IMG/VR virus record: IMGVR_UViG_2522572099_000001
Span: 1-64,000 of that record
Length of the DNA stretch: 64,000 nucleotides
Source: a virus
Taxonomy: Duplodnaviria > Caudoviricetes
Strand: one strand, 5' to 3'
In this document: positions 1 through 64,000 of the stretch, one piece after another
How the letters are laid out: every line of letters starts with the position of its first letter
Position numbering within the stretch: the stretch's first letter is position 1
Notes under the pieces: model-generated
Told to the model about the DNA's origin: nothing
The model's input: the letters and a program-made list of their open reading frames with translations, nothing else
Databases searched by the model: none
Program-made: the position numbers and the translations under genes

Positions 1-42
<42 letters not shown>

Positions 43-155
43 TGCATCAAATCTGGCACCAGCCTTTTTCATCACAAAATCAGCCACTTAACGTTCCTTA
101 CGCTTTCGACTGGTGTAAGGTCTCGCAACCGTTTTGGTTGCTTTGTCACCAGCCT

Positions 156-599
156 TCAGGCGACGGTCACCAGGTCCAGGAGGATCTTGCCATCTCGCTC
201 AGCCTGCTCGAATGCGGTGGCGGTATTCGCTCTGACCTCCGGTGGAAGGTCTAGCTGGCCGCCGGTGAATGACGCAAAGTGCTTGTAGATGGCTGCCAGC
301 TTCTGGCACATTTCCATGGCTCCTGCTGCGCTGGCAAACACCCTTGCGCCGAACGTCAAGCGTCCGCCGTTGACGTGCGTGGTCATCGCCCAGCCGTTGT
401 CAAAGCCGTATTCGTCGATCATGCGGTGCACGGCCCATTCTTCGAAGACAAGCGCAGGCACCCGTCGCCGGTCTGCGGTATTTAGCACCACCTCCTGCGC
501 CTCCCAAGGCGGAGATGGCTCAGGCATCACATGGTCAGGATCTGGCCAGTTGATGCCGTCTGGACGGCGATACATGGCAATACCTACGGTCGTCATCAT
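156..599 (-). CDS. Hypothetical protein downstream of integrase
   Basis: 147-aa ORF coupled to the int stop codon. Confidence 0.6.
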   Translation of the reverse strand: MMTTVGIAMYRRPDGINWPDPDHVMPEPSPPWEAQEVVLNTADRRRVPALVFEEWAVHRMIDEYGFDNGWAMTTHVNGGRLTFGARVFASAAGAMEMCQKLAAIYKHFASFTGGQLDLPPEVRANTATAFEQAERDGKILLDLVTVA

Positions 600-1681
600 C
601 TTCCTCCGTTCGCGGCCTTCTTCGGCCGCTTTTTCCCGAATACCTTATCGATCACGCCCTTGCCCGTCTCGCCGTGCGTGTAGTGATCCATCAAGACGCG
701 CTTGTCCTTCCATCCGCCCTTCTTGGCGGTGGTTGCGACATCGATGCGGTTCTTCACGATCATCTCCGTTGCGAAACTGTGCCGGCCTGGTTGGTGGGTG
801 CCCAGGTACGGGATGCCGGCGCTGGCGCAGATCGCCTTGATCGCCTTGTAGACCGCCCAGCGCTGCCGAAAGCCGAAGACCCGCGTGTTCGGGTAGCGGC
901 CGAGCCGCGCGCCCTTGCCGTAATCGTCAGCCTTGGCCCGGGCCTCCTTCCACTCGGCGAGTTGCTGGAACTCGTAGACCATCTCGATCGTGAGGTCGGC
1001 TTCCCGATCCTCGCCGTTCTTGGTGTCGCGGAACGTCACCTTGCGGTTGACCAGGTCGAGATCGCCCGTCGCCTCGTCGAGTTCGATCGCCTCGCTGACG
1101 CGGGCGCCTGTCTGGAACAGGAACAGCGACAGCGCGCGCAGTCGCTGGTCGTCGGTGTGGGCGCGAAAGGTGTCGACATAGGAGCGATCGACGGCGCGCT
1201 TCGGCGCGGCCGTGGGCTTCCTGACGTCGCGGTCCTTCTTCGTGAACCCCTTGATCTTGACCGCATGGCAGTCGCCGGCGTCAGCGCTATGGTTGATCAC
1301 CGCCTTCATCGGCGTCACCACCTGTCGGTTCCATGTCGTATAGACCGCGCCGGGATAGAGCGCCTTGGCGGCTTCGCGCGTCTTGCTGCCGGTCAGGTCA
1401 GAGATCCTGGTGGCCTTGAAGAAATCGAGCAGCGGCAGGATGAACCGGTCATCCTTGCCGGCGTCGAGATATGCGTCGACCGCCTGGGTGAAGGTGAAGC
1501 GATCCTTCGGCGAGAGGTTGAACTCGTCCTTGGCGGCGTTTTCGCGGCTCAGCCGGACCGCGTCTGCCGCGGTTTCGTCAGTCTCGCCCGAACTCTCGTG
1601 AACTCTTTGCTCGCCATCTTTGGTCTTGATGGTGCCGGTGAGCCACCAGAATCGGCCTCGCTTGTAGATGGTGAGCGCCAT
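596..1681 (-). CDS. int: Tyrosine recombinase / phage integrase
   Basis: TGAR, TKNG, HQPGRHSFAT, GGW and HY catalytic motifs. Confidence 0.95.
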   Translation of the reverse strand: MALTIYKRGRFWWLTGTIKTKDGEQRVHESSGETDETAADAVRLSRENAAKDEFNLSPKDRFTFTQAVDAYLDAGKDDRFILPLLDFFKATRISDLTGSKTREAAKALYPGAVYTTWNRQVVTPMKAVINHSADAGDCHAVKIKGFTKKDRDVRKPTAAPKRAVDRSYVDTFRAHTDDQRLRALSLFLFQTGARVSEAIELDEATGDLDLVNRKVTFRDTKNGEDREADLTIEMVYEFQQLAEWKEARAKADDYGKGARLGRYPNTRVFGFRQRWAVYKAIKAICASAGIPYLGTHQPGRHSFATEMIVKNRIDVATTAKKGGWKDKRVLMDHYTHGETGKGVIDKVFGKKRPKKAANGGR

Positions 1682-1884
1682 GACGACCTACTCCACAGAA
1701 ACAACTCGTCGATCTGCCTGGGCGAGATCAGCACCTGCTTGTCGACATGGTAGCAGAGGCCGGCCTTGATCGCCTTCTCGCGCAACGACCTGGCGGACAT
1801 GCGCAACCCTTTGTCGCGGAAACGCTCTGACCAATAGTCCGGCGATTGGGCAACCGACAGTAGTTCGGGCGGCTGGTCGTTCAC
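1549..1884 (-). CDS. Probable excisionase overlapping the int 5' end
   Basis: Small basic wHTH-like protein directly upstream of and overlapping int. Confidence 0.6.
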   Translation of the reverse strand: MNDQPPELLSVAQSPDYWSERFRDKGLRMSARSLREKAIKAGLCYHVDKQVLISPRQIDELFLWSRSSWRSPSTSEADSGGSPAPSRPKMASKEFTRVRARLTKPRQTRSG

Positions 1885-2792
1885 GACGCCTCCGAGAATA
1901 AGGGTGTGCCGTGACCGCCGGCGTGCCGTCCGGCAGCATCATCGAGCGCATTCGCGCAGGCATGGTTGAGCCACATGACCTCAACACGCTCGCGAGCGCC
2001 ATCGGCGTAGGCCTTGCACTCGACGCGACGCCAGCCCACCCCTAGCATCGTCTCGTAGAGAGGATCGGGATATCCCGACAACATCACCATGCCTTCTAGT
2101 TCGCAAAGGAAAATCAGCAGCTCGGCGTGATCCTCGCGCGAGAGTTCGTGGCGATACATGCGCCAGGCCAGGTCGTAGCGGTTTCCTCGAGCTCGGGTTT
2201 CAGGCAGATAAGGCGGGTCGACATAGTGGAGCGTTTCAAGCCCATCGTGCTGCGCCATGACCTCGCGCGCAGGCCTGCATTCGATCACGACTGCTTTCAG
2301 CCGCTCGATCAGAGCCGGCAGGGCGTTGGGATATCCGGCCCAATCCATCGCCGGCGTGGTGCCAGACCTGTTCGACGTTGCTCGGAAGCCGGTTGACCGA
2401 TGGCCCTTCTGCTCGCTGGCGTGAGCATTGGAGCCGAAGCCCATGAACGATCGGATCACGAGGCGCCGGCCGCGCTCGATTGGATCCTCGCTCTGCTCAT
2501 ACGAGTCCCTAAACTCGGTCCTGGCAAATGGCGTTAGGCGCAGCGCATCGAGCAGTTGCAGAGATAGCACCGGGTCGCGGAGCACCCGAAACAAGCTGAC
2601 CACCTCGTCATCAAGATCGTTGTAGACCTCGGCGTAGGAACGCGGCTTTCGGATAAGGATGCTGGCCGCGCCGCCGAAAGGTTCGACGTAGACGCGATGC
2701 TCCGGCATGTGCTGCAGTATCCATGGCGCAAGCTTCCACTTGCCTCCATGCCAGCGGAGGACCGGTCGCCGAATGTCGCGGCTGACCTTCAT
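1881..2792 (-). CDS. D12-class DNA adenine methyltransferase
   Basis: WHGGK, YVEPFGG, YNDLD and YVDPPY motifs. Confidence 0.93.
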   Translation of the reverse strand: MKVSRDIRRPVLRWHGGKWKLAPWILQHMPEHRVYVEPFGGAASILIRKPRSYAEVYNDLDDEVVSLFRVLRDPVLSLQLLDALRLTPFARTEFRDSYEQSEDPIERGRRLVIRSFMGFGSNAHASEQKGHRSTGFRATSNRSGTTPAMDWAGYPNALPALIERLKAVVIECRPAREVMAQHDGLETLHYVDPPYLPETRARGNRYDLAWRMYRHELSREDHAELLIFLCELEGMVMLSGYPDPLYETMLGVGWRRVECKAYADGARERVEVMWLNHACANALDDAAGRHAGGHGTPLFSEAS

Positions 2793-2974
2793 CGGTCGTC
2801 CCTGCAATCCGCGCAATGGTGCAGCCAGTCCCGACCGCGCTTGAAGATGCGCCAGCCTTCATCCTTGGCGTGCTGGATCATGACGTCGAAGTCATCCTTG
2901 TCGAATACGCGGCCGGCGCTGTCGCCGCACTCGTCGCAGCAGAGCTCGATCTTGTCGTCGAGGCGCTCGATCAT
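2789..2974 (-). CDS. Small Zn-ribbon protein
   Basis: CDEC and HCADC motifs; coupled to neighbours. Confidence 0.65.
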   Translation of the reverse strand: MIERLDDKIELCCDECGDSAGRVFDKDDFDVMIQHAKDEGWRIFKRGRDWLHHCADCRDDR

Positions 2975-3624
2975 GCGGGCACCGTGACAATGAAGGTCTC
3001 GACTGGCGGCCCGGGCTTGTCATTGTCGAAGACGGCAACCGCCAGCTTTCCGGAGTAGAACGCTCCGGTGTCGATGTTTATCCGGCCGGCCAGGACGATA
3101 GGTCCGTCATCGAAAGGCGTGTGGCCGTGGACGACATAGCCGAGGCGACATGTGTAGTCCCTCAGCTTTCCGGCTCGGGACCAAAGCATCGTCTTCTCAG
3201 TCTGCTCATCGAACGGGACCGTCTCATCGATGCCGGCGTGCACAAAAACGCGATGCCCATCGACGAAGCAGAGTTTCAATGCAGCCATCCATGCGAGGTG
3301 GCTCTCCGGCGCTTCGCACTCAGGATAGGACGCCAGTGTATGACTTCCGCCGTTCCCGATCCACCAGCCCATCTCGTATTCGCCACGAAGGGCGCCAACC
3401 ATCATGTCTTCGTGGTTGCCTTTGAGGCAGACCCACTCCCAACCGGGCTTAGTCGGCCCCGCCATGAGCCGTTCGATGATCTCCCTGCTTTGCGGACCAC
3501 GGTCCACATAGTCGCCTGTGAAAACGACGCGACCGCCTGACGGGCTGGCCTCGATGCGTTGCAGCGCGGCATCGAGCAGATCGTACCGGCCATGCAGATC
3601 GCCGATGGCGTATGTGCGCCTCAT
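2971..3624 (-). CDS. Metallophosphoesterase (NinI/PphA-like Ser/Thr phosphatase)
   Basis: GDLHG, GDYVDRG, GNHE, HGHT and IDTG motifs. Confidence 0.93.
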   Translation of the reverse strand: MRRTYAIGDLHGRYDLLDAALQRIEASPSGGRVVFTGDYVDRGPQSREIIERLMAGPTKPGWEWVCLKGNHEDMMVGALRGEYEMGWWIGNGGSHTLASYPECEAPESHLAWMAALKLCFVDGHRVFVHAGIDETVPFDEQTEKTMLWSRAGKLRDYTCRLGYVVHGHTPFDDGPIVLAGRINIDTGAFYSGKLAVAVFDNDKPGPPVETFIVTVPA

Positions 3625-3872
3625 GCTGCCATCTCCAGGATTTCGAAATCCTCATCATCCGGTGCCCGCTCGTGGGCATCGATGCGCGCAAGCTCGTCCC
3701 ATTCCTCGCAGAGCCATTCGTACCGGCTCTCGTCGCCGTCGAAAAATGGTGTCAGCTCGTAGTTCCGGTGCATGCGCGAAACCTCGCTCTCGTCCGGCTC
3801 CAGCCATGAGGGCATGTGCCAATCGTCGGGGGTGGTTTTCCAGTGGTCGTAGGAGGCGCCGGGGAAGTTCAT
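3621..3872 (-). CDS. Hypothetical acidic phage protein
   Basis: MNFPGASYDHWKTTP start; coupled overlaps. Confidence 0.6.
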   Translation of the reverse strand: MNFPGASYDHWKTTPDDWHMPSWLEPDESEVSRMHRNYELTPFFDGDESRYEWLCEEWDELARIDAHERAPDDEDFEILEMAA

Positions 3873-4294
3873 TAGTTGACCTCGGCCTTCTCGGGCACGT
3901 TCTGGTGCTCGACGCCGTTCGTCACCCATTTCGCCTTGATCACAGCACCGTCGCGCAGCTTGCCGGCGAGCGCGCCAGGTAGGCCATCCTGCACGATGGC
4001 GACCCAGTGCGACTGGCGTTCGATCGGGATCACGCTCAACGCGTAGGCTGCGAGGCGGCTCGCCAACTCGGCGCAGAACCATTCGTCGTAAGGCGCGCAC
4101 TCGTTGAACACGATCTCCATGCAGGTGCGGAGCGTGTTCTGCGCAGCGATGATCTCGGGCATGTTCTGGTGCGCCAGCGGCGTGCCACTTGCCTTCACCT
4201 TCTCGACCAGCAGCCGGTCGGTGTTCTCCTTCGTCCTCTTGTAGAGGCGCCGAACGGCGTTGATGTCCTGGTTCGTGACGGTCGGCATGATCAT
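3872..4294 (-). CDS. Hypothetical protein
   Basis: In-operon ORF with an RBS. Confidence 0.6.
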   Translation of the reverse strand: MIMPTVTNQDINAVRRLYKRTKENTDRLLVEKVKASGTPLAHQNMPEIIAAQNTLRTCMEIVFNECAPYDEWFCAELASRLAAYALSVIPIERQSHWVAIVQDGLPGALAGKLRDGAVIKAKWVTNGVEHQNVPEKAEVN

Positions 4295-4345
4295 TTCCCC
4301 CTAGGGTGGCAGTCGCTGGCATCGCGGCCAGCGACTGCCAAAATG

Positions 4346-4783
4346 CTACTGGAAAGCGCGCCGGGCGCCGTTGGTGGCGCCCGGCGCCTTGGCGTGATGG
4401 CCGAGACCTGAGGACTTGGCCAGAGCCGAGCGCTTCTGAGAATAATTCGGCGCCACCATCGGATAGTCGGGAGCAAGGCCCCATTTCGCGCGATACTGAT
4501 CCGCCGTCATGCCTAGTGCCGAGAGGTGCCGCTTCAACGACTTGAACTTCTTCCCGTCGTCGAGGCAGATGATGTGATCTGGGAAGATCGACTTCTTCGG
4601 ATTGACGGCCGGCACCAGCTCCACGGCTGGCTTGACGACGACGAGGGTGTCGAGCCTTCGCACCGACGCGTTGATGCTGGCGATCAGGTAGGGCAGCTCT
4701 CCGGCCGGCACCGGGTTGTGCCCGACATAGGCCGCCACGATGCTGGCGGTCAGTTCGATGAAGCGCATGTTCCGATCTTCCAT
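4346..4783 (-). CDS. mucR: Ros/MucR family transcriptional regulator
   Basis: IELTASIVAAYV, ICLDDGKKFKSLKRHL and YRAKWGLAPDYPMVAPNYS motifs. Confidence 0.95.
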   Translation of the reverse strand: MEDRNMRFIELTASIVAAYVGHNPVPAGELPYLIASINASVRRLDTLVVVKPAVELVPAVNPKKSIFPDHIICLDDGKKFKSLKRHLSALGMTADQYRAKWGLAPDYPMVAPNYSQKRSALAKSSGLGHHAKAPGATNGARRAFQ

Positions 4784-4812
4784 ATTTTCTCTCCGTGGTA
4801 AGGGTTTGGAAT

Positions 4813-5466
4813 TCATGCCGCCGGCAGCAGCGAGACGAATGCCTCTCGCCGACGTGCAAGCTCCTTCTCGCCGGCGGGACCATCCCGCTTGGCAAGTTCT
4901 TCGAGGTGGCAGATGCCTGTCTCGACAGAATGTTCGACCTCGGCGCGCGACGCGCCTCTGCCGCTGGCGAACCAGAGAACTTCGACCGGATTGCCGATGC
5001 GGAAAAGTATCCCTGGCTGCCCGGCATGCGGCCGGAAGCGCGTGTAGGACTTCGTCACCCAAACGCCTACGGCGCCGGGGTTGCGCTTGATGCCGAAGCC
5101 CGCCGCGTCGCTGCGTTCATCCGGTAAGTCGCGCGCGTTTCGCTTCGCCAGCGGATTAGCCATGAAGGGACAGTTCTTGGCCGCGAAGATGGCGCAGTCG
5201 CGATGCGATGGCGGGTCGGAGATCGTCCTATTGATCCCGCACATCGGGCCAATGACAAACGCCATGTAGGCTCCCATGTGCTGCCCGCAGATCCAGCAGA
5301 GTTTGCAACGGACGGCCTCTGCCATCTTCTCGGATGTGATCACGCGGAAATCGGGCTTGCCGTCGATCCACGTCGCAAAGAAGGGGACCGGATAGCCCTT
5401 GTCGCTGACGGGCAATGATTTCATCCGATCCGGCACCGCTTCAAAAACGCGATTGATGGCGTTCAT
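4813..5466 (-). CDS. Conserved hypothetical protein with Cys/His motifs
   Basis: CWICG and HRDC..CPF motifs; first gene after the operator at 5511. Confidence 0.7.
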   Translation of the reverse strand: MNAINRVFEAVPDRMKSLPVSDKGYPVPFFATWIDGKPDFRVITSEKMAEAVRCKLCWICGQHMGAYMAFVIGPMCGINRTISDPPSHRDCAIFAAKNCPFMANPLAKRNARDLPDERSDAAGFGIKRNPGAVGVWVTKSYTRFRPHAGQPGILFRIGNPVEVLWFASGRGASRAEVEHSVETGICHLEELAKRDGPAGEKELARRREAFVSLLPAA

Positions 5467-5510
5467 CGCTCGTCTCCCTGGTTCTGCTCGTGTGCAGTCG
5501 ACAAAACATC

Positions 5511-5527
5511 GTAACCATTTTGGTTAC
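5511..5527. promoter_or_regulatory. Palindromic operator GTAACCATTTTGGTTAC
   Basis: Perfect copy of the genome-wide palindrome, in an intergenic gap. Confidence 0.85.
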
Positions 5528-5590
5528 ACCGTAGTCAAGCGGAAATCGTTCCTGGCGCTGTATTTTCGGTGGAAGTATTCCGGGTGCGCG

Positions 5591-5848
5591 TCACCACAGA
5601 TCCTCCGAATAGAGGTCAGGCGCGGCGATAAGCTTCTCGACCTGGCCGGCGGCAAGAGCCAGCACGGCAGCATCGCGGCGGTTCACATAGCGCCCTGCAC
5701 TGGTCAGGAAGCCTTGGCGGTCGCCGCGCACGATGAGCGGGTTGAAGTCGAGGAGCTTGCGCAGCACATCGCCATGCCTTGCCGGTGCCGGAAGGCTTGC
5801 AATGATGCCGAAAGACGAGATTGCAACCGAAATGATGCGCTCTGTCAC
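5591..5848 (-). CDS. Conserved small phage protein
   Basis: RH..QGFLTSAGRYVNR..LYSEDLW motif. Confidence 0.75.
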   Translation of the reverse strand: MTERIISVAISSFGIIASLPAPARHGDVLRKLLDFNPLIVRGDRQGFLTSAGRYVNRRDAAVLALAAGQVEKLIAAPDLYSEDLW

Positions 5849-6222
5849 TTGGTCTCCCCCTCATGTGTAGAGGTGGAGACGGGCTCACAGACTGGCGTGT
5901 TGGCGTACTTCAGCAGCACATCGGCATGGCAAAACTGCCCGAGACGGCACCAGCACGCCAAGTTCTTGCCGCGCAACGGTGACAGATCGGGAAGCTTGCC
6001 CGCGCGAGCGTCGGCGGCGAATTCCTCTGCCGCCTGCTCTTGCGCCCATCTCTTGCGTTCATCGGCGTACCAAAGAATGCTTTTAAGACTGTTAGACGCG
6101 TCCAGCCAATCTCGCCAATAGTGCGGATTGCCGTACTTCGTGGTGCGATCGACCTTCACAGTGTTCTCTGGCATGCGCCAGCCGGCCTTGCGCGAAAGCT
6201 GAACTCGAATAGGGGCGCTCAC
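5845..6222 (-). CDS. DUF4326 family protein
   Basis: VDRTTKYGNP and LRGKNLACWC..CHADVLL motifs. Confidence 0.88.
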   Translation of the reverse strand: MSAPIRVQLSRKAGWRMPENTVKVDRTTKYGNPHYWRDWLDASNSLKSILWYADERKRWAQEQAAEEFAADARAGKLPDLSPLRGKNLACWCRLGQFCHADVLLKYANTPVCEPVSTSTHEGETK

Positions 6223-6716
6223 GCCCGTTCCTCCACATCCTGAGAGATTGAGCGGGAGGCGGCGCGAAGATCGCCCATCGTGACGCGCACAGGCTTGGAT
6301 GGGTGCTGGTCGTGACCGAAAGCCATCCGACCGTCGGTCATCACCACTTGCTCATCTGGCATGACCAAGCTGGCAATCTCTGCGTCAGTCAGGTCAGCGC
6401 TTTCCTCTGGTTGAAGCCGGCGCTGGCCTTCCGCCGCAAGCCGATCGGATGCTCGCGCCAAGACAGCGAAAGGCTCCAGCGCTTTCTTTACGCGCGCCAG
6501 TTCGGATTCGGCGGCGGCTAGGCGATCTTTCTCTTCCCGGGCAACAGCCACATAGCGCTCGACATTCTCAAGCGCCTCCGCCAGTTCCGCCCTTATCTCC
6601 GATAGGGCTGTATCCTTGGAGGCGAGGGAGTCGGCGGAGATGACCTCGTAGCCTTCGAACACCAATTGCATGTAGGCATCATCACCAATAATCTGGCGTG
6701 GCGTGCGGTCGGCCAT
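6219..6716 (-). CDS. Hypothetical coiled-coil protein
   Basis: Coupled ORF in the early operon. Confidence 0.6.
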   Translation of the reverse strand: MADRTPRQIIGDDAYMQLVFEGYEVISADSLASKDTALSEIRAELAEALENVERYVAVAREEKDRLAAAESELARVKKALEPFAVLARASDRLAAEGQRRLQPEESADLTDAEIASLVMPDEQVVMTDGRMAFGHDQHPSKPVRVTMGDLRAASRSISQDVEERA

Positions 6717-7106
6717 TTATCTGGCCTCGTTAGAAGCTGAGTTGATCTGGTCAAGCCACAGAGAAAGCGAGTGGTGCCACTGATCGACTGGCTCATGTCC
6801 ACATGACATCGGTTCGGGGTGACCGGCCATGTCGTCGCCACAACAACAAACGCCGCTGTTAACTGGCGCCGATTTCACAAACTCGATGAAATCGCGCGGC
6901 ACCAGCACCATGCCAGGTACTCCATCCCCTGATGGTGCGGTGGAGAGGGCTGCTTCAAGGGCGGCTCGCATGTGACGCCTGATGCTGGCGAGGTCCGAAT
7001 CTGCGAAGTGCTGCGGCCAATGGTCGGGCCAATAGCCACGACAGGCCCGCTCGACCATCGCTTCGCTGACTTCCGTAGTGGTGGCTGTGGGTTGGGTGGG
7101 GGTCAT
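6717..7106 (-). CDS. Hypothetical protein
   Basis: Coupled ORF; EAMVERA..MRAALEAAL phage motif. Confidence 0.6.
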   Translation of the reverse strand: MTPTQPTATTTEVSEAMVERACRGYWPDHWPQHFADSDLASIRRHMRAALEAALSTAPSGDGVPGMVLVPRDFIEFVKSAPVNSGVCCCGDDMAGHPEPMSCGHEPVDQWHHSLSLWLDQINSASNEAR

Positions 7107-7453
7107 GCTGCACCGCCTTTTGCCCACGAGGGGCAGTCACAGGAGATATGCAGCATCGCTGTCTTCTCACGGTATTCGAGCAGGAAATTGAACATGGTGA
7201 GGAAGTTAGGACAGTTGGGGCGCAGCCAAGCGCCGCTTGGGCCGAAGGCCAGATCGACAACCCGCTGCTCTCGCGGCAAGCCCGCCAGTCCGCGCTGCAT
7301 GGCGGCAATTTCTTCGGCCGACACGTAAAGCCGCCCTCTGGCGTCGATCTCCTCGAACCAAGCCTTCTCGCGCTCAACTTGCTCCGGCGTCTGCCTGACG
7401 TTCTTGCTGGTGACGACGGGGAATGGTGCGGAGCGGGTCATTTTGTCCTCCAA
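7103..7453 (-). CDS. Hypothetical protein divergent from the RHH gene
   Basis: ORF coupled to the downstream gene; start probably near 7441. Confidence 0.55.
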   Translation of the reverse strand: MEDKMTRSAPFPVVTSKNVRQTPEQVEREKAWFEEIDARGRLYVSAEEIAAMQRGLAGLPREQRVVDLAFGPSGAWLRPNCPNFLTMFNFLLEYREKTAMLHISCDCPSWAKGGAA

Positions 7454-7561
7454 TGTAGTTTCAGAGGTTGAACATATAGCCGATATCGGATAAGGTCAAT
7501 AAGTGATATCGCTTTGGAGGCCGAATTGACAGAATTACCGATAGCGCATATTCCGGCACGC

Positions 7562-7729
7562 ATGGGACGCCCATCAATGAACGTGAAGCCGATTCTCGTG
7601 CGCCTGCCGGAAGGCACCGCAGAGAAGATCGATGAGATTGCGGGCAAGAACCGCCGCGCCGAATTTATCCGCGAGGCCATCGAGCGCGAGATCAAGCGCC
7701 GCTCCCGGCAATCGAAGGAAAGCGAATAG
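7562..7729 (+). CDS. Ribbon-helix-helix (CopG/Arc-like) regulator
   Basis: MGRPS..ILVRLPEG..IDEIAG..RAEFIREAIEREI pattern. Confidence 0.8.
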   Translation: MGRPSMNVKPILVRLPEGTAEKIDEIAGKNRRAEFIREAIEREIKRRSRQSKESE

Positions 7730-7730
7730 C

Positions 7731-8291
7731 TCATGGCTTCACCACCCCGTCCGTATCTTGGGCGGAAAGGGCGGCACGAAGGGCCTTGATCTCGTCGGCA
7801 GCTTTCAGAACCACGTCTTTGTCGAGGTGGTCCCAAAGATTGCCGGCGGAATAATTCGCCCCCATGGCGCGCAGCAGATATTCCTGCGTCTCGCGCTTCG
7901 GCGGCTCAGTCCCCCCACCCTTGGTGGCCGGGATGATAGAAGAGAGGATGCGAGCGTTGAAATCAGATTGGGCGACGGACTTGGCGGCTTCTAGACCACC
8001 GTGGACTTCGCGGCCCGACAGCGAGCCCCAAGACCAATAGCCGTACCCGGCCAGTTCCCAAGCCCAATACTCCATGGGAACCACATGCGCTATGTGGATC
8101 GTGCCATCCGCATTGCGGGCCGTCCATTGCAAGTCCTTCACGCTCACCGCTACCGGTGCGACAGCTGGGGGAGCGATAGGAGCGGGAGCGATAGGCTCGT
8201 CGCGGTAGCGATCGCTGTACTGTGGTGGCGGGTCGCAGTTGCGCATATCGCCACAGCATGGGTTGAGCTTGCAAGTGAACGAACTGCCCAT
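7731..8291 (-). CDS. Hypothetical protein
   Basis: Coupled ORF. Confidence 0.6.
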   Translation of the reverse strand: MGSSFTCKLNPCCGDMRNCDPPPQYSDRYRDEPIAPAPIAPPAVAPVAVSVKDLQWTARNADGTIHIAHVVPMEYWAWELAGYGYWSWGSLSGREVHGGLEAAKSVAQSDFNARILSSIIPATKGGGTEPPKRETQEYLLRAMGANYSAGNLWDHLDKDVVLKAADEIKALRAALSAQDTDGVVKP

Positions 8292-8872
8292 CAGATTATC
8301 CTTTCGCCGCGCTGGTGAAGCATCATCGCGAGATTTCCGGCATCGAGCGGGTCGCCCTTATCGACATGCGCGCGCAGAAGGTCGGACAGGATTAGGGCGC
8401 TGCAATCAGGTCCATCCCATCCGCCGCGCCCTTCCTCTCGTTTCTTGGCGAGCTTGGCCTTCATGGCGGCAGCGAACCGATCAACAGCGGCGTCGTCTGA
8501 ATGATGCGCTACCGGCGCAACAGGAGCGGGGGAAGCGAGGGCGGCAAACACCTCGTCGGCTATGCGCCATGCCTCATTGAAACCGTGGATGCTGTCGTCG
8601 TGTTCCGGCTTCATCCCGCAGAGTGTCTCGTTAAGACGGTAATCTATGCGGCGCTTCAATCGCGCTACCGGCTCCTCGCTCGGTGCCGCTGCTTCCTGAC
8701 TGGCTAAGAGAGCGGCGAGGCGGTCTGCAATTCGGCGACATGCTTCCGCGTTGTATGTGTTTGCCCAGAACGCGCGGTCCTCGCCCATCGCGTCGGCATG
8801 TTCGAAAAACCCCGCAGCTTCGCGCAAAAATGCAATATCTTTGAGCACATGGCTTTCTGGATGGGGGGTCAT
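8291..8872 (-). CDS. Hypothetical phage protein
   Basis: DRFAAAMKAKLAKKREEGRGGW..KGDPLDAGNLAMML phage motif. Confidence 0.7.
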   Translation of the reverse strand: MTPHPESHVLKDIAFLREAAGFFEHADAMGEDRAFWANTYNAEACRRIADRLAALLASQEAAAPSEEPVARLKRRIDYRLNETLCGMKPEHDDSIHGFNEAWRIADEVFAALASPAPVAPVAHHSDDAAVDRFAAAMKAKLAKKREEGRGGWDGPDCSALILSDLLRAHVDKGDPLDAGNLAMMLHQRGERII

Positions 8873-9081
8873 GGCCGTGCCTCCGGACCTGTCCTGAGCC
8901 GCAGGTAGCCGAATCCTGGCCCCGATAGGATCTTGTGCCCGCGCGCTCGGAGCTGCCGCACATAGCGATACACGGTCCTGGTGCAGATGCCGACGCGCTC
9001 GGCCAGCATTTCGGCGGTGACGATCTCCTCGCCAATGGCGTTGAGAAGCTGGTCGCGCTTGAAGTCTTGAAGGCCACTCAT
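8869..9081 (-). CDS. HTH_11-type DNA-binding protein
   Basis: TAEMLAERVGICTRTVYRYVRQLR..GFGY. Confidence 0.8.
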   Translation of the reverse strand: MSGLQDFKRDQLLNAIGEEIVTAEMLAERVGICTRTVYRYVRQLRARGHKILSGPGFGYLRLRTGPEARP

Positions 9082-9602
9082 AGCAGCGATCCTTGTTCGT
9101 CGGTGATTGGATGTGGAACTTTCGCCGCTTTGGCCGTGGCGGACTTAGGCGCCTGCGGGAGCATCCATTTAGCGGGGAGGATGGGCTTGCCGTTCTTCGC
9201 GAAGGGCAGAAGGCGCTTCCAATCGAAAAACCCGAGCTGGCCGCCGACCTGGATGAACTCGACCGGCCGCGCGTTGGCGATGATCAGCCCCTTCGGGCCG
9301 AAGAACCAGGGACTGTCGAACTCGGTCACGATGTCGACGATTGTGCCCACACCAACGATGCCGCCGCGGTGTAGTTCGGCCGGCGGCGGGCACGCGAACC
9401 CGAGGGACCGGCACAGATCAGCGCAATCCTCATACTCGTCGCGCGTCATGCCGCTCGATGCGTGGATGGCAAAGTTACCTCGGAATCTGAGGCCAGGATT
9501 GCCAGCTCGCCACGACCGATTTTCCACCGGCTTCCACTGGTGCGCCAGCGCAAAAGCCCATGGCTGCCTGACACTCAAGGCCATGTTCGGCAAATCGCTC
9601 AT
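9078..9602 (-). CDS. ASCH domain protein
   Basis: ALSVRQPWA..KPVENRSW..AIHAS motifs. Confidence 0.88.
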   Translation of the reverse strand: MSDLPNMALSVRQPWAFALAHQWKPVENRSWRAGNPGLRFRGNFAIHASSGMTRDEYEDCADLCRSLGFACPPPAELHRGGIVGVGTIVDIVTEFDSPWFFGPKGLIIANARPVEFIQVGGQLGFFDWKRLLPFAKNGKPILPAKWMLPQAPKSATAKAAKVPHPITDEQGSLL

Positions 9603-10003
9603 GGCTCACTCCTGGCAATCAGTTTCGGTTTCAGCTTTCCCTTTCGGGCCTTGGTCTCAACCAATAAGGGAACGCCCGGCCGCTTGGCGAAGATCGTCGC
9701 AAGCACGGTGCGCACCTGGTCGGCGCCAGGCGCGCCCGTTGCCAGGATCATCAGGGCCGCGTCTCTGAGGGCTTGATCGATGTTGGCTGCCGTTGCTGGC
9801 ACCGATGGCGCGGCGCGCACCTTGGCCCGACTGCGCTGGCGAGCGACGCGGAAATACTCCCGCTTCTGGTTCTCGTCGAGGCTGGTGAAGCTGCCGGCCT
9901 TCGGCGCCCCGCGCGCAGCCAGCATGTCGTGCAGCTTCATCAACGCCACGTCGCGCGGATCGATTTCTGTTTTGGACGTGTCCAAAGCTGCACTTTTCAT
10001 CAC
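9599..10003 (-). CDS. Hypothetical protein
   Basis: Coupled ORF. Confidence 0.6.
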   Translation of the reverse strand: MMKSAALDTSKTEIDPRDVALMKLHDMLAARGAPKAGSFTSLDENQKREYFRVARQRSRAKVRAAPSVPATAANIDQALRDAALMILATGAPGADQVRTVLATIFAKRPGVPLLVETKARKGKLKPKLIARSEP

Positions 10004-10395
10004 GCCGAGACCATCTTGTCGGTCAGCGCGCCGCCAGTGGCGAGGTGTGCGTCGACAATCTCTTTCGCCTGCGCTGGCGTCAGGTATTCGCCGTCCTCAC
10101 CGCAGAAGCTGGTGGGGTTGGCAAGCATGTCCTGGTAGGACGGTGAACAGCGCTCGCAGAAATAGAGGCTGTTGTTGCTGTCGTAACCGTAGCGCTCACC
10201 CTTCCAGATGTGCTCAAGGCATCCTTCGCAGACGCCGATGTGATCCGGACTGGCGTCCTCGATATCATCGAGTTTGGCCTGGGCTGCCTCCCAGAATTCA
10301 CGGATCGGCTCGACAGCGGCCTTCATAACCGCGTCGCGCACTCGCTCGATTGCCTTCAGTTCGGCCTTTGCCGCTTCCCACGCTTCCTTGCTCAT
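10000..10395 (-). CDS. Hypothetical Zn-binding protein
   Basis: CEGC and CERC motifs. Confidence 0.6.
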   Translation of the reverse strand: MSKEAWEAAKAELKAIERVRDAVMKAAVEPIREFWEAAQAKLDDIEDASPDHIGVCEGCLEHIWKGERYGYDSNNSLYFCERCSPSYQDMLANPTSFCGEDGEYLTPAQAKEIVDAHLATGGALTDKMVSA

Positions 10396-10916
10396 GACGT
10401 CCCCGCGATGTTGGTGTGCTTCATGACGATGTCGGCGCCAGCGTCGGCGCGTGCGGTTGGCAAGAGGATGGCGATAAGCCGATCGGCATGCTCAGGCATT
10501 AGCCCGCCAGTGTCGAAACTCGTCTGGACGAAATAGCGCTGCTGGTAGTCGAGGAAGTCGTTGTCGTCGTCGACGATGGCGCAACGCTCCGTCTCCGTAT
10601 GGCGGCTCAGCCACTCGTCTACCTCCTCACCGCGCTTGCTCGGGATTATCACACCGCCTGGTGTCTTGGTGAAAGGCAGTTCGATGGTGCGCCAGTCGCC
10701 ATGGAAATGCTCGCGGGTGAGCCGCTCGGGAAGCTTGTCGACCAAGCCTGGCAACGTCCGCCAGGTAGACGATAGCACCACGCTGCAGCCTGTCACCTCG
10801 ATCACGCGAAAGAGCTGCTCCAGCGCCGCCGGGCAAAGCAGCGCTGGATTTCCGGCGCCGTACACGCCTCGATGGTTTAGGACGCCGTCGACGTCGAGGA
10901 ACAGGATCTTCATCAC
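10392..10916 (-). CDS. HAD-family phosphatase (RNA-repair 'Swiss Army Knife'-like)
   Basis: LFLDVDGVLN, VLSSTWR, RGEEV and IVDD motifs. Confidence 0.88.
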   Translation of the reverse strand: MMKILFLDVDGVLNHRGVYGAGNPALLCPAALEQLFRVIEVTGCSVVLSSTWRTLPGLVDKLPERLTREHFHGDWRTIELPFTKTPGGVIIPSKRGEEVDEWLSRHTETERCAIVDDDNDFLDYQQRYFVQTSFDTGGLMPEHADRLIAILLPTARADAGADIVMKHTNIAGTS

Positions 10917-12813
10917 TCGCCGCCTTCGCCAGTTTTGCGCGGCCGCGCCTTGGTGATTAGCACCACCTCGCCGTCGGGGTAGACCAGTTCGACCTGGCCG
11001 CCGCGGGCAATGCCGTCGAAGATCGACTGGAGTTGCGAATGCATCCGATCAATCATCTGCTCCAAGACGGTCATCTTGGCGTCGACCTGCGCCTTGGCGA
11101 CGCGCTCCTGTAGGTCAGAAACGCGTTCTGGGTGCGATACTTGGTCAGCCATTGGCGATGGTCTCCGTTTGATGGTGGTCGGGGTTTAGAGAGGAGCATC
11201 CGGCCTTAAAGCCGAACACCGGATGGTCGATCAGGTCGATGCGCACAGCGGTCCCGCAGTCGCGGCATTCCTCCATGTGCTCCATGCAGACGCGGATCGA
11301 CTTGGTTGGCGCACCCAGGCAAGCGGCGTTGGTCGCGCTTTTCCTCATGCCGGCACCGCCGGAAACGCCTCAGAATTGAGGCTTTCGCCAGGATCCAGCG
11401 CCAGATCGGCGCCGCACTTCGTAAGGCGGAAGAAATCATCGCCGCCGGTGAGTATTGAGCCGGCCCGCCGCGTCGCCCAGCCGGCCTCTACCATGGCCAG
11501 CCATTGCGGATGGTCGACGCTGCCTTCGCCTGTCACGAAGTAGTTGCGGTAGGATTGTTTGCGCCGGCCGTCGAGGCCGAGGGCGTGGCGGGCGTGATCG
11601 CGCTGGACGGGCGTCATGTCAGGTTCCTTGCTCGAGCAATTGCGCCGCCGGCAGGCCAGGCTGCATCGCGCAGTCCATGCAGATCAGGACGCGCGCCGGC
11701 TGGCCGATCCTCTGCGCCACGACGTTGGAAGGCGAGAGCGCACGGGCGATGCCGACGTTTCCGCTCATCATCATCTCCATGCCGTGCATGCGCCCGATGT
11801 TGCGAAGGTCGGCGATGCACTGGCGCACCGTCACCTCATAGAAGACCGGGTTTCTGTTGTGCAGCATGCCCCTCTTACAGTTCTCACACTGCCGAATGTC
11901 ACTCACGTCCATCGGCGTGGTGAGCGCGTTGTCGCCCATGTCAGGAACTCCCCATCAAATAGCCGGCGGCGAGGCCGGCAAGCCAAGCCATCATCGGGTT
12001 GCCTATGAAATCCAAGAAGCGCTGGCGCCTGGTAGCTGGTGACTTCGGCGGCTCTGTCGGCTTAGGAGCCTCCAGCTTCGACCAGTGCTCGATTGGCAGC
12101 ACATGGGCGCCGGAGCAGATGTCGGAGATGCGCTGGACGCGGACAGCCGCCCCAAGCGGGCCTTCCAGGTTGGCGATGCGCCGCGTTGCCGCATCGATGA
12201 GGTCGCTGCAGAACTGCACGCTCGCAGTTTCGATCTGTGGGTCGACCGTATTTCGGCTCGTGAAAAAGCTATCGGACATGGTCCCCCTCCTTCGGCTTTG
12301 GCCGAGTTGCCACAAACGCTGCGCGGATGCGCCGGCAGTGGTCGTCGTCTGCGATGTATTCAAACTCCGCGCTGGTCGGCTTGCGGGTGCCGGCAGTCCA
12401 TTTGTCGTCGAAGACCGCCCACTCGCCGCAACCGATGCAAAGGCTCAAGTCGCCATTCTTCGGCACCGGACTGCCGGTAACGCCGGTCGCGCGATCGTGG
12501 TTCTTACCGCACCAGGGGCAGCACGTTGTTTTCCGAACCGGCCTCATCACGTCGCTCATGCTGCGCGCTCCTGGCCTGGTATCTCGCCGGCAAACGGCGC
12601 GAAGCCGCGAAACTGGATGCCGGTATGCAGCAGCTCCGCCCACTGATCCTCGGTGTCGCGGAAGACGATGCGACGCTCGCCATAGACGCCCAGGCATTCC
12701 CGCACGACACGCTCGGCATCCATGGCGATGGAGGCATCGCCCGGCCGGACCTTGTCGGCGATAAACACGTACCCCGAAAGGACGGCTATTTCGGCATAGC
12801 TGGCGCGCTTCAT
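10913..12813 (-). CDS. Run of 7 small hypothetical ORFs (10913-11152, 11145-11348, 11345-11617, 11619-11939, 11941-12279, 12269-12559, 12556-12813)
   Basis: Abutting or overlapping starts and stops on one strand; several CxxC pairs. Confidence 0.6.
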
Positions 12814-13250
12814 CGGAATCCCCTGTTGAGTTTCGGGAAGGGCCTCGACTGCAACTTGCGCCCTGGTATCTTGCGCTTGACCTTGCCTTGGCCGGTTCTG
12901 CCCTCCAACCGCTTCAATTTCGCGATCTCGGGCGCGTCACGCTTGGCGGTCTGCTCGCGGTGCGTCGGCTTGTTGAGCGCGACAAGATGCTCCAGCGAAC
13001 AGCTGGGCGGGACGGTATCCATGGTCTCGGCATTCCACCGGCGCCGCTGCAGAGCAGGGTCATGATGGAAGTCGATTCCGTCGAGAGGATTGAGGCGATC
13101 GCCACCGGGTTCCTTACCGAGCTGGCGCACCACGATCTCCAGCTTTTCCTTGATCGTCAGCGGCCGCGGCCGCCATTTCACCGGCGGGCCGAGCACTTGT
13201 GCGCCATGGTCTGGCAGGGTTGCGATGCGACCGGCCATGTCAGCCTGCAT
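12810..13250 (-). CDS. HNH-like endonuclease family protein
   Basis: IDFHHDPAL..HREQTAKRD..IAKLKR pattern with degenerate Cys residues. Confidence 0.6.
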   Translation of the reverse strand: MQADMAGRIATLPDHGAQVLGPPVKWRPRPLTIKEKLEIVVRQLGKEPGGDRLNPLDGIDFHHDPALQRRRWNAETMDTVPPSCSLEHLVALNKPTHREQTAKRDAPEIAKLKRLEGRTGQGKVKRKIPGRKLQSRPFPKLNRGFR

Positions 13251-14268
13251 TTAGCGGGCTGAGCGCAGCCAGGCGGCGGCTCTTAATTTGATCCGCCAAC
13301 TGGCGGCTGTCCGCGTCATCCTGGAACGTTGCCTCGATGTCGAACTCGTTCCAGATTTCCTCGATCTGCGCTTCGTTCTTCGCGCCCTGGAGCGCGATCT
13401 GGAAGCTTTCGAAGAACTTGCCGAAGTCGAACGGTTCGCCTTCCTCGCCTTGCTCCTCCTCCTCGACCACATCGCCGTCGCGGAACCCGTTGTCGGTTGT
13501 CGTCTCGACCTCGGCGGCCGCATCCGGGCTTGGCGGTGAGGGTGGCGACGGCGGCGTCAGCCTGGCGGCCGGCGCCTCCTCGCTGTGCTCGATGACCTCG
13601 CCGCCGGCGATCTCCCTCGCCTCGAACTCGTCGCGGATGCCGCCGAGCACATCGGCGAACAGTTCACGCAGGCAATAGCCGGCGGCGCGCCAGGCCTGCA
13701 TGCGCGTCGGGTAGCGGTGCCAGGTGGAGTCGTTGGGCACTTCGCCCCACTCCTTCTTGCCGCTCTTCCAGATCATGCCGCGACGCGTCTGGCGATCGTC
13801 CCACAGGCCAGCCGTCCTGGCTTCGGTCTCGTTGAACTCGACCCGCTTCTCCTCGCCTGTGTCGGCGCGCTTTGCCTCACACCAGCCGGCTTTCTTGGCC
13901 GCATCGTAGCCGGTACGGACATAGGCGCACTTGCCCGAGCGGCGCACGACGTTGATCAGTCCATCGCCATAGAGGGCCGGCTTGCCGCCAATCACCGTGA
14001 ACGAGCGCAGCGCCACCATCGGCGGCAGGCCAAGCTCGGCCCCTGACATGACAACGATGGCAACGGCGCTGGTGGCCTTCTTGCCCCAGCGCTTCCAGGC
14101 TTCGCCGTCGGCGTCCTCGGCAGGCGGACGGCCGACCAGCGCTTGCGGCGCCAGCTCGGCCTCGACGATGATCGTCGAGAGGCGCCAAACCTGCTCGACG
14201 CTGCTCGGGATGATAGCCGAGACCTGGCTGCCGGCATGCAAGGCCGCAATCTTCGCAATTTCGTTCAT
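13240..14268 (-). CDS. RecT-like single-strand annealing recombinase
   Basis: GAELGLPPM..IGGKPALYGD..RYPTRMQAWRA..LRELFADVLGG; acidic C-terminus. Confidence 0.75.
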   Translation of the reverse strand: MNEIAKIAALHAGSQVSAIIPSSVEQVWRLSTIIVEAELAPQALVGRPPAEDADGEAWKRWGKKATSAVAIVVMSGAELGLPPMVALRSFTVIGGKPALYGDGLINVVRRSGKCAYVRTGYDAAKKAGWCEAKRADTGEEKRVEFNETEARTAGLWDDRQTRRGMIWKSGKKEWGEVPNDSTWHRYPTRMQAWRAAGYCLRELFADVLGGIRDEFEAREIAGGEVIEHSEEAPAARLTPPSPPSPPSPDAAAEVETTTDNGFRDGDVVEEEEQGEEGEPFDFGKFFESFQIALQGAKNEAQIEEIWNEFDIEATFQDDADSRQLADQIKSRRLAALSPLNAG

Positions 14269-14609
14269 GGCGCGATCTCCGATGCGGCTACGCAATTGTC
14301 CGCGTGACCCTCACTCACCCGTCGCGCGCAACACACGTACATGTCATCTCGCACGATGGCTTGGCTCTCCGGTGCTACTTCCGGTTCGGCGATGCGCAGG
14401 ATCGCCACGCTAGCCAGTTCGGATTCGGTCTTGATCTCGACGACCTCGACCGGAACTTCGCGGCCGCGCATCGGGATGATGACCTTCTGGCCGACGGTCA
14501 CGTTGAAGCCGTTAGCCAGATAGTCATAGGTCCTGTCGCTGTTGCCGAACTTCACGGCAACGATGGTGCGGGTTTCAGGCAGCACGACGTTCCTCCACTT
14601 TCTCGACAC
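14265..14609 (-). CDS. Hypothetical protein
   Basis: AVKF..RTYDY..VGQKV motif. Confidence 0.65.
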   Translation of the reverse strand: MSRKWRNVVLPETRTIVAVKFGNSDRTYDYLANGFNVTVGQKVIIPMRGREVPVEVVEIKTESELASVAILRIAEPEVAPESQAIVRDDMYVCCARRVSEGHADNCVAASEIAP

Positions 14610-15678
14610 CAGCGATCTCCATGCCGGCCTTGACGGCGCGGTTGGCGAGCTGCTCGACCAGGGCTTTCATTTCGGGGTGATCTTTCAGCGCCAGCAGCGC
14701 CTTGTCGTAGTCGACGACGCGGGCCGAGACGAAGGTGCGCAGCGAGACGCGCGCGCCGGTCCTGCCGGCGTTGGCGTTGCGGGCATGGGCTTCCCGTTCG
14801 GCCTCGGCTGACTGCTGGGCCAGTCTGTCAGCCTCGCGCTGCGCTGCCTGGCGGTCAGCCTCGCGCTGCGTTTCCGCCTCGAACGAGGAGGCGACACCGG
14901 CCAATGCCGCCTCTTCGGCGGCGCGTTCCGCTTCCGCCACCTTGCGCGCGGCATCCTCTGCCTCACGCCTGATGCGATCGGCTTCCTCACGCGCCTTGCG
15001 CTGGCGCTCCTGTTCAAGCCGATCCTGCTCTTGCAGGAAGGCGTCCATGTGCCGCTTCAACCGCTTGGAAAGCTCCGCCGGAAGCTCTTTCAGGTCACGC
15101 CATTTGTCATCGATGGCGCGGCCTTCATCGAGTGATGGCTGCTTTTCCACCTTGTGCTGGTCGGTGGCCTTTTTCGCGATCGCCGCGACCCGCTTCGACC
15201 AGATAGCGGCGCGATCGGCCTGCTCCTGCGTCGTGATGGGTTTTTTCAGGAAGGTCTCGGCCAATTCCTTCTCGGCCTCGAACTCGTGCCGCAGGTCTGT
15301 CAGGGGATCGCCGGTCTTGGCCGCGTTATGGTCCTTCGAGACGGAGGCCTCGGAAACCGCAGGCGGCTCATCCGGCCAGGCGCCGCCGGCCAGCACCGAA
15401 CGATACAGCGCTTCGGTGATCGGGTTGCGGCAGGCGTAGCTCCAGACGCGCGATGCGTCGGCTTCCTTGCCGCCTTGCAGGCAGATCAGCTTGCCGTCGG
15501 CTCCGGGCCAAATGGCGACAGGGACCAGCGGTCCATCCTTGAACACGCGGTTCCTGAAAAATCCTGACTCCGGCTTGTCCTCGGAGACGCCGAGCAGCGC
15601 AAGCTGGTCGCGCGTCAGTTCGCGACAGTCGCCCGCGATCTTCAAAGCCCGCCGCCACCAGCCATAAAAATCTTCCAT
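14575..15678 (-). CDS. Coiled-coil recombination-module protein (first gene of the PL operon)
   Basis: Long coiled coil ending IAGVEKVEERRAA; upstream of recT. Confidence 0.7.
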   Translation of the reverse strand: MEDFYGWWRRALKIAGDCRELTRDQLALLGVSEDKPESGFFRNRVFKDGPLVPVAIWPGADGKLICLQGGKEADASRVWSYACRNPITEALYRSVLAGGAWPDEPPAVSEASVSKDHNAAKTGDPLTDLRHEFEAEKELAETFLKKPITTQEQADRAAIWSKRVAAIAKKATDQHKVEKQPSLDEGRAIDDKWRDLKELPAELSKRLKRHMDAFLQEQDRLEQERQRKAREEADRIRREAEDAARKVAEAERAAEEAALAGVASSFEAETQREADRQAAQREADRLAQQSAEAEREAHARNANAGRTGARVSLRTFVSARVVDYDKALLALKDHPEMKALVEQLANRAVKAGMEIAGVEKVEERRAA

Positions 15679-15915
15679 TAGTTTTACCTCAAATGTTTCA
15701 CGTGCAACCAATCCGGCACCATCATGGGCTCGGATATACCACTGCCTAAATTGGGAGGAACCGGCCGAGCTGGGGCGGGCGGAGGGGGCGGGGGTAAGCT
15801 CCAGCCCGGCCGGGGACGCGCAGATACTCGACACTGGAGCGCGAACGATGATGGATAAAAACAACCAGGGGGCTCTGGGATCATCGGTTCACATTCCTTC
15901 TGCACAGGAAGGAGT

Positions 15916-15962
15916 GTAACCAATTTGGTGCGCATTGCAAGAGGTGTTGCCGATTTGGTTAC
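15916..15962 (-). promoter_or_regulatory. OL/PL: two operator variants over a TTGCAA-N16-TACACT promoter
   Basis: GTAACCAATTTGGTGC (15916) and GTTGCCGATTTGGTTAC (15946). Confidence 0.75.
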
Positions 15963-15984
15963 TCTGAGCGCAAAAAAAACCGCC

Positions 15985-16581
15985 TTAGAGTGTGGATATC
16001 CTCAATCGGGCACGGCCGACGATGCTGAGGTCGCTCGGCTTGACGGTTTCGTTGGGGATGCTCGGGTTCTCGCCATACACCTGCACCGTGCCGTGTATCG
16101 TCGGCGAGAGATAGCGCCATTGGATGACGCCGGCGATTTCGATGGCATAGAGGCCAGGCACGCTAGGCTTGTTGTCGTCGATGTCGATCACAAGCGCGTC
16201 GCCCTTGGTGACGATGGCGTTGGACTGCGATGGCTCAACCATCATAAACCGCAAATTATGCCGCCTGGCGCTGGGCAGCATGCGCGCCATGAACTCGACT
16301 TCCAGCGCCATGCCGGGCGAATCCTCTGGCGCCTCCTTGCCGTTCATGATCTCGAAAACGTTGTGGAAACGCTTCGAATCGATGCGACTCATCTCTGGGA
16401 ACATGAGATCCTGCGCCGTGCAATTGAGGTGCGGCGCGATCTTCTGAGCCCATTCGGTCGACAACTTCCGCTTACCTTCTTCGAGGCGGCCCAGCTGTTG
16501 CCGGGTGGTGCCAATGCGGCGCGACAACTCAGCCTTGCTGAGCCCGGCTTTCTCGCGGAAAAGCTTGATTCCGTTATTCAT
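15985..16581 (-). CDS. cI: CI-like repressor (XRE HTH plus degenerate S24 domain)
   Basis: HTH LSKAELSRRIGTTRQQLGRLEEG; C-terminal GDALVID..G.YAI..NP fold; divergent from cro. Confidence 0.88.
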   Translation of the reverse strand: MNNGIKLFREKAGLSKAELSRRIGTTRQQLGRLEEGKRKLSTEWAQKIAPHLNCTAQDLMFPEMSRIDSKRFHNVFEIMNGKEAPEDSPGMALEVEFMARMLPSARRHNLRFMMVEPSQSNAIVTKGDALVIDIDDNKPSVPGLYAIEIAGVIQWRYLSPTIHGTVQVYGENPSIPNETVKPSDLSIVGRARLRISTL

Positions 16582-16618
16582 GAGACGGCGGTAGCGCAAA
16601 ATTCCCCACAGCGAAACT

Positions 16619-16668
16619 GCGCCAAAGTGGTTACAACCCTTGACGTGTAACCAAAATGGTGCCAATTG
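16619..16668. promoter_or_regulatory. OR/PR: two operator variants between cI and cro
   Basis: GCGCCAAAGTGGTTAC (16619), TTGACG -35, GTAACCAAAATGGTGC (16647). Confidence 0.8.
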
Positions 16669-16674
16669 CGGATC

Positions 16675-16914
16675 ATGGAAGATATTGACCATAAGTTGAA
16701 GAGATGGCGAGTGGCGCGCGGCATGAAGCCGGTCGACGTCGCCAAGCGCATTAAGTGCAAGCGCCAGACGGTGTTTCGCTACGAGGCCGGTCGCATGCCA
16801 GACCAGCCTTTTCTGGATCGCATCGTCGTCATGAGCGACGGTGAACTGACCGCAAACGACTGGTTGGGCAAGGAGGCTGCGGATGTCGTTGCGAGACGTC
16901 AGGCTTCGGTCTGA
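16675..16914 (+). CDS. cro: Cro-like HTH regulator
   Basis: XRE HTH divergent from cI. Confidence 0.85.
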   Translation: MEDIDHKLKRWRVARGMKPVDVAKRIKCKRQTVFRYEAGRMPDQPFLDRIVVMSDGELTANDWLGKEAADVVARRQASV

Positions 16915-17143
16915 CCCGAGGCACGATCAACAGGCTACCGCGGGCGTTCCTAAGCGCGTCCGCGCATTCGACTATTTGCCAAGCCGCGAGGCCAAGCGGT
17001 TCCCAGCAATCGTCAACACGCGTCATTCGCAACCTCCTTGTCCTGGAGGCGACTATGCCGCGGAAATCGTTGGGGGTGTCCGACAGGGCATCAGACAATC
17101 CCGACAGGTCGTCGTTCCTTCTCCTGTGTATCGTGAGGAACAG

Positions 17144-17434
17144 ATGTTCAACATCGCAAGTGAACTCGAAAATGTGGTCAAAGAAGCCGCAGGTGACATA
17201 AGGCCCGGAATGGGCATCAAGGCACAGATCAACCAGGCCTGTGATAATCTCGGCTATCCACGCGGCCATTGGCGCGTGCGTGACGCATGGTATGGCGAGG
17301 CGAATAACTGGCGTGGGGACGCCATATTCGACCTCCTCGGCCGCTACAATATTTGGCGCCAGAAAGCTGGCGCTGGAACGAATAGGCACAACGATCCGTT
17401 TTCCATCTTGAGCAAAGTCAGCGGACAGCGATGA
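17144..17434 (+). CDS. CII-position regulator
   Basis: RBS GAGGA; RVRDAWYGEA motif; position after cro. Confidence 0.6.
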   Translation: MFNIASELENVVKEAAGDIRPGMGIKAQINQACDNLGYPRGHWRVRDAWYGEANNWRGDAIFDLLGRYNIWRQKAGAGTNRHNDPFSILSKVSGQR

Positions 17435-17536
17435 CTAACATTGGGCCAACCGGCTAATGTGTTTTGCTTCGCGGTGATTTTCTCGCCATCTTGGGGGGTA
17501 GTGCGTCCATCTGGGCGCATGAAAGGGAGGCCAGAA

Positions 17537-17764
17537 ATGAAGCATGACCACGGATCGATACAGGACTGCGCTATTCGCGCGGTTCTGGCCGATTTCTGCA
17601 TGAAAGCGCGGGTTGACGGTGCGTCGTCTGCCCGGCAATCGGCAGCGGCATCTCTCGTCGCGGCGGCGGCGTATCTCGAGGAGGTGCTGGGGGCAGAGAA
17701 AACCAAGAAAATTCTGCTGGCGACATGTGCGTCGATCGGCACGGGGACCAAGGGCAAGCATTGA
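17537..17764 (+). CDS. Hypothetical protein
   Basis: Strong RBS GGGAGG. Confidence 0.5.
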   Translation: MKHDHGSIQDCAIRAVLADFCMKARVDGASSARQSAAASLVAAAAYLEEVLGAEKTKKILLATCASIGTGTKGKH

Positions 17765-17920
17765 ACGGCAATACCATTTGTATTTTGTAGGATTGCCGCT
17801 CCTCACCAGGGTTTGAGAGAGCGACATGAGATCAACAGTCGGAAACGGCCGAGCGTGTCCGCGACAGTGTCGCGGCTTCGTCAGCGCTCGCATGTGCTGG
17901 CCGCGCTCCGAGGGCGAGGC

Positions 17921-18823
17921 ATGAGCCATGCCGCCACGAATTGGGCGATCACGCAACGCGGGCTCAAGCCAGCGACGAGGGTTGTCCTATGGCACCTGTG
18001 CGACCGACATAATCCCGATTTAGGGTGCTTCCCATCTCAGGATGGGCTTGCCTACGATTGTGAGATGTCGCGTTCGGCGCTCAATGAGCATTTGAAGCTT
18101 TTGGAGCAGCTCGGCCTCATCCGTCGGGAGCAGCAGATCAACCAACGGACGAAGCAGCAAGAGAACACGCGCTACCGCTTCTCATTTGAACGGGACTTCG
18201 TCGCGATACTAGATGTGGTGGTCCCGAGTCCGGAATCCGGACACGGAGCCGAGTCCGGAAAAAGCGCAAAGCCGTGTCCGGAAAATGGCGAAAGCCGTGT
18301 CCGGATTCCGGACACTAACCCTGTAAGGGAACCAGTAATAGAACCACCGGTGCGCGCTGACGCGCGCTGGATGGCGGATTTCGATATTTTGTGGTCGACA
18401 TGGCCAGAGCAACACCGTCCAGACAATCGAGCTGCGGCAGCCAAGCTGTTCAGCAAGATCGAAGCTGGTGACCGTCGGCGAGTGCTCGGGGCGGCAGAGC
18501 CCTACCGTCGGGCGATGATCATGCGCGGCAAGCCTGCTCGAATGATCCTGTTCCTTCGCGACGGGACATGGGTGGAGTTCGATGGCTGCCCGCCGATCGA
18601 CAGCGATGGCGACTTCCACATCACTCCTGATCGTCCCGAATGGCGCGAATGGCTCGGATCGATCCGCCGGCAGTATGGCGAGCCAGGCGTGCAATCGGCG
18701 GTGAAGCTAAAATTTATGAAGCGGAAAACACGTTGGCCGACCGATCTTTCGCTTGCCAACGGTGTAACCAATTTGGCACCATCTGTAACTGGAATGGCAA
18801 CTGCTTCGGCATCTCGGGGTTGA
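17921..18823 (+). CDS. Replication initiator (N-terminal wHTH, lambda O-like)
   Basis: VLWHLCDRHN..CFPSQDGLA..LEQLGLI; internal iterons. Confidence 0.85.
   Translation: MSHAATNWAITQRGLKPATRVVLWHLCDRHNPDLGCFPSQDGLAYDCEMSRSALNEHLKLLEQLGLIRREQQINQRTKQQENTRYRFSFERDFVAILDVVVPSPESGHGAESGKSAKPCPENGESRVRIPDTNPVREPVIEPPVRADARWMADFDILWSTWPEQHRPDNRAAAAKLFSKIEAGDRRRVLGAAEPYRRAMIMRGKPARMILFLRDGTWVEFDGCPPIDSDGDFHITPDRPEWREWLGSIRRQYGEPGVQSAVKLKFMKRKTRWPTDLSLANGVTNLAPSVTGMATASASRG
18224..18315. repeat. Iterons / putative replication origin
   Basis: CCG(A/T)GTCCGGA(A/T) at 18224, 18249, 18272 and 18295; inverted TCCGGACAC at 18236 and 18307. Confidence 0.8.
18764..18779 (+). promoter_or_regulatory. Operator variant GTAACCAATTTGGCAC
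   Basis: Lies in the rep gene 3' end, upstream of the 18829 ORF. Confidence 0.65.
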
Positions 18824-18828
18824 ACGGA

Positions 18829-19515
18829 ATGAGCAGTCTGTTTCTCGACAAGCCAGGAGAGTTGGAGAAGAGGATCGACCGCCTGGTCGAGCATTTTCGG
18901 CATGCGGAATATCTGTTCTACCTGAAATCGCCCAAGGGCCTGCCGACGCCACACGACCTGTTGTGGCTGCTGATTGCCGATGCGGTTCATACCGCTCGCC
19001 TGCTGCCAGACGTCGAGCGGCGGATGGTGTCGCGGGTCGGCTCGGCGATGCCGTCGGCGCGCGAGACCGAGCAGGAAGCATTCGTTCGCGAGCGGTCACG
19101 CTTGATGGACGGCATGCCGCAATATGACGCGACCGAAGTGCGTGTCGTCGTCCACGAGGATGCTTCCGACCGGATGGTCGACGTGCTCGACCTGCTTCGC
19201 TTCGTCGTCGGCGGCCACAATGGCAAGGACGTGCTGCGCATGAAGCGCACGGTCGTTGCGCGCGCCGCCGGCCTGTCGATCGAGCAATGCGGCAGGATCT
19301 ACGACAAGCACCGGCTCGGCTTCGATCGCCGCGCCATGTGGGACATCAAACAACGGATCATCGGCCAGGTGCTCAAGGGCATCGAGCGGGAATTTGGCCT
19401 GGTTCGAACCAGCCGCAGCTTCCGGCGCCTGACAGTGCGCGAGATCGAGAAACGCCGAAAGGACCGCAAGCGCGAGGAAAACCGCCGCCGGCGCGAGGAG
19501 GCGGAAAACGCATGA
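18829..19515 (+). CDS. Hypothetical protein, possible late-transcription regulator
   Basis: C-terminal HTH-like segment; position after rep. Confidence 0.6.
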   Translation: MSSLFLDKPGELEKRIDRLVEHFRHAEYLFYLKSPKGLPTPHDLLWLLIADAVHTARLLPDVERRMVSRVGSAMPSARETEQEAFVRERSRLMDGMPQYDATEVRVVVHEDASDRMVDVLDLLRFVVGGHNGKDVLRMKRTVVARAAGLSIEQCGRIYDKHRLGFDRRAMWDIKQRIIGQVLKGIEREFGLVRTSRSFRRLTVREIEKRRKDRKREENRRRREEAENA

Positions 19516-20024
19516 GCAGCTGGGAGGCCACCGGAAAATCTGACGAATGGTACACGCCCGCCTACATTTTCGACGCGATGGGATGCCTTTTCGATCTTGA
19601 TGTCGCAGCGCCCTTCGAAGGGCCAAGACATGTTCCCTGCCACGGTTGGATTCACGATAGGAGCCTAGAGCGTCATTGGTCTGGGTTTGTGTGGATGAAC
19701 CCGCCTTTCGGTGGGCGCAATTCCCTTGAACCGTGGCTCGAAAAATTCTTCGCGCATGGCAATGGCGTCGCGCTAACGCCGGACCGCACGAGTGCGCCTT
19801 GGTGGCAGGACGCTGCCGAGCGCTCCGATGCTCACCTGTTCACGCGGGGCAAGGTGCGCTTTCTGCGGCCCGACGGCAGCGAGGGCAAGTCGCCTGGCTG
19901 TGGCACCACGCTTTTCGCGTCTGGACCGCGCGCCGTTTCTGCGCTGAGGCGCGCCGCATGCGCTGGCCTTGGTTTCTTGGCGCTACAAGCGCCAGCAACC
20001 CTGCTTGCGGAGGCAGCCGCGTGA
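19512..20024 (+). CDS. Phage N6-adenine DNA methyltransferase (small Dam-type)
   Basis: SDEWYTP, FDLDVAA, VWMNPPF and RTSAPWWQ motifs. Confidence 0.9.
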   Translation: MSSWEATGKSDEWYTPAYIFDAMGCLFDLDVAAPFEGPRHVPCHGWIHDRSLERHWSGFVWMNPPFGGRNSLEPWLEKFFAHGNGVALTPDRTSAPWWQDAAERSDAHLFTRGKVRFLRPDGSEGKSPGCGTTLFASGPRAVSALRRAACAGLGFLALQAPATLLAEAAA

Positions 20025-20443
20025 TCAACATCGCCATGCCGCGTGACCTGGTCCGCCGCCGCAAGAATGCCGGCTATGCCGCTGTCTGCGCCGTCGGCTT
20101 CCCGGCCGATCCCTGTGTGTTTCGGCTCGCCACCGCGGAGAACGTCGAGGCCCACCTTGCCATGCTGCAGCCTGGCAGCTGGCAGGCCTTGCGGTTCGAG
20201 CGCCTGGTCTGGACGCCCGGCCTTGCCGTGGCGCGCACCATCGTCGTCGGCGTCGAACGCTTGCTGGCCAGCAGCGCTCTTGGCCATCACTGGTTTCGCT
20301 CGAGTCTCGAAGTCCTCGACATCGCCATCGCCGCCGAGGCGATGAGCCTCAAAGCCCAGACCTGGTCGCATGCCGAGTTGGTTGAGCGGCTGCGTGAGCA
20401 ATCCAACCGTCAGGCCGATCGTTTCGCGGAGGGCGTTTTCTAA
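20021..20443 (+). CDS. Degenerate GIY-YIG/T5orf172-like protein
   Basis: LAMLQPGS..L and HWF pattern; catalytic residues not evident. Confidence 0.45.
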   Translation: MINIAMPRDLVRRRKNAGYAAVCAVGFPADPCVFRLATAENVEAHLAMLQPGSWQALRFERLVWTPGLAVARTIVVGVERLLASSALGHHWFRSSLEVLDIAIAAEAMSLKAQTWSHAELVERLREQSNRQADRFAEGVF

Positions 20444-20444
20444 A

Positions 20445-20765
20445 ATGTTCCCGACCGCCGATCAGATTGCGCTGGCGCTCGTCGTGGCCTGCCGGCTGAG
20501 CGCAACGAACCCGATCCTGACCGCGCTTGGCCAGGTTTCGCATCGGGAGGCGCGCGGCCGGCATCTGGCTTTCGCGGCACTCATCGAGGCGTTCCCCGAG
20601 GCGCGCAAAATCGGCATCGCCAGATGCTGCGGATACGGCAAAGGCATGGCCTCGGCCATGGGCAATATCCCGACCTATCGCAAGGCGACCTGGTGGCGTG
20701 AGGACTGGATCGACGAAATCGTCGGTCTCCTCGTCGCCGAGCAATATGGCGAGCAGGCCGCGTAA
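20445..20765 (+). CDS. Hypothetical HTH protein
   Basis: ARGRHLA..IGIARCCG pattern resembling a DnaA C-terminal domain. Confidence 0.55.
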   Translation: MFPTADQIALALVVACRLSATNPILTALGQVSHREARGRHLAFAALIEAFPEARKIGIARCCGYGKGMASAMGNIPTYRKATWWREDWIDEIVGLLVAEQYGEQAA

Positions 20766-20803
20766 CTGTTTTCAAGCTTACCAACCACAAGGAACCGTCT
20801 CGC

Positions 20804-21151
20804 ATGAACGCAATCGCAGCCGACCTCGCCCATGCCGTCGACAACGAGCTCAACGTCGTTGCCTTCAAGCCGATGGACCCCGAGACCGAACTGGATCGGC
20901 TCGCAAAGGCGCATCGTCTCGGCGTCGCCAAATATGATCAACGCATCTCCGACACCCGCAAGCAGATGAAGGCCGATGTCGCCAAACTGGAGGCTGACCG
21001 CGATGCGGAAAAACTTCGGCATGAAGCCGAGATGGCGGTCCTCGCCGGGCGCATCGGTGAAATCAGGGACAAGGCCAACAACGACATGGCGGCCGATCGC
21101 AAGCTGTCTGCGTCCTGCCGCGCAGCGCTTGATGCCCTGGTGCGCGAATGA
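20804..21151 (+). CDS. Coiled-coil hypothetical protein
   Basis: RBS AAGGA. Confidence 0.65.
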   Translation: MNAIAADLAHAVDNELNVVAFKPMDPETELDRLAKAHRLGVAKYDQRISDTRKQMKADVAKLEADRDAEKLRHEAEMAVLAGRIGEIRDKANNDMAADRKLSASCRAALDALVRE

Positions 21152-21462
21152 TCCGCGCCGGGCTAATCCTCACGCTCATCGCTTTGCCGGCGGTGGCCCA
21201 TGACGCTCCGCCGAGCGCCGCCATGCCGAAAGGTTGGACATTTGCGTCGCGCTGCTGCGGCAACGGCGATTGCTACCCCGTCCAGACCGACGCCATTCGC
21301 GAAAGGCCGGACGGCTATCATATCCTGTCGACCGGCGAGGTGATCCCCTACCAGTCGACGAAGGTCCTGCCGTCGCCCGACGGCCTGCCATATCGCTGCT
21401 CGACGGCCGGCAGCGTGCAGGGCGTCACCTATTGCATCTATGTGCCGAAAGGCGGCGTGTGA
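21148..21462 (+). CDS. Small secreted Cys-rich protein
   Basis: Signal peptide ending AVA-H; CC..DC..C..C. Confidence 0.7.
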   Translation: MIRAGLILTLIALPAVAHDAPPSAAMPKGWTFASRCCGNGDCYPVQTDAIRERPDGYHILSTGEVIPYQSTKVLPSPDGLPYRCSTAGSVQGVTYCIYVPKGGV

Positions 21463-22592
21463 TGTCGCTTGTCCGCTACGACGCCGCCTGCCTCGCCCTG
21501 GCCAATGCCAAGACCATCGACGAGGTGAAGGACTTTGCCGACAAAGCCGAGGCGATGCGCGCCTATGCCAGGCAAGCGAAGAACCACCAGATGGAGGTCG
21601 ACGCGGCCGAAATCCGCATCCGCGCCGAGCGGCGGCTGGGCGAACTGATCGTCGCGCAGAAGACCACGATCGGCCTCAATCCTGGCGGCCGGCCAAAAAC
21701 CAGTGCCTCGGCGGAACGGCTTCCAGAACAGCCAACCCTTTCCGATGTCGGCGTCGATCGCAAGATGTCGTCGCGGGCGCAAAAAATGGCTGCTGTTCCC
21801 GAAGGCGAGTTCGAAGCCATGGTCGGCGACTGGCGCCAGCGCATCGAGATCGAGAACGAGCGCGTCACCGTCAACCTGCTCAAGGCCGGCGAAAAGCGGC
21901 TTTCGCGCGACCAGCGTGAGGCCGAGCTTGCAGCCAGGCAGCTGGCGCTGCCGACCGCGAAATTCGGCCTGATCGTGGCCGATCCCGAGTGGCAGTTCGA
22001 GCCCTACAGCCGCGTCACCGGCATGGATCGCGCCGCCGACAACCATTATCCGACGTCGAACCTCGACACGATCATGGCGCGCGACGTCGCCTCGATCGCG
22101 GCCGACGACTGCATCCTGTTCCTGTGGGCCACGGCGCCGATGCTGATTGAGGCGATCTGCGTGCTCGACGCGTGGGGCTTCGCCGTGCTCGAGCGTGACG
22201 CCGAGGTCGGCAACCTGCGGCCGGTCAAGGCCGAGGCGCGCTATGTGACGTCGTTCGCCTGGCTCAAGGAGCGGATAATCACCGGCTACTGGAACCGGGG
22301 CAAGCACGAGATCCTGCTCGTGGCGACGCGCGGCCATCCCGTGGCGCCGGACATGCACGATCCGAAACTGCCGTCCTGGTTCGAGGGCGAGGCAATCCAG
22401 GCGCCGAGCGGCGAGCATTCGGCCAAGCCGGAACTGTTCCTGGAGTGGATCGACAAGCTTTGGCCCAACACGCCCAAGATCGAGCTTAACCGGCGCGGCC
22501 CGGCCCGGCCAAATTGGGAGGCCTGGGGGAATCAGGCCGATCTGCCGCCGCACGATCCGGTGACGGGTGAACTCATCGACGGTGTCTCGTGA
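21462..22592 (+). CDS. MT-A70 family adenine methyltransferase with N-terminal extension
   Basis: IVADPEW, HYPT, LFLWAT, HE.LLVATRG, HSAKP and IELN.R motifs. Confidence 0.9.
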   Translation: MSLVRYDAACLALANAKTIDEVKDFADKAEAMRAYARQAKNHQMEVDAAEIRIRAERRLGELIVAQKTTIGLNPGGRPKTSASAERLPEQPTLSDVGVDRKMSSRAQKMAAVPEGEFEAMVGDWRQRIEIENERVTVNLLKAGEKRLSRDQREAELAARQLALPTAKFGLIVADPEWQFEPYSRVTGMDRAADNHYPTSNLDTIMARDVASIAADDCILFLWATAPMLIEAICVLDAWGFAVLERDAEVGNLRPVKAEARYVTSFAWLKERIITGYWNRGKHEILLVATRGHPVAPDMHDPKLPSWFEGEAIQAPSGEHSAKPELFLEWIDKLWPNTPKIELNRRGPARPNWEAWGNQADLPPHDPVTGELIDGVS

Positions 22593-23331
22593 TCGACACC
22601 CGGGCAAAGCTCGACATGGTGCGCGCCATCCTGCTCGCTAAAATCGCATGGCTCGACAGTTTCTCGGCTGGGCGCAGCAAGCGACCCGATCATGAAATCG
22701 CGGCACGGCGGCAAGAGGTGCTCGTCCTTCGCGCGATCGCCGAGGATTATGAGGGGAAGGCATGAATTGCTTCAACGGTTTCACCGTTCCCGTTGTGGGC
22801 GGTCATCACGCCATGCTGCGCTTCGCCGAGGACGGCCAGGCCGAGCCGGTCCTTGGTCCAAGCGGCAAGCCCAAGCTGTTCCCGAGCGAACTGGAGGCGC
22901 AGCGCGCGGTGGTGGAACACCTTCTGAAATACTTCAACGGACGGTTTCGCCGCGAAGGCGCCGTCTTGCCGAGCAACCAATCCGAGATAGCCCGCGTTTT
23001 CCGCAAGGGACGTATGATCCCGGTGGAGCACAGATAGGTGGCAATTTCCGGATCCAGGCTGAGAGGCTTTCGCGAAGGCTGGGCGCTCAAGGCGTTCAAT
23101 GTCGGCAAGGCGCACTATTTTCGCCGCAAGGACATGGGCCTTGTCGCCTCGCTTTGCGGCAGCCAGGACGCGCCGGCCGGATGGCTCTACGATGCAGGAT
23201 CCGGGGAGCGCTGCGAGCGGTGCGTGAAATTGCGGGGAGCCGAGATCGCGAAAGCGGTGCCAGCCGCCAGAGAGACTGGCCAGGACGAGCGTGGCGACCA
23301 TTGGATGAGTGATGGGAAGGCCAGCGACTGA
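22589..23331 (+). CDS. Three small hypothetical ORFs (22589-22765, 22762-23037, 23038-23331)
   Basis: Coupled starts and stops. Confidence 0.55.
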
Positions 23332-23356
23332 CGCGCGCTGGCGGGCTTCTAAATCG

Positions 23357-24115
23357 TCAATGCCGGCTGATCAGCGAAGCGATCTTCGTCAGCCCTTTCG
23401 GTGTGACGCGCACCTGCTCGATCATCTTCTCGGAGCCGTCCGCGCGCGGAACCGCCGTCACCTTGTGCTCGAGGTAGCCGGCGATCACCTTGGACTCGTA
23501 GCCGAGATAGTTCGATGAGCCGCGCCGCTTGAAGATCCAGCCATTGCGCAGCAGTCTGGCGAAGAACTCCTTCGGCTGCATCTGGAGGGCTTTGGCAGCA
23601 TCGGTGATGCAGAGCGAGCCGTCGGCCGCGGCAATGCGCTGAAGCGCGTCATGCGACGGGCGGAGTTGGGCGACTTCCTTCTGGAGCTCCAACGCCTTGT
23701 CGGCATACGAGGCCAGTAAGCCGCGAAGCGTGGCCGGGTCGTTTAGGTCCACGGGCGGAGCGGCTTTCTTGAGAGCCGCATCCATTTGATCGAAGGCATC
23801 CATATAGGCCAGCTTGAAGTCGAGCGCCTTCGGACCGGTGAACCCCATCCCCAAAAGCGTGAAGCCTTGCCGCGTCATATCGAAGTAGCGGTGCTGCTGC
23901 TGGCGGGTCTCCGGAAGGGTGTAGACCCCCTGCGCAAAATGGAGCAGGGCCAGGCTGGGCTTCTGTTCGATGAGATTGTCGATCGCGCGGATCACGTCGC
24001 GGTGGTTCTTTTCGAAGTAAGCCGCCACGTCGCGGCTCGTCGCGAAGACCTCGCCATTGCGCGCGAACACGACCGGCGTCGCTTCATTGACGTAACTGAC
24101 CGCCGCTTGTGTCAT
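23357..24115 (-). CDS. Rha-N / KilAC(ANT)-C phage antirepressor
   Basis: TSRDVAAYFEKNH..GFTLLGMGFTG..K..Y; ITDAAKAL..VTPKGL. Confidence 0.9.
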   Translation of the reverse strand: MTQAAVSYVNEATPVVFARNGEVFATSRDVAAYFEKNHRDVIRAIDNLIEQKPSLALLHFAQGVYTLPETRQQQHRYFDMTRQGFTLLGMGFTGPKALDFKLAYMDAFDQMDAALKKAAPPVDLNDPATLRGLLASYADKALELQKEVAQLRPSHDALQRIAAADGSLCITDAAKALQMQPKEFFARLLRNGWIFKRRGSSNYLGYESKVIAGYLEHKVTAVPRADGSEKMIEQVRVTPKGLTKIASLISRH

Positions 24116-24624
24116 GGCGCATGCACCTCGACAAAATGGATATTGCCCGGAAGCGCGCAGGTGAGCCGGGGTGCGACGGCAATTCCCATCTCCGCGCCGT
24201 AGACGGCCATGTAGCGCTGAAGCTGCTTCGTCGCCCTATCGTCGAAGGCGACTAGCTTGACCTCGACCGGGCACTTCCGCATCTTCCATTCAACGAATCC
24301 ATCAGGGATGTTCCTGCGGTTGCATTCCACGGTCGTCTGCCGCGCGCCAGGAAGGTAGCGCACCAAATTTTTGTAGAACTCGCCTCGGATGTCGGATTCC
24401 TGGACCTTGGCATCATTAATGCTTTTCATGATGAGCAAAGCGACACCCTCTCTCAGGTGTGACAGGAGAAAGGTTGCATCGATGCCCTTCAACAATTCCC
24501 TGGCCTTTGTTGGCTCGTACATGGCCATGCGAGCTATCTCATCGAGTTGAAGCGCCTCACGGCAGACTCGCGCCGCGTGAGCCGCCAATTGGAGATCGCT
24601 AAGGTGCGCCTGTTCCTCTCGCAT
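24112..24624 (-). CDS. PD-(D/E)xK nuclease-fold protein
   Basis: IPDG..VEVK..QLQRY..GIAVAP motifs. Confidence 0.7.
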   Translation of the reverse strand: MREEQAHLSDLQLAAHAARVCREALQLDEIARMAMYEPTKARELLKGIDATFLLSHLREGVALLIMKSINDAKVQESDIRGEFYKNLVRYLPGARQTTVECNRRNIPDGFVEWKMRKCPVEVKLVAFDDRATKQLQRYMAVYGAEMGIAVAPRLTCALPGNIHFVEVHAP

Positions 24625-24670
24625 CGTCGTTGCTCCGGTCGACTCGTTGGTAACCAGGAAAGTGTATGAT

Positions 24671-24687
24671 GTAACCAATTTGGTTGC
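24671..24687 (-). promoter_or_regulatory. Operator within a TTGCAA-N17-TACACT promoter of the nuclease-antirepressor operon
   Basis: GTAACCAATTTGGTTGC plus a half-site near 24650. Confidence 0.8.
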
Positions 24688-24700
24688 AAAATATTTGGCA

Positions 24701-24736
24701 TGAAAACGCCCGCCGCGAGGACCAGTCGCGGCGGGC
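24701..24736 (-). terminator. Intrinsic terminator of the parB operon
   Basis: 11-bp stem GCCCGCCGCGA/TCGCGGCGGGC followed by GTTTTCA on the minus strand. Confidence 0.7.
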
Positions 24737-24737
24737 A

Positions 24738-24765
24738 CCTCGGCCCCACGGAGAAAAGGCCGAGG
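24738..24765 (-). ncRNA. Candidate 3'-UTR sRNA hairpin with an anti-SAS loop (UUUUCUCCGUGG)
   Basis: 8-bp stem; 12-nt loop complementary to CCACGGAGA. Confidence 0.5.
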
Positions 24766-24772
24766 CTGTTCG

Positions 24773-25642
24773 CTACATCAGCATCGTGCGGGCATGTGCC
24801 TGGCGCAGTTGGGATTCCATCGTGCGGATGGTCCGCGATGCTGCCGCCAGCGTGTCGGCCCATTTGTCGGCCCGGGTTGGGTCGACGGATTTCAGCGCCA
24901 CGCACTCCCCGTCCTTGAAACCGGCCGCGATCGCCGTGACGATCCGCTCGACGGTGCGCTCCATCCTGCTCATGGCGGCGATGTCGTCCTTCGACGGTTC
25001 GGGTCGATCGTCGAACATGCCACCCTGCTCGATGCGGTCGCGCACGGCTTGCGCCGCCGCCTTGACGCCCGACCAGTCTTTCAGCTTGCCGCTGGTGAAC
25101 AGCTTCACAATTGCCATCTGCTCATGCTTCGGCAGGTCGACCAGATAGTTCGCGTGCCCGAGTGGGAACTGGTTGGCGTCGACCAGGCTCTGGATGGTCT
25201 CGTCCAGATTGAGCAGCGCCGTGCGGTCGGCGATCCGCCGCGGCTGAACGCCGAGATCCTTCGCCAGTTTCTCCACGGTCCAGCCCATGTCGAGCATCGC
25301 CTTGAACGCGCGCGCCTCCTCGACAGCACGCAGATCGGCGCGCTGCAGGTTCTCAATGATCGCTTTCAGCGCCATCTCGTCGTCGCTCATGTCCTCGACC
25401 TCGCAGAGGATGGTCGGCGTCTTGCCGAGCGCGCCGTCGTCCGCAAGCAGGCAATGGGCCCGCCAGCGGCGCTCGCCGCCGACGATGATGAAATGCTCGC
25501 CGGCTGGCCTGACCGTGATGGCCTGCATGAGGCCGCGCTCGCGGATGGAATCGGCCAACTCGCGCAGCGCCTTGACCTCAAAGAGTTTCCTTGGCTGCCC
25601 CGGATTCGGGATGACCTGGGTGAGGGGGATGCGCTTTTTCAT
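24773..25642 (-). CDS. ParB/RepB/Spo0J family protein (no ParA seen)
   Basis: PNPGQPRK, GERRWRA and ENLQRADL motifs; HTH. Confidence 0.92.
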   Translation of the reverse strand: MKKRIPLTQVIPNPGQPRKLFEVKALRELADSIRERGLMQAITVRPAGEHFIIVGGERRWRAHCLLADDGALGKTPTILCEVEDMSDDEMALKAIIENLQRADLRAVEEARAFKAMLDMGWTVEKLAKDLGVQPRRIADRTALLNLDETIQSLVDANQFPLGHANYLVDLPKHEQMAIVKLFTSGKLKDWSGVKAAAQAVRDRIEQGGMFDDRPEPSKDDIAAMSRMERTVERIVTAIAAGFKDGECVALKSVDPTRADKWADTLAAASRTIRTMESQLRQAHARTMLM

Positions 25643-27342
25643 GACCGGCCCTCCGCTTTGGCAATGGCAGCGTCAATCGTTGCCTCGATGTCGGCTATGA
25701 TATGCATTTCCGCGTTGTCGCTGTCGGCGTCATGATAACTGCCAATCTTGCCGGCAACTGTGATGAGTGCCGACAGCAGATCGGGCCGCGCCTGTTCGCG
25801 CGGGATTGCCGCGCGCAGTCCGGCGAGGATGTCTCCAATGCCTTCCTGCGTCTCGTCGTCTTCAAAGCCGCTGATGAAGGACTCTGCCTGAGTCAGCGCG
25901 TCGACGGTATCGCTGGCGTGGTCTGCGACCGGTGAATCGGCGGCCACCATTTCGTCGGTATGCCAGCCGTCGTTGGTCGCGGCCATTGCTTCGCCAAGAT
26001 CACCTCCGTAGACGTCCTTGAAATCGTCTAACGTGGTGGCGAGCGTCCCGGCGTTCTCGAATGCGTAATCCCACAAGTGGGAGTCGCGCTCCTCCTCGCT
26101 CGCGAATAGGTGAAGCTCGCAAGCCCGGTCATTGTCGATTGCCAGCGCAAAGCAGCTGCTGACGATGACGGGCGCTGGCGGCTTCGGATCATATTCGCTC
26201 GGCAGGCTGTGCCCCGCCCAATCGCCGAGCTCCTCGCCGGTGTCGTCGTCGGAGGCGTCGATCACGGCCAGATCCTGGCCGCTGTCGGTGGTCGTTTCCT
26301 TGATGTCGATGTGCTCGCCGATATAGTCGGCGGTGAGGAGCTTCATGCCCTCCTCTACCGTCTCGGCCTTGACCACGACGTTCCCGTAGCAGCGGAGGTT
26401 TACGCCCATGTGGAAGTTGATGTTACGCATTGGCCTGGCCCTCCGCCTTCGCGATGGCCGCATGAAGCTTTGCCGCCAGCACCGCATAGGGCAGATGGGC
26501 GTTTTGAGGCGTGATGCTGTCGAGTGGCCAGCAACCGGCGATCTCTTTCAGAACAGCCAGCATGTCGGCGGTGACCGTCTCGACGTAAGCGACGGTGTCG
26601 CGCTGGTCCTGGTGACCGCGTTTGTCGGTCGTGCCGGCGAGGGAGCCGATCAGCCGAAGCTGGTCGACCAAGGCAGGCCCATGGGAAGGGCCGGTGACTG
26701 GCGGAAGAGGCCGTTGGCGGCTGTGCACCAACGCGACCAGGCGATCGAAATTCGCGTCCGGCATGCGGATCGCTTCGCCGACCGGGTCTGCCATGAAGGC
26801 TTCGACCTGGTCGCGATGTGAGGCGAGGGCCGATCCCCAATTGGCGTCGATCACGCCGGCGGTTAAGAGGTCGAGCTTATCGAGGCCAAGCAGGATACGA
26901 AGGGCATTATGGAAGCGGGCGGCGTTCATGCCAGTTCCCTTTCGATCTTGTCGGATAGAGGCTTGAGCACCTCGTTCCAGATCGCGTTGCAGATTTCGTT
27001 GTCGCTGTAGTCGGCCACGACGTCCCAGCCATCGTTGCCGTAGATCAGCTGGAACCAGCCCAACTTGTCGCCGGCAGCGTTGCGGATGACGATGCCGTCT
27101 TCGTCGGTCGACGCCAACGCGGCCATGATCTCGGCCTTGTCGGTCGACTTCCTCACCGGCCAGTCTTCCCCGTCGCTAACGGAGATCACATAGCCGCGCT
27201 TCAAGCAGCCATCCACCAGGGCGGTGCACATGCGGCGCTCGGCCTTCATGCGTCGAGCTAGCGCCGGGCTGTAGTTGCGGTGATCGTAGTCGGAGGCGTT
27301 CGCGATGGCTTGATCGAAGCCGGTCTTGATGGTCGTGGTCAT
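25639..27342 (-). CDS. Three hypothetical ORFs (25639-26430, 26423-26929, 26926-27342)
   Basis: Coupled; the first gene is preceded by TACCACGGAGA; ..AAIAKAEG phage motif. Confidence 0.65.
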
Positions 27343-27361
27343 GGTCTTCTCCGTGGTAGAG

Positions 27362-27529
27362 GAAATCGATGCCGCTCCGGCGGCTATGCTATGCCTGGCC
27401 CGTGCTCCCGAGCAGCTTTCGGCCGCCGGATGAATGAGCGAGAAGTCACCAATCGCCAGCCCGCATTCGTCGGGTTTGCCTGGCAAAGGCTGCAGCGGTG
27501 AAAGGAAGCGGCTTTCGGGCATCGATTTC
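27362..27529 (-). ncRNA. Structured 5' leader RNA (~170 nt)
   Basis: 12-bp closing stem GAAATCGATGCC/GGCATCGATTTC; inner 9-bp stem TCCGGCGGC/GCCGCCGGA. Confidence 0.55.
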
Positions 27530-27551
27530 GGTTTTTCCTAAGTACATCAAT

Positions 27552-27580
27552 AACTTAGTACGTAACCGAAATGGTTACAA
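27552..27580 (-). promoter_or_regulatory. Promoter TTGTAA-N17-TAAGTT with a perfect operator (27562-27578)
   Basis: Near-identical to the cassettes at 32244 and 35123. Confidence 0.85.
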
Positions 27581-27626
27581 GTGGTGCCAGGAATAAAAAG
27601 CCGAATATTTTCCGCTGCTTATGTCG

Positions 27627-28223
27627 TCAGAGAACCGGCTGGAACCGGCCCTTGAGGACTTCGGCGGAGATCGAGCGCTTGTCGTCGCCGCGCTGGATCT
27701 GCGCCTGGTCCGGATTCTCCGGATCGAAGCCGATCACCTTCCAGAGATTGCCGTCGCCGTCTGGCGCCTCGGCGCCGATATAGAGGGTGACGTCCAAGGG
27801 CTCCGGCTTGGCCTGCTTGCGATATTGCGCAGGCAGCTTCGGATGCTGCCACGCACAACCCTGGTCTTCCAGGCCATATTCAAACACCTCGATGCCGAGC
27901 TGTTCCTTGAGCCACACCGAGATGTAGGCGCGGTGGCAATATTTGTTGTCCGTCGGCGCCTCGTAGCATAGCAGCGCCGCGTCCTTGCCCGCCGAGAGGT
28001 CTTCGATCTTGGCCACCACCTTGCGGGCATCGAGGCGGGCCAGTCCGTCGAAATAGAGCTGCTTGTAATCGCGGTCGCTGGCGGTGGAAAACCAAGGTCC
28101 TGGTGCGAGTTCCGCCATCTTACGGAACCCTGCCGGATATCCGCGAGGCGTGCCCCTGGAAACCCCGATTTTTTGGATCGTGGTGGGTAGGGGATGGAAC
28201 CAGCTCGAAGTGAAAATGCGCAT
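27627..28223 (-). CDS. DUF488 family protein
   Basis: IFTSSWF..GVSRGTP..LAPG..LLCYE..CHR..WL motifs. Confidence 0.8.
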   Translation of the reverse strand: MRIFTSSWFHPLPTTIQKIGVSRGTPRGYPAGFRKMAELAPGPWFSTASDRDYKQLYFDGLARLDARKVVAKIEDLSAGKDAALLCYEAPTDNKYCHRAYISVWLKEQLGIEVFEYGLEDQGCAWQHPKLPAQYRKQAKPEPLDVTLYIGAEAPDGDGNLWKVIGFDPENPDQAQIQRGDDKRSISAEVLKGRFQPVL

Positions 28224-28330
28224 CTTGTGTCTCTTTCCGTGGTAAGGGTTTGGACAGGTCAAATCATAACTTTTGAGGACTTCCGCGGCAACCAAAATGA
28301 ACCCATGTGTTGCCGTTTTGGTGCGTTGCT

Positions 28331-29561
28331 CTAGCCGTACATCTGCATTACGTATGGGTTCTCTCTTGCGCTTCCGGGCGCGATTCCGTGGTAGGTATCG
28401 AGAGGAAGGCCGGCCAGGGGCAACCCGGTCGGCCTTTGAAATCTGCGGCGCGGCAGGCTTTCGAACGTGCGCTGCTCGGGCCAGTTCATCCAGATCGAAA
28501 TCGCCTCGAAGCTGAGCCAGCGCGGCAGGCTCTTGAAGTCGCCGGTCAGCGAGCGGCCGCAGAGAAAGCCGTTGCCGGCGAACTCCGGCCCGTCGGGGAA
28601 GAACCGAAACGTCGTCTTCGCCGCCTCGCCGGTGATCCACACATCGAGATCATGCGTGAGCTCGACCCGCTCGGGGAAGGCGCAGCGCAACATGCCGCCG
28701 ATGAACTCGTCGCCGAATTTGTGCGGCGTGGCGAGGTCGAAGACGCGTCTGAGGCGGGAATCGATCATTATAAAACGCATGGCATAAGGTTCCTTTCGTG
28801 GATCCGGTTTTCGATGACGGGCGCCTTCTCGGCTTCCCAGATTTCCAACCACCAGGACGCCAGCTCGGCGTGGTAGCGATGGTCTTGCGGCCGGCGCCGC
28901 GGCATCGTCACTTCCCGCTGGATCCAGTCGAGCCTGGCCTTGACTGTGGGGAGGTAGAGCATCATCCGGAAGGCGTCCGCGAGACGCATGTCGAGGGCAT
29001 AGTTGCTGGTCGGACCGAGCGGGGAGATGTCGCAATGCCACGACGACCAAGTGTCCAGCGCGTCGTTGATGCCGGCGGTCATGACACCGCCTTCATGCCG
29101 GGATGGAACGGCTGCTCGAAAGCCATCTTCGCGAAGGCCGCGCGGATTTCCTCCGTCACGATCTCCACCGTTGGCTGGTCGCCCTTGCCGAGATATTCTT
29201 TTGCCAGCGCGTCCGCCGCGCCGACTGGACCCATGGGGCCAAGCACGGGATGATCCTTCATCTGGAAGTCGCCGCGATCCCAACTCTCGGTGACGCGACG
29301 GCGGCCAATGACAAGCGCCCTCTCCATGGTCATGTCGACGAAGATGCGCATCCCGACGGGGGGGACGAAATTGGGCACGAATGCATCCTCGTGCCAGTCA
29401 GCGTGGCGGAGGAGGTCCTTGCCGTTCCGCGACTTCACACCGAAGGGGGTAACGCCGTCTCGGCTGTTCCAAATCCATTCGATCTCGCCGGCCTCACTGG
29501 TGTACTTCATCAACGAGTAGGCTTCGGCGCTTCTGCGGGTAACTTGGCGTGTGGTGGGCAT
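28331..29561 (-). CDS. Three hypothetical ORFs (28331-28780, 28768-29082, 29079-29561)
   Basis: Coupled; the first gene has a SAS and an operator; IWNSRDGVTPF motif. Confidence 0.65.
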
Positions 29562-29589
29562 TTCGTCGGTTCTCCGTGGTATGGTTGAA

Positions 29590-29618
29590 AACGTACAGTG
29601 TAACCAAAATGGTTACAA
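29590..29618 (-). promoter_or_regulatory. Promoter TTGTAA-N17-TACGTT with a perfect operator (29600-29616)
   Basis: GTAACCAAAATGGTTAC. Confidence 0.85.
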
Positions 29619-29628
29619 TAGGGTCAAG

Positions 29629-31200
29629 CTAAAAGTGATTGCGCCTGCCGTCCTTCCAGAGCTTGACGGTGATCGTGTTGACGTAGGTTCCGACCTCGGC
29701 GAACGAGCCGGCCGGCAGATCGCGGAATTGCCCCTTCATCTTCTCGATGAGGGCGCGGAACGCGATCGCCTTCCTGGTCTCGCGGAACTCGGTCCCGGCC
29801 GACATGATCGCGGCCAGGCAGCCATCGGGCTTGAGGAAATCGAGCGCATGGACGACGTGGTCGATATCGCGCTCCAAGTCGAAGGGCGGGTTCATGACGA
29901 TGCGATCGTAGAGGCCGGTGACCGACGGGCGCAGCGACAGGAAATCGGTGGCGTAGACCTTGCGGTAGAGCCCCTGTGCCTGGAGGGCGCCGGCCAGCGC
30001 CGGCTGCAGTTCGACGCAATCGACATGGTTGTCGAAGCGATACTCTTTGCGCCAGCGCTCCATCTTGTCGGCTTGTCCGTAGCCGCAATGGTCGGAGAAA
30101 TCCTTGATGCTGGAGAGGCAGCGCCGCGCCAGATTGCCGGTGCCGGCGCTCGGCTCGAGGACTGTCAGACGTGGCTGGTCGGCCGGCTGCGTGAGCGGGA
30201 TCCCCTTCAAGATCTCGTGCGCTGCGCCGTCGGGCGTCGGGAAGAAGCCGAAGTTCCTGGCCGGCGTGGTCTTGCGGTTGCGGAACAGGTCGTCCGGCTC
30301 TTTGGTCATGCCGTCGCCGATCACTTCGCCGTAATATTCGGCCAGCATCTTGTTGACCTTCTCGACCAGGTCGTCGCGGGTAAACCACAGATGGGCGTTG
30401 CCGTTCTTATAGGCTACCACCTTGAAATAATCGCCGTGATGCTCGGATTGCTGTGGCTGATAGCCCCGACGCTCGGCTCGCACCTGGTTCTCGATGCTGT
30501 TGTACGTCGGCCTCTTGCCGTCGAGGACAGAGAACGTCCGCTCGATGTCGCGCACGGTCTCCCATGTCCCGCCCCACGATATAGTCCCGCTGTCGCGGTC
30601 AAAGGCGTAGGTCAGGATCATTCGGCTCCCGACCTTGAAACCGTCGTGCGAGCGGAACCGGCGGTCGAGATTGGAAAAGGCAGTGGCTATGCCGCGCCGG
30701 AAAATCATCTCGGACTCGCCGGCCCACTTGTCGATCGTGGCGTAGACGTTGTCGACAGTGACCGGCGGGATCCCCATGATCTCGTCGAGATTGACCAACT
30801 CCTTGCCGTCGCCGTGGCGATGATCGTAGCGCTCCGGCACCCATTTCAGCGTGTCGCACAGCTCGTCCTTGGCCTGCTTGTCCATCAGGACTTCGAGGTC
30901 CGTCATCTTGACGAGATAGTTCCAGCACGAGATGTCGATAAGGCGGATCGCCGTGCGCTTCCATTGTTCGGCTTCGGGGAGGTTGACGGCTTCGAAGAAC
31001 GCCTTGATTTCCCGGTTGTCGCGGTCGCCGTAGCGAGAGCATGCGTGTTCGCCGGCGGCGACTTTCCAGAGCGATGCAGCCTTCCTCAACTCTCCATCGC
31101 ACTGCTCAAGGGAGGCGAATGCGCCGTGATAGGCGGCCACTGCGGCATCGCGATAAGCGACGATCTGCTCGACCGTATTGCGGGGAATGAGCGCGTTCAT
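29629..31200 (-). CDS. DUF4942-domain N6-adenine methyltransferase
   Basis: YKNGNAHLWF, FFPTP, LEPSAGTG and IVMNPPF motifs. Confidence 0.88.
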   Translation of the reverse strand: MNALIPRNTVEQIVAYRDAAVAAYHGAFASLEQCDGELRKAASLWKVAAGEHACSRYGDRDNREIKAFFEAVNLPEAEQWKRTAIRLIDISCWNYLVKMTDLEVLMDKQAKDELCDTLKWVPERYDHRHGDGKELVNLDEIMGIPPVTVDNVYATIDKWAGESEMIFRRGIATAFSNLDRRFRSHDGFKVGSRMILTYAFDRDSGTISWGGTWETVRDIERTFSVLDGKRPTYNSIENQVRAERRGYQPQQSEHHGDYFKVVAYKNGNAHLWFTRDDLVEKVNKMLAEYYGEVIGDGMTKEPDDLFRNRKTTPARNFGFFPTPDGAAHEILKGIPLTQPADQPRLTVLEPSAGTGNLARRCLSSIKDFSDHCGYGQADKMERWRKEYRFDNHVDCVELQPALAGALQAQGLYRKVYATDFLSLRPSVTGLYDRIVMNPPFDLERDIDHVVHALDFLKPDGCLAAIMSAGTEFRETRKAIAFRALIEKMKGQFRDLPAGSFAEVGTYVNTITVKLWKDGRRNHF

Positions 31201-32193
31201 TCGCCACCTCGGCACCGCGATTGTCCAAGGTTCCGCAGCGCGTCGTTTCCCTTGTCGGTCGCCATAAGATATTCGTGTCGAAGCCAATGGGCGAGGCCGA
31301 GCGCTACCAAGCGCAATGCCGGTCTGCTTTTCTGCACGGCCCTCACGCCGTCAGTTGCTTCGATCAACAGCCACCATTGGGCGCGGGTTAGGTCGCTGGT
31401 TTTCATCACTTTGGTCGTCTGCATTGGTCTGGTCTCCGTGGTACGGGTTGGCGGGCGACGGGAACGACCCGCCGCCCTATCGAAAGGGTTGGTTTCAGGC
31501 CGAAGCCCTTGGCGTCATCGCCCCTCCCTCGCTCGTTTCGGTGAAATCCTCATCGTTGCGGCGAGGCCGGGAGACGCGCTCCCGGCAGGACGGACAGCGG
31601 CAGTCTTCGCTGTCATCGAAGGGGAAGGGCGAGAGGCAGTCGTCGCAGTAGGGCATCGCCAGCCTCAATCCATGTTGCAGTGAACGAGCGCGGTCGCGTA
31701 GTCGACGCCGGTTTCCTCGGCGTAGACAGCGGCCTGATCGCCGGGGCGGTTGGCGGCGAACCGCGCCTCGGGCTCGAAAGCGTTGCACATCGTCAGCAGC
31801 AGCTCAGCGTCGTGCTTGTTCTGGATGCCATGGCAGAGCACGACGTCGCAGCCGCCGACCTGGTTGGTCTTGCGATAGATCGAGTAAGGCCAGCCGGCGT
31901 CGGATTCGTGCAGGTGCTCGCCGTTGTCGCCTTCCGAGCCGATGAAAAAGCCCGGCTCGAAGCTGCCTTCTGTACGCCAATTCAAGATTGCATTGTGGGA
32001 GGCCATTTTCCTACTCCGCGAGTTCGCGGGAGGCCCGCTGCTGATAAGCGATGATGCTTGCCTCGACCGGCTGCATTTTCCATTCCGCCATGAGTTTTAT
32101 GGCGAGCGAGTGCGGCGCCGAGCCACCACCACTCGGTGTGCAGGCCAGGAGCGAGGTGAGAAGAATTTGCTTCTCGTTGTTGCTGAGGTCCAT
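31197..32193 (-). CDS. Four small hypothetical ORFs (31197-31424, 31495-31656, 31665-32006, 32011-32193)
   Basis: SAS before 31424 and 32193; RBSs present. Confidence 0.6.
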
Positions 32194-32233
32194 GTTTGGT
32201 CTCCGTGGTAGCGAATTTCTTAGTAACCACAAC

Positions 32234-32262
32234 AACTTAGCATGTAACCAATCTGGTTACAA
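32234..32262 (-). promoter_or_regulatory. Promoter TTGTAA-N17-TAAGTT with a perfect operator (32244-32260)
   Basis: GTAACCAATCTGGTTAC plus a downstream half-site. Confidence 0.85.
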
Positions 32263-32294
32263 GTAGGTGACGCTAAAAGATGAACGCCAGCTGG

Positions 32295-32651
32295 TCATGC
32301 CTTCAAGGTAGACAGCCGTGCCCGCGCCGCGTCATAGGTCGCGCGATCAATGCCGCCCTCGTGGAGCGCCCTTCGCTGGGCGGCGCGGTCGCCAAAGCCA
32401 AGCAGGTAGAGCCGGCAATCGAACGTCTTGCAGATCGCCGGCGCCCGGTCGTGGATGGTGCAGCCTGCTTTGCCGAGATAGACGCAGGCGCCGTCCGCGT
32501 TCTGGCGGACGGCAAAGCCGCTCTTGCCCGTGATCGGATTAAGGGCCGGCAGCGCATCGTAGGCCGCAACGATGTCGCCATGCTCGGGGAACAGGAAGAT
32601 CAGTTCCTTCCGGCAGCAGACGGTGCAGCCATTGCACGGTACGCTAGCCAT
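32295..32651 (-). CDS. YkgJ-like CxxCxxCC Zn/Fe-chelating protein
   Basis: CNGCTVCC..GACVYL..CTIHDRAPAICKTFDC. Confidence 0.8.
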   Translation of the reverse strand: MASVPCNGCTVCCRKELIFLFPEHGDIVAAYDALPALNPITGKSGFAVRQNADGACVYLGKAGCTIHDRAPAICKTFDCRLYLLGFGDRAAQRRALHEGGIDRATYDAARARLSTLKA

Positions 32652-33846
32652 TGGTCGCTCCCTGATGCTTGGACGCGTCCAAATGCGCAGGAGCCTCGCA
32701 AGCATCATGGCAATCGCCGTTGTTGCCGAGACATTCAGGATCGCCCTTGGGGCAGCCATCATCTTCGGCCGCTTCATCGATCTCGGCCAGGTCGATCTTG
32801 GTCTCGTTGCCGGCCTCGTCGACCATCGTGAAGACGCTCGCGGTCGAATGCGGCTTGCGAAGGACATCCCAGGCCCAGCGGGCGGCGGCTTCGGGATCGC
32901 CTTCGCCCTCGTAGTCGATCTCCCATGTGACGAGATAGCGGGGCATCACGCTGCCTCCGCGTCGGTGCCGTCGATCTCGGCGAGGAGCTTTCGGGCTGCT
33001 TCGCGCTCGCCATGATCGGCCCAGCCGCTGCGTGTGGCCATCTCGTCCACCTGGCGCAGGAGGTCGCGAAGGCGCGTCTCGAGCTCGGCGGCTTTCCAGA
33101 TCGCGCCCTCGGCGCATTCCTGGCATTCGCCGCCGAAGATCGTTTTGCCGGTCCAGTTGTCGACATGCTCGTAATCGGCGCACGATTCAGCGATAGCCTC
33201 CTCGTCGTCGTCGGCATCGCAATGGTTCGCGATATGGTTTTCCCGCATGTCGGCGCGCGCCTTTTCCTCGGCTTCCTCGTAGCTGGCGGCGCGCACCACC
33301 GTTCCGTAATTGCCCTGGTCGTCGTCGTTGTCAGCCCATTTGATGAGAACGGAATAGGTCTTGAGGTCGCTCATCAAACAGCCTCCCCATCGATCTCGAT
33401 CAACTCGTTGTTCGCGGGCTCGTCCAGTGAAACCTCGCAAAGGATCGGATCGCCGTTCGGCCACGCGCCGAGGTTCGCGGAGTTGCCGTCGATATGCTCC
33501 TTCATCATCGCGCTGGCATGCTCCTCGCTGTCTGCGCGGAACCGGATCGAGGCGAACAGCTTCACGTCGAACATGTACTCGTGCTTGCCCATCACGCACC
33601 GCCTTTCGCAAGCTGGGCGATCAGCGCATCGGCAATCCGGCACGCTTCCCGAACGCCAGCTGAGAGGTACTCGTCGCCTGTGTGGCCGTATCGGACCATG
33701 TCCGACCGGGCTCCGGACAAGGCGTGAGGGAGCGCTTTCCCCGCGAAATAGGCGCGAAGCGACATGCCGCCTTCGGAAACCGCCACTTCGCAGACCTTCA
33801 TCATCGTTGGAAATGCCGGCCCGCCGTCGTTCACTTTCTCGGTCAT
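32644..33846 (-). CDS. Four small hypothetical ORFs (32644-32946, 32946-33374, 33374-33592, 33592-33846)
   Basis: TGATG couplings; DGGPAFP..GMSLRAYFA phage motif. Confidence 0.65.
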
Positions 33847-33975
33847 CGTTTCTCTCCGTGGTAGTGGATGGTGCCAATTCGGTTGCAAATCTTTCTTGAC
33901 AGAATGCCGGGGGGGGGGAGCAGAAAACATGCAGCCTGATTCTGCTGTGCCTTCCACCTCACCCCCCGAGTCTGA

Positions 33976-34698
33976 TCAGCCAGTGATGGCGCGCGTTCCT
34001 GCGCCGTTGTTCACCGGGCGATTGAACGTTGCGCGGTCGCCGGCTGCGACGCCGGCCGCGAAGGCACCGCTGTTGCCCTTCATTCCGTGCGAATGCGAGC
34101 CGGAGCGAAGATTCATGCCGAGCTGGCCGAAGGCCCTGTTGACCAGCGCCATCTTGACGATGACCAGCGACTTGCCGCGACCGTTCGGGCGGGCCTGCTG
34201 CTCGCGTTCGTCAGCCAGGCGGTGAAGGCGCTCATTCATGCGGCTGATGCAGCCGACCATAAAACCCTTCTGGACGTCCCAAGGGCCGGCGCCGGCGCGG
34301 TTGTAGCGCTCGGTCATGAACTTGACGGTCTGGTTGCGGACGAACAGGTCGAGGCTCTCGATCAGCCAGATGGCGAACTGCCGGTCCTGCTCGGTGCCGA
34401 AGAACGTCATCGTGTCTTCCTTGCGCGAGAGCCAGACCTTGCAGTCGCAGTAGCGGCCGACTTCCAGCGCCAGATGATCCTTGATCACGTAGGTCTTGAA
34501 GTTGTCGCGCTTGACCTTCTGAGCCGCGATCGTCTCTGCGTCGAGCTCGATCTGGTCCTTGGTGAGGCCGTATTTGTCCATGAGTTCGCGGGCCTTGGCC
34601 ATTGCCTCGAAAGCCTCGGCTTCGGTGGCGCCGGCATCGGTCGTCTTGGCGAGCAAAGCCTTGATTTTCGCTGCCATCTTCTTCTGTTGAGCGGTCAT
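33976..34698 (-). CDS. DUF2786-domain protein
   Basis: KIKALLAK..EAEAFEAMAKARELMDKYGL. Confidence 0.85.
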   Translation of the reverse strand: MTAQQKKMAAKIKALLAKTTDAGATEAEAFEAMAKARELMDKYGLTKDQIELDAETIAAQKVKRDNFKTYVIKDHLALEVGRYCDCKVWLSRKEDTMTFFGTEQDRQFAIWLIESLDLFVRNQTVKFMTERYNRAGAGPWDVQKGFMVGCISRMNERLHRLADEREQQARPNGRGKSLVIVKMALVNRAFGQLGMNLRSGSHSHGMKGNSGAFAAGVAAGDRATFNRPVNNGAGTRAITG

Positions 34699-34728
34699 TT
34701 CAGGTCTCCGTGGTAGGGTTGGTTGCGC

Positions 34729-34745
34729 GTAACCATTTTGGTTAC
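34729..34745. promoter_or_regulatory. Perfect operator GTAACCATTTTGGTTAC
   Basis: Intergenic, next to the SAS at 34705. Confidence 0.85.
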
Positions 34746-34767
34746 AAAGCGGGCGAAGTAAAGGGAA

Positions 34768-35073
34768 TTATTCGGCGAAGGCCACAAAGCCAGCGTCTGC
34801 AAGCTGGCGCCAGAATTCGCGGCACTGCTCGCGGGTGAAAATGCCGCTTGGCTCGTCCTCGCACCGCCAGTTCGTGGAACGGACGATCATGTGCTCCTGG
34901 TCATCCTCCAACTCGGTGAAATACACCGCCACCAGGAAGCCATCATGTGGGGACCTGAGCTGGTGGCATGTGCCCTGGGTCTGTTTGAGACCGAAGAGGG
35001 AGCTACCGGTTCTGCGATGACGCCAGCCGCTAACCATCCGGCTATGCGCTGAGTGCTTTTGGAAATCGGTCAT
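34768..35073 (-). CDS. Hypothetical protein
   Basis: SAS and operator-promoter upstream. Confidence 0.7.
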   Translation of the reverse strand: MTDFQKHSAHSRMVSGWRHRRTGSSLFGLKQTQGTCHQLRSPHDGFLVAVYFTELEDDQEHMIVRSTNWRCEDEPSGIFTREQCREFWRQLADAGFVAFAE

Positions 35074-35112
35074 TTGTGTTTCTCCGTGGTAAGAAAGTTG
35101 TTTGATAACAAC

Positions 35113-35141
35113 AACTTAGATCGTAACCAGATCGGTTACAA
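35113..35141 (-). promoter_or_regulatory. Promoter TTGTAA-N17-TAAGTT with a perfect operator (35123-35139)
   Basis: GTAACCAGATCGGTTAC. Confidence 0.85.
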
Positions 35142-35179
35142 GTAAAAAGCGATCGCAGCAACAAAAATAGCGAGGCGGC

Positions 35180-36496
35180 GTGTTTCAGGGCGTTGTGCCG
35201 AAAGAGTGCATCGCGCAGATCCTTCGCGTTTCCGAGGTCGACACCTGGGGCAGGGTCTATAACTGCTGCTCGGGAACGTTCCGCTTCGAGCAGATCACGC
35301 TGGCAACGTTCCCCGGTGTCGAGATGCACTCGAACGACGTCAGCCTGTACTCCTCGGCGATCGCCGGCTATGTGCTCGGCAATCCGCTCGACTATGAGTT
35401 TCACGGCGCGCTCGACTTCGTCAACGAGCATGATTTTCGCGAGCCGGACCAGCGCCTGGCGGCACTCGCCGTCGCCTTCAATCTCGGCCGCTTCGTCGGC
35501 GGCAAGGCCAACGCCTACAAGACCAGCCATCGCACCCACCTGGTTGCGAACTTCGCCGGCTATGTCGAGCGCACCCTGGAGAAGGTCCGCAAGCTTCCCG
35601 GGATGATCCCGATCAAGAGCTACGCGCCGCGCGACTGGCTGCTCCACATGGAGGAGGCGATCGAGCGCAAGGCCGCCGTGTTCAGCTACCCTCCGTTTTT
35701 TTTGAACGGCTATGAAAAGATGTTCGCCTTCCTGGCCGAGAACATCAAATGGGACGCGCCGCAGTATCAGATTTTCGATCCGAAGAACCTGCGCGGCATC
35801 ATCGAGCGCGTGCGCCAGGCCGGCGTGCCCTATTGCATCCTCTCCGACCAGGTCTACGAGGATCTCAAACCGGAGCTGGAGTTCATCTCCGGGCGCGGCA
35901 AGCCGCACTTCTGCTACGTCTCGACGGGCAAGTCGTCCTATCTGCAGCTGGTGCCGCGCTCAGCGCCGTTCCGCTACAAGCCTGTCGACCTTGCCAAGAT
36001 CAAGCCGGATTCGGTGGTGACCATCGGCAAGGCCGACGCTGCCCAGATGACGTTTCTCAAGGACGTCTACCTGAAAAAAGGCATCGTCCACACGCCGGGC
36101 ATGGTGAACTACCTGGTCCGCGTCGACGACATGCTGGTCGGCGGGCTGATCTACAACATGGACAAGTTCACCCGGCAATCGATCTACCTGCTTTCGGACT
36201 TCGCCATCTCGCGCGAGGGCAGACTGTCGAAGCTCGTCACCAGGCTCGCCTGCAATGGGGAACTGTTGCGCGACCTTGGGAAGCGCTTCATCGACCGTTT
36301 CGACAAGGTGCAAACCTCAGCGTTTTCGGACCATCCCGTTTCGATGAAATATCGCGGCATCTTCGAGCAAACCAAGCGCGAAGAGATCGGCGCGCCCGAA
36401 GGCAAGTTCAGGCTGCATTACGTCGGCGCCCGCATCGATGAGACGCCGCAACAAGCGTTCGAGTGGTGGTATGGCAAGCACTTCAACCGCAGTTGA
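35180..36496 (+). CDS. Putative DNA-modification enzyme: degenerate Dam-like N-domain plus Mom/GNAT-like C-domain
   Basis: CSGTF..HSNDVS..SYPPF (in place of DPPY); C-terminal VDDMLVGGLIY..LLSDF..RLSKL..TSAFS..SMKYRG. Confidence 0.6.
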   Translation: MFQGVVPKECIAQILRVSEVDTWGRVYNCCSGTFRFEQITLATFPGVEMHSNDVSLYSSAIAGYVLGNPLDYEFHGALDFVNEHDFREPDQRLAALAVAFNLGRFVGGKANAYKTSHRTHLVANFAGYVERTLEKVRKLPGMIPIKSYAPRDWLLHMEEAIERKAAVFSYPPFFLNGYEKMFAFLAENIKWDAPQYQIFDPKNLRGIIERVRQAGVPYCILSDQVYEDLKPELEFISGRGKPHFCYVSTGKSSYLQLVPRSAPFRYKPVDLAKIKPDSVVTIGKADAAQMTFLKDVYLKKGIVHTPGMVNYLVRVDDMLVGGLIYNMDKFTRQSIYLLSDFAISREGRLSKLVTRLACNGELLRDLGKRFIDRFDKVQTSAFSDHPVSMKYRGIFEQTKREEIGAPEGKFRLHYVGARIDETPQQAFEWWYGKHFNRS

Positions 36497-37214
36497 CTGG
36501 AAAGCCCTCGACATCGAGGCGCGCCAGGTCGATCCGAAGACGCTCAAGCGCCGCGAGAAAAACGCGCACTACATGGCGCCTGCGATGTTCAAGCGCCTGG
36601 TCGAGAACGTCAAGATCGACGGGCGCCTGACGACAACCGTTCTCGCCTGCCAGGACAAGGACGGTTCGCTCGAAATTCTGTCCGGTCATCACCGCACCGC
36701 GGCCGCGATCGAGGCAGGCCTTGCCCTGGTCGACGCGCTCGTCATCACCACGCCGCTGACCGAAAAGCGCAAGGTGGCGATCCAGCTCAGCCACAACTCG
36801 ATCAACGGCGAGGACGACCAGTCGCTGCTGGCCCAGCTTTACGCCTCGCTCGATATCGACGCCAAAAAATTCTCCGGTCTCGACGACAGCGTGCTCTCCG
36901 GCGACAAGGGACCTGGGGCCGCAGCACTCGGCGGGGCGAACATCAAATACGACGAGCTGCTATTCGCCTTCCTGCCGGAGGAGCGCGTGCAGTTCGAGGT
37001 CGAAATGGAGGCGCTGGCCAAAAGGGCCAAGCGCTTCCGCATCCATGCAGCGCCGCAATCCACGTTCGACGGCTTTTTCGATGCCATCGTGCGCACCAAG
37101 CAGCAGCTCAACATCGTCAATTCTGGCATAGCGCTTTCGGTGATGGCGCGCCTGGCCGGCGAACGTCTCGATCAGCTCGAGGCCGAGCAAGACGACAAGC
37201 CCGATGCGGCATGA
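36471..37214 (+). CDS. ParB-N/sulfiredoxin-like domain protein
   Basis: KNAHYM..ILSGHHRTAAA..LSHNSING motifs. Confidence 0.85.
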   Translation: MASTSTAVDWKALDIEARQVDPKTLKRREKNAHYMAPAMFKRLVENVKIDGRLTTTVLACQDKDGSLEILSGHHRTAAAIEAGLALVDALVITTPLTEKRKVAIQLSHNSINGEDDQSLLAQLYASLDIDAKKFSGLDDSVLSGDKGPGAAALGGANIKYDELLFAFLPEERVQFEVEMEALAKRAKRFRIHAAPQSTFDGFFDAIVRTKQQLNIVNSGIALSVMARLAGERLDQLEAEQDDKPDAA

Positions 37215-37250
37215 GATTTTCTGGTAACTCGAAGCGGAGCTTCAAACCAA

Positions 37251-37556
37251 ATGCAACGTGATTTCCGGCCGGTGGCCGAAGCACGTCCAATCACCTATGG
37301 CACGATCGCCGATCTCAAAATGGCAAACGGTAGGGTCTACCGGGCAATCTTTGGGTTCAAGGCGAACGTTTGTGCCTGGTGGCCAATGGGCGGATATCGC
37401 AAGCGCGCAATCGGCACGGCGGAGCCTGTCGCGTTGTCGGTCATAAAAACCGGCGATGTAGACCATTTGGATTGGCAAGAGGCAGCTCTGCGCCAGCATG
37501 CAGATCCGCGCAACCTCTTACACGTTTGCCACTCGCGCCCGCGAGTCGTGTCGTGA
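37251..37556 (+). CDS. Hypothetical protein
   Basis: ORF coupled to terS. Confidence 0.5.
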   Translation: MQRDFRPVAEARPITYGTIADLKMANGRVYRAIFGFKANVCAWWPMGGYRKRAIGTAEPVALSVIKTGDVDHLDWQEAALRQHADPRNLLHVCHSRPRVVS

Positions 37557-38215
37557 TCCGGACCAAGTCGATCGCAACCGCCGCGAAGCCGAAGGCAAAG
37601 GGCAAGCCTGCTGGCGGTTCAAAGGCCAAGGCGCCGGCAGTTGCAGAGGCTGAGGCCGAGGCGAAAAAAAAGCCCGTCGGCGCCAACAAGAAATCGAAGC
37701 TCAAGGCGAAGCGTCCTATCAAGCAGAAGCCGGCTCCAAAGCCGGACGCTGCACCGAAACCTGAAGCGCGCCAAAAGCCAGGGCCGGCGCCAAAGCTAGG
37801 ATTGAAGGATGTAGAGCGCGTCATCGCGATGCTCCGCAACTGCGGCGGCATAAAATCGGTCGCGGCTGAGAAGCTCAACGTCAGTCGGCCGACGCTTCAC
37901 TCGTTCCTGAATGACCATCCGGAAGTCCAGGAAGCCGCCGCCGAGATCGATGAGGAGATGCTTGACGTCGCCGAAGGTCGCGTCGTCATGGCGATCCGCG
38001 CCGGCGAGATGCAGACCGTGCGCTGGTATCTGGAGCTGAAAGGCAAGGAACGCGGCTATGTCCGCCGCGTCGAGCAAACCGGCAAGGGCGGTGGTCCGGT
38101 CGAGACCCGGCAGGCGCCCGACCTCTCCGGATATTCCGAGGCCGAGTTGGCGCAACTCCTGACGATCGAGGAGGCTCGGCAAAAACGGGAAGCGGGCGCC
38201 TCCCAGGCGAAGTAA
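37553..38215 (+). CDS. terS: Terminase small subunit-like protein
   Basis: HTH (AAEKLNVSRPTL), WYLELKGKERGY, TGKGGGPV; abuts terL. Confidence 0.75.
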   Translation: MIRTKSIATAAKPKAKGKPAGGSKAKAPAVAEAEAEAKKKPVGANKKSKLKAKRPIKQKPAPKPDAAPKPEARQKPGPAPKLGLKDVERVIAMLRNCGGIKSVAAEKLNVSRPTLHSFLNDHPEVQEAAAEIDEEMLDVAEGRVVMAIRAGEMQTVRWYLELKGKERGYVRRVEQTGKGGGPVETRQAPDLSGYSEAELAQLLTIEEARQKREAGASQAK

Positions 38216-39709
38216 ATGGCGCGCCCCGATGGCGGCGCCAGGCCGACGCTGGACGAATTGCGCATCGAGCTCGACCGCCGCGCCTGTGAGCGCTCGCTGT
38301 CCGAGTTCGTCAAGCGCGGCTGGCATGTGCTGGAGCCCGGCCAGCCTTACAGCCACGGCTGGCACATCGATGCCATTTCCGAGCACCTCGAGGCGGTCAG
38401 CGCCGGGGAAATCCTGCGGCTGCTGATGAACGTGCCGCCCGGCACGATGAAGTCGCTGCTTTCCGGCGTGTTCTTCCCGGCATGGGAGTGGGGCCCGCAG
38501 GACATGCCGCACCTGCGGTTCATGGGCACGTCCTACAAGGACTCGCTGGCGATCCGCGACAACGTCAAGACCCGCCGGCTGATCCAGTCGCAATGGTATC
38601 TGGATCGCTGGGGCGATCGCTTCGCCATGATCGGCGACCAAAATACGAAAACCAAGTTCGAGAACGACAAGACCGGCTTTCGCGAGGCGATGGCGTTCAA
38701 CTCGATGACCGGCTCGCGCGGCGACCGCGTGCTGCTCGACGATCCGCTCTCGGTGCAGATGGCGAAGTCCGACACCGAGCGCCAGACCGCCAACGACACG
38801 TTCCACGAATCGCTGCCGACCCGCCTCAACAACCCGGACACGTCGGCCATCATCGTCATCATGCAGCGCCTGCATGAAACGGACGTTTCGGGCACGATCC
38901 TTGCCGGCGACTACGGCTACGAGCACCTCATGCTGCCGATGGAGTTCGAGCCCGAGCGCAAATGCTACACATCGATCGGCTTCGAGGATCCGCGCAAGGT
39001 CGATGGCGAACTGCTGTTCGAGGCCAGGTTTTCCCGCACCGTCGTCGATCGCGACAAGAAGATCATGGGCAGCTACGCCTCGGCCGGGCAATTCCAGCAA
39101 CGCCCGGCGCCGCGCGAAGGCGGCATGTTCCATCGCGAGTGGTTCGACAGCATCCGCGCTGTTCCGGCGGGAACCCGCTTCTGCCGCGGCTGGGACATGG
39201 CGGCCAGCGACGAGAAGGACTCGGCCTACAGCGCTGGCGTCAAGATCGGCGCGATGCCGGATGGCCGTTTCGTCATAGCGCACGCCACGCGCGGCCAGTT
39301 GCTTGCCGGTGGCGTCGAGAAGTTGATCAAGACCACGGCGGCGGCCGACAAGGCGCAGCACGGCGGCAATGTCATGATCTCGCTGCCGCAGGATCCCGGC
39401 CAGGCGGGAAAAGCCCAGGTCGGCTACTACGTCAAGCAGCTGGCCGGCTACAACGTGCGCAAGTCGCCGGAGTCGGGCGACAAGATCACCCGGGCCGAGC
39501 CCCTTTCGGCGCAGGCTGAGGCCGGCAACGTCGTCATCCTGCGTACAGGAGACCAGGCCAAGGATGCCTGGATAGAACCGTATCTCGACGAAATCTGCAT
39601 GTTCCCCAACAGCAAATTCAAGGATCAGACCGATGCGTCGAGTCGCGCCTTCAATGAGCTGGCGACGCGCAAGAAAGAAACCAAGACCAGCTTCGCGGAC
39701 ATGCACTGA
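38216..39709 (+). CDS. terL: Terminase large subunit
   Basis: NVPPGTMKS Walker A, LLDDP, QQRP, WDMA and DQTDA motifs. Confidence 0.95.
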   Translation: MARPDGGARPTLDELRIELDRRACERSLSEFVKRGWHVLEPGQPYSHGWHIDAISEHLEAVSAGEILRLLMNVPPGTMKSLLSGVFFPAWEWGPQDMPHLRFMGTSYKDSLAIRDNVKTRRLIQSQWYLDRWGDRFAMIGDQNTKTKFENDKTGFREAMAFNSMTGSRGDRVLLDDPLSVQMAKSDTERQTANDTFHESLPTRLNNPDTSAIIVIMQRLHETDVSGTILAGDYGYEHLMLPMEFEPERKCYTSIGFEDPRKVDGELLFEARFSRTVVDRDKKIMGSYASAGQFQQRPAPREGGMFHREWFDSIRAVPAGTRFCRGWDMAASDEKDSAYSAGVKIGAMPDGRFVIAHATRGQLLAGGVEKLIKTTAAADKAQHGGNVMISLPQDPGQAGKAQVGYYVKQLAGYNVRKSPESGDKITRAEPLSAQAEAGNVVILRTGDQAKDAWIEPYLDEICMFPNSKFKDQTDASSRAFNELATRKKETKTSFADMH

Positions 39710-41142
39710 TGGCTAACAACGTCGACAACCACCATCCCGACTACGATCTTCGTGTCGAGGAATGGGCGCTGATGCGCGACGCGGCGCGTGGCGAAACGGC
39801 CATCAAGGACGCCGAGACGACTTATCTCCCGATGCCGTCGGGCTTCACCAAGCGGCCCGATGGCGGCGTTGCCCTGTTCGGCGCCTACAAGCTGAGGGCG
39901 CAATTCCCGGAGATCGTCGGGCCTACGATCGGCGGCATGGTCGGCGTCATCCATCGCGTCGAAATCCAGATCGACATGCCGCAGGCCATGGACGGCCTCT
40001 GGGAGAAGGCCACGATCGACGGCATGCCGCTCGAGGCGCTGGCCGCCAAGATCACCGGCGAGGTCCTGACCACCGGGCGCTTCGCCCTGCTTGCCAGCGC
40101 GCCAAGCGCCGGCGGCGAGCCGTATATCTCGACCTATTGCACCGAGGCGCTGATCAACTGGTCGGAAGCCCGCGATTTCTTCGTGCTGGACGAGTCCGGC
40201 CTGGTCCGCGAAGGCTTCGATTGGGTCGAGAGCAAGCGATATCGTGTGCTCGAGCTGGTCGACGGCAAGTATCAGTCCACCGAATATTCCGGCGGTACGC
40301 TTGCGGCCGGCACGCCCGTCAAACCGACAGCCAAGGGCGGCACGCCGCTCGAAGAAATCCCGCTGGTCGTCGTCGGTCCGCGCGACCTGTCGCCTTCACC
40401 TGAGACGCCGCCGCTGATCGGCGTGGCGCGCTCGGCGGTCAACATGTACCAGCTCTCGGCCGACTATCGCTGGCAGCTGTTCATGACCGGCCAGGAAACG
40501 CTGTTCATCATCAACGGCGATGAACCCGAAATCGTCGGCGCCGGCGTCATCGTCTCGCTCAAGGCCGATGGCGAGCAGACCCCGGATGCGAAATATGTCG
40601 GTCCGTCCGGCACCGGCATCGACGCGCACAAGGTGGCGATCACCGATGAGCGCGACGCCGCGGCAGCTGCCGGCGCCAAACTGTTCGATACAGCCTCGCA
40701 GGCGCAGGAATCGGGCGACGCCAGGCGGCTTCGCTTCGCCGCCCAGACCGCAACGCTGGTCACCATCGCCCAGGCTTCGGCAAAGGCGCTGGAACAGGTG
40801 CTGCGCCACATCGCTGTCATGAAGGGGCTCGACCCGACGCAGGTCATCGTCAAGCCGAACCTGTCGTTCATCGATAGCACGCTAACGCCGGCCGAAGTCG
40901 TCCAGGTCATCCAGGGCTGGCATGATGGCGGCTACAGCTACGAGACCATGTACGAGCGGCTGCAGAAGGGCGAGGCGGTCAATGCCGACCGCACCGCCGA
41001 GGAAGAACGCAAGCTCATCGACAAGGAAACGGCGGCGTCCGACGCTACCGATGCGGAGCGCGGCATCCTGCCGGGTCCGCCTAAACCCACTGTTCCGGCT
41101 GTTCCGGCCCTTCCTGTTCCAGTGCAGGCGCCGGCGGCGTGA
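39709..41142 (+). CDS. Portal protein (DUF4055-type)
   Basis: HPDY..YLPMP..Y..RA..PPLIGVA..YQLSAD; follows terL. Confidence 0.9.
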   Translation: MANNVDNHHPDYDLRVEEWALMRDAARGETAIKDAETTYLPMPSGFTKRPDGGVALFGAYKLRAQFPEIVGPTIGGMVGVIHRVEIQIDMPQAMDGLWEKATIDGMPLEALAAKITGEVLTTGRFALLASAPSAGGEPYISTYCTEALINWSEARDFFVLDESGLVREGFDWVESKRYRVLELVDGKYQSTEYSGGTLAAGTPVKPTAKGGTPLEEIPLVVVGPRDLSPSPETPPLIGVARSAVNMYQLSADYRWQLFMTGQETLFIINGDEPEIVGAGVIVSLKADGEQTPDAKYVGPSGTGIDAHKVAITDERDAAAAAGAKLFDTASQAQESGDARRLRFAAQTATLVTIAQASAKALEQVLRHIAVMKGLDPTQVIVKPNLSFIDSTLTPAEVVQVIQGWHDGGYSYETMYERLQKGEAVNADRTAEEERKLIDKETAASDATDAERGILPGPPKPTVPAVPALPVPVQAPAA

Positions 41143-41345
41143 GAGCCTCGCTTCGTATCGATCGCGAGGTGCTGGAGCGCAACATGTGGCCCGACAAGAG
41201 CTGCCGCGTCCGCATCGTCGGCGCGTCCTGGGATCCGGCCACCTCCAGCGTCGTGCTGGATCTCGAAGGCAAGAGCCTGCCCGACGGTGGCGAGGTCAAG
41301 CTGTTGACGCGCCGCTGGACAGAGACGGAGTTCAAGCCCCTGTGA
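41139..41345 (+). CDS. Small hypothetical protein
   Basis: GTGA coupling at both ends. Confidence 0.6.
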   Translation: MRASLRIDREVLERNMWPDKSCRVRIVGASWDPATSSVVLDLEGKSLPDGGEVKLLTRRWTETEFKPL

Positions 41346-42394
41346 CGCTGTTTCGTGAGTGTTTCCGGCATCTCGGATCGATCGAGCGCCGACGCATCCC
41401 GCCGATTCCGCGCGAGGCGATGCGGCTGCACCGCCTGGAACGGCCCGAGCCGTGGCCAAGCGAGGTCGTCGAGGCCATGCGCGCCGGCCCGCCGGACAAC
41501 TGGTATCCGGACTATGCCGCGTTCTATCGGCGGCTGAGCGCGTTCACCGGCGTTCCCGAGGAACGCATGGTCGTCGGCGCCGGGATTGAGGATTTCATTC
41601 GCACGCTCGTCATGTTGTGCTGCGAGCCGGCCGACGGCTTCGCCTTCACCTGGCCCACATGCGCCATGTTCGACATTTATGCCCAGGTGTTCCTGGCAAG
41701 ACCGGTTCGCATCGTCACGGACCCGAAACGACTTCTCTCGGTGCATGACGTCACCGACAAGATCGACAGCGGCGTCAAACTGCTGATCCTGCCCAACCCA
41801 GGCCAGCCGGTCGAGACCTATTTCTGCCTGGCGGAACTGCGCCACATCGCACAGCGCTGCGCCAGCGTCGGCGCGGTGTTCGCCATCGATGAGGCTTATC
41901 TCGGCTTCGGCGCCGAAACCGCACTGCCGCTGGTCGACGACTTCGAAAACGTCGTCATCCTGCGCACCTTCTCGAAGGCTTTTGGCGGTGCAGCACTTCG
42001 CGTCGGCTATGCCATCGGGCAGCCTTCGGTCATCCGCCCTCTCCACGCCATCCGCGAATCCGGTGAGATCGCCGGGCCTTCGATCAACGGCGCCGTGGCG
42101 CTGATGGATAAGTGGTCGAGGTGGGTCGAGCCCGGCATCGCCATGGTCTGCGAAGGCCGCGACTGGCTGCGCGACACGCTTCTGCGCGACGGCTACGACG
42201 CGCGTGGCTGGTTCGCCAATCACGTCATGGTCCGTCTGGACGAGCCGGCAGCGCCGTTCGCGGAGCGCATGCGCAAGCGCGGCGCCCATGTGAAGGCCGG
42301 GTTCCCGGCACCGCTTGACGGAAGCCTGCTGATCACGGGCGGCTCGGTCACGCTGATGCAGCGGTTTTATCGAGCATTCCAGGAGGCGTTGTGA
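41342..42394 (+). CDS. PLP-dependent HisC/CobD-like aminotransferase or decarboxylase
   Basis: YPD, NP, IDEAY and LRTFSKAFGGAALRVGY motifs. Confidence 0.9.
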   Translation: MTLFRECFRHLGSIERRRIPPIPREAMRLHRLERPEPWPSEVVEAMRAGPPDNWYPDYAAFYRRLSAFTGVPEERMVVGAGIEDFIRTLVMLCCEPADGFAFTWPTCAMFDIYAQVFLARPVRIVTDPKRLLSVHDVTDKIDSGVKLLILPNPGQPVETYFCLAELRHIAQRCASVGAVFAIDEAYLGFGAETALPLVDDFENVVILRTFSKAFGGAALRVGYAIGQPSVIRPLHAIRESGEIAGPSINGAVALMDKWSRWVEPGIAMVCEGRDWLRDTLLRDGYDARGWFANHVMVRLDEPAAPFAERMRKRGAHVKAGFPAPLDGSLLITGGSVTLMQRFYRAFQEAL

Positions 42395-43053
42395 GCGGCA
42401 TGGACGGCGTCTTCCACGAGACTGACGGCAAGCTCGAACTCGTCGGCGACTGGCAAAAGGTCTATGCCGAGAACAGCGATCCCTGGGACCAATCCGGCAC
42501 CAAGGGCCAGATGGCGGCCTATTACGCCACCAGCCGCGTTCGCCTGGTCGAGACGCTGGGCAAGCTTGGTCCGTTCAATTTCGGGATCGAGATCGGTTGC
42601 GGCCATGGCCACCTCACCGCCATGCTCAATAACTCCGTGGCGATGATGCTAGGCATGGACATCAGCCAGGAAGCGATCGGCACGGCACGCTTGCTCCACC
42701 GGACAATCCCGTTCGCTCAGGGCGATATAACCGCGGATGGCGGCATTCGGCATTTCGGTCCGAATTACATCGATTTCGTCATCCTGGCGCAGTGCCTCTG
42801 GTACGTCCTGCACCGCTTCGACGTGATGCTCGCCAACTGTCTCGATACAATCCGCCCCGGCGGGCTGTTCGTCGTCTCTCAGGCCTTCCTGGAGGGCGAG
42901 CAGCGCTACGGCGCCGAGATCGCCGACGGCTTCACCGGCGCGCTTCGCCTGTTCATGGCGAGCGATCGCCTGCAGCTCATCCACGCCAACTACGACGACA
43001 GCGGGCGCCTCGTGCACCGCGACGGCCTCATGATTTTCAGGAAGGTTGCATGA
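42391..43053 (+). CDS. Class I SAM-dependent methyltransferase
   Basis: DPW, IEIGCGHG, GMDIS, LWYV and IRPGG motifs. Confidence 0.9.
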   Translation: MSGMDGVFHETDGKLELVGDWQKVYAENSDPWDQSGTKGQMAAYYATSRVRLVETLGKLGPFNFGIEIGCGHGHLTAMLNNSVAMMLGMDISQEAIGTARLLHRTIPFAQGDITADGGIRHFGPNYIDFVILAQCLWYVLHRFDVMLANCLDTIRPGGLFVVSQAFLEGEQRYGAEIADGFTGALRLFMASDRLQLIHANYDDSGRLVHRDGLMIFRKVA

Positions 43054-43898
43054 ACGCCAACGACGCGACGCTCCGCAACCTGGCGCGCAAGGCGACCTTC
43101 GTCGACCATGTGCAGATGATCGGCAAGGTGCCGCTGTTCTCGTTCATCGAACTCAACCCGACCGAACTCTGCAACCGGGCCTGCGTGTTCTGCCCCCGCG
43201 TCGACGAGGCGAGCTATCCGAACCAGCGCCTGCACATGGCGATGCCGCTGGCGGAGAAGATCGCATCCGACCTCCAGGAACTCGACTATCAGGGCACGGT
43301 CCACATTTGCGGCTTTGGCGAACCGCTGCTGCATCCGCGCATCGTCGACCTGGTGCGCGCTTTCTCGAACTTCCGCGTCGAGATCACCACCAACGGCGAT
43401 CGGCTCAATCCTGAGCTGATCCGCGAGCTGACCGCCGCCGGCTGCGATTACATCTGCGTCTCGATGTATGACGGTCCCCATCAGATCCCGCATTTCGAGG
43501 CGATGTTCGCCGAGGCGGGATCGACCGAGTTCATCTTGCGCGATCGCTGGCAGCCGGAGGAAGAGAATTTCGGCCTGTCGCACCTGACCAATCGGGCGGG
43601 AACGATCAATGTCGGGGTGCAGCGGCCGGTCGACGCCGCGCGGCCATGCTGGTATCCGTCGTACCAGCTGATGCTCGACTGGAACGGCGACGTGCTGCTG
43701 TGCCCGCAGGACTGGACGAAACGCGCGCGCTTCGGCTCTGCGGCGACCGAACACCTGCTCGACATCTGGACCTCGCCGGCCATGCGCAAGCGCCGCATGC
43801 AGTTGCTGCGCGGTCGTGAAGGCCTGTCGCCATGCGGCGGCTGCAACAGCGACGGCTGCAAGCACGGATCGGAACACGCTGCTGCCTGGCAAGGCTGA
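43050..43898 (+). CDS. Radical SAM / SPASM-twitch protein
   Basis: CNRACVFC, GEPLL, TTNG, NRAG and C..C..CGGC motifs. Confidence 0.93.
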   Translation: MNANDATLRNLARKATFVDHVQMIGKVPLFSFIELNPTELCNRACVFCPRVDEASYPNQRLHMAMPLAEKIASDLQELDYQGTVHICGFGEPLLHPRIVDLVRAFSNFRVEITTNGDRLNPELIRELTAAGCDYICVSMYDGPHQIPHFEAMFAEAGSTEFILRDRWQPEEENFGLSHLTNRAGTINVGVQRPVDAARPCWYPSYQLMLDWNGDVLLCPQDWTKRARFGSAATEHLLDIWTSPAMRKRRMQLLRGREGLSPCGGCNSDGCKHGSEHAAAWQG

Positions 43899-43900
43899 CA

Positions 43901-45175
43901 GTGTCGACCATCGCCATCATCGGCCATGGCCGCTCGCCCGAGGGCAAGGGCTGGGGACCGCTGATCGACGGTTGCGACATGGTGGTTCGCATGTGGGACT
44001 GCGCCTGGCAGGCCCAAGGCGACTACGGCAGCAGATACGATTATGGCCTGATCGAAGCGCATCCGGCCATGATGGTGCCCTTCCAGAAGAACAACCGGCG
44101 CCGGCCGGCCCGCGGCTGGATCGCATCGAAGCTGCATCGTCCGGAGCGCTGCGGCTTGCCGCCAAAATGCGAACTGGTCGACCAGGAGCCATGGAACGAG
44201 ATCGGCAAGAAGCTCGGCGGCATCGGCGCCACCGGCCGGCTCCAGTTCACGCGCGGCACGATCGCCACCTGTTGGGCGATCGAGAAAGCGCCGCGCGGCA
44301 GCACCATCGTCTTGGTCGGGTTCGACAACATCGTCGCCGGCAGGACGCTGGAGCTCAACCAGGCCTTTGCGCCGATCTACCAGCGCAATCCCGGCACATT
44401 CTCGTTCGGTGCTTACACAGGGGGCGTCAGCAAGGCCGGCAACCACGACTTCGCCGTCGAGTTGCCGGTCATGCAGCACCTTGCCGCCAGGTATCACGTC
44501 CGGCTGGTCACGGCCGGCGAGATCTGGCCGTCGACGCCGGACGCACTGCCGATCCCTTCCGACTGGAGGCCTGAGCCTGTGAAGACCGCGCTCATTCTTG
44601 GCGATGCCGCATCGGTCCGCGACGATGCCGCGGCCGCGCTCAAACTGTTCACGCCGACGGCGATCGCTGCCGCCAACAACATCGGCATCGAATGGGAAGG
44701 CAAGCTCGACTACTGGTTCACGCTGCATCCCGGCGCCTGCATCGACTGGATCGGCATCCGTGACGCGCTGTCGCGTCGTCTCAAGGCAGGGCGAAACAAG
44801 CCTGAAATATGGGCGCACAAGGCCGCCAACGGCATCGATCGCCACACGCCCGATTGGGGCGGCTCGACCGGCCTGCTCGCCGCCAAGGGCCTGCTCGAAC
44901 TCGGCTATGAGCGCATCGTGCTCGCCGGTGTGCCGATGGACAGTTCGCCGCACTTCTACAGCGGCCAGCCCTGGCGTCAGGTGGAGCGCTACCGGCGCGC
45001 CTGGCAGGAACATCTGCCGGACCTCGCGCCGTTCGTGCGGTCGATGGGCGGCTGGACGAAGGATCTGCTCGGCAAGCCCGATCCGGAATGGCTAGGCGTG
45101 TTGATTTCGGCTCCCTCAAAGGAGGTCGAGAAAATTAGCATGGGTCAGGATGAGGCTGTCCACAGCCTCGCTTGA
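43901..45175 (+). CDS. Two-domain sialyltransferase-fold glycosyltransferase (GT29-like plus Maf/GT42-like)
   Basis: IIGHG..G..IDGCDMVVRM, TRG..IVLVGFD, HDFAVE; second domain ILGDA..GSTGL..LGYERIVLAGV..HFY. Confidence 0.65.
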   Translation: MSTIAIIGHGRSPEGKGWGPLIDGCDMVVRMWDCAWQAQGDYGSRYDYGLIEAHPAMMVPFQKNNRRRPARGWIASKLHRPERCGLPPKCELVDQEPWNEIGKKLGGIGATGRLQFTRGTIATCWAIEKAPRGSTIVLVGFDNIVAGRTLELNQAFAPIYQRNPGTFSFGAYTGGVSKAGNHDFAVELPVMQHLAARYHVRLVTAGEIWPSTPDALPIPSDWRPEPVKTALILGDAASVRDDAAAALKLFTPTAIAAANNIGIEWEGKLDYWFTLHPGACIDWIGIRDALSRRLKAGRNKPEIWAHKAANGIDRHTPDWGGSTGLLAAKGLLELGYERIVLAGVPMDSSPHFYSGQPWRQVERYRRAWQEHLPDLAPFVRSMGGWTKDLLGKPDPEWLGVLISAPSKEVEKISMGQDEAVHSLA

Positions 45176-45204
45176 CTTCGCCAGCGTTGTAACCAATATG
45201 GCAC
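45172..45204 (+). promoter_or_regulatory. Putative promoter (TTGACT..CAATAT) with operator variant 45189-45204
   Basis: GTAACCAATATGGCAC directly upstream of the structured RNA region. Confidence 0.6.
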
Positions 45205-45211
45205 CAACAAG

Positions 45212-45535
45212 AGTGTCCCGCCGCTTCGTTCATGGGCATCTGCACCATTGACTGCTGGCGATAGGCGGGCGCCAGGATGCCAAGGCCGGAGCAGGCGGCC
45301 GTTTCATCCTGGCAAGGAACCCTGAGAGCGCCGGTACACTCCCCGGCCGTGACCATGCCTGTTTCCGGTGTACCCGGGCATGGAGGCGATAACAGAAAAC
45401 CGGCGGGCACGGCTCTCCAACAGGAGGCTCCAAGCCCGACAGTTTCAGATGTCCTCCCAAGGACAAAGACGGCAGCCATCGTGAGCGGCTTGACTGCTCG
45501 AACGGCGGGCCGGGCCATTGCGACAGGCCTGGGCC
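45212..45535 (+). ncRNA. Structured non-coding RNA region
   Basis: Several long stems (CCCGCC/GGCGGG, GCCAGGATG/CATCCTGGC, CGCCGGT/ACCGGCG, CCATGCC/GGCATGG); no credible ORF. Confidence 0.45.
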
Positions 45536-45543
45536 AAAAGTTT

Positions 45544-45612
45544 GCGGATGCTCCGTGAGAGATGCCTGTTCCACAGGCGTTGAGCCAGGCTTGACACCTG
45601 GCATCCGCTCCA
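45544..45612 (+). tRNA. Non-canonical tRNA-Gly(TCC), 69 nt, with encoded CCA
   Basis: Acceptor GCGGATG/CATCCGC-T-CCA; anticodon arm TGCCT-GTTCCAC-AGGCG; T-arm CCAGG-CTTGACA-CCTGG; shrunken D-arm. Confidence 0.75.
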
Positions 45613-45624
45613 GAGAGGCACCAG

Positions 45625-45715
45625 GTCCGCGTGGCGGAAATGGAAGACGCGACGGGTTTAGAACGCCCGTTTGTAGCTTCGGCAAGCAGTGCAGGTTCGA
45701 TTCCTGTCGCGGGCC
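45625..45715 (+). tRNA. Atypical class II tRNA (Leu-TAG-like, 9-nt anticodon loop, no CCA)
   Basis: GTCCGCG/CGCGGGC acceptor; TGGCGGAAATGGAAGACGC D-arm; long variable arm; GCAGGTTCGATTCCTGT T-arm. Confidence 0.7.
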
Positions 45716-45810
45716 TGGTGACCTTAAACGTTCGGGCCGCGTCGCAGGTGATAGATGGTGGGGGCACCGCCGATCATCTCTGGCGCGGCCCAGCCCTTCC
45801 AGGAGACACC

Positions 45811-46173
45811 ATGGCGCGCTTGACCGATCTGAAACGCGAGGAACTCTGCCGGCAATATGTCGCCGGCGTTCCGACGGCGCAGATCGCCAAGGAGTTTGGC
45901 GTCTCGGAGAGCTATCCGAGCCAGATGGCGGCGAAGTTCAAGCTCAAGCGCCGCGTTGAGCACGAGCCGCGCGATCCGGAGGCCACCGTCGCCAAGCGCC
46001 GTGCGCTGGCCGACATGCTGGTCGACGACGTCCCCACGGCTGGCCGTCCCGCGCCGATGAACGCCAACTCGGCCATTGAAATCCGGCGTCTGGCCGCGAT
46101 GGGCAAGGGCCGCACTGCAATCGCGGCCTTGCTGCGCTGCCCGTATCGCGTGGTCGACGCCGCGCTCGCCTAA
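45811..46173 (+). CDS. Small HTH protein
   Basis: RBS AGGAGA; two HTH-like segments. Confidence 0.7.
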   Translation: MARLTDLKREELCRQYVAGVPTAQIAKEFGVSESYPSQMAAKFKLKRRVEHEPRDPEATVAKRRALADMLVDDVPTAGRPAPMNANSAIEIRRLAAMGKGRTAIAALLRCPYRVVDAALA

Positions 46174-46601
46174 GCCTTGGCTGCTTTCCTCTTCTTCGGC
46201 TTGCGCGGCTTGCGCACGAAATCGACCGTGTAGCGCTCATAGTGCTTCACATGGGTAAAGGGCGGAAGCGTCCTTATCTCCGTGTCAAGGACGATGCTTT
46301 CGAGACCGTTCTTGAAGATCTCGACGACGTTGAGCTTGGTCAGCTTCTGGATGCTGACGACCTCGACATCGACGGCCGGGATCTCGCTGCCCGGGTTGGC
46401 GAAATGAAACGCCGCCTGCAACCGCCGGATCGCCTGAACCGTGGCTCGGTCGGACGTGATGACCTGCGTCTCGCCCAGCCAGACGAAGCGATAGAGCCGC
46501 GCCAGCAACAGGTGTTCGGGCACTTTTCGCTTCAAAGGTCCAACGGCGATGATGGGCTTGGGTAGCCGGTCCAGTCGCGGCTTCTTGGTGCTGTCTGTCA
46601 T
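46170..46601 (-). CDS. Hypothetical protein antisense to the late operon
   Basis: Convergent ORF filling the gap. Confidence 0.55.
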   Translation of the reverse strand: MTDSTKKPRLDRLPKPIIAVGPLKRKVPEHLLLARLYRFVWLGETQVITSDRATVQAIRRLQAAFHFANPGSEIPAVDVEVVSIQKLTKLNVVEIFKNGLESIVLDTEIRTLPPFTHVKHYERYTVDFVRKPRKPKKRKAAKA

Positions 46602-46694
46602 TGGCCAAGGCTCTCGGTTGAAAATGGGCGTCATCCCATATTTCAGCCGGCTTTGCCAATCTGACGTGATTTCCACTCGTTTGTGATGTGCCAG

Positions 46695-46721
46695 CCCGCC
46701 AATCCCGGCGGGTTTTTTGTT
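46695..46721 (+). terminator. Intrinsic terminator-like hairpin upstream of scaffold
   Basis: CCCGCC-N6-GGCGGG-TTTTTTGTT. Confidence 0.7.
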
Positions 46722-46761
46722 GCTCGCGGAGCGGGCTTTTCAACCCAGAAGGAGACCGGCG

Positions 46762-56502: not shown

Positions 56503-56907
56503 ATGTCGGTGGATTGGAAAGGCGATGCCGTCATTGCCAAGGTGCGCGCCGCTGCGATGAAGGGCGTCATTCGCGGAACGCTCGCCGTGCATGAGGAGGC
56601 TACCAAGCTGATCCTCGACACGCCGAAGACCGGGCGCGTCTACCGTCGTCGCGGCGTCGAGCATCAGGCCTCGGCGCCGGGCGAGCCCTTCGCCAGCGAT
56701 ACCGGCGCCACGATCCAATCAGGCCGCACCGAGTTCAACCCGGCCGACCTCAGCGGCACGGTGCGCTGGTCGACCAAGCAGGCGGCTTCGCTCGAGTTCG
56801 GCAATGAGAACATGGCGCCTCGCCCCTATGCCAGGCCAGCGCTCGCCAATCAAAAGGACGCGATCGAGGCCGATATTCAGGGCCAAGTCCGGAACGCACT
56901 GAAATGA
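56503..56907 (+). CDS. HK97 gp10-like tail completion protein
   Basis: ASAPGEP..DTG..LEFG..MAPRPY.RPA motifs. Confidence 0.88.
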   Translation: MSVDWKGDAVIAKVRAAAMKGVIRGTLAVHEEATKLILDTPKTGRVYRRRGVEHQASAPGEPFASDTGATIQSGRTEFNPADLSGTVRWSTKQAASLEFGNENMAPRPYARPALANQKDAIEADIQGQVRNALK

Positions 56908-57350
56908 TCGCGCCAACGCTCGAAATCCTGGCGCCGATCCGCACCGCCATCGTCAACGCCTCCGACATCGTCGGGCTGCTCGGGCTGTTCAAAAGCGACC
57001 CCTCGGTCCACACGCGGCGCCCGATCCCGGCCGAGGCGAAGTATCCGGCTGTGGTTGTCGGCCCGCTGGTGACGCGCCGCAACAGCGACGGCATCAATGA
57101 TTTTCGCCCCATGCCGATGGTCGACATCGACATCTATGGCGAGCAGGACAAGCAGTATCGCGACGTCGAGATGGCGGCCGAGATGATCTATTCGCTGTTC
57201 CACCGCCAGCGCCGCGCCATCACCGTCACCAACTACAGCGTCACGCAGATCCTGGCCGAGGGCCCGTTCCCAGCCCCGGTCGACGATGCCAGCCGCATTG
57301 GCCGGCGCGTCTCGCTGGCGATCAGCCTCTACGCCAAGCCGGCTGAATAG
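56904..57350 (+). CDS. Tail terminator (DUF3168-like)
   Basis: Position; YP.VVVG..IDIYG pattern. Confidence 0.75.
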   Translation: MIAPTLEILAPIRTAIVNASDIVGLLGLFKSDPSVHTRRPIPAEAKYPAVVVGPLVTRRNSDGINDFRPMPMVDIDIYGEQDKQYRDVEMAAEMIYSLFHRQRRAITVTNYSVTQILAEGPFPAPVDDASRIGRRVSLAISLYAKPAE

Positions 57351-57370
57351 CAGGCATCACATCCCATCTA

Positions 57371-57459
57371 GCGGGCGGTGCCCGCAACCATCATCCGCAG
57401 CGTCGGTGACCCTGCTGATTTCACCCTCATGAAACCAGCCAATTCAAAGGAGACCCCTC
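57371..57459 (+). repeat. Late-gene leader motif, copy 2
   Basis: Homologous to 47658-47746. Confidence 0.8.
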
Positions 57460-57960
57460 ATGGCCGGAACCGACCTATATCCCGTCGCTGGAAGCAAGAT
57501 CTACATCGGTGAAGTGCTGGCAACGCAGATCGACGATTTCGTCGAGGCCGACTTCATCACCAGTCCCGACCAGTTCGTCGAGATCGACGGCTGGAGCCAG
57601 ATGGGCGTGTTCGGCGATACCGCCGCGCTGATCTCGACGCAGCTCATCAACCGCGGTCGCGACGTCAAGCAGAAGGGCACGGCCAATGCCGGCTCGATGC
57701 AGAACGTGTTCGCCGAGATTGCCGCCGATGCGGGGCAGATCGCGCTGATTGCCGCCTCTGCCGGTGCCAACAAGTCGAACTATGCCTTCAAGATCGAGTT
57801 CAACGATGCCAGCGGCGCCAGCGGCAGCGTTCCCTCCAAGGCCTATTTCGCTGGCCTCGTCATGAATGCCAGCCCCGCCGGCGGCCAGGCCAACACCGTG
57901 CGCAATCTCAACAGCACGATCGAAATTAACTCGAACGTCGTTCGGACGGCGGCCACCTGA
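57460..57960 (+). CDS. Major tail tube protein
   Basis: AGSKIYIG..KQKGTANAG..DAGQ..YF.GLV motifs. Confidence 0.85.
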   Translation: MAGTDLYPVAGSKIYIGEVLATQIDDFVEADFITSPDQFVEIDGWSQMGVFGDTAALISTQLINRGRDVKQKGTANAGSMQNVFAEIAADAGQIALIAASAGANKSNYAFKIEFNDASGASGSVPSKAYFAGLVMNASPAGGQANTVRNLNSTIEINSNVVRTAAT

Positions 57961-58000
57961 TTTCCAGCGTTTCACAGCAACAGCCCAGGAGTAGTCTCTG

Positions 58001-58462
58001 ATGGATTTGAGTAATTTCAAGCGTGACAGCAAGACGGTCGAAGGCGGCAAATGGGTCGACGACATTCCTGGGCTGGGCGATCTCCGGCTCCGGGTGCGCG
58101 GCCTGTCGTCTCCGACCGTCGTTGCGCTGCGTGCGCGCAAACTGCGCAACGTCTCGAAGGGCGACCGCGAACGCGATGGCTCGATCAAGACCGACGTCGA
58201 CATGCGTATCTGGGGCGAAGTGCTGCACGAAGCCGTGCTGCTCGAATGGGACTGCCTGACCGACGGCGGCAAGGTCATCCCGTTCGACTCCGCGCAGGCC
58301 AGGCTATGGCTCACCGATCCCGACTACCTGCCCTTCAACGATGCCGTGGTGTGGGCAGCCAACTTTGTCGACCGCGCCACGGCGGCAGACCAGGGCGGGC
58401 TGGAAAAAAACTCCAGGCCGCCGTCCTCTGGCAGCTCGAGCACGGCGACCAAGAGGACATAA
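58001..58462 (+). CDS. Tail assembly chaperone (G)
   Basis: Position; ends just past the EKN slippery site. Confidence 0.85.
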   Translation: MDLSNFKRDSKTVEGGKWVDDIPGLGDLRLRVRGLSSPTVVALRARKLRNVSKGDRERDGSIKTDVDMRIWGEVLHEAVLLEWDCLTDGGKVIPFDSAQARLWLTDPDYLPFNDAVVWAANFVDRATAADQGGLEKNSRPPSSGSSSTATKRT

Positions 58463-58863
58463 TCGACCGCCCGGACCTGCTTCCGGGCGGCAATGAGTTT
58501 CTGGACGCGTTCTGGGAATTGGGCAGCGAACGCCACTTCGCGACAAGCAGCGCGATTTTCATGCGCGATGGCAAGATGTATACGCGCCGCGACATGACGG
58601 TCGGCCAGATCCCAACGTCAGCGATCGACCGATGGGTCGACAGGCACGGCTACGACGACGAGGACGAGACGGCATCGTTCCGTGGCGCCATCCGCGCCAT
58701 GGATCGGGTCTATCGCCAATGGGTAAACCGGGAGCCTGGGGAGACCGGCACGCCAGGCGCTCCGGCTCCCAACGTTTCGAGTCGGCCGCTGTCGCCGGCG
58801 CTGTTCGACGCCATCGTCACCCCGAACATGAAGCAGGAACGGGCTGCGAAAGGGACGGCTTAG
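58405..58863 (+). CDS. -1 frameshift extension (GT-like) from A-AAA-AAC at 58405-58411
   Basis: X-XXY-YYZ heptamer; -1 frame open to 58863 with AFWELGSER..IRAMDR motif. Confidence 0.8.
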   Translation, partial: KKLQAAVLWQLEHGDQEDIIDRPDLLPGGNEFLDAFWELGSERHFATSSAIFMRDGKMYTRRDMTVGQIPTSAIDRWVDRHGYDDEDETASFRGAIRAMDRVYRQWVNREPGETGTPGAPAPNVSSRPLSPALFDAIVTPNMKQERAAKGTA

Positions 58864-59189
58864 TCGCCGTCCCTCTCCAGCAACAGCCTGATCTTGTCGA
58901 ACGCCTTGTTGCCGGCCCCCATGCATGCGCCGTTGAGGCAGAGCTGCACCAGCTTCATCTGCCCGTCGAACGTGCAGTCAGACCAGTATTCGGCGCCATT
59001 GCCAGGATCGTAGGACACCCGCGCTTCGGGCGGGCTCATCTGCGAAAAATCCTGCACGGCGATCGGCACCAGGCTGTTCTTGAGATAGGCGAACGCCGAG
59101 GCGTGCAGGCATATCTCGGACGCTTTTCCGGTGCCGGCCGTGGCCTGGCCGGCGAACAGCATCATCACAAAAACCAGAAATCCCCGCAT
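58860..59189 (-). CDS. Secreted moron-like protein
   Basis: Signal peptide ending ATA; 4 Cys; antisense before the tape measure gene. Confidence 0.65.
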   Translation of the reverse strand: MRGFLVFVMMLFAGQATAGTGKASEICLHASAFAYLKNSLVPIAVQDFSQMSPPEARVSYDPGNGAEYWSDCTFDGQMKLVQLCLNGACMGAGNKAFDKIRLLLERDGD

Positions 59190-59248
59190 CGTCGCTCCCC
59201 CATTTTGGGCGGGGACGATAGCGCACGCTCCCTTGCGAGGCAAATTCC

Positions 59249-62200
59249 ATGGACATTTCCGGTCTTGTCGGCAGTGTCGCGGTGGAAGTCCGTGCCGATT
59301 TGCGGCCTCTGGAAAAGGGCTTTGACGAAGGCAGGGGAAAGGCGACGCTGTTCGATCGCCAGGTCTCCGGCAGCTTCCGCAACATGGGCCAGGAGGCCAC
59401 CAACGCTGGCCGCGTCATCGAAGGCTCGTCCATGCGCGCCATGGCGTCGACCGATGCGCTTGGCCGCTCGATCACCACTGCCGGCTCGGCATATCGCGGC
59501 CTGATCGCCATTGCCGGTGCTGCCGGTCTTGCGCTCGGCACGGCCTTCGCCTTCGCGCAATTTGTCCGCAACACCGTCGATTCCGAGAAGGCGCAGACGC
59601 AGTTGGGCGCCGCACTTCGCTCGACCGGCAATGTCGCCGGACAGTCTGTCGAGGGGCTCAACGCGCACGCCGCGGCGTTGCAGAGGATCACGGCCTACGA
59701 AGACGACGCCGTCACCTCGTCGCAGGCGCTGCTGTTGACCTTCACCAAGATCCGCGGCGACACCTTCAACCAGGCGACCGATGCGATCCTCGACATGGCG
59801 ACCGCCATGAAGCAGGACCTCCAGGGCGCCACGATCATGGTCGGCAAGGCGCTCAACGATCCGGTCCTGGGCGTCACCGCGCTCGGCCGCGCCGGCGTCC
59901 AGTTCACGGCCTCGCAGAAAGAGGTCATCAAGACCATGGTCGAGACCGGCAACGTGGCCGGTGCGCAAAAGCTCATCCTCAAGGAACTGGAAAACCAGTT
60001 CGGCGGTTCGGCCAAGGCCGCGCGCGAGACGCTGGGCGGCGCGCTCGATGCGCTCGGCAACGCCTGGGGCAATCTGTTCGAACTCGGCAAGGGCTCGACC
60101 GATCCGTTCCGCATGTCGATCGAGGAACTCATCGTCACCATCAACAACCCGGCCTTCCAGCAGTTCGTGCAGCTGGTCGGCACGAAACTGTTCGAGGCGC
60201 TGACGGCTGCCGTCAACATCGCGACCATCCTTGCCAACCATCTCGACTCGCTCGGCACGGCGGTCGAACTGCTCATCGGCTACAAGCTCGCCGCCTGGGC
60301 CGTGGCCGGCGCCGAGGCGCTATATGGCCTGTCGGTGGCCACCGTTGCCGCCGAAGGGTCGATGGGGCTCCTGGCGATCGCATCGGGCACAGCTGGCGCG
60401 ATCGTCGGCGCCATCAGCTGGCCAGTGGTCGCAATCGCGGCGGTCGGTTTCGGCGTCTACAAGCTCTACCAGAGTTACAAGTCCGCCGCCGAGACGGCAG
60501 CGCTCTACGCCGAGCAGCAGAAGATCGTCAACGAGGCCATGGGCCAGTCGATCGATCCGACGGCCAAGGCGACCTCAGCGGCGCTGGCAAAGGCGCAGGC
60601 CGATTTCGCGGCCGCCGACGCGATGCTGCAGCGCGCTGAGGCCGAACTCGAATATCGCAAGGTTTTGCAGGAGAGCGTGCCATCGCTGCCTGGCGCGCCG
60701 GATCCGCTCGCCGGTGCCACGTCCCGGCTGGCCGAGGCGCGCAAGAATTTCGACAGCCTTGGCCGCACTTTGCAGGCGCTCAACATCCAGGGCGCCGCTG
60801 AAATGAAGGCGGCTGGCACCGCCGGCAGTGCCGCGATCTCGTCGGCGACCTCGCTGTTCAATCTTGCCAAGGCGGCTTTTGGCGATGTTGCTGATGGCAC
60901 GCCCAAGATCGGCCAGGCAGCCGGTGGCATGATCGGCGACGTCAAGGGTGCCGCGGTCGCGGCGCTGTCGGCGGCGGAAACGGCGCGGCGGGCGAACGAG
61001 GCCAACCTTGAAAGCCTGCTTGGCTACAAGGCCGAACTGCGCAGCACCACGACCGAGCTCGAGGCTTGGAAGCGGGCGATCAGCGGCGCCACCTCGTCCG
61101 GCTCGATCACCGATTTCTTCGGCGATGTCTCCGACATCAAGGGCGCGGATGCGGCGATCCGCTCGGCCGGCGGCACGATCGAAAAGCTGTTCGATGCGTT
61201 TCGCTCCGGCGACAAGTCGACGCGAGCCGTTGCCGACGGCATCGACGAGGTGCGCAAGACCCTGCTCCAGGGCGGCCTTGGCGTCGATGCGGTCAACCAT
61301 TTCATCGACGCTCTTGTGATGGCGGAGCAGCAGGTCGCCAATCTCGGCGCGCGCTCGAAGGACCTCGACGCCACCATCCAGGCAATGCGTGACAAGACCA
61401 TCCTGATTACCACGGTTTACCAGACGTCGGGCGGGCCGATCAGCGTCCAGCGGCCCTACAGCGGACCGGGCGGCCTTTCGACCAACCCGGTGGCAAAGAT
61501 CGGCGGCATGGACCCGTCTCCGTTTAGCGGAACCGGCTCGTCCAGCGGCAGCGCTATCCCCACCGCCAATCTCATCCATGTTGCCGATTATATCTCCGGC
61601 ACCCGCGCGGCTGGCGGTCCTGTCGATGCCGGGTCCAGCTATCTCGTCGGCGAAAAAGGCCCCGAGATCGTCACCATGTCTGGCGCCGGCAATGTCTCGA
61701 CGGCTTCGGCGACGTCGAACATCCTGACCGGCGGCGCCTCGGTTCTGAAATCGATCGAGGAAAACACGTTTCAGACGGTCGAGGAGGTCAAGCGCTCGGT
61801 CGGCTATCTCGAGACGATGGAGAAGGATGGCCAGACTGGTCTTTCGCTGCTGCGCGCCATCAAGTCGGTGATCGGTTCGTCGTCGATCAACACCGCGTCG
61901 AGCGGTGGCGGGTCATCTTCCGGCTTCTCCTCTGGCGGTGGTTCGTCCGGTAGCGGTTCGACCGCCTACAGTTCCAACGATCCGAAATCGCCTTACTACT
62001 TCCGCAACAATGCCGGTCGTGGTCCGAGCGGGCCGGTCTTTGACCCACTGGCCGACTATCTGCTCAATGGCAACAAGGCCATGCTCGGCGCGGTTGGGCA
62101 GCGCTTGGCCGGCTCGCCCAGCAACGTCGATATCGGCTACGATCTCATCGGTGGCGGCGGCAGCCAGACATGGCGACAGGATTTTCTTGCGCAACTCGCC

Positions 62201-62611
62201 AGGTCCGGGCCGCAGACCGGGTCTTATGGCGGCGGCACCAACATTTCCGCCGACAGCGATTTCATTAGCGGCGCCAACAGTTTCAGCGGCGGCTTCACCG
62301 GACCTGGACCAAATACCAGGATGAGGCCGGGCTTCGCCACCGGTGGCGGGATCCATCCCGGCGATACCCAGAAGGTGGAAGCATGGAAGCGGCCCGACGA
62401 GGCGGTCGGCTTCTTCCGTCCCGAGCAGATGAAAGCCGTGCGCGACGCAATCGACGGCGCGCCGGACGGCGGCGGCGTCTCCAAAACCCTGCACCTGGGC
62501 GGCATTCACCTCCACTTCCCGGCCGGCAGCCAGCCCCTGTCCAAGCCGTCGCAGATGGAAATCTCCGATCGCCTGCGCCGCGCCGTGCGCGAAGAACTCG
62601 GGAAGCTCTAA
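59249..62611 (+). CDS. Tape measure protein
   Basis: 1120 aa, Ala-rich; GKALNDP and RAAGGPV..VGEKGPE motifs. Confidence 0.93.
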   Translation: MDISGLVGSVAVEVRADLRPLEKGFDEGRGKATLFDRQVSGSFRNMGQEATNAGRVIEGSSMRAMASTDALGRSITTAGSAYRGLIAIAGAAGLALGTAFAFAQFVRNTVDSEKAQTQLGAALRSTGNVAGQSVEGLNAHAAALQRITAYEDDAVTSSQALLLTFTKIRGDTFNQATDAILDMATAMKQDLQGATIMVGKALNDPVLGVTALGRAGVQFTASQKEVIKTMVETGNVAGAQKLILKELENQFGGSAKAARETLGGALDALGNAWGNLFELGKGSTDPFRMSIEELIVTINNPAFQQFVQLVGTKLFEALTAAVNIATILANHLDSLGTAVELLIGYKLAAWAVAGAEALYGLSVATVAAEGSMGLLAIASGTAGAIVGAISWPVVAIAAVGFGVYKLYQSYKSAAETAALYAEQQKIVNEAMGQSIDPTAKATSAALAKAQADFAAADAMLQRAEAELEYRKVLQESVPSLPGAPDPLAGATSRLAEARKNFDSLGRTLQALNIQGAAEMKAAGTAGSAAISSATSLFNLAKAAFGDVADGTPKIGQAAGGMIGDVKGAAVAALSAAETARRANEANLESLLGYKAELRSTTTELEAWKRAISGATSSGSITDFFGDVSDIKGADAAIRSAGGTIEKLFDAFRSGDKSTRAVADGIDEVRKTLLQGGLGVDAVNHFIDALVMAEQQVANLGARSKDLDATIQAMRDKTILITTVYQTSGGPISVQRPYSGPGGLSTNPVAKIGGMDPSPFSGTGSSSGSAIPTANLIHVADYISGTRAAGGPVDAGSSYLVGEKGPEIVTMSGAGNVSTASATSNILTGGASVLKSIEENTFQTVEEVKRSVGYLETMEKDGQTGLSLLRAIKSVIGSSSINTASSGGGSSSGFSSGGGSSGSGSTAYSSNDPKSPYYFRNNAGRGPSGPVFDPLADYLLNGNKAMLGAVGQRLAGSPSNVDIGYDLIGGGGSQTWRQDFLAQLARSGPQTGSYGGGTNISADSDFISGANSFSGGFTGPGPNTRMRPGFATGGGIHPGDTQKVEAWKRPDEAVGFFRPEQMKAVRDAIDGAPDGGGVSKTLHLGGIHLHFPAGSQPLSKPSQMEISDRLRRAVREELGKL

Positions 62612-63213
62612 TGGTCGATCTCATCGTCCTCGACGAAAACGTCGCGCGCGGTTTCCGCTCGACGGCCGGCGGCTGGAACACGTCCATCGTCGATGGCGGT
62701 GGCGGCGCCGAGTATCGCAACCAGCGATGGGCGCTGCCGCGCCGCCGCTTCGAGTTTTCCTATACCGATCGGGAGCAGTCCGAAATCCTCGCCCTCATGG
62801 CCTTCGTCGACGATCGCCGCGGCAGGCTGCATGCCTGGCTCTTGAAAGACTGGCTCAACTACAAGCTCACCGACGAACTCATCCTCACCGCGGTCGGCGG
62901 CGAAACCACGGCCCAGATCAAGCAGACATGGGGGCCGAACAACGCCCTGTCTCTCAGCCGCAAATACCTGAAGTCCGGTACCCTTGTCGTGAAGCTGAAC
63001 GATGTCGCGCTGACGCTCACCAGCGAATATACGGTCAGCTCTGCCGGCCTGATCACCTTCGTTTCGCCGGCCGCCCTGAGCGCCGCCGATGCCGTCACGG
63101 TGAGCTGCGAATTCTATTACAAGGTCCGGTTCGAGGCCGACGAATACAATCCCTCGCTCGGCAATGGCGATCTTGCCAGCTTCGACAACGTCTCCGCGAT
63201 CGAGACCCGCTGA
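62611..63213 (+). CDS. DUF2460 distal tail protein (GTA-like)
   Basis: GG.EYRNQRW..RRG...W..KDW..F..VRF motifs. Confidence 0.85.
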   Translation: MVDLIVLDENVARGFRSTAGGWNTSIVDGGGGAEYRNQRWALPRRRFEFSYTDREQSEILALMAFVDDRRGRLHAWLLKDWLNYKLTDELILTAVGGETTAQIKQTWGPNNALSLSRKYLKSGTLVVKLNDVALTLTSEYTVSSAGLITFVSPAALSAADAVTVSCEFYYKVRFEADEYNPSLGNGDLASFDNVSAIETR

Positions 63214-64000
63214 TGCGCGCCTTCTCGACCGACTTCAAGGCCGGCACGGCAGGCGACGAGACGTATCTGGGCTTCCTGCTCGCCGTTACCCCTGTTGGCC
63301 TTCCTGAGCTCTTCCTGTCGACGATCTGGGCCGACTACACCTATGCCGGCGACGTCTATCTCGGCGATCCCGGTTTCAAGATGAGCCAGATGCGGGTGAC
63401 TGATGGGTCCGACCCGGCAGCACTTTCCGTCGAGATCCCGGTTTCCCCAGATGGTCCGGTAACGCCAGACGACGTCACCAAGGGGCTCTATGTCGGGGCG
63501 GCCGTCGTGCTGCGCGGCGTGACTTTTGAAAGCGGCTTCGTCACGCCGCCTTTCGGTTTCGAATGGTCGATCGGCAAGACCACGATCACCGATGACGGCA
63601 AGGCGACCTTCGACATCCGGTCCGACATTCGCATCAACCGCGAGCTAGTGTTGAAGATTTTTGGCGTCCCGTGTTCCACGAAGCTTGGCACCGCGCGCTG
63701 CGGCGTCAACGTGCTTGCCGACTGGACCGACGAGGTGACGATCGTCGACGTCATCGATGCCTATTCCTTCACCGTCTCCGGCGCGCGTCTCGGCGCCGTC
63801 GATGGCTTCTTCGCCGAGGGCGCCATCAAGTTCACGTCGGGCGACAATGTCGGCCGCTCCTACGAGGTTCGCTTGTGGGATCAGTCTTCGGCCCTGGTCA
63901 CGCTGTGGAGGCCATTGCAGGCCGGGCTGCAAGCCGGAGACGTTTCACTGATCCATGCCGGCTGCGACCTGACCAACGGTCCGGGGGGATGCACAAAATT
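63213..64000 (+). CDS. DUF2163/BR0599 tail hub protein (truncated by the window)
   Basis: ATG at 63213; C...LG..RCG, GD.F....GCD pattern. Confidence 0.8.
   Translation, partial: MRAFSTDFKAGTAGDETYLGFLLAVTPVGLPELFLSTIWADYTYAGDVYLGDPGFKMSQMRVTDGSDPAALSVEIPVSPDGPVTPDDVTKGLYVGAAVVLRGVTFESGFVTPPFGFEWSIGKTTITDDGKATFDIRSDIRINRELVLKIFGVPCSTKLGTARCGVNVLADWTDEVTIVDVIDAYSFTVSGARLGAVDGFFAEGAIKFTSGDNVGRSYEVRLWDQSSALVTLWRPLQAGLQAGDVSLIHAGCDLTNGPGGCTK

What the first reader, a model, noticed from the sequence alone, without database searches (positions are those of the whole stretch)
4790..35091. Start-associated sequence TACCACGGAGA before leftward genes
Seen (as TCTCCGTGGTA on the plus strand): exact copies at 4790, 27348, 29571, 31433, 32200, 33853, 34705 and 35081, each about 5-9 nt from an ATG. 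A variant at 28234 shares a 19-nt match with 4792, and another lies at 28383. Conservation extends well beyond Shine-Dalgarno complementarity, and no exact copy precedes a late gene. Known: this resembles mycobacteriophage cluster K SAS elements and contains the CsrA-type CANGGA core. Inference: it is the target of a common RNA or protein regulator, or a translation enhancer.
Basis: partly seen in the sequence, partly recalled or inferred. Interest (0 to 1): 0.72.

Follow-up and report, generated by a model that had tools for sequence, protein, structure and literature searches.

The report
Phage gene-start tag with antisense RNA
A temperate phage of soil alphaproteobacteria puts the same private sequence tag on the ribosome-binding sites of about ten early genes and also encodes one RNA hairpin whose loop is the tag's exact mirror image, which suggests that a single phage RNA controls translation of all tagged genes together.

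Summary
TACCACGGAGA (minus strand) occurs 8 times against 0.02 expected, always 5-9 nt before an ATG of a leftward non-structural gene. There are two close variants and no copy in the rightward (late-gene) sense. The window is the first 64 kb of a 72-kb temperate phage record with integrase, CI/Cro and TerL nearest to rhizobial phages.

The tag is phage-specific. Related proviruses carry it on one strand. In the 4.8-Mb genome that holds one of them, all 6 copies lie in the prophage. Only GGAG can pair with that genome's 16S 3' end. No CsrA is encoded by the phage or by that genome.

Following a lead from an earlier scan note, I tested a hairpin just after the parB stop (24738-24765). Its loop UUUUCUCCGUGG is the reverse complement of CCACGGAGA(AAA), and a terminator-like hairpin follows. 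Five related proviruses keep an antisense element at the same place. It lies in two different registers (CUCCGUGG or GUGGUAGGG), and the flanking stems differ.

Best reading (0.55): a C/A-rich-plus-SD start tag serves as the common target of a phage antisense RNA. More distant tag-bearing relatives show no such element, and no RNA data exist.

It is an analogue, not a member, of Cluster K mycobacteriophage SAS/ESAS. The scan has noted this kind of layout before on other DNA.

The parts
4790..4800 (-). Start tag (TACCACGGAGA), 6 nt before the ATG of gene 4346-4783 (Ros/MucR family, PF05443)
27348..27358 (-). Start tag, 5 nt before the ATG of gene 26926-27342 (phrog_5680), the first gene of the operon that ends with parB and the antisense hairpin
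28234..28244 (-). Variant tag TACCACGGAAA, 10 nt before the ATG of gene 27627-28223 (DUF488-N3a)
28383..28393 (-). Variant tag TACCACGGAAT without a nearby start. It lies behind a terminator-like hairpin and is followed by a small hairpin and a 5-codon ORF. The CCCUACCAC-plus-hairpin leader is kept in G012, G013 and G009
29571..29581 (-). Start tag, 9 nt before the ATG of gene 29079-29561; operator 29600-29616 lies upstream
31433..31443 (-). Start tag, 8 nt before the ATG of gene 31197-31424; a conserved hairpin lies upstream
32200..32210 (-). Start tag, 6 nt before the ATG of gene 32011-32193; operator 32244-32260 lies upstream
33853..33863 (-). Start tag, 6 nt before the ATG of gene 33592-33846 (phrog_2201); a degenerate operator-like repeat lies upstream
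34705..34715 (-). Start tag, 6 nt before the ATG of gene 33976-34698 (DUF2786/DUF7168); operator 34729-34745 lies upstream
35081..35091 (-). Start tag, 7 nt before the ATG of gene 34768-35073; operator 35123-35139 lies upstream
5473..5483 (-). Degenerate tag AACCAGGGAGA before gene 4813-5466, behind operator 5511-5527
24738..24765 (-). Antisense ('anti-tag') hairpin in the parB 3' UTR. The stem is 24758-24765 / 24738-24745. The 12-nt loop 24746-24757, UUUUCUCCGUGG, is the reverse complement of CCACGGAGAAAA
24700..24736 (-). Terminator-like hairpin directly after the antisense hairpin: an 11-bp G+C-rich stem, loop CUGGUCC, then GUUUUCAU
   Evidence: the simple terminator scan did not list it
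24773..25642 (-). ParB-like gene (ParB_N + HTH_ParB), the last gene of the operon that carries the antisense element
29600..29616 (.). One of 7 exact GTAACC-N5-GGTTAC palindromes (5511, 27562, 29600, 32244, 34729, 35123, 56469). They are operator-like, overlap promoter-like hexamers, and a related half-site pattern lies in the CI/Cro intergenic region (16620-16675)

Best explanation
TACCACGGAGA is the core of a phage-private 'start tag'. It is a C/A-rich element, (CC)CUACCAC, fused to a GGAG Shine-Dalgarno. It heads about ten leftward non-structural genes, and many of these are the first gene behind a repressor-type operator/promoter or behind a hairpin. The non-SD letters are conserved because the tag is a shared RNA address. 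The minus-strand transcript of the parB operon ends in a hairpin whose loop, UUUUCUCCGUGG, is perfectly complementary to CCACGGAGA in all 8 exact copies. This 3'-UTR RNA, as part of the mRNA or as a processed small RNA, would pair with the tagged ribosome-binding sites and change their translation together, most likely by blocking them once the parB operon has been transcribed. Shown here: the tag, its specificity to the phage, the complementarity, and the conservation of tag and antisense element in relatives. Inferred: that the RNA accumulates, that the two pair in the cell, and the direction of the effect (repression).
For: (1) Tag statistics and position.
(2) The tag is phage-specific. TACCACGGAR counts by strand are 6/0, 7/1, 5/0, 5/0, 0/7, 2/0, 1/0 and 0/2 in eight related proviruses, and the reversed control pattern gives 0. 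In genome G005 (4.8 Mb), 6 of 6 copies of the 10-mer lie in the prophage. There, 5 of 13 CCCTACCAC copies lie in the prophage, against 53 for the control pattern.
(3) SD pairing is not the explanation. Only GGAG pairs with the 16S 3' end of G005, at -6.6 kcal/mol.
(4) Antisense element. There is one sense-strand copy of the complement, in the 12-nt loop of a hairpin 7 nt after the parB stop, followed by a terminator-like hairpin. Loop positions have an unpaired probability of about 1.0.
(5) Conservation with change.
- G002 keeps the loop UUUCUCCGUGG on a completely different stem (CGCUGC/GCAGCG) and after a different gene.
- G012, G016, G013 and G009 instead keep GUGGUAGGGA, UUGGUAGGGA or CGUGGUAGGG, the complement of (U)CCCUACCAC(G), between a variable hairpin and the homologous terminator.
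- Two registers on one target fit RNA pairing rather than a protein's DNA site.
(6) Seed and sites agree within genomes. Sites with at least 8 Watson-Crick pairs to the genome's own seed: G000 8 of 10, against 2 of 10 and 1 of 10 for the G012 and G013 seeds; G012 10 of 10 and G013 7 of 7, against 7 of 10 and 4 of 7 for the G000 seed. CCC before TACCAC is present at 1 of 10 sites in G000 and 26 of 26 in G009+G012+G013.
(7) Duplex energies of the loop with the 8 exact tagged start regions are -16.8 to -19.7 kcal/mol. The best untagged start reaches -13.6, and it is the degenerate tag.
(8) The tag is predicted to be more open than the same region of other genes: 0.62 (n=9) against 0.44 (n=91), p=5e-4.
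Against: - The tag is wider than the antisense element. I found no antisense copy of 8 nt or more beside a terminator in G014 (91% complete), G015, G008, G010, G011, G001 or G003. Several of these are fragments, and I held only parts of G008, G010, G011, G014 and G015. So something besides this RNA must help conserve the tag.
- G002 does not fit the seed/site agreement. Its own seed reaches 6 of 8 sites, whereas a G012-type seed would reach 8 of 8. Its CC flank is conserved 10 of 10 although its seed does not cover it.
- The 'TA' of TACCAC in the window is not covered by the window's loop.
- In the linker-type modules, part of the seed is predicted to be paired (unpaired probability 0.0-0.9).
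- One reversed 9-mer somewhere in 64 kb is not rare by itself: 0.59 are expected on both strands. The weight lies on its place and its conservation.
- G012, G016 and G013 are close kin, so the counts are not independent.
- The control start sites are crude (first start of each ORF).
- No transcript, 5' end or 3' end has been seen.
Confidence: 0.55

Rival explanations
1. The tag is only a cis-acting translation cassette. An unstructured C/A-rich enhancer or standby site plus a GGAG SD gives early phage messages strong, uniform ribosome loading. The antisense copy at the operon end has another role or none.
For: The tag occurs in more distant proviruses where I found no antisense element. The tag is predicted to be open. 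C/A-rich or ACA elements just upstream of the SD are known translation enhancers (PMC3879156, search listing and abstract only). A 26-bp C/A-rich-plus-GGAGA repeat before 8 genes is reported in Citrobacter phage Mordin (PMC4611695, passage).
Against: An enhancer need not be letter-perfect. The host genome of a relative does not use it at all. This reading does not explain why an antisense element is kept at the same place in six records, in two registers and with changed stems.
Confidence: 0.2
2. The tag is the operator of an RNA-binding protein, phage-encoded (like T4 RegA) or host-encoded, that switches translation of the tagged genes.
For: An invariant single-stranded 11-14-mer at the RBS resembles a protein operator. 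Several genes shared among tag-bearing records have no known function.
Against: No CsrA family match was found in the phage, in four related proviruses or in the G005 genome. No RNA-binding domain was seen in the 20 proteins I scanned, but about 75 predicted genes were not scanned. No gene is shared by all tag-bearing records, though many records were held only in part.
Confidence: 0.13
3. The tag acts on DNA. It would be a site for a DNA-binding regulator, or a short homology 'linker' at which modules are exchanged between mosaic phages.
For: Homology between relatives often ends at the tag or the ATG, and different genes follow the same leader, as at 31433 compared with G012 and G013. Gene content is highly mosaic.
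Against: Strict strand bias, a fixed 5-9 nt distance to ATG and the embedded GGAG all point to RNA. The reverse-oriented elements share only about CCA between the two registers, which does not fit one DNA site. Recombination alone does not maintain a sequence.
Confidence: 0.07

Closest known systems
[quoted passage not shown] 2011, PMC3203893, passages read; PMC11373665 and PMC12699233, passages)
   Same: A short asymmetric repeat with an SD core, in many copies and one orientation, a few nt before mostly ATG starts. It sits on the non-structural arm only and is absent from the host genome. About half the copies lie behind an inverted-repeat promoter element. Its role is stated as unknown in 2011, 2024 and 2025. 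K1 phages also have one reverse copy. In Anaya I find it in the 10-nt loop of a hairpin.
   Different: The sequence is unrelated (GGGATAGGAGCCC against TACCACGGAGA), as are the host phylum and the phage lineage. Here there are 8-10 copies of 11-14 nt. Here the antisense element is conserved in two registers. For Cluster K my check is mixed: Amgine has the same SAS but a changed loop inside an annotated CDS.
GcvB-type small RNA silencing of C/A-rich or ACA translation enhancers just upstream of the SD (PMC3879156, search listing and abstract only; the rest recalled)
   Same: A G/U-rich seed (GUGGUAGGG in G009, G012, G013) faces a C/A-rich element directly upstream of the SD in many messages.
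   Different: GcvB is a host RNA with degenerate targets. Here the targets are letter-perfect copies in a phage, and the seed sits in an operon's 3' UTR. Nothing has been tested at the bench.
c4 antisense RNA of phages P1 and P7 (review PMC12197685, passage)
   Same: A phage-encoded antisense RNA presents its complementary letters in loops and blocks translation at a ribosome-binding site.
   Different: c4 acts on one operon (ant). Here one element would address 8-10 dispersed genes through a standardised RBS.
CsrA/RsmA binding sites (GGA in a loop; consensus recalled from memory, not from a call)
   Same: The tag contains CACGGA and overlaps the SD.
   Different: No CsrA gene was found in the phage, its relatives or a relative's host. 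The tag is predicted to be open, not in a hairpin loop.

Membership tests
Cluster K SAS/ESAS | Consensus GGGATAGGAGCCC with at most 2 mismatches (definition used in PMC3203893 and PMC12699233) | tested here: not met
   The window's repeat is TACCACGGAGA. It shares only GGAG with the SAS consensus.
Cluster K SAS/ESAS | Asymmetric repeat in one orientation, 3-9 nt before the start codon, mostly ATG | tested here: met
   10 copies in the leftward sense and 0 in the rightward sense. Spacers are 5-10 nt and all 9 starts are ATG. Across relatives, 43 of 48 sites have ATG.
Cluster K SAS/ESAS | Restricted to non-structural genes and absent from the host genome | tested here: met
   No copy precedes a rightward gene. 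In G005, 6 of 6 copies lie in the prophage. The window's own host was not available.
Cluster K SAS/ESAS | About half the copies preceded by an inverted repeat with a promoter (ESAS) | tested here: met
   An exact GTAACC-N5-GGTTAC lies within 60 nt upstream of 4 of the 8 exact copies. The repeat sequence differs from ESAS.
Plain Shine-Dalgarno site | Conservation explained by pairing with the 3' end of 16S rRNA | tested here: not met
   Only GGAG pairs with the ...GGATCACCTCCTTT end of the 16S of G005. TACCAC has no partner there.
CsrA/RsmA regulon | A CsrA-family protein (PF02599) in the phage or host | tested here: not met
   0 matches in G000 and 0 in G005, G008, G009, G010 and G012. The controls responded.
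Trans-acting antisense/small RNA with seed and terminator | Seed complementary to the targets, exposed, next to an intrinsic terminator, and conserved while the flanks vary | tested here: met
   Exposure is clear for the loop type and only partial for the linker type.
Trans-acting antisense/small RNA with seed and terminator | The RNA is made and is stable, pairing occurs in the cell, and chaperone dependence is known | not testable with these tools
   No RNA holder was listed for the stretch. There is no Rfam family for it.

The most novel reading that the evidence does not exclude
Standardising the ribosome-binding sites of early genes so that one phage antisense RNA can address them all is a general strategy of temperate phages. 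It would have arisen independently in alphaproteobacterial phages (this tag) and in Cluster K mycobacteriophages, whose SAS have been unexplained since 2011. Their single reverse SAS copy sits, in Anaya and its close kin, in a hairpin loop. The tag would be both enhancer and off-switch address, and its register could drift along the tag without loss of control.
Probability: 0.33. Interest if true: 0.85.

Novelty: new variant of a known kind. Interest (0 to 1): 0.72.

Why it matters
Start-associated sequences have been described as of unknown role since 2011; the papers I read from 2015, 2024 and 2025 still say so. This window gives a second, unrelated example in phages of alphaproteobacteria. 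It also gives a concrete partner for the tag: an antisense loop that is kept in relatives while its stem, its neighbouring gene and even its register change. That turns an open question into a simple experiment of reporter fusions with compensatory mutations. If it holds, a phage can build a translational regulon by copying one RBS. That would matter for annotating phage genomes, for reading early/late switches in prophages, and for designing orthogonal expression control.

Tried and rejected
- Megablast of 26-36 kb against named phages found no match.
- Relatives of the 240-aa DUF2786 protein in viral contigs: none confirmed.
It was useful only because 6 loci had clustered copies.
- CsrA was rejected.
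- The scan for loop plus terminator in viral contigs found G002 and two coding chance hits.
- The terminator 18-mer in viral contigs gave 8 hits: 3 real (G002, G009, G013) and 5 coding chance hits.
- The 21-mer in metagenome contigs gave 3 coding chance hits.
- blastn of the 78-nt module against phages and plasmids found nothing meaningful.
- Rfam has no family at gathering score. A sub-threshold CrfA match covers the terminator only (E 0.17, 19 bits against a gathering score of 38) and was rejected.
- Public runs: no RNA holder was listed.
- The simple promoter/terminator scan did not list the module's terminator and found no excess of E. coli-type promoters.
- 16S rRNA: besides GGAG there is only an internal 7-mer (GGTAGGG at 1412, inside the gene). 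I set it aside as a probable helix-internal coincidence.
- The reverse CCTACCAC copies in G014 (2) and G015 (1) lie in open frames without a hairpin or terminator and were rejected as antisense elements.
- A candidate loop in G008 (58455) reads as a tag for a gene on the other strand and was rejected (by eye).
- Cluster K: the anti-SAS loop idea holds for Anaya-like phages but not cleanly for Amgine and Ekdilam.
- Literature: a search for the tag letters and their complements gave 569 papers with at least one of the four strings. The 15 listed are primers or unrelated, and none concerns phage start tags. The review of phage small RNAs (PMC12197685) does not contain 'start-associated'.
- Supplementary files of the SAS papers were not opened. 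They hold the site tables of other Cluster K phages and could bear on the reverse-copy point.


Full report
WHAT THE WINDOW IS

The window is bases 1-64000 of a single 72,282-bp virus record with direct terminal repeats. Its features are those of a temperate phage of Rhizobiales-type alphaproteobacteria:
- G+C is about 62%.
- It encodes a tyrosine integrase (596-1681).
- It has a CI-like HTH gene (15985-16692, minus strand) that diverges from a Cro-like gene (16666-16914, plus strand).
- It encodes a Ros/MucR regulator.
- Its large terminase (38216-39709) has a Rhizobium phage as nearest named relative, at 61% identity.
- Leftward non-structural genes fill about 0-16.7 kb and 23.3-35.1 kb. Rightward packaging and structural genes start at 35180.

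THE OBSERVATION

TCTCCGTGGTA occurs 8 times on the plus strand, at exactly the stated places, against 0.02 expected. Read on the minus strand it is TACCACGGAGA. An ATG follows after 5-9 nt and opens a leftward ORF.
- The products include Ros/MucR, a DUF2786/DUF7168 protein, phrog_5680, phrog_2201 and several small proteins without family.
- The variants at 28234 and 28383 are real. The first shares 19 nt with the 4790 site.
- The second has no nearby start. It stands before a small hairpin and a 5-codon ORF.
- The whole record has 10 copies of TACCACGGA in the leftward sense and none in the rightward sense.

SURROUNDINGS OF THE TAG
- Four of the 8 exact copies lie 20-45 nt downstream of an exact 17-bp palindrome, GTAACC-N5-GGTTAC, that overlaps promoter-like hexamers (TTGTAA..17..TAAGTT).
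- A related pattern lies between CI and Cro. These are therefore probably repressor operators, and the tagged genes would be directly repressor-controlled. This is inference.
- Other copies follow hairpins.
- One copy (4790) lies only 29 nt behind the upstream stop.

IS IT A HOST FEATURE?

Proviruses whose terminase is 65-73% identical carry the same 10-mer on the early-gene strand. A pattern scan found further high-G+C proviruses with clusters of it.
- Counts by strand (forward/reverse) are G002 6/0, G008 7/1, G009 5/0, G010 5/0, G012 0/7, G001 2/0, G003 1/0, G011 0/2 and G004 0/0. The reversed control pattern gives 0 everywhere.
- Of the 48 TACCACGGA sites in the sequence I held, 46 have a start codon with an ORF of at least 40 codons within 2-15 nt. 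Of these, 43 are ATG, 1 is GTG and 2 are TTG. A few are probably coding chance hits.
- The flank is also conserved in relatives, giving (C)CC-TACCACGGAG.
- G005 is a 4.8-Mb genome whose title one search prints as Pseudaminobacter salicylatoxidans DSM 6986. The 10-mer occurs there 6 times, all in the prophage on contig C10, and nowhere else. The control pattern occurs 7 times.
- CCCTACCAC occurs 13 times in G005, 5 of them in the prophage, against 53 for the control.
- Two Methylobacterium genomes with more distant terminase relatives have no copy.
- The 16S rRNA of G005 ends in the canonical ...GGATCACCTCCTTT, and only GGAG of the tag can pair with it.
- No CsrA gene is found in the phage, in four relatives or in G005.

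So the tag is private to these phages. It goes beyond the SD, and it is not a CsrA site. The window's own host is unknown.

THE ANTISENSE ELEMENT

An earlier scan note on this genome (e1-6201177) pointed to a hairpin after parB. I tested it.
- On the minus strand, 7 nt after the parB stop (24773-24775), lies CCUCGGCC-UUUUCUCCGUGG-GGCCGAGG (24765-24738).
- It is followed at once by an 11-bp G+C-rich hairpin and GUUUUCAU (24736-24700).
- The 96-nt stretch folds far better than shuffles, with z = -4.6.
- The loop is the reverse complement of CCACGGAGAAAA.
- It is the only copy of the complement of CCACGGAGA in the sense of the tagged genes.
- By itself one reversed 9-mer is not rare: 0.59 are expected on both strands of the window.

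The weight comes from relatives.
- G002: an element with the loop UUUCUCCGUGG, an entirely different stem (CGCUGC/GCAGCG) and a nearly identical terminator ends the homologous operon, but behind a different gene, 3.5 kb past its parB.
- G012, G016 and G013: parB ends with the same residues as here. It is followed by a variable hairpin, then GUGGUAGGGA or UUGGUAGGGA, then the terminator.
- G009: CGUGGUAGGG stands before the same terminator, behind yet another gene.
- GUGGUAGGG is the reverse complement of CCCUACCAC, the upstream half of the tag.

Six records therefore keep an antisense element directly before the homologous terminator. It lies in two registers that overlap only on about CCA, while the flanking stems and the upstream gene change (alignment). 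That pattern fits selection on RNA-RNA complementarity and fits poorly with a DNA site for a protein.

DO SEED AND TAG AGREE WITHIN GENOMES?

Counting sites with at least 8 Watson-Crick pairs to a seed:
- Window seed on window sites: 8 of 10.
- Other seeds on window sites: G012 2 of 10, G013 1 of 10, G009 5 of 10.
- G012 and G013 seeds on their own sites: 10 of 10 and 7 of 7.
- Window-type seed on G012 and G013 sites: 7 of 10 and 4 of 7.
- G009: 5 of 5 for all five seeds.
- G002 goes the other way: its own seed reaches 6 of 8, and a G012-type seed would reach 8 of 8.

Flanks:
- CCC before TACCAC is present at 1 of 10 sites in the window and 26 of 26 in G009+G012+G013 (Fisher p = 1e-7). G012 and G013 are close kin, so these counts are not independent.
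- G002 has CCC at 5 of 10 sites and CC at 10 of 10, although its seed does not reach there.
- In the linker-type genomes the SD half varies (GGAG at 17 of 26 sites) while CCCUACCAC never does.

The agreement is real but incomplete.

ENERGETICS AND ACCESS
- The loop pairs with the 8 exact tagged start regions at -16.8 to -19.7 kcal/mol.
- In the list of 95 predicted genes, which includes three tagged ones, the best untagged start reaches -13.6. That start is the degenerate tag at 5473.
- This gap follows from the exact complementarity, so it only shows specificity within the genome.
- The tag is predicted to be more open than the same region of other genes: 0.62 (n=9) against 0.44 (n=91), Mann-Whitney p = 5e-4. 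The control starts are crude.
- In the loop-type modules, 7-8 seed letters are unpaired with probability of about 1. In the linker type, GUGG is predicted to extend the first hairpin by G-U pairs and only UAGGGA is partly free.

LIMITS
- I found no antisense copy of 8 nt or more beside a terminator in G014 (91% complete), G015, G008, G010, G011, G001 or G003.
- Several of these are fragments, and some I held only in part.
- The tag is therefore more widespread than the element I can detect. Some further constraint must act on it: an enhancer function, another factor, or a diverged antisense partner.
- No RNA data could be found (see Tried and rejected).
- Nothing shows the direction of the effect.

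MECHANISM PROPOSED

The tag is a C/A-rich element plus SD that gives early, repressor-controlled messages a uniform and open ribosome-loading site. This part is inferred from position, composition and predicted openness. The parB operon starts with a tagged gene (27348). Its 3' end, probably as a stable terminator-bearing fragment, carries the mirror of the tag and pairs with all tagged messages. That would cover the SD (window, G002) or the element just upstream of it, still within the ribosome's footprint (G009, G012, G013, G016). The effect would be a joint shut-down of the tagged genes after their first burst. The complementarity and its conservation are shown; everything after that is inferred. 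I put this at 0.55.

COMPARISON WITH WHAT IS KNOWN

The layout is that of Cluster K SAS/ESAS (Pope et al. 2011, passages).
- SAS is a 13-bp asymmetric repeat with an SD core, in 11-19 copies, 3-7 bp before mostly ATG starts.
- It is on the non-structural arm only and absent from the host. About half the copies lie behind an inverted repeat, now thought to hold promoters (PMC11373665).
- Its role is still called unknown in 2024 and 2025.
- The sequence here is different, and so are the host phylum and the phage lineage. It is an analogue, not a member.

The 2011 paper also notes one reverse-oriented SAS in each K1 phage that is not at a gene start.
- In Anaya I find this copy (1 mismatch) in a 385-nt intergenic gap near the right end, in the sense of the SAS genes. 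It forms the 10-nt loop CCUCCUAUCC of a hairpin.
- The region is conserved in 128 records.
- A consensus fold of 8 of them keeps the hairpin. Six of its 31 pairs show compensatory change, mostly in the other helices.
- In Amgine the SAS consensus is unchanged (11 exact copies), but the homologous loop reads CUUCCCUUCCC and lies in an annotated CDS.
- The parallel is therefore suggestive and not clean.

By mechanism the nearest known cases are these:
- GcvB-type silencing of C/A-rich or ACA enhancers just upstream of the SD (PMC3879156, listing and abstract only).
- The c4 antisense RNA of P1 and P7, which blocks one RBS from loops (PMC12197685, passage).
- A SAS-like 26-bp C/A-rich-plus-GGAGA repeat reported without explanation in Citrobacter phage Mordin.

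My literature searches found no paper that links start-associated sequences to an antisense RNA. These searches cover only the held library.

EARLIER SCAN NOTES

Apart from the lead on this genome, a word search shows that the scan has described start tags with mirror hairpins on other DNA. Thirty notes in at least 28 genomes hold the words, and several concern alphaproteobacterial prophages with CUACCA-like tags. These are unchecked AI notes, and I did not use them as evidence.

VERDICT

I class it as a new variant of a known kind, with interest 0.72.

Noticed in passing
L196 (Mycobacterium phage Anaya, JF704106) 34871-34883; alignment A1: The single reverse-oriented SAS of this Cluster K phage lies in a 385-nt intergenic gap. 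On the gene-sense strand it forms the 10-nt loop CCUCCUAUCC of a hairpin. The region is conserved in 128 Mycobacterium phage records. In Amgine the loop differs while the SAS does not.
   Followed up: partly
window 28330-28440 (minus strand): A conserved leader lies before the DUF488 gene: terminator-like hairpin, CCUACCAC-GGAAU, a small hairpin, AGAGAGAACCCAUACGUA, then a 5-codon ORF (ATG CAG ATG TAC GGC TAG). The same layout with CCCUACCAC is kept in G012, G013 and G009. It may be a leader peptide or a small RNA.
   Followed up: partly
window 1-60 and record 72150-72282: The terminal repeat holds a tRNA-like 5' part on the plus strand (D-arm GCTCAGTGGTAGAGC read from the minus-strand print). 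The 'direct terminal repeats' may therefore be the att core of a prophage integrated in a tRNA gene. ARAGORN lists no tRNA there.
   Followed up: no
window 5511, 27562, 29600, 32244, 34729, 35123, 56469 and 16620-16675: There are seven exact GTAACC-N5-GGTTAC palindromes overlapping promoter-like hexamers, and related half-sites between CI and Cro. One (56469) lies among rightward late genes, next to a small leftward ORF.
   Followed up: partly
window 4346-4783: The phage encodes a full-length Ros/MucR zinc-finger regulator (PF05443, E 4e-44). It carries the start tag here and also in G009 and G012.
   Followed up: no
window 31433 leader compared with G012 24248 and G013 25627: The same leader (hairpin GGGCGGCGGG..CCCGUCGCCC, tag, spacer CCAGACCA) is followed by different genes in different phages. 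Homology seems to end at the start codon, as if modules were exchanged at the tag.
   Followed up: no
window 35180-37214: A Dam-like/GNAT-like fusion (PF22555 + PF22559) and a 258-aa partner head the rightward operon. They are among the few genes shared by most tag-bearing relatives. Earlier scan notes discuss them as a DNA-modification system.
   Followed up: no

Follow-up and report, generated by a model that had tools for sequence, protein, structure and literature searches.

A hairpin loop 3' of a phage parB gene mirrors the ribosome-binding tag of early genes and may belong to a regulatory RNA

Could the 3' end of a phage operon encode a short RNA directed at the translation starts of the phage's own early genes? 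The question is raised by a hairpin just past parB in the window analyzed here. The window covers bases 1–64,000 of an IMG/VR virus record (hereafter G0) from a Mesorhizobium-type temperate phage; the record is 72,282 bp long, carries direct terminal repeats and has a G+C content of 63%. The hairpin loop contains the exact complement of a sequence, here termed the tag, that precedes the start codons of leftward genes. Relatives of G0 are labelled G1 to G14-type, and a sequence complementary to the tag is called a mirror. On the comparisons described below, we propose that the 3' end of the parB operon may give rise to a functional RNA that would pair with the tags and block ribosome binding, a reading that we place just short of an even chance.

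The parB gene is the last of a four-gene operon, which is itself headed by the tag at 27348 (Table 1). On the minus strand, the seed hairpin starts 7 nt past the parB stop, and a single U separates it from a second, terminator-like hairpin followed by UUUU; the element thus occupies a 3'-UTR position. The coordinates and letters of the hairpin were as the first-pass annotation had given them, while its structural description needed refinement. The arms of the proposed 8-bp stem and its 12-nt loop are present, but in the minimum-energy structure the stem grows to 11 pairs, including two U-G pairs and one G-U pair. The 8-nt loop that remains after this wobble extension, UUCUCCGU, has an unpaired probability of at least 0.97. 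RNAfold of 24697–24772 gave −46.1 kcal/mol (z −4.7), and none of 200 shuffles was as good. Where an intrinsic terminator had been placed directly after the stem, the second hairpin is GC-rich, with an 11-bp stem and a U tail, but as the U run is only 4 long, a simple terminator scan made no call at this hairpin. The same terminator hairpin (28/29 nt) recurs with longer U runs (6 U) in G10, G7 and G11, and the U tail amounts to 5–7 in G1, G7, G11 and G13.

The unit downstream of this terminator-like hairpin comprises a gene of no assigned function and an antirepressor gene (Pfam Rha and ANT). An Rfam scan of the window at gathering thresholds returned tRNA only, with no match to the c4 antisense RNA (RF01695). 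BLAST of 24000–28000 against named phages yielded only a 102-nt match, to a Citromicrobium phage, and no annotated close relative. A plus-strand gene start at the inverted tag was considered and rejected, with no ATG, GTG or TTG within about 12 nt; the nearest plus-strand ATG (24794) lies 40 nt from the inverted tag and opens an ORF antisense to parB.

Table 1. Features of the parB 3' region and the tagged genes of G0 (coordinates in the window), and the mirror elements of related records
Feature	Coordinates	Strand	Basis or context
parB (289 aa)	24773..25642	minus	Pfam ParB_N 9.5e-22, HTH_ParB 2.4e-15; own gene caller
parB stop TAG	24775-24773	minus	sequence
Spacer CGAACAG between parB stop and seed hairpin	24772-24766	minus	sequence
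Seed hairpin, 5' arm CCUCGGCC	24758..24765	minus	sequence, fold
Seed hairpin, loop UUUUCUCCGUGG	24746..24757	minus	final 9 nt exactly complementary to tag core CCACGGAGA
Seed hairpin, 3' arm GGCCGAGG	24738..24745	minus	sequence, fold
Terminator-like hairpin GCCCGCCGCGA-CUGGUCC-UCGCGGCGGGC, then GUUUUC	24702..24736 (hairpin 24736-24708)	minus	sequence, fold
Operator palindrome TTGCAACCAAATTGGTTACA and promoter-like hexamers of the next unit, just past the U run	24669..24689	minus	one of 10 such sites
Tag, 5 nt before ATG of the first parB-operon gene	27348..27358	minus	motif count
Tag before Ros/MucR-type regulator gene	4790..4800	minus	Pfam ROS_MUCR 4.2e-44
Tag before 160-aa gene, downstream of operator-promoter	29571..29581	minus	motif count, operator scan
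Tag before 74-aa gene, immediately 3' of a hairpin	31433..31443	minus	motif count
Tag before 60-aa gene, downstream of operator-promoter	32200..32210	minus	motif count, operator scan
Tag before 84-aa gene	33853..33863	minus	motif count
Tag before DUF2786/DUF7168 gene, downstream of operator-promoter	34705..34715	minus	motif count, Pfam
Tag before 101-aa gene, downstream of operator-promoter	35081..35091	minus	motif count, operator scan
One-mismatch tag TACCACGGAAA before DUF488 gene	28234..28244	minus	motif search, Pfam
G10 element CGCUGC-UUUCUCCGUGG-GCAGCG			same loop as G0; terminator identical at 28/29 positions
G1, G2 element: different first hairpin, then CUGUGGUAGGGA or UUGUGGUAGGGA			right after parB stop, directly before a different terminator
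G11 element UUGGUAGGGA			before G0-type terminator
G7 element CGUGGUAGGGU			before G0-type terminator; G7 is without ParB
G13 element CGGUAGGGA			after parB fragment
G8, G9 elements UUUUCUGUGGUAGGGA and GCUCCUGUGGUAGGGA			before terminators, after small Cys-rich gene common to both at protein level
G6 element UCUCCUGUGGUAGGGG			other strand: no start codon within 30 nt

The tag is an asymmetric 11-letter motif, TACCACGGAGA, with the core CCACGGAGA. The core occurs nine times in the window, with eight copies on the minus strand and one on the plus strand at 24746–24754, which is the loop; shuffled sequences contain 0.59 copies on average and 3 at most, and 0/100 reach nine. The both-strand count therefore confirms that the loop is the sole inverted copy of this 9-mer, as the first-pass annotation had claimed. 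All eight minus-strand copies read the full TACCACGGAGA and lie 5–9 nt upstream of an ATG. Thus, the loop complement does cover the Shine-Dalgarno sequence of eight leftward genes, and the operon that ends in the hairpin is, as also claimed, one of the tagged units. In the whole 72,282-bp record, the 11-mer is found 0 times in the forward and 8 times in the reverse direction. A single inverted 9-mer in the window is not rare in itself, with about 0.3 expected per strand. It is unusual by its site, a loop within 3' non-coding RNA, and, as estimated from base composition, the sense intergenic sequence (7,733 nt) would be expected to contain about 0.05 copies.

Several of the tagged genes encode small proteins without a family match. 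Upstream of six of the eight tags lie promoter-like hexamers and an operator palindrome (TTGTAACC-N4-GGTTACAA or variants), and five of these six operators belong to the ten such sites. Given that operators precede most of the tags, the tag marks the first gene of early leftward units, from 35,100 to 24,700. The leader ranges from about 10 to about 170 nt, whereas the distance from tag to ATG is held at 5–9 nt. Separately, an orphan sense tag adjoins a two-way hairpin at about 28383.

The distribution of the tag in host DNA was checked in the three host genomes that carry related prophages (6.2–7.3 Mb), those of Mesorhizobium sp. WSM3862 and WSM3860 and of Chelatococcus asaccharovorans. The 12-mer CTACCACGGAGA is present there in 5, 4 and 1 copies, respectively, and all 10 are located within the prophage. 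At its 3' end, the 16S rRNA of Mesorhizobium sp. WSM3862, which hosts a relative, reads ...GGAUCACCUCCUUUCU and can pair only with the GGAG of the tag. Since GGAG alone can pair with the 16S rRNA, the UACCAC part of the tag, which is invariant, is conserved for another reason. The tag is a true, phage-private start-associated motif.

As for possible protein partners, Hfq was found in 3/3 of the relatives' host genomes, while the CsrA family had no match in any of the three, nor in the phage. The latter result bears on the alternative that the first-pass annotation had offered, a CsrB-like decoy in which the loop of a plus-strand RNA displays the GGA of the tag, thereby sequestering an RNA-binding protein. 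A plus-strand hairpin would indeed display ACGGAG in its loop. However, besides the missing CsrA match, the locus contains a single hairpin and no array, the U run lies on the minus strand, the neighbouring genes run leftward, and no plus-strand promoter-like site was seen upstream, so that we regard a decoy of this kind as extremely improbable.

Pairing of the loop with the 111 start regions of G0 was predicted by a windowed duplex search, corrected for the opening cost of both partners. The interaction with the tagged starts that the first-pass annotation had envisaged was recovered: the eight tagged regions rank 1, 2, 3, 5, 6, 7, 9 and 10 of 111, at −8.7 to −12.0 kcal/mol. These high ranks follow from the complementarity and, within the model, show only that neither partner is buried. 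Among the relatives, the tagged targets rank well in G1, G6 and G8 and fairly in G10 and G9. Their ranks are weak in G7 (2, 5, 7, 10 and 23 of 113) and in G11 (5, 6, 8, 13, 17, 19 and 35 of 99).

The same predictions are relevant to whether pairing could be confined to a single transcript. In a scheme acting only in cis, the 3' mirror would pair with the 5' tag of the same operon mRNA and loop the transcript, repressing the first cistron or protecting the ends, and there would be no regulon. Such an arrangement is available in G0, G1, G7, G8 and G9, where the unit that ends in the mirror also starts with a tag. Furthermore, in an unrelated viral contig (L071) the tag and a perfect 13-nt mirror pair with each other as a single hairpin (−32.5 kcal/mol, z −5.6) immediately upstream of a start codon, and this predicted fold suggests that cis pairing of the tag sequence is in use there. 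In G0, however, the other seven tags are identical to that of the parB operon, with no pairing difference apparent, and pairing does not tell them apart. The operon's own tag is also the costliest of the eight to open, at 5.1 kcal/mol, and in G10 an opposite-strand gene separates the element from the operon. We consider an action limited to cis to be quite unlikely, as compared to an RNA that would also reach the tags of other units.

Twelve related records were gathered via ParB or via the tag, and all were fetched whole as deposited; G4, G8, G12 and G14-type are incomplete fragments. Each related record carries 3 to 20 tag-like start sites. In 10 of the 13 related records, which are mutually related and hence do not amount to ten independent events, the complement of the tag lies on the gene strand just upstream of a terminator-like hairpin (Table 1). 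G3, which is 91% complete, and the fragments G4 and G12 showed no mirror element. G6 and G7 possess tags and mirrors, while a ParB homologue is absent from both. The sequence of the element, its predicted fold, its complementarity to the tag and its recurrence in relatives are what the analysis shows.

The G10 element presents the loop of G0 on a new stem: 11 loop letters are kept between the two, while every stem letter differs yet pairs, although this loop form is present in two records only and the stem covariation is a single comparison. It is flanked by opposite-strand genes, including a DUF982 gene (Pfam 3e-12), and no own-strand gene lies directly upstream; transcription of the G10 element may depend on a promoter of its own or on read-through out of the operon. 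The closest relatives of G0 are G1 and G2, whose ParB proteins are 76% and 73% identical to that of G0. They share the same tag, but contain 0 copies of the inverted 9-mer, so that the exact loop is absent from both. Of the conservation in relatives on which the first-pass annotation had staked its reading, the mirror beside a terminator and the G10 loop thus stand, whereas strict conservation of the loop does not.

In G1, G2, G7, G11 and G13, the mirror is of the (C/U)UGUGGUAGGGA type or shorter. It abuts the terminator and is complementary to the other half of the tag, CCCUACCAC, while the mirrors in G6, G8 and G9 are 14–16 nt long. The GGUAGGGA block is invariant in G1, G2, G11, G13, G8 and G9, and GGUAGGGU takes its place in G7, even though the adjoining hairpins and terminators differ. 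The retained mirror parts are contiguous runs of at least 9 nt (7 in G13), and not scattered matches. The position of the element between stop codon and terminator is likewise found in G1, G2, G11 and G13. The seed is open in G0 and G10. For the shifted mirror of G1, G2, G7, G11 and G13, folding predicts that one half, UGUGG, pairs into the base of the first hairpin and leaves UAGGGA as a possible toehold, with an opening cost of about 7–8 kcal/mol.

The half of the tag that is mirrored differs among these records, as does the half that is conserved. G0 does not conserve the three bases ahead of TACCAC (0.5–0.8), and its mirror covers CCACGGAGA; in G1, G2, G7 and G11, the CCC prefix is invariant, and the mirror covers CCCUACCAC. 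In this comparison, the covered tag half appears to track the conserved tag half, although G10 fits poorly, as it combines a conserved CC prefix with a loop-form mirror. The two retained halves barely overlap, and this seems to fit RNA pairing better than a protein site, because a protein site should keep one core.

A DNA site is the alternative at issue here: the tag might bind a phage or host protein, and the inverted copy might be an extra site at the end of the early region. Such a site would agree with the conservation of the motif past the Shine-Dalgarno core, with the location of the tags near operator-promoters, and with the position of the element next to parB, the gene for a DNA-binding protein, in five records. 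On the other hand, a single protein would not tolerate inverted copies that keep such different halves. The motif is also asymmetric and strand-specific, and it is tied to the ATG rather than to the promoter, with a leader that varies in length as described above; moreover, the tags and mirrors of G6 and G7 exist without a ParB homologue. A protein-binding DNA site is accordingly very unlikely in our view.

The recurrence of the mirror was assessed against terminator predictions. The untightened predictor made about 100 calls per strand, and the tightened version still takes in doubtful intragenic hairpins; therefore, the final test was confined to sense intergenic terminators. In that test, 9 of the 13 records had a match of −17 kcal/mol or lower within 70 nt upstream of such a terminator, at a threshold that was chosen after seeing the G0 value. 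G10 was missed, as the gene caller had predicted an ORF across the element. With 300 shuffled 14-mers, the count never reached nine records and peaked at 7, a comparison that controls for the kinship of the records only insofar as a random target could also strike a conserved block. The element is the best tag match in the sense intergenic sequence of G0, G1, G2, G6, G7, G8, G9 and G13 and the second best in G11, and it is the best gene-strand match genome-wide in G1, G2, G7 and G10.

Several candidates were set aside in the course of these searches. In the untightened window test, the top matches in G1, G2, G7, G11 and G4 lay on the strand opposite the genes and were not counted as elements; those in G1 and G7, together with their G0 counterpart, lie antisense to orphan sense tags that adjoin a two-way hairpin. 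The view that the G6 mirror is a recent duplication of a tag was dropped, since the sequences flanking that mirror bear no relation to those around the matching tag. Ten further contigs from the tag search, with one or two copies each, proved not to be tag-bearing phages. When the terminator core was used as a probe, viral contigs returned only known relatives together with unrelated hairpins and coding matches, and metagenome contigs returned three unrelated coding matches only.

The origin of the mirrors has to be weighed as well. All of the mirror elements may descend from one ancestral full-length inverted copy, and it could be argued that they are nothing but functionless leftovers: a "hairpin plus tag" junction would have been inverted and then retained for the sake of a useful terminator, with no role for the hairpins beyond ending transcription. 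Junctions of a hairpin followed by a sense tag do occur at real starts (31433 in G0 and 20330 in G1), and their inversion could arise by rearrangement; the orphan sense tag beside the two-way hairpin of G0 may be read in the same way. The lack of exact loop conservation in G1 and G2 agrees with this explanation, and the lineages could have kept different halves of one ancestral 14–16-nt copy, as preserved in G6, G8 and G9. However, a leftover does not readily account for the 11 loop letters common to G0 and G10 on stems in which all letters have changed and still pair, nor for the GGUAGGGA/GGUAGGGU block being kept amid differing hairpins and terminators. The contiguity of the retained parts and the failure of the shuffled 14-mers to match the observed recurrence likewise speak against it. 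We therefore hold a functionless leftover to be unlikely, and return to an RNA that pairs with the tags.

In the mechanism that we propose, one short RNA would control the translation of the tagged early gene set, as judged from the sequence comparisons. The module would consist of a hairpin whose open loop mirrors the ribosome-binding tag (UACCACGGAGA), followed by the terminator hairpin, and the active form might be the operon mRNA itself, acting through its tail, or a processing product of about 70 nt. The loop would pair with the tags in the start regions of at least eight lead genes of early units, including that of its own operon. Pairing across or just upstream of the GGAG Shine-Dalgarno core, inside the 30S footprint, would be expected to hinder 30S binding. 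As early transcription proceeds, the mirror RNA would build up, and the tagged genes would be turned down together in a growing feedback; host Hfq may assist. The existence of the RNA, its action in trans, its repressive effect and its timing are what we infer from the arrangement of the locus.

The closest parallel to the tag is found in the start-associated sequences (SAS) of Cluster K mycobacteriophages. According to the original report (Pope et al. 2011, PMC3203893), SAS are asymmetric sequences of 11–13 nt with a Shine-Dalgarno core, found in one orientation a few nt upstream of the start codons of about 10–19 non-structural genes. The same authors did not decide between an RNA and a protein as the binding partner of the SAS, and they remarked that K1 phages carry one copy in the reverse orientation. 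The G0 tag resembles the SAS in being asymmetric, in containing the Shine-Dalgarno sequence, in its single orientation, in its conservation beyond 16S pairing and in its absence from the host outside the phage. It agrees with the operational definition of SAS in its position, in conservation that exceeds 16S pairing and in host rarity. In contrast, the Cluster K sequence, GGGATAGGAGCCC, is unrelated, and the G0 group belongs to another phage lineage with alphaproteobacterial hosts. The tag is thus an analogue of the SAS and not a homologue.

In phage Anaya, the reverse copy of the SAS sits in a 10-nt hairpin loop, GCGCGG-CCUCCUAUCC-CCGCGC, within a 385-nt non-coding gap. The hairpin is kept in Tiri, Angelica, Niklas and SgtBeansprout, all of the K1 type, with compensatory changes in the lower stem. 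A mirror of the SAS (within 3 mismatches) is absent from the homologous gap of the K5/K6-type phages Ekdilam, Amgine, Shandong1 and Unicorn. The portions of papers from 2024 and 2025 that deal with SAS still call their role undefined and put forward no mirror RNA. In the searched literature on SAS and phage small RNAs, we found no paper proposing that a mirror pairs with the tag.

These likenesses allow a more speculative step, to which we give appreciably less than an even chance: private tags served by a single mirror RNA could be a general phage device, acting as an RNA master switch or as an immunity factor against incoming relatives, and evolved independently in the Mesorhizobium-type and Cluster K phages. 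If true, this would supply a mechanism for the start-associated sequences, whose role has been open since 2011. The mirror RNA provides a concrete hypothesis for them, in which one short RNA pairs with a tag that only phage genes carry, and this can be tested by mutation. Such a device would give a virus a compact means of addressing a chosen set of genes at the level of translation, apart from the host mRNAs, and would offer a natural template for orthogonal translational control. Bench access is given by the related prophages in cultured Mesorhizobium strains and by the Cluster K phages, which are widely used.

Among short phage RNAs, the c4 RNA of P1/P7 and the sar RNA of P22 block translation through loops that pair around a ribosome-binding site, and c4 derives from the very transcript that carries its target, according to the sections on these RNAs in PMC12197685. 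Sections of the phage small-RNA literature, including a 2025 review, yielded only phage RNAs with a single target. The c4 and sar RNAs have one target each, the antirepressor, whereas the G0 mirror matches the tag of at least eight genes.

In bacteria, small RNAs derived from 3'-UTRs and dependent on Hfq are well known, as are the alphaproteobacterial small RNAs with anti-Shine-Dalgarno loops (AbcR and the alpha-r14 family). They combine an open-loop seed with a terminator shared with the mRNA 3' end, and act on many targets via ribosome-binding sites. The G0 element resembles them in its open-loop seed, in its terminator-like hairpin at a predicted mRNA 3' end and in the presence of Hfq in the hosts of its relatives. 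However, RNAs of the AbcR/alpha-r14 type target host mRNAs via generic CCUCC-like motifs, whereas the G0 seed reaches into the private, phage-only part of the tag, and the U tail of G0 is short. Finally, the translational repressor RegA and the nuclease RegB of phage T4 act on the start regions of early genes and likewise shut down many of these genes at their translation starts. RegA and RegB are proteins, while the effector proposed for G0 would be an RNA that recognizes its targets by base pairing.

A counterpart of the mirror element, the inverted copy of the phage-private 11-nt tag that precedes the start codons of eight leftward early genes, lies in the Cluster K1 mycobacteriophages, where the start-associated sequence (SAS) is analogous to the tag and unrelated to it in sequence. 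In phage Anaya, the only reverse-oriented SAS of the Cluster K1 phages lies within the loop at the tip of a conserved hairpin, in a long non-coding gap. This loop is retained in four further K1-type phages, with compensatory changes in the lower stem.

In an unrelated 56-kb viral contig (L071), one arm of a hairpin is the tag CCCUACCACGGAG and the other is its exact 13-nt mirror, with a predicted folding energy of -32.5 kcal/mol (z -5.6), and the ATG of a 7-codon ORF directly follows on the 3' side. As modelled, this hairpin is a cis version of the tag–mirror pairing.

A sense tag-like sequence, ACCUACCACGGAAU, occurs away from any start codon in the conserved non-coding stretch 5' of the DUF488 gene, which has counterparts in the related phages G1 and G7. 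It follows a hairpin associated with U-rich stretches on either strand, and falls within a predicted multi-stem structure.

In the related record G4, about eight CUUCCC or CUUUCCC repeats surround a hairpin 3' of parB; these may represent either RNA motifs of the anti-Shine-Dalgarno type or an array of repeats bound by ParB. In G8 and G9, the mirror element is immediately preceded by a gene, itself 3' of a terminator, whose small product is rich in Cys (72 aa in G8, 83 aa in G9); the two proteins have a C-terminal pattern in common. The 17 nt at the tip of the terminator hairpin, CGCGACUGGUCCUCGCG, are also present at the top of hairpins with differing lower stems in four unrelated phage contigs of differing G+C content (L164, L169, L170 and L173); given the size of the collection, this match count is near chance level.

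Separately, a tagged phage gene for a Ros/MucR-type zinc-finger regulator (Pfam, 4.2e-44) is distant from the main early array, and the sole Rfam match in the window is a tRNA (37.9 bits).

Coordinates of the features in the window and in the compared records
Feature	Record	Positions
Palindrome copies	Window	5509, 16645, 24669, 27560, 29598, 32242, 34727, 35121, 45187, 56467
Non-coding stretch 5' of DUF488 gene	Window	~28330-28440
Matching stretch	G1	~24210-24310
Matching stretch	G7	~46050-46150
Tag/mirror hairpin	L071	905-965
CUUCCC/CUUUCCC repeats	G4 (L012)	10889-11060
Cys-rich protein gene	G8	2839-3057
Matching ORF	G9	
Reverse-oriented SAS	Anaya (L175)	39846-39905 (record ~59845-59904)
Ros/MucR-type gene	Window	4346-4783
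tRNA	Window	45625-45715

The palindrome TTGTAACC-N4-GGTTACAA, counted at up to three mismatches, is present in 10 copies in the window against 0.08 expected, and most of these copies overlap promoter-like hexamers upstream of the tagged genes. They are probably the operators of the phage repressor, and the 10-copy set recalls many-site repressor systems.

Follow-up and report, generated by a model that had tools for sequence, protein, structure and literature searches.

A widespread phage Dam-like/GNAT fusion with a ParB-N partner and a D-arm-less tRNA-Gly: a candidate tRNA-dependent DNA modification system

To our knowledge, the Mom protein of phage Mu is the only one demonstrated to aminoacylate DNA in a tRNA-dependent manner (preprint in 2023, paper in 2026). 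In FemX-type transferases, the acceptor is a peptidoglycan precursor, as against the DNA proposed below for a phage fusion protein. These transferases resemble what is proposed here in combining a GNAT fold with the use of an amino acid from a charged tRNA outside translation (FemX is mentioned in PMC13219725). According to Silva et al. (Nat Commun 2026, PMC13219725), Mom modifies N6 of adenine in double-stranded DNA using Gly-tRNAGly, as the original prediction for the present locus had correctly stated, and its co-substrate is described there as not predictable from structure. Two further systems provide points of comparison: a ParB-like protein is reported to activate a phage thymine dioxygenase (5mYOX), which is a DNA-modifying enzyme (PNAS 2026, PMC13229309), and DndH is reported to contain a catalytically inactive DAM domain whose motifs have eroded completely (PMC10853773).

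Here, we analysed a 64,000-nucleotide stretch of a Caudoviricetes virus record (IMGVR_UViG_2522572099_000001, positions 1 to 64,000), hereafter the window. The original prediction, made from these letters alone, had proposed that a fusion of a Dam-like and a Mom-like GNAT domain, together with an overlapping ParB-N gene and an odd tRNA-Gly, might form a self-contained system that glycylates adenine and protects phage DNA against restriction. The source of the fusion gene is a prophage, and a separate MT-A70 methylase is also encoded by this phage. The features discussed are as follows.

35180-36496, plus strand: Dam-like/GNAT fusion gene (438 aa, GTG start), which opens the rightward late operon
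35180-35932, plus strand: Dam-like domain (alpha-class methylase fold), residues 1-251, from structure matches
35264-35281, plus strand: motif I-like loop CCSGTF (C29-F34), with C30 and G32 invariant, collinear with Dam FVGAGS 35-40
35330-35344, plus strand: motif II-like SNDVS (S51-N-D53-V-S), with invariant D53 at the position of Dam D54
35687-35698, plus strand: degenerate motif IV YPPF (Y170-F173) in place of DPPY, from the family alignment
36011-36481, plus strand: GNAT-fold domain, residues 278-434, from Pfam PF22559 and the AF2 model
36438-37214, plus strand: ParB-N gene (ParB-CTPase fold), read in the +1 frame and sharing 59 nt with the fusion gene
36681-36695, plus strand: box II-like SGHHR in the ParB-N gene
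36783-36797, plus strand: box III-like QLSHN in the ParB-N gene
37370-38215, plus strand: TerS-like ORF (HTH_8), context outside the enzyme system
38216-39709, plus strand: TerL (Terminase_6C), context outside the enzyme system
27627-28640, minus strand: DUF488-N3a gene (PF22751, E 9.8e-8)
45544-45612, plus strand: D-arm-less tRNA-Gly(UCC)-like RNA of 69 nt with encoded CCA, from covariance models R1 and R2

The predicted fusion of a Dam-like and a GNAT-like domain was borne out both by domain matches and by fold. The protein matches PF22555 (DAM-like-phage1; residues 2-251, E 1.7e-50, 172.3 bits) followed by PF22559 (GNAT-phage-like; residues 278-434, E 4.4e-45, 153.9 bits), both above the curated cut-off of 27 bits and in the order of the family. 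Its N-terminus, MFxGxVP, agrees with the consensus of the family alignment, and its full-length AF2 model reaches a pLDDT of 89.4. Both domains are present in all 120 homologues listed, and the fusion occurs in at least 527 IMG/VR contigs, the family comprising 1006 clusters at 50% identity. Among the papers covered by our literature search, none named PF22555 or PF22559 or described a Dam-GNAT fusion or a phage mini tRNA-Gly for DNA modification.

Structural comparison places the N-domain among the Dam-type DNA methylases. Its top four matches among 48,161 chains all belong to the Dam family (7m6b, Z 14.1; E. coli Dam 2ore, Z 12.8; T4 Dam, Z 12.2; DpnM, Z 12.1), with 190-202 residues aligned and the inserted target-recognition region shared, whereas generic methylases reach Z ≤10.8 with approximately 140 residues aligned; Foldseek likewise matched the N-domain to 4rts/4rtq (E 3e-4). 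The motifs I, II and IV are in the same order as in E. coli Dam and collinear with them, YPPF falling on DPPY 181-184. In contrast to this similarity of fold, the solved Dam proteins show no profile-level sequence match to the N-domain: phmmer of the fusion protein against PDB sequences gave one chance chaperonin match (E 0.23), hmmsearch of the family profile A1 against the same sequences gave none, and a comparison of A1 with E. coli Dam by hhalign yielded a probability of 0.15%, so the motif equivalences are based on collinear position and fold only.

As the original prediction had noticed, the catalytic DPPY has become YPPF. The relatives show [FY]PP[FT]: F or Y opens the motif in each of the 38 aligned family members, the prolines P171 and P172 never vary, and F or T predominates at the fourth position, with V in a single row. 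Since the acidic or amide residue of motif IV is replaced by F or Y, the N-domain is probably no ordinary methylase. In addition, CCSGTF retains only the second glycine of the SAM-binding motif I (FxGxG), the first being replaced by Cys. In seven relatives (38-75% identity), an intein is inserted two residues past motif IV, after residue 175; judged from this position and from the invariance of the two prolines, the site still matters. Given the retained motif I- and II-like residues, the domain could still bind SAM in another role.

The strand/helix pattern that had been read by eye as a GNAT proved to be a GNAT fold (AF2 pLDDT 92.1 for the C-domain; Z ≥8 for 500 of 999 chains), whereas the suggested resemblance to the Mom family stood at the level of fold and not of sequence. 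VIA-align gave 1y9k (Z 11.9), Naa50 (Z 11.1) and Mom 8bv8_B (Z 10.9, rmsd 3.2, 139 of 202 residues aligned, 13% identity) as leading matches. Mom ranked third of the 999 chains and was the second-best GNAT representative among the 48,161 chains, as one of approximately 50 GNATs that span about one Z unit and tied with many that depend on acetyl-CoA. By sequence, the C-domain is not a member of the Mom family: hhalign of Mom against the family alignments A1 and A2 gave probabilities of 0.2-0.3%, and in Pfam Mom matches PF25680 only and the C-domain PF22559 only. The invariant residues of the C-domain are S339-D340 at the end of strand 4, K351, M389-K-Y-R-G393 and Y414. Classical CoA-using GNATs carry a pyrophosphate loop, Q/R-x-x-G-x-G/A, between strand 4 and helix 3; in the alignments of 38 and 36 sequences, no invariant or near-invariant glycine was found in the corresponding segment from D340 to K351.

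The fusion family thus shares with Mu Mom (PF25680; PDB 8BV8) a superposable GNAT fold, a glycine tRNA link, which for this family is known from genomes, and a likely role as a phage-encoded, late, post-replicative protection of DNA. The two differ in build. Mom is described in PMC13219725 as a single-domain dimer that contacts DNA through an HTH-like insertion and uses host tRNA only; the insertion lies at residues about 175-209, and the essential residues are R111, S124 and R151. Considering that the C-domain is shorter (177 residues, compared with 241 in Mom) and ends in a single helix, the HTH-like insertion is probably absent from it. On the other hand, the fusion family adds a Dam-derived domain, a ParB-N partner, usually a neighbouring DUF488 gene and often its own mini tRNA-Gly.

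The gene neighbourhood also corresponded to what had been predicted, namely an overlapping ParB-N gene, a position ahead of the terminase and a DUF488 gene starting at 27627. Among 80 related loci, a ParB-N homologue lies downstream on the same strand as the fusion gene in every one, and in two cases (L072 and P0156) the enzyme and ParB-N are fused into one ORF. A terminase of the type in the window follows in 36 of the 80 loci, terminases of other families were found downstream in both of two further loci checked, and an upstream DUF488-like ORF on the opposite strand is present in 53, within 700 nt in 38 of those. The ParB-N protein itself matches phrog_7405 (3.6e-59) and ParB-like phrogs at approximately 1e-10. 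Its profile built from 35 homologues (A3) matches Myxococcus xanthus ParB (7bnk, E 5.8e-5), with SGnHR aligned to GERR and LSHN to LVEN, and G83, R86 (the box II arginine) and N120 are invariant. Pfam ParB_N scores 14.1 bits on the window's protein, under the cut-off of 26.3, and is found at E ≤0.1 in 21 of the 35 family members; no HTH_ParB domain was found by Pfam in the partner. A second ParB in the window, at 24773-25642, possesses an HTH domain.

This arrangement is reminiscent of the 5mYOX systems, in which, according to PMC13229309, the gene for the modifier also adjoins that of a ParB-fold protein described as having no obvious DNA-binding domain, and terminase genes are frequent neighbours in the survey reported there. 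The enzyme class and the chemistry are different, and dependence on ParB, which that paper reports for 5mYOX, is suggested for the fusion by gene order in the 80 loci and by the two fused ORFs.

At 45544-45612, neither ARAGORN nor Rfam RF00005 (E ≤1) makes a call; in this region, both report only a class II tRNA at 45625-45715. In the RNA recognized by R1 and R2, an 11-nt linker stands where the D arm would be. In an RNA alignment that had been fitted to the model, 97.8% of cells are paired, compared with ≤43% after sliding of the partners; changes on both sides are seen in 13 of 19 pairs, and none of 500 shuffles reached the observed values of pairing or covariation. By these comparisons, the mini-tRNA is a real conserved RNA, which nevertheless looks unfit for the ribosome. 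Staphylococcal non-proteinogenic tRNA-Gly species are likewise dedicated and poor substrates for translation, but keep a full cloverleaf, whereas the phage-encoded RNA has no D arm. The copy in the window carries G1:C72, C2:G71, purine 4:pyrimidine 69, U73 and C35-C36, in agreement with the published determinants for bacterial GlyRS (PMC10464925), and all ten mini-tRNA sequences have identical acceptor pairs at the first four positions. The mini-tRNA is thus a candidate glycine carrier, although the same paper reports that charging needs the whole L-shape, so that an RNA without a D arm might escape charging.

With the 69-nt RNA as query, a BLAST-type search of 37 records recovered no more than three close relatives, and covariance models were therefore needed to follow the RNA across phages. 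Model R2 was built from Gly-like members and is thus biased towards Gly-like RNAs, and the following counts, in which many of the loci are mutually related, do not represent independent events. A tRNA-Gly-like RNA was detected in 29 of 50 fusion-encoding virus records (E ≤1e-3), including five of the seven that are at least 90% complete, and within the 80 loci all 29 matches lie upstream of the enzyme gene on its strand (at 32-34 nt in five loci). Such genes accompany the fusion gene across phages whose enzymes share only 28-42% identity, and in some loci they lie 33-105 nt upstream. With the window included, the 30 R2 matches represent 23 distinct sequences, every one of which has the frame GCG(G/T)...CGC-U-CCA and an NCC loop, and the linkage of Gly-type tRNA-like genes spans phages of both proteobacteria and actinobacteria. 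In the window, the mini-tRNA lies 9 kb from the fusion gene rather than adjacent to it.

The linkage was also examined in the reverse direction. A pattern for one mini-tRNA subfamily, scanned against the whole of IMG/VR, matched 18 contigs, of which 14 were real by R2. The fusion is carried by 13 of these, and in the fourteenth the copy lies 192 nt from the contig end with its downstream side missing. The other four matches (L241, L246, L252 and L254) fall inside ORFs, score 15-17 bits with R2 and were attributed to chance. The pattern GCGGATG...ATCCGCTCCA, which served as a control and not as a census, gave at least 120 matches in IMG/VR, mostly canonical tRNA-Gly, accidental matches within coding sequence and a separate 74-nt AT-rich class; among the matches listed, PF22559 occurred in only two of 50 ARAGORN-negative records, both true mini-tRNA records. 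Taken together, the genomic distribution argues that the glycine-tRNA link is no coincidence of the window. The proposal that a tRNA-Gly belongs with the fusion is hence upheld by its linkage across phages and by the reverse scan, but not every phage of this kind has a private tRNA: in 21 of the 50 records R2 gave no match at E ≤1e-3, two near-complete fusion-encoding phages (G019, 100% complete, and G029, 95%) have no tRNA by ARAGORN or R2, and Faecalibacterium phage FP_Brigit has a tRNA-Lys(CTT), not a Gly type, upstream of the module. The system would not be fully self-contained, contrary to the further proposal, as the host GlyRS would still be needed.

The folds of the two domains, the lost motif, the linkage of the genes and the structured, conserved RNA were observed; each step of the following mechanism is inferred from them. 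A disabled methylase-like domain joined to an acyl-transfer domain, with a constant ParB partner and a frequent private tRNA-Gly, suggests that the protein most likely glycylates the DNA of its own phage, and on balance we lean towards the view that it is a tRNA-dependent, post-replicative base modifier of the Mom type but of different build. The Dam-derived domain, which has lost the catalytic Asp/Asn but retains its fold together with the PP turn and the Asp that binds adenosine, would recognize DNA and flip the target base; given its Dam ancestry, this target would most likely be N6 of adenine, with N4 of cytosine as the alternative. By analogy with Mom, the product may be N6-glycyl-dA, which would rearrange to N6-carbamoylmethyl-dA. 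The donor tRNA may be that of the host, to which many phages, including that of the window, would add a dedicated D-arm-less mini tRNA-Gly; since this RNA keeps the GlyRS determinants but seems ill suited to the ribosome, competition between DNA modification and translation could be avoided. ParB-N would be an obligatory partner and may act as an NTP-dependent loader or activator, like the ParB of the phage thymine dioxygenases. Because the module heads the late operon ahead of the terminase, the DNA may be modified just prior to packaging, and it would reach the next host protected from restriction. More tentatively, and with somewhat more doubt than confidence, we propose a system of four parts, namely a Dam-derived base-flipper joined to a GNAT aminoacyl-transferase, an obligatory ParB-type NTP switch, a divergently transcribed DUF488 protein and a phage-encoded, translation-incompetent mini-tRNA acting purely as carrier, in which the carrier may set the amino acid (mostly Gly, perhaps Lys in FP_Brigit). 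On this reading, the mini-tRNA would be the first non-ribosomal tRNA dedicated to the modification of nucleic acids.

Several other explanations should be considered. The GNAT domain might N-acylate a DNA base from acyl-CoA (acetyl or another small acyl), the tRNA-like genes being cargo or serving translation. Acetyl-CoA-dependent enzymes are indeed most of its top structure matches, TmcA is reported to acetylate an aromatic amine with acetyl-CoA (PMC13219725), and the 21 records without a detectable tRNA-Gly-like gene include two near-complete phages. We nevertheless regard this explanation as unlikely, considering the same-strand, upstream linkage of Gly-type tRNAs in proteobacterial and actinobacterial phages, the near confinement of the mini-tRNA subfamily to fusion-encoding contigs, the apparent unfitness of the D-arm-less RNAs for translation and the lack of a conserved glycine-rich loop between strand 4 and helix 3. 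It is also conceivable, but quite improbable, that the tRNA-like RNA or the host Gly-tRNA is the substrate instead of the donor, being acetylated on its amino acid as by TacT or AtaT, or modified on a base by the Dam-like domain, with a role in controlling translation or host defence. The GNAT toxin TacT acetylates Gly-tRNAGly (cited in PMC13219725), and adjacency of the enzyme and RNA genes would suit either a substrate or a donor; yet the N-domain is nearest to DNA methylases with a target-recognition insert and not to RNA methylases (190-202 compared with about 140 residues aligned), both the ParB-fold protein, as an obligatory partner, and the constant position ahead of the terminase point to DNA, and the module is kept in phages that have no tRNA gene at all.

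Two more explanations concern the N-domain. Some methylase-fold tRNA enzymes transfer a 3-amino-3-carboxypropyl group, and the N-domain may similarly bind SAM and transfer such a non-methyl group, with the GNAT domain capping the new amine. Although the invariant motif I-like G32 and motif II D53, as well as a SAM synthetase gene 1.8 kb upstream of the FP_Brigit module, are consistent with this possibility, it appears very unlikely: it leaves the tRNA-Gly linkage unexplained, the SAM synthetase was seen only once, and Cys has taken the place of the leading glycine in the motif I loop. Least probable of all, and hardly to be expected, is a conventional, active N6-adenine methylase in which motif IV is unusual and the GNAT domain accessory or regulatory. 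Against the presence of a Dam fold, the database name of the homologue P0036 ('putative antirestriction adenine methyl...') and the annotation of a homologue as a methyltransferase in two Gordonia phage records, it must be set that all 38 members have an aromatic residue where (D/N/S)PP(Y/F/W) methylases contact the target amine, frequently with Thr in the fourth position, that the same phage has its separate MT-A70 methylase, and that the strictly conserved invariants of the GNAT domain argue for a catalytic C-domain.

If the preferred reading, DNA glycylation by a tRNA-dependent fusion enzyme, is true, the family would be the second to aminoacylate DNA, unrelated to Mom and much commoner, and would combine DNA recognition by a recycled methylase domain with dependence on a ParB-fold protein and, often, a minimal tRNA of its own. 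The mini-tRNA would be a natural minimal substrate of GlyRS, and would account for a class of 'orphan' tRNA-like genes overlooked by tRNA finders. Such enzymes may also yield sequence-specific tools for DNA labelling and anti-restriction marks that are relevant to phage host range. Cultured material for a test would be provided by the Argie/Jeon/Taptic group of Mycobacterium phages and the Clawz group of Gordonia phages. In Clawz, a weak minus-strand R2 match (E 0.017) was taken as spurious; an unannotated tRNA-Gly-like element was seen in a 218-nt gap, 104 nt before the fusion homologue. In Mycobacterium phage Argie, an annotated tRNA-Gly(UCC) lies 87 nt before the homologue.

Two overlapping ORFs occupy the region of interest in the window, a section of a 72-kb virus record (G+C 63%):

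35180-36496, + strand: fusion gene, an ORF of 438 aa with a GTG start
36438-37214, + strand: ParB-N gene, overlapping the fusion gene by 59 nt in the +1 frame

The N-terminus of the fusion protein agrees with the family consensus in the alignment. According to Pfam, residues 2-251 match PF22555 'DAM-like-phage1' (E 1.7e-50) and residues 278-434 match PF22559 'GNAT-phage-like' (E 4.4e-45), two entries for which no stated function was found; in PHROGs, the protein falls into phrog_7858, of unknown function. The ParB-N gene is followed by a TerS-like ORF, TerL, and a portal gene, and, since the genes upstream of 35180 are oriented leftward, the fusion gene is the head of a rightward late operon. 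The DUF488 gene claimed at 27627 is indeed present, 6.5 kb upstream of the fusion gene. Other genes of this phage code for an MT-A70 methylase (21234-22592, + strand), a Rha/ANT antirepressor (23357-24115, - strand), a full-length ParB with N-domain and HTH (24773-25642, - strand) and, directly after the portal gene, an ORF (40922-42394, + strand) with an aminotransferase class I/II domain (E 2.4e-22).

This arrangement is widespread among viruses. A word-indexed search yielded 499 homologues, with both domains present in 120/120 of those listed, and a profile of the GNAT domain alone gave 1006 clusters at 50% identity, overwhelmingly of fusion length (420-470 aa). Relatives are encoded in at least 527 IMG/VR contigs, and cultured carriers comprise ten Mycobacterium, five Gordonia, and two Faecalibacterium phage records, whose homologues are 24-29% identical. 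Among the 80 loci kept, which are phylogenetically related so that counts overstate independent events, a homologue of the ParB-N partner follows the enzyme gene on the same strand in all 80, and terminase genes of the window type lie downstream in 36. An upstream DUF488-N3a-like ORF is present in 53 of these loci, oppositely oriented in every case and no more than 700 nt away in 38. Terminases of different Pfam families directly follow in both of the two other loci checked, and thus the position of the module before the packaging genes is kept across terminase types.

The AF2 model of the whole protein (38-sequence alignment) reached a pLDDT of 89.4 and a pTM of 0.70. When the N-domain model was compared with 48,161 PDB representatives by an aligner-only structure search, four Dam-family chains took the top ranks.

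Structural matches of the N-domain
7m6b: Z 14.1, 202 residues aligned
E. coli Dam (2ore): Z 12.8, 195 residues aligned
T4 Dam: Z 12.2, 190 residues aligned
DpnM: Z 12.1, 196 residues aligned

Generic Rossmann methylases scored at most Z 10.8 over approximately 140 residues; therefore, the resemblance of the N-domain to Dam is specific and extends to the inserted recognition region. Motifs were compared in 38 family members that are 36-89% identical to the window protein.

Motifs at collinear positions in the window protein and in E. coli Dam
Motif I: CCSGTF 29-34 here; FVGAGS 35-40 in Dam
Motif II: NDVS (D53) here; ADIN (D54) in Dam
Motif IV: YPPF 170-173 here; DPPY 181-184 in Dam

Residues invariant across the 38 sequences include C30, G32, S51, D53, V54, P171, P172, and E179. 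The original prediction of methylase-like motifs with DPPY read as YPPF is upheld. All 38 relatives have F or Y at the first position of motif IV, and F or T predominates at the fourth, with V in a single row. The first position is the one that contacts the target amine in amino-methylases. In addition, seven homologues of 38-75% identity (P0005, P0009, P0011, P0024, P0040, P0068, and P0089) carry an intein of 250-279 aa exactly two residues past the PP[FT] of motif IV. Inteins typically occupy functionally critical motifs, and the invariant PP pair together with the insertion beside the motif indicates that this site is under strong constraint. In another homologue, P0262, the Dam-like domain contains an HNH endonuclease domain.

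The C-domain modeled alone (AF2, 36 sequences) had a pLDDT of 92.1, and by its predicted structure it is a GNAT. A Mom-like GNAT had been proposed, of which the fold stands and the family membership does not. The Mom crystal structure (8bv8_B) ranked third of 999 chains (Z 10.9, rmsd 3.2, 139 residues aligned, 13% identity), and approximately 50 other GNATs lie within one Z unit of this match, so the structural match is not specific to Mom; the enzyme belongs to PF22555 plus PF22559, and hhalign detected no sequence relation between the C-domain and Mom (PF25680; probability 0.2-0.3%). The GNAT domain is invariant at S339-D340 (end of strand 4), K351 (start of helix 3), M389-K-Y-R-G393, and Y414.

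As predicted, the gene overlapping the fusion gene encodes a ParB-N protein. It matches phrog_7405 at 3.6e-59 and ParB-like phrogs at approximately 1e-10, and Pfam ParB_N gives only 14.1 bits; a profile of 35 homologues matches the solved M. xanthus ParB (E 5.8e-5), the alignment bringing box II (G-x-x-R) and box III into register, and a profile search found no HTH domain in the partner. Judging from these profiles, the partner is a divergent ParB N-domain protein. In two cases, the enzyme and ParB-N form one reading frame (locus L072, 6001-8076, 691 aa; homologue P0156, 674 aa), both with the last GNAT helix missing at the junction, and either genuine gene fusion or a frameshift error where the genes overlap could account for them. 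ParB-fold domains bind a variety of NTPs, and their fusion to phage DNA methylases is frequent (PMC12704722). ParB-dependent phage thymine dioxygenases (PMC13229309) offer a precedent for a ParB-fold partner that loads or activates an enzyme.

A small tRNA-Gly-like RNA lies downstream and was examined by its structure and with covariance models:

45544-45612, + strand: mini-tRNA, 69 nt

In the window, neither ARAGORN nor Rfam called it, both reporting only the class II tRNA-like gene at 45625-45715. It has a 7-bp acceptor stem starting with G1:C72, C2:G71, G3:C70, and G4:C69, a U discriminator with an encoded CCA, a long anticodon helix with UCC in the loop, and a 5-bp T stem, and the D arm is replaced by an 11-nt linker only. 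A first covariance model, R1, was built from four close copies and found distant ones, and a second, R2, was built from ten sequences. In these ten, pairing holds in 97.8% of cells versus at most 43% with partners slid, and, with the alignment fitted to the model, both partners vary in 13 of 19 pairs, values reached by none of 500 shuffles; the 'odd tRNA-Gly' of the original prediction is thereby borne out as a conserved RNA. The neighboring class II gene (+ strand, beginning 12 nt after the mini-tRNA; ARAGORN Ser(AGA), 93 nt; Rfam tRNA 37.9 bits) shows a long variable arm and a C discriminator; CCA is not encoded, and the anticodon loop can be read as either 7 or 9 nt.

Of 50 fusion-encoding records, 29 have an R2 match (E <= 1e-3), as do five of the seven that are at least 90% complete. 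Within the 80 loci, all 29 matches lie upstream on the fusion-gene strand, at 32-34 nt in five loci (L063-L065, L024, and L081, the last with two tandem copies) and at 0.5-5.5 kb in the others; the window and the relatives closest to it carry the RNA 9-14 kb downstream of the fusion gene, also on its strand. Counting the window, the 30 matches represent 23 distinct sequences, one of them an ordinary 75-nt tRNA-Gly(UCC). All share a GCG(G/T)...CGC-U-CCA frame, with R2 biased towards Gly-like frames, and an NCC loop that is always a glycine anticodon (UCC, CCC, ACC, or GCC). According to PMC10464925, bacterial GlyRS determinants are G1:C72, C2:G71, C35, C36, U73, and purine 4:pyrimidine 69, which the acceptor frame, NCC loop, and U-CCA of the matched RNAs reproduce exactly; the whole L-shape also contributes to recognition according to this source, so the D-arm-less RNA is only a candidate GlyRS substrate.

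Two cultured actinophages offer cases of this arrangement that are independent of R2. In the deposited annotation of Mycobacterium phage Argie, the homologue gp74 is preceded by a tRNA-Gly at a distance of 87 nt and followed by the ParB-like gp75. In Gordonia phage Clawz, an element that is neither annotated nor called by ARAGORN lies 104 nt ahead of gp29/gp30:

L257:7823-7896: Clawz tRNA-Gly(UCC)-like element, 74 nt, with U73 plus CCA and an odd T arm

Faecalibacterium phage FP_Brigit carries a tRNA-Lys(CTT), not Gly, 162 nt upstream of the fusion gene (L259:6660-6736), and a SAM synthetase gene 1.8 kb upstream (L259:3891-5069). In the reverse direction, the pattern of one mini-tRNA subfamily scanned over the whole viral collection matched 18 contigs. 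Twelve were already fusion loci, one more has PF22559, and one true copy, 192 nt from the end of its contig, lacks its downstream side; 13 of 14 real copies are therefore in fusion-carrying contigs, the fourteenth being uninformative. The other four were weak R2 scorers that lie inside ORFs and lack PF22559, and were rejected as chance matches. As a control, PF22559 was absent from 48 ARAGORN-negative records with other 'GCGGATG...ATCCGCTCCA' matches (among the matches listed), these being non-canonical tRNA-like sequences plus chance coding matches. A separate IMG/VR class of 74-nt, AT-rich, ARAGORN-negative tRNA-Gly-like genes (e.g., L112, L118, L141, and L154) is characterized by the acceptor sequence GCGGAUG, by UCC or ACC in the loop, and by a T arm of non-canonical form; PF22559 was found in none of the records checked, many of which are 3-20% fragments of large phages. 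Among the fusion-encoding records, 21 of 50, many of them fragments, lack an R2 match at E <= 1e-3, and two (G019, 100% complete; G029, 95%) have no tRNA of any kind, which indicates that a private tRNA is an option rather than a requirement.

The most economical explanation of the altered Dam domain, the GNAT, the ParB-fold partner, and the frequent private mini tRNA-Gly, and one that we somewhat favor from sequence, models, and analogy, would be a Mom-like, tRNA-dependent aminoacylation of a DNA base. The catalytically altered Dam domain would serve DNA recognition and base flipping, the GNAT domain would perform the transfer, and the ParB-fold partner, by analogy, may load or activate the enzyme. 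In many phages, the mini tRNA-Gly would act as a private glycine carrier unfit for translation, and phages without one would use host Gly-tRNA instead, as in Mu.

Acyl-CoA-dependent DNA acylation, which would likewise employ the predicted GNAT, is unlikely; classical GNATs hold the CoA pyrophosphate at a glycine-bearing motif, and a conserved glycine at this position is absent from the family alignments of 38 and 36 sequences. That the tRNA is a substrate and not a donor appears more doubtful still; the adjacency of RNA and enzyme gene would suit either role, but near-complete phages that have no tRNA keep the module. A SAM-derived transfer other than methylation is quite improbable, and a plain methylase is the least probable of all: the fold is that of Dam, but ordinary methyl transfer by the N-domain is unlikely from its sequence because the amine-contacting residue is F or Y in all 38 members.

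The mechanism of Mom, the precedent for base aminoacylation, has already been published (bioRxiv 2023; Nat Commun 2026, PMC13219725). Literature searches found no description of the fusion, the ParB/DUF488 module, or the mini-tRNA, and a 2021 jumbo-phage survey, in its available part, reports Mom fusions to nucleases and another GNAT-ABC system, not a Dam-GNAT fusion (PMC7824862). The present enzyme resembles Mom in its GNAT fold but differs in having no sequence link to it and in carrying a Dam-like domain in front of the GNAT.

Follow-up and report, generated by a model that had tools for sequence, protein, structure and literature searches.

The phage DNA analyzed here (the window, 64,000 nt of a Caudoviricetes virus, a rhizobial phage) encodes a 69-nt tRNA-Gly-like RNA, the mini RNA, that is probably a private, non-decoding glycine carrier for a phage enzyme in which a Dam-like domain is fused to a GNAT domain. 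An earlier note on this DNA had proposed a dedicated glycyl donor, either for this enzyme or for an adjacent modification cluster; the donor itself gains support from the conservation of the RNA, its identity bases, its tie to the Mom-like enzyme class and the use of Gly-tRNAGly by that class (Silva et al., Nat Commun 2026, PMC13219725), while the link to the adjacent cluster fell away.

A shrunken cloverleaf missed by tRNA finders

We located the mini RNA on the + strand (45544-45612) by sequence, genome scan, family model and covariation. Its acceptor stem (45544-45550 with 45602-45608) has 7 bp, all Watson-Crick, and is followed by a mini D hairpin of 3 bp and 3 nt (CUC-CGU-GAG, 45551-45559), a linker (45560-45562), an anticodon arm (45563-45579) with a 5-bp stem, one pair of which is U.G, and a 7-nt loop GUUCCAC (anticodon UCC, 45570-45572), a 5-nt variable region (45580-45584), and a T arm (45585-45601) whose 5-bp stem includes A51-U63 and whose loop is CUUGACA. 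U73 (45609) and an encoded CCA (45610-45612) complete the molecule, and all 17 pairs are intact. Only 12 nt separate the acceptor stem from the anticodon stem, and this “D replacement” opens with the mini hairpin. The features of a canonical tRNA are missing: there is no D arm with G18G19, no U8, and no U54-U55-C56, as the T loop is altered at positions 54 and 56 and lacks C56. The 69-nt cloverleaf with its CCA, the missing U8 and G18G19, the 12-nt gap, the T loop and A51-U63 had all been described before, and the sequence agrees with that description letter by letter. U33 and A37 are present beside the UCC anticodon, and the minimum-free-energy fold zips the loop through G32-C38 and U33-A37, as had been anticipated. 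The identity set of E. coli GlyRS (alpha2beta2) comprises G1:C72, C2:G71, G3:C70, U73, C35 and C36, and the mini RNA holds all of it.

It had been suspected that standard tRNA scanners may miss such an RNA, and both ARAGORN in bacterial mode and Rfam RF00005 did: standard ARAGORN called only the neighboring tRNA (45624-45716), the -ps90 and -ps80 settings did not call the mini RNA either, and RF00005 matched nothing here at its gathering score (29 bits) or, with the limit relaxed to E<=10, in stretches of 601 nt and 81 nt. ARAGORN -mt labels the element “D-loop mtRNA-Gly(tcc)”, a call that carries little weight on its own because that mode makes 11 calls across the 72-kb genome. When we ran our own scanner for D-arm-less cloverleaves, which does not demand CCA, over both strands of the 72,282-bp genome, 45544-45612 was the single site. 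A chance cloverleaf is ruled out, as 629 simulated genome equivalents (i.i.d. base composition) contained none at strict settings, one at loose and five at very loose settings. Two other candidate identities were also rejected. For a recent host tRNA-Gly copy or an attP core, blastn of the whole intergenic region against G001, the host genome of a relative, returned short matches only (E>=0.014) and no tRNA-Gly; the mini RNA carries both acceptor strands and sits within proviruses. For a repeated protein-binding site, the 12-mer that opens the mini RNA is no more frequent in the window than expected (16 occurrences at <=2 mismatches versus 21.9).

The local islet and its neighbors

The tRNA next door (45624-45716) is itself aberrant (37.9 bits, 9-nt anticodon loop) and resembled phage tRNA-Leu in a search of cultured-phage DNA. 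The 635-nt intergenic region opens, also on the + strand, with a promoter-like site read from the sequence, CTTGAC-N17-CAATAT (45171-45199), similar to the rhizobial promoter consensus. A generic sigma-70 scan called no site. Within the intergenic region, only the block at 45171-45199 shows significant conservation with relative L002 (blastn E 1e-6); this promoter-like site is a possible start of the transcript carrying the mini RNA. L002 keeps just a 24-nt remnant of the mini RNA, and other relatives have no tRNA islet at all. Sequencing run X2 contained two small pieces of an HTH gene only.

The adjacent module of PLP, MTase, radical-SAM and 447-aa genes was rejected as a partner. It recurs in relatives that have no such RNA: our scanner found no such cloverleaf in 66 loci (288 kb), a standard tRNA occurred among them only in L002 and L019, which are the same prophage twice, and in five (L041, L044, L045, L048 and L049) the scaffold and capsid genes come straight after the 447-aa gene. 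A metagenome scan with the 447-aa pair returned no matches. The closest relatives of the islet are P0001 and P0002, whose 447-aa proteins are 91% and 79% identical.

A conserved RNA family that keeps its acceptor end

From the mini RNA we built covariance models R1 and R2, which recover 22 distinct homologs; the window's RNA scores 95.6 bits against R2 and is itself one of that model's eight founding sequences. In the alignment of the 22 homologs, which like all our family alignments was fitted to the model and so is biased toward pairing, 96.5% of cells are paired, compared with 37-47% when the partners are slid. Both sides changed in 12 of 17 pairs (96 cells), and none of 500 shuffles reached the observed covariation score. 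On this comparative evidence the mini RNA is a real, conserved structured RNA family.

The pattern of conservation fits an RNA that can be charged but does not decode. Invariant in all 22 homologs are U73 and the top four acceptor pairs (GCGG/CCGC, including G1:C72, C2:G71 and G3:C70); CCA is kept in 21, and the anticodons listed for the family are UCC, CCC, GCC or ACC, that is, NCC with all four bases at position 34. The identity bases named in the earlier note are conserved across the family. Decoding positions vary: U, C and G all occur at position 33 and any base at position 34; positions 32 and 38 are complementary across the family, giving a 5-nt loop, with loops of 5, 6 or 9 nt seen in relatives. 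This drift lends comparative support to the claim that the RNA is not built for the ribosome. Most members replace the D arm with a 3-bp mini hairpin, which past position 7 covaries in relatives (CUC/GAG, CCU/AGG, CUG/CAG and GCC/GGC). A51-U63 does not count as a conserved anti-EF-Tu feature, because pair 51-63 varies in the family (AU 7, GC 7, CG 5, GU 1).

Several copies in proviruses that keep the Dam-like+GNAT gene look damaged: that of G502 has a G.G mismatch and GCA for CCA, that shared by G503 and G389 a 1-nt deletion within the T stem, and that of G501 a 6-nt anticodon loop and a T-stem mismatch. Outside the models, an exact 35-nt pattern of the mini RNA had no match in IMG/VR, cultured-phage DNA searched with 44500-47000 and 45535-45725 gave no match to it, and a pattern scan of 301 genomes of the family stayed at chance level (4 matches versus about 30 control matches).

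Linkage to Mom-type genes

The gene for the proposed user of the RNA (35180-36496) lies 9 kb upstream on the same strand; the mini RNA sits in a separate insertion beside the aberrant tRNA and forms no operon with the gene. We surveyed the linkage from both directions. Starting from the gene, we collected 71 loci (960 kb) of distant Dam-like+GNAT homologs, 33-71% identical. Our strict hand-written scanner found only two true members there, and we therefore used the covariance model: R2 gave 17 matches at E<=1, all 17 on the strand of the gene and 16 upstream of it, and 32-33 nt separate the end of the RNA from the start codon in L154 and L204-L207. The 66 control loci (309 kb) yielded a single weak R2 match of 21 bits. 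No R2 match was present in the other 54 of the 71 loci within the DNA examined, and four of five further whole records, one of the four 100% complete, had none either. Since so many loci and whole records carry the gene without a match, the RNA is not obligatory for Dam-like+GNAT genes; Mu, for its part, uses host tRNA.

In the reverse direction, we scanned IMG/VR for a pattern of the conserved RNA ends; of the 33 stretches retrieved, inspection showed 13 to be cloverleaf members. Eight of these are in rhizobial provirus records, seven of which also hold the gene, the eighth having it on another contig of the same source genome. In a further member, L110, the RNA lies 493 nt upstream of a 36%-identical homolog of the gene. 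The remaining four come from AT-rich phages and adjoin a true Mom gene (PF25680, E 7.5e-45; PDB 8bv8, E 4e-10), lying within the 3' end of its reading frame.

Among closer relatives, all nine IMG/VR records with a ~90% identical 35180 gene also hold the RNA. Only 2 of 202 Mesorhizobium genomes (G389 and G390) carry the gene, and of the 151 genomes searched for the RNA the same two match it best. The one relative that shares the window's tRNA islet but lacks the gene, represented by provirus G500 and its whole host genome G001, has just a 24-nt remnant of the RNA. G469 has the RNA, but we found no Dam-like+GNAT gene in it. A single event passed on by descent may account for the rhizobial co-occurrences. 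With nine of nine IMG/VR records and 17 matches in the 71 distant loci, the co-occurrence of RNA homologs with 35180-type genes, which the earlier note had named as a check, is supported, and the genomic distribution ties the RNA genetically to the class of Mom-like enzymes.

The Dam-like+GNAT protein

The 35180-36496 gene (+ strand) encodes a 438-aa protein that we assigned from Pfam matches (PF22555, E 1.7e-50; PF22559, E 4.4e-45), an AF2 model (pLDDT 89.6) and structural alignment. In VIA-align, residues 3-250 match E. coli and T4 Dam (Z about 13), and residues 275-420 match Mu Mom 8bv8_B (Z 10.8, rmsd 3.2 A, 139 aligned), which ranks second among the GNAT matches in what amounts to a tie, many acetyltransferases lying within 1 Z. 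Marks of Mom itself are a helix-turn-helix-like insertion in the GNAT fold and the catalytic residues R111, S124, D149 and R151. The modeled protein thus has a DNA adenine methyltransferase fold in its N-terminal domain and a GNAT fold in its C-terminal domain. Mom-family membership of the GNAT domain is not demonstrable: Mom profile PF25680 had no Pfam match at E<=0.01, phmmer against PDB retrieved no Mom, BLASTP against the L122 Mom found no similarity (E 1.6), hhalign gave 1.4% probability, and Mom is absent from the Foldseek top list. We encountered about 500 such PF22555+PF22559 fusions.

A proposed glycine carrier and its alternatives

We propose the following route, in which the expression, processing and charging of the RNA, its exclusion from the ribosome and its use by the enzyme are all inferred. 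The mini RNA would be cut, tRNA-like, from a late or intergenic transcript, its CCA end being already encoded, and charged with glycine by the host glycyl-tRNA synthetase through the retained identity bases. It would be kept from translation because it has neither a D-loop/T-loop elbow nor a normal anticodon loop. The charged RNA would pass its glycyl group to the Dam-like+GNAT enzyme, which would acylate adenine N6 in phage DNA, like Mu Mom with host Gly-tRNAGly; the acylated DNA would be shielded from restriction, and the enzyme would gain a private pool of activated glycine. Because look-alike RNAs stand beside Mom-type genes in other phages, the mini RNA is probably the phage's own glycine carrier.

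The placement of the RNA might instead point to a regulatory tRNA mimic, acting from the enzyme's own mRNA, in its leader or tail, or in trans, which would bind the GNAT enzyme or GlyRS and tune expression without donating glycine. Some synthetase genes are regulated by tRNA-like operators, and such a mimic would suit both the loci in which the RNA ends just before the start codon and the AT-rich phages in which it lies inside the end of the Mom reading frame. However, in the window and 10 rhizobial relatives the RNA is 9-15 kb from the gene, so cis action is excluded there, and the invariant U73-CCA end and NCC anticodons suit a synthetase substrate more than a protein-binding decoy; we consider this mimic unlikely. 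Slightly less probable still is a decoy or sponge that shields the phage, or the Gly-tRNAGly pool of its host, from a defense aimed at tRNA, such as a GNAT toxin acetylating Gly-tRNAGly or an anticodon nuclease. The RNA retains the acceptor end and anticodon loop that such enzymes recognize, and phage tRNAs that evade tRNA-targeting defenses exist, but what recurs beside it are Mom or Dam-like+GNAT genes rather than any defense or toxin gene, and we know of no nuclease directed at tRNA-Gly(NCC).

We think it improbable that the mini RNA is a decaying, functionless tRNA-Gly pseudogene in a degenerating phage tRNA islet. Its failure in all the standard tRNA models (ARAGORN, RF00005), the likewise aberrant neighboring tRNA, the remnant in L002, the defects in several relatives and the absence of the islet from others would all be expected of decay. 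Against this, the window copy has 17 of 17 pairs intact, and the D-arm-less shape, mini hairpin, NCC and U73-CCA are kept in GC-rich and AT-rich phages alike through many compensatory changes; copies from the AT-rich phages are almost the same in sequence, although the Mom proteins beside them share only ~30% identity (32.5% by tblastn; 29% over the alignment). That it is an ordinary decoding tRNA-Gly for GGA/GGG codons in phage translation is very hard to credit despite the UCC anticodon, U33, A37 and encoded CCA of the window copy and a canonical tRNA-Gly(CCC) near the gene at L147, as it has no D arm, G18G19 or C56, its positions 32 and 38 can pair, and relatives have C33 or G33 and loops of 5, 6 or 9 nt, features incompatible with known bacterial EF-Tu and ribosome use.

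The glycine-carrier reading may extend beyond this phage. We give an even chance to the generalization that many adenine-acylating phages carry their own ~65-72-nt tRNA-Gly mimic, which would have kept what GlyRS and GNAT enzymes need and shed what EF-Tu and the ribosome need; such mimics would form a viral class of non-ribosomal tRNAs devoted to DNA hypermodification, and the PF22555+PF22559 fusions would join Mom as a second, independent family of DNA aminoacyl transferases that depend on tRNA. The use of charged tRNA by Mom for DNA modification was established only in 2023-2026, and for host tRNA only. If our reading is correct, viruses can separate an aminoacyl-tRNA pool from translation; the family would define a minimal RNA accepted by GlyRS and these GNAT enzymes, provide a genomic marker, overlooked by tRNA finders, for DNA aminoacylation systems, and give a testable function to a large uncharacterized family of Dam-like+GNAT proteins in phages and prophages of many bacteria.

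Comparison with known systems

The mini RNA shares with canonical bacterial and phage elongator tRNA-Gly (RF00005) the acceptor stem, the anticodon arm, a T arm with G53-C61, the U73-CCA end and NCC, but differs in lacking a D arm, U8, G18G19 and C56, and falls outside the reach of that model even at E<=10. Its three-helix architecture with a short D-replacement stretch, and its ARAGORN -mt call, recall D-arm-less mitochondrial tRNAs such as metazoan mt-tRNA-Ser(AGY), which decodes on specialized ribosomes with specialized factors; in contrast, the mini RNA belongs to a bacteriophage, combines GC richness with perfect helices, and has relatives that lose U33.

In Staphylococcus, non-proteinogenic tRNA-Gly isoacceptors are glycine donors for FemXAB pentaglycine synthesis: charged by GlyRS and kept from translation, they are used by GNAT-fold transferases. 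As a proposed dedicated glycine carrier the mini RNA may act like them, yet it is not one of them. The staphylococcal carriers are cellular, serve cell-wall synthesis and have a complete cloverleaf whose D loop is altered and whose changed T-stem pairs weaken EF-Tu binding, whereas the mini RNA is viral, has a 3-bp mini hairpin for its D arm and a pair 51-63 that its family does not conserve, and would feed DNA modification.

The nearest functional parallel is Mu Mom (PDB 8bv8, PF25680), a phage GNAT. Mu Mom takes its glycine from Gly-tRNAGly and attaches it to N6-dA in dsDNA; each of the three E. coli isoacceptors is active and Gly-tRNAAla is not, and the paper's authors suspect that the enzyme recognizes the acceptor end (Silva et al., Nat Commun 2026, PMC13219725). 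The main text of that paper makes no mention of a phage-encoded tRNA-like RNA, and our search of main texts in the wider literature turned up no tRNA-like partner for Mom encoded by a phage. The likeness lies in a phage GNAT proposed here to put tRNA-borne glycine on adenine N6 and so evade restriction, and in the true Mom genes that abut members of the RNA family in AT-rich phages. The enzyme differs, being here a PF22555+PF22559 fusion with no detectable Mom sequence similarity, and so does the source of the glycine: Mu encodes no tRNA and draws on any isoacceptor of its host, whereas this phage brings a shrunken tRNA-Gly look-alike.

Results

The RNA considered here is a 69-base, tRNA-Gly-like sequence at 45544-45612 (+), and its cloverleaf, read from the sequence, agrees exactly with the earlier note. 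The acceptor stem is 7 bp and paired throughout; 12 nt replace the D arm; the anticodon arm has a 5-bp stem and a 7-nt loop (U33, anticodon UCC, A37); a 5-nt variable region precedes a 5-bp T stem with loop CUUGACA; and the 3′ end is U73 plus encoded CCA. According to the earlier note, standard tRNA scanners might miss the element, and they did: ARAGORN in bacterial mode made no call, and the Rfam tRNA model found no match, not even with an 81-nt slice and the threshold relaxed to E<=10. ARAGORN in mitochondrial mode called a D-loop tRNA-Gly(tcc), which alone means little because that mode made 11 calls in the same 72-kb genome. With a custom scanner for the element's architecture, in which CCA was not required, the element was the sole site in the genome; in 629 simulated genome equivalents the scanner found 0 (strict), 1 (loose) and 5 (very loose) sites.

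The window covers the first 64 kb of an IMG/VR virus record that is 72,282 bp long, has a G+C content of 62.7% and carries direct terminal repeats; its closest relatives are Mesorhizobium prophages. The element sits within a 635-nt intergenic gap between a 447-aa gene with no Pfam family (43832-45175) and a small helix-turn-helix gene (45811-46173); farther upstream lie genes for the large terminase, portal, a PLP enzyme, a SAM methyltransferase and a radical SAM/SPASM enzyme. An aberrant class II tRNA (45619-45720, +) follows 11 nt downstream. It is closest to phage tRNA-Leu genes, was called Ser(aga) by ARAGORN, and scored 37.9 bits with Rfam, with an anticodon loop of 9 nt (UAG) by Infernal or 7 nt (AGA) by ARAGORN; it has no encoded CCA, and leader-trailer pairing (CACCAG/CUGGUG) extends its acceptor helix to 13 bp. 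This neighbor was not found beside the element in relatives. In the region before the element (45217-45537, +), 370 nt of upstream sequence fold somewhat better than shuffles (z -2.3). The motif AACCGGCGGGC...CCAACAGGAGGC...CCCGACAGTTTC (45395-45445) occurs again directly before the element in one Mesorhizobium genome (G469, locus L096), and most rhizobial copies are preceded by a shorter CAGTTT; the motif may be a processing or leader signal.

The element belongs to a structured RNA family. With a covariance model from the single window sequence and its cloverleaf (R1), four IMG/VR proviruses (G501-G504) matched over the full length at 44-97 bits, and the Mesorhizobium genomes G389, G390 and G469 gave matches too. 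Eight distinct rhizobial sequences carried compensatory changes at four of five anticodon-stem pairs and two of five T-stem pairs. A second model (R2), an IMG/VR pattern scan for conserved ends and a scan of distant loci together gathered 22 distinct sequences; 96.5% of cells were paired, versus 37-47% with partners slid 1-3 columns, in a model-fitted alignment of the kind that favors pairing. Both-sided changes were found at 12 of 17 pairs (96 cells), and none of 500 shuffles reached the observed covariation score.

Conservation within this family is selective. G1:C72, C2:G71, G3:C70, G4:C69, G53:C61 and U73 are invariant in all 22 members, CCA is kept in 21, and the anticodons listed (UCC, CCC, GCC, ACC) are without exception those of glycine. 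At position 33 the base is U, C or G; bases 32 and 38 are complementary, and anticodon loops may be 5, 6 or 9 nt long. In most members, position 7 is followed immediately by a 3-bp hairpin (loop 3-6 nt) whose stem covaries (CUC/GAG, CCU/AGG, CUG/CAG, GCC/GGC, CCC/GGG); the D arm is therefore miniaturized, not simply deleted. The identity set of glycyl-tRNA synthetase (GlyRS) comes from work on the E. coli enzyme. Judged by its sequences, the family retains the bases read by GlyRS and is relaxed where the ribosome is strict, and the core of our functional argument is that this pattern fits reading by GlyRS and not by the ribosome. Three rhizobial variants in gene-bearing proviruses show apparent defects. 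An 81-nt tRNA-like sequence in genome G363 (L097:1501-1581, -; R2 33.5 bits, no ARAGORN call) combines a GCGGGCA/UGUUCGC acceptor stem, UCCA and a canonical T arm with a long, irregular middle part; it could be another member of the family, divergent or decayed.

The RNA is genetically linked to Mom-type genes; the earlier note had proposed co-occurrence with 35180-type genes as a check. The RNA is present in all nine IMG/VR records in which the 35180 gene has a ~90% identical counterpart; where measured, the two are 12-15 kb apart (9 kb in the window), and in one case the RNA is on a different contig of the same source genome. Conversely, a Mesorhizobium loti prophage (G500, the L002 locus) has just a remnant of the element, and the gene is missing from both this provirus and its whole host genome. 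Among Mesorhizobium species genomes, 2 of 202 have a 35180-type gene (G389 and G390), and these two gave the best RNA matches among the 151 Mesorhizobium genomes searched. G469 is an exception, with an RNA bearing a 2-nt insertion in its acceptor stem and no 35180-type gene found. These rhizobial co-occurrences may reflect shared descent. In 71 loci of distant Dam-like+GNAT homologs (33-71% identity; best 80 of 415 relatives kept), R2 gave 17 matches at E<=1, all on the gene's strand and 16 upstream of it; counted among the 17 is a canonical tRNA-Gly(CCC) with a full D arm (L147:5510-5582), ~750 nt downstream of its gene, at a locus with no mini version. In L154 and L204-L207 (the latter a single sequence that occurs four times), 32-33 nt separate the 3′ end of the RNA from the gene. 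The locus DNA examined held no match in 54 of the 71, and four of five further whole Dam-like+GNAT records, one of the four a complete genome, also had none. Control loci without such genes (66 loci, 309 kb) gave one match, of 21 bits, and four whole control records gave zero.

Linkage was also found from the RNA side. The IMG/VR pattern scan returned 33 stretches, of which 13 were cloverleaf members by inspection: eight rhizobial, one (L110) 493 nt upstream of a 36%-identical Dam-like+GNAT gene, and four from AT-rich phages. In the AT-rich phages the neighboring gene is a true Mom (PF25680, E 7.5e-45; Mu Mom 8bv8, E 4e-10); its Mom domain stops at residue 211 of 237, and the RNA begins 2 nt later. 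The gene order is methylase, ParB, Mom, RNA, small terminase, large terminase. Two of these Mom proteins are ~30% identical (32.5% by tblastn; 29% over the alignment), and differences between the RNAs are confined to the anticodon loop and one anticodon-stem base. The Mom reading frames run into the RNA (L122:1270-1983; L116:2631-3395, -), with no stop before it and a stop 4 nt after CCA, the final ~25 codons being the tRNA-like gene itself; as the sequences read, excision of the RNA would strip the stop codon from the mom mRNA. A ParB-N-like gene follows the Dam-like+GNAT gene in the window (36438-37214, +) and precedes Mom in L122 (846-1325), and a modification gene plus ParB just ahead of the terminase genes recurs in both.

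The 35180 gene (35180-36496, +), beside the ParB-like gene, encodes a fusion of Pfam families PF22555 (Dam-like) and PF22559 (phage GNAT-like). Its AF2 model (pLDDT 89.6) has two domains: residues 3-250 are modeled with a Dam-type DNA adenine methyltransferase fold (E. coli and T4 Dam; Z ~13) and residues 275-420 with a GNAT fold. Mu Mom (8bv8_B) matched the latter at Z 10.8 (rmsd 3.2 Å, 139 aligned residues), second among GNAT matches yet tied with ordinary acetyltransferases, and by sequence comparison the protein is not a Mom. In place of the DPPY motif of Dam enzymes, the alignment has YPPF (FPPF in the family consensus), which suggests that the Dam-like domain is an adenine-binding module that no longer methylates. 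Fusion of an adenine-flipping to an acyl-transfer domain fits a predicted N6-adenine acylating enzyme. The best evidence that this enzyme works like Mom is the RNA itself, which accompanies both genes of this type and true Mom genes.

The other partner suggested by the earlier note, the adjacent modification cluster, did not hold up. This module (PLP aminotransferase-like protein, SAM methyltransferase, radical SAM/SPASM protein and the 447-aa protein; 40922-45175, +) lies between the portal and scaffold genes and is found with unchanged gene order in many phage contigs, in some of which the halves of the two-domain 447-aa protein are separate or repeated genes. In 66 loci with relatives of the 447-aa protein (288 kb), the family model gave no match above 21 bits. 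Five of them (L041, L044, L045, L048 and L049) have the module followed directly by homologs of the scaffold and capsid genes, with neither tRNA nor cloverleaf found at its end; no link between the cluster and the RNA was found. Because the module recurs without it, the tRNA islet is a separate insertion, common only to a Mesorhizobium loti prophage (L002). The module itself may serve to modify virions or glycans.

Discussion

The sequences show the RNA family, its structure, its pattern of conservation and its genetic linkage to Mom-type genes. From these we suggest that the RNA is most likely a glycine carrier for the 35180 enzyme, and infer the biochemical steps as follows. The RNA would be transcribed, possibly from a conserved CTTGAC-N17-CAATAT site (45171-45199), released from the transcript as tRNAs are, and charged by host GlyRS; the 35180 enzyme would use the charged RNA to glycylate adenines in phage DNA. 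Lacking an elbow and a normal anticodon loop, the RNA would thereby be kept out of translation. Several observations weigh against this reading: the 9-kb distance between RNA and gene in the window, the lack of a match at most Dam-like+GNAT loci, the apparent defects of three rhizobial variants, the exception G469, the possible shared descent of the rhizobial co-occurrences, the bias of model-fitted alignments toward pairing, and the fact that Mu does without such an RNA.

Other roles fare less well beside the GlyRS-like conservation and the Mom linkage. A regulatory tRNA mimic is unlikely, and a decoy slightly more so. A tRNA-Gly pseudogene is still less probable: the first relative found, the M. 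loti prophage (G500), resembles decay, as its equivalent gap contains a normal tRNA-Met, while of the element itself just 24 nt remain (both acceptor strands and UCCA, with neither anticodon arm nor T arm); but homologs keep their identity elements, as the earlier note had predicted, instead of decaying at random. That the RNA decodes is very improbable, given where the family is relaxed.

The enzyme chemistry is already known. Silva et al. (Nat Commun 2026, PMC13219725) show that Mu Mom takes the glycine of Gly-tRNAGly and attaches it to adenine N6 in dsDNA, after which the product rearranges to carbamoylmethyl-adenine. Each of the three tRNA-Gly isoacceptors of E. coli can serve as donor, and Gly-tRNAAla cannot; the authors suspect acceptor-end recognition and point out that borrowing from the translation apparatus may be costly. 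A 2023 preprint (10.1101/2023.03.24.534169) gives the same Mom findings. The main texts of both, supplements apart, mention no phage-encoded tRNA or tRNA-like partner of Mom, and further literature search found no phage tRNA-like partner; a viral, D-arm-minimized tRNA-Gly look-alike tied to this chemistry is absent from the literature searched.
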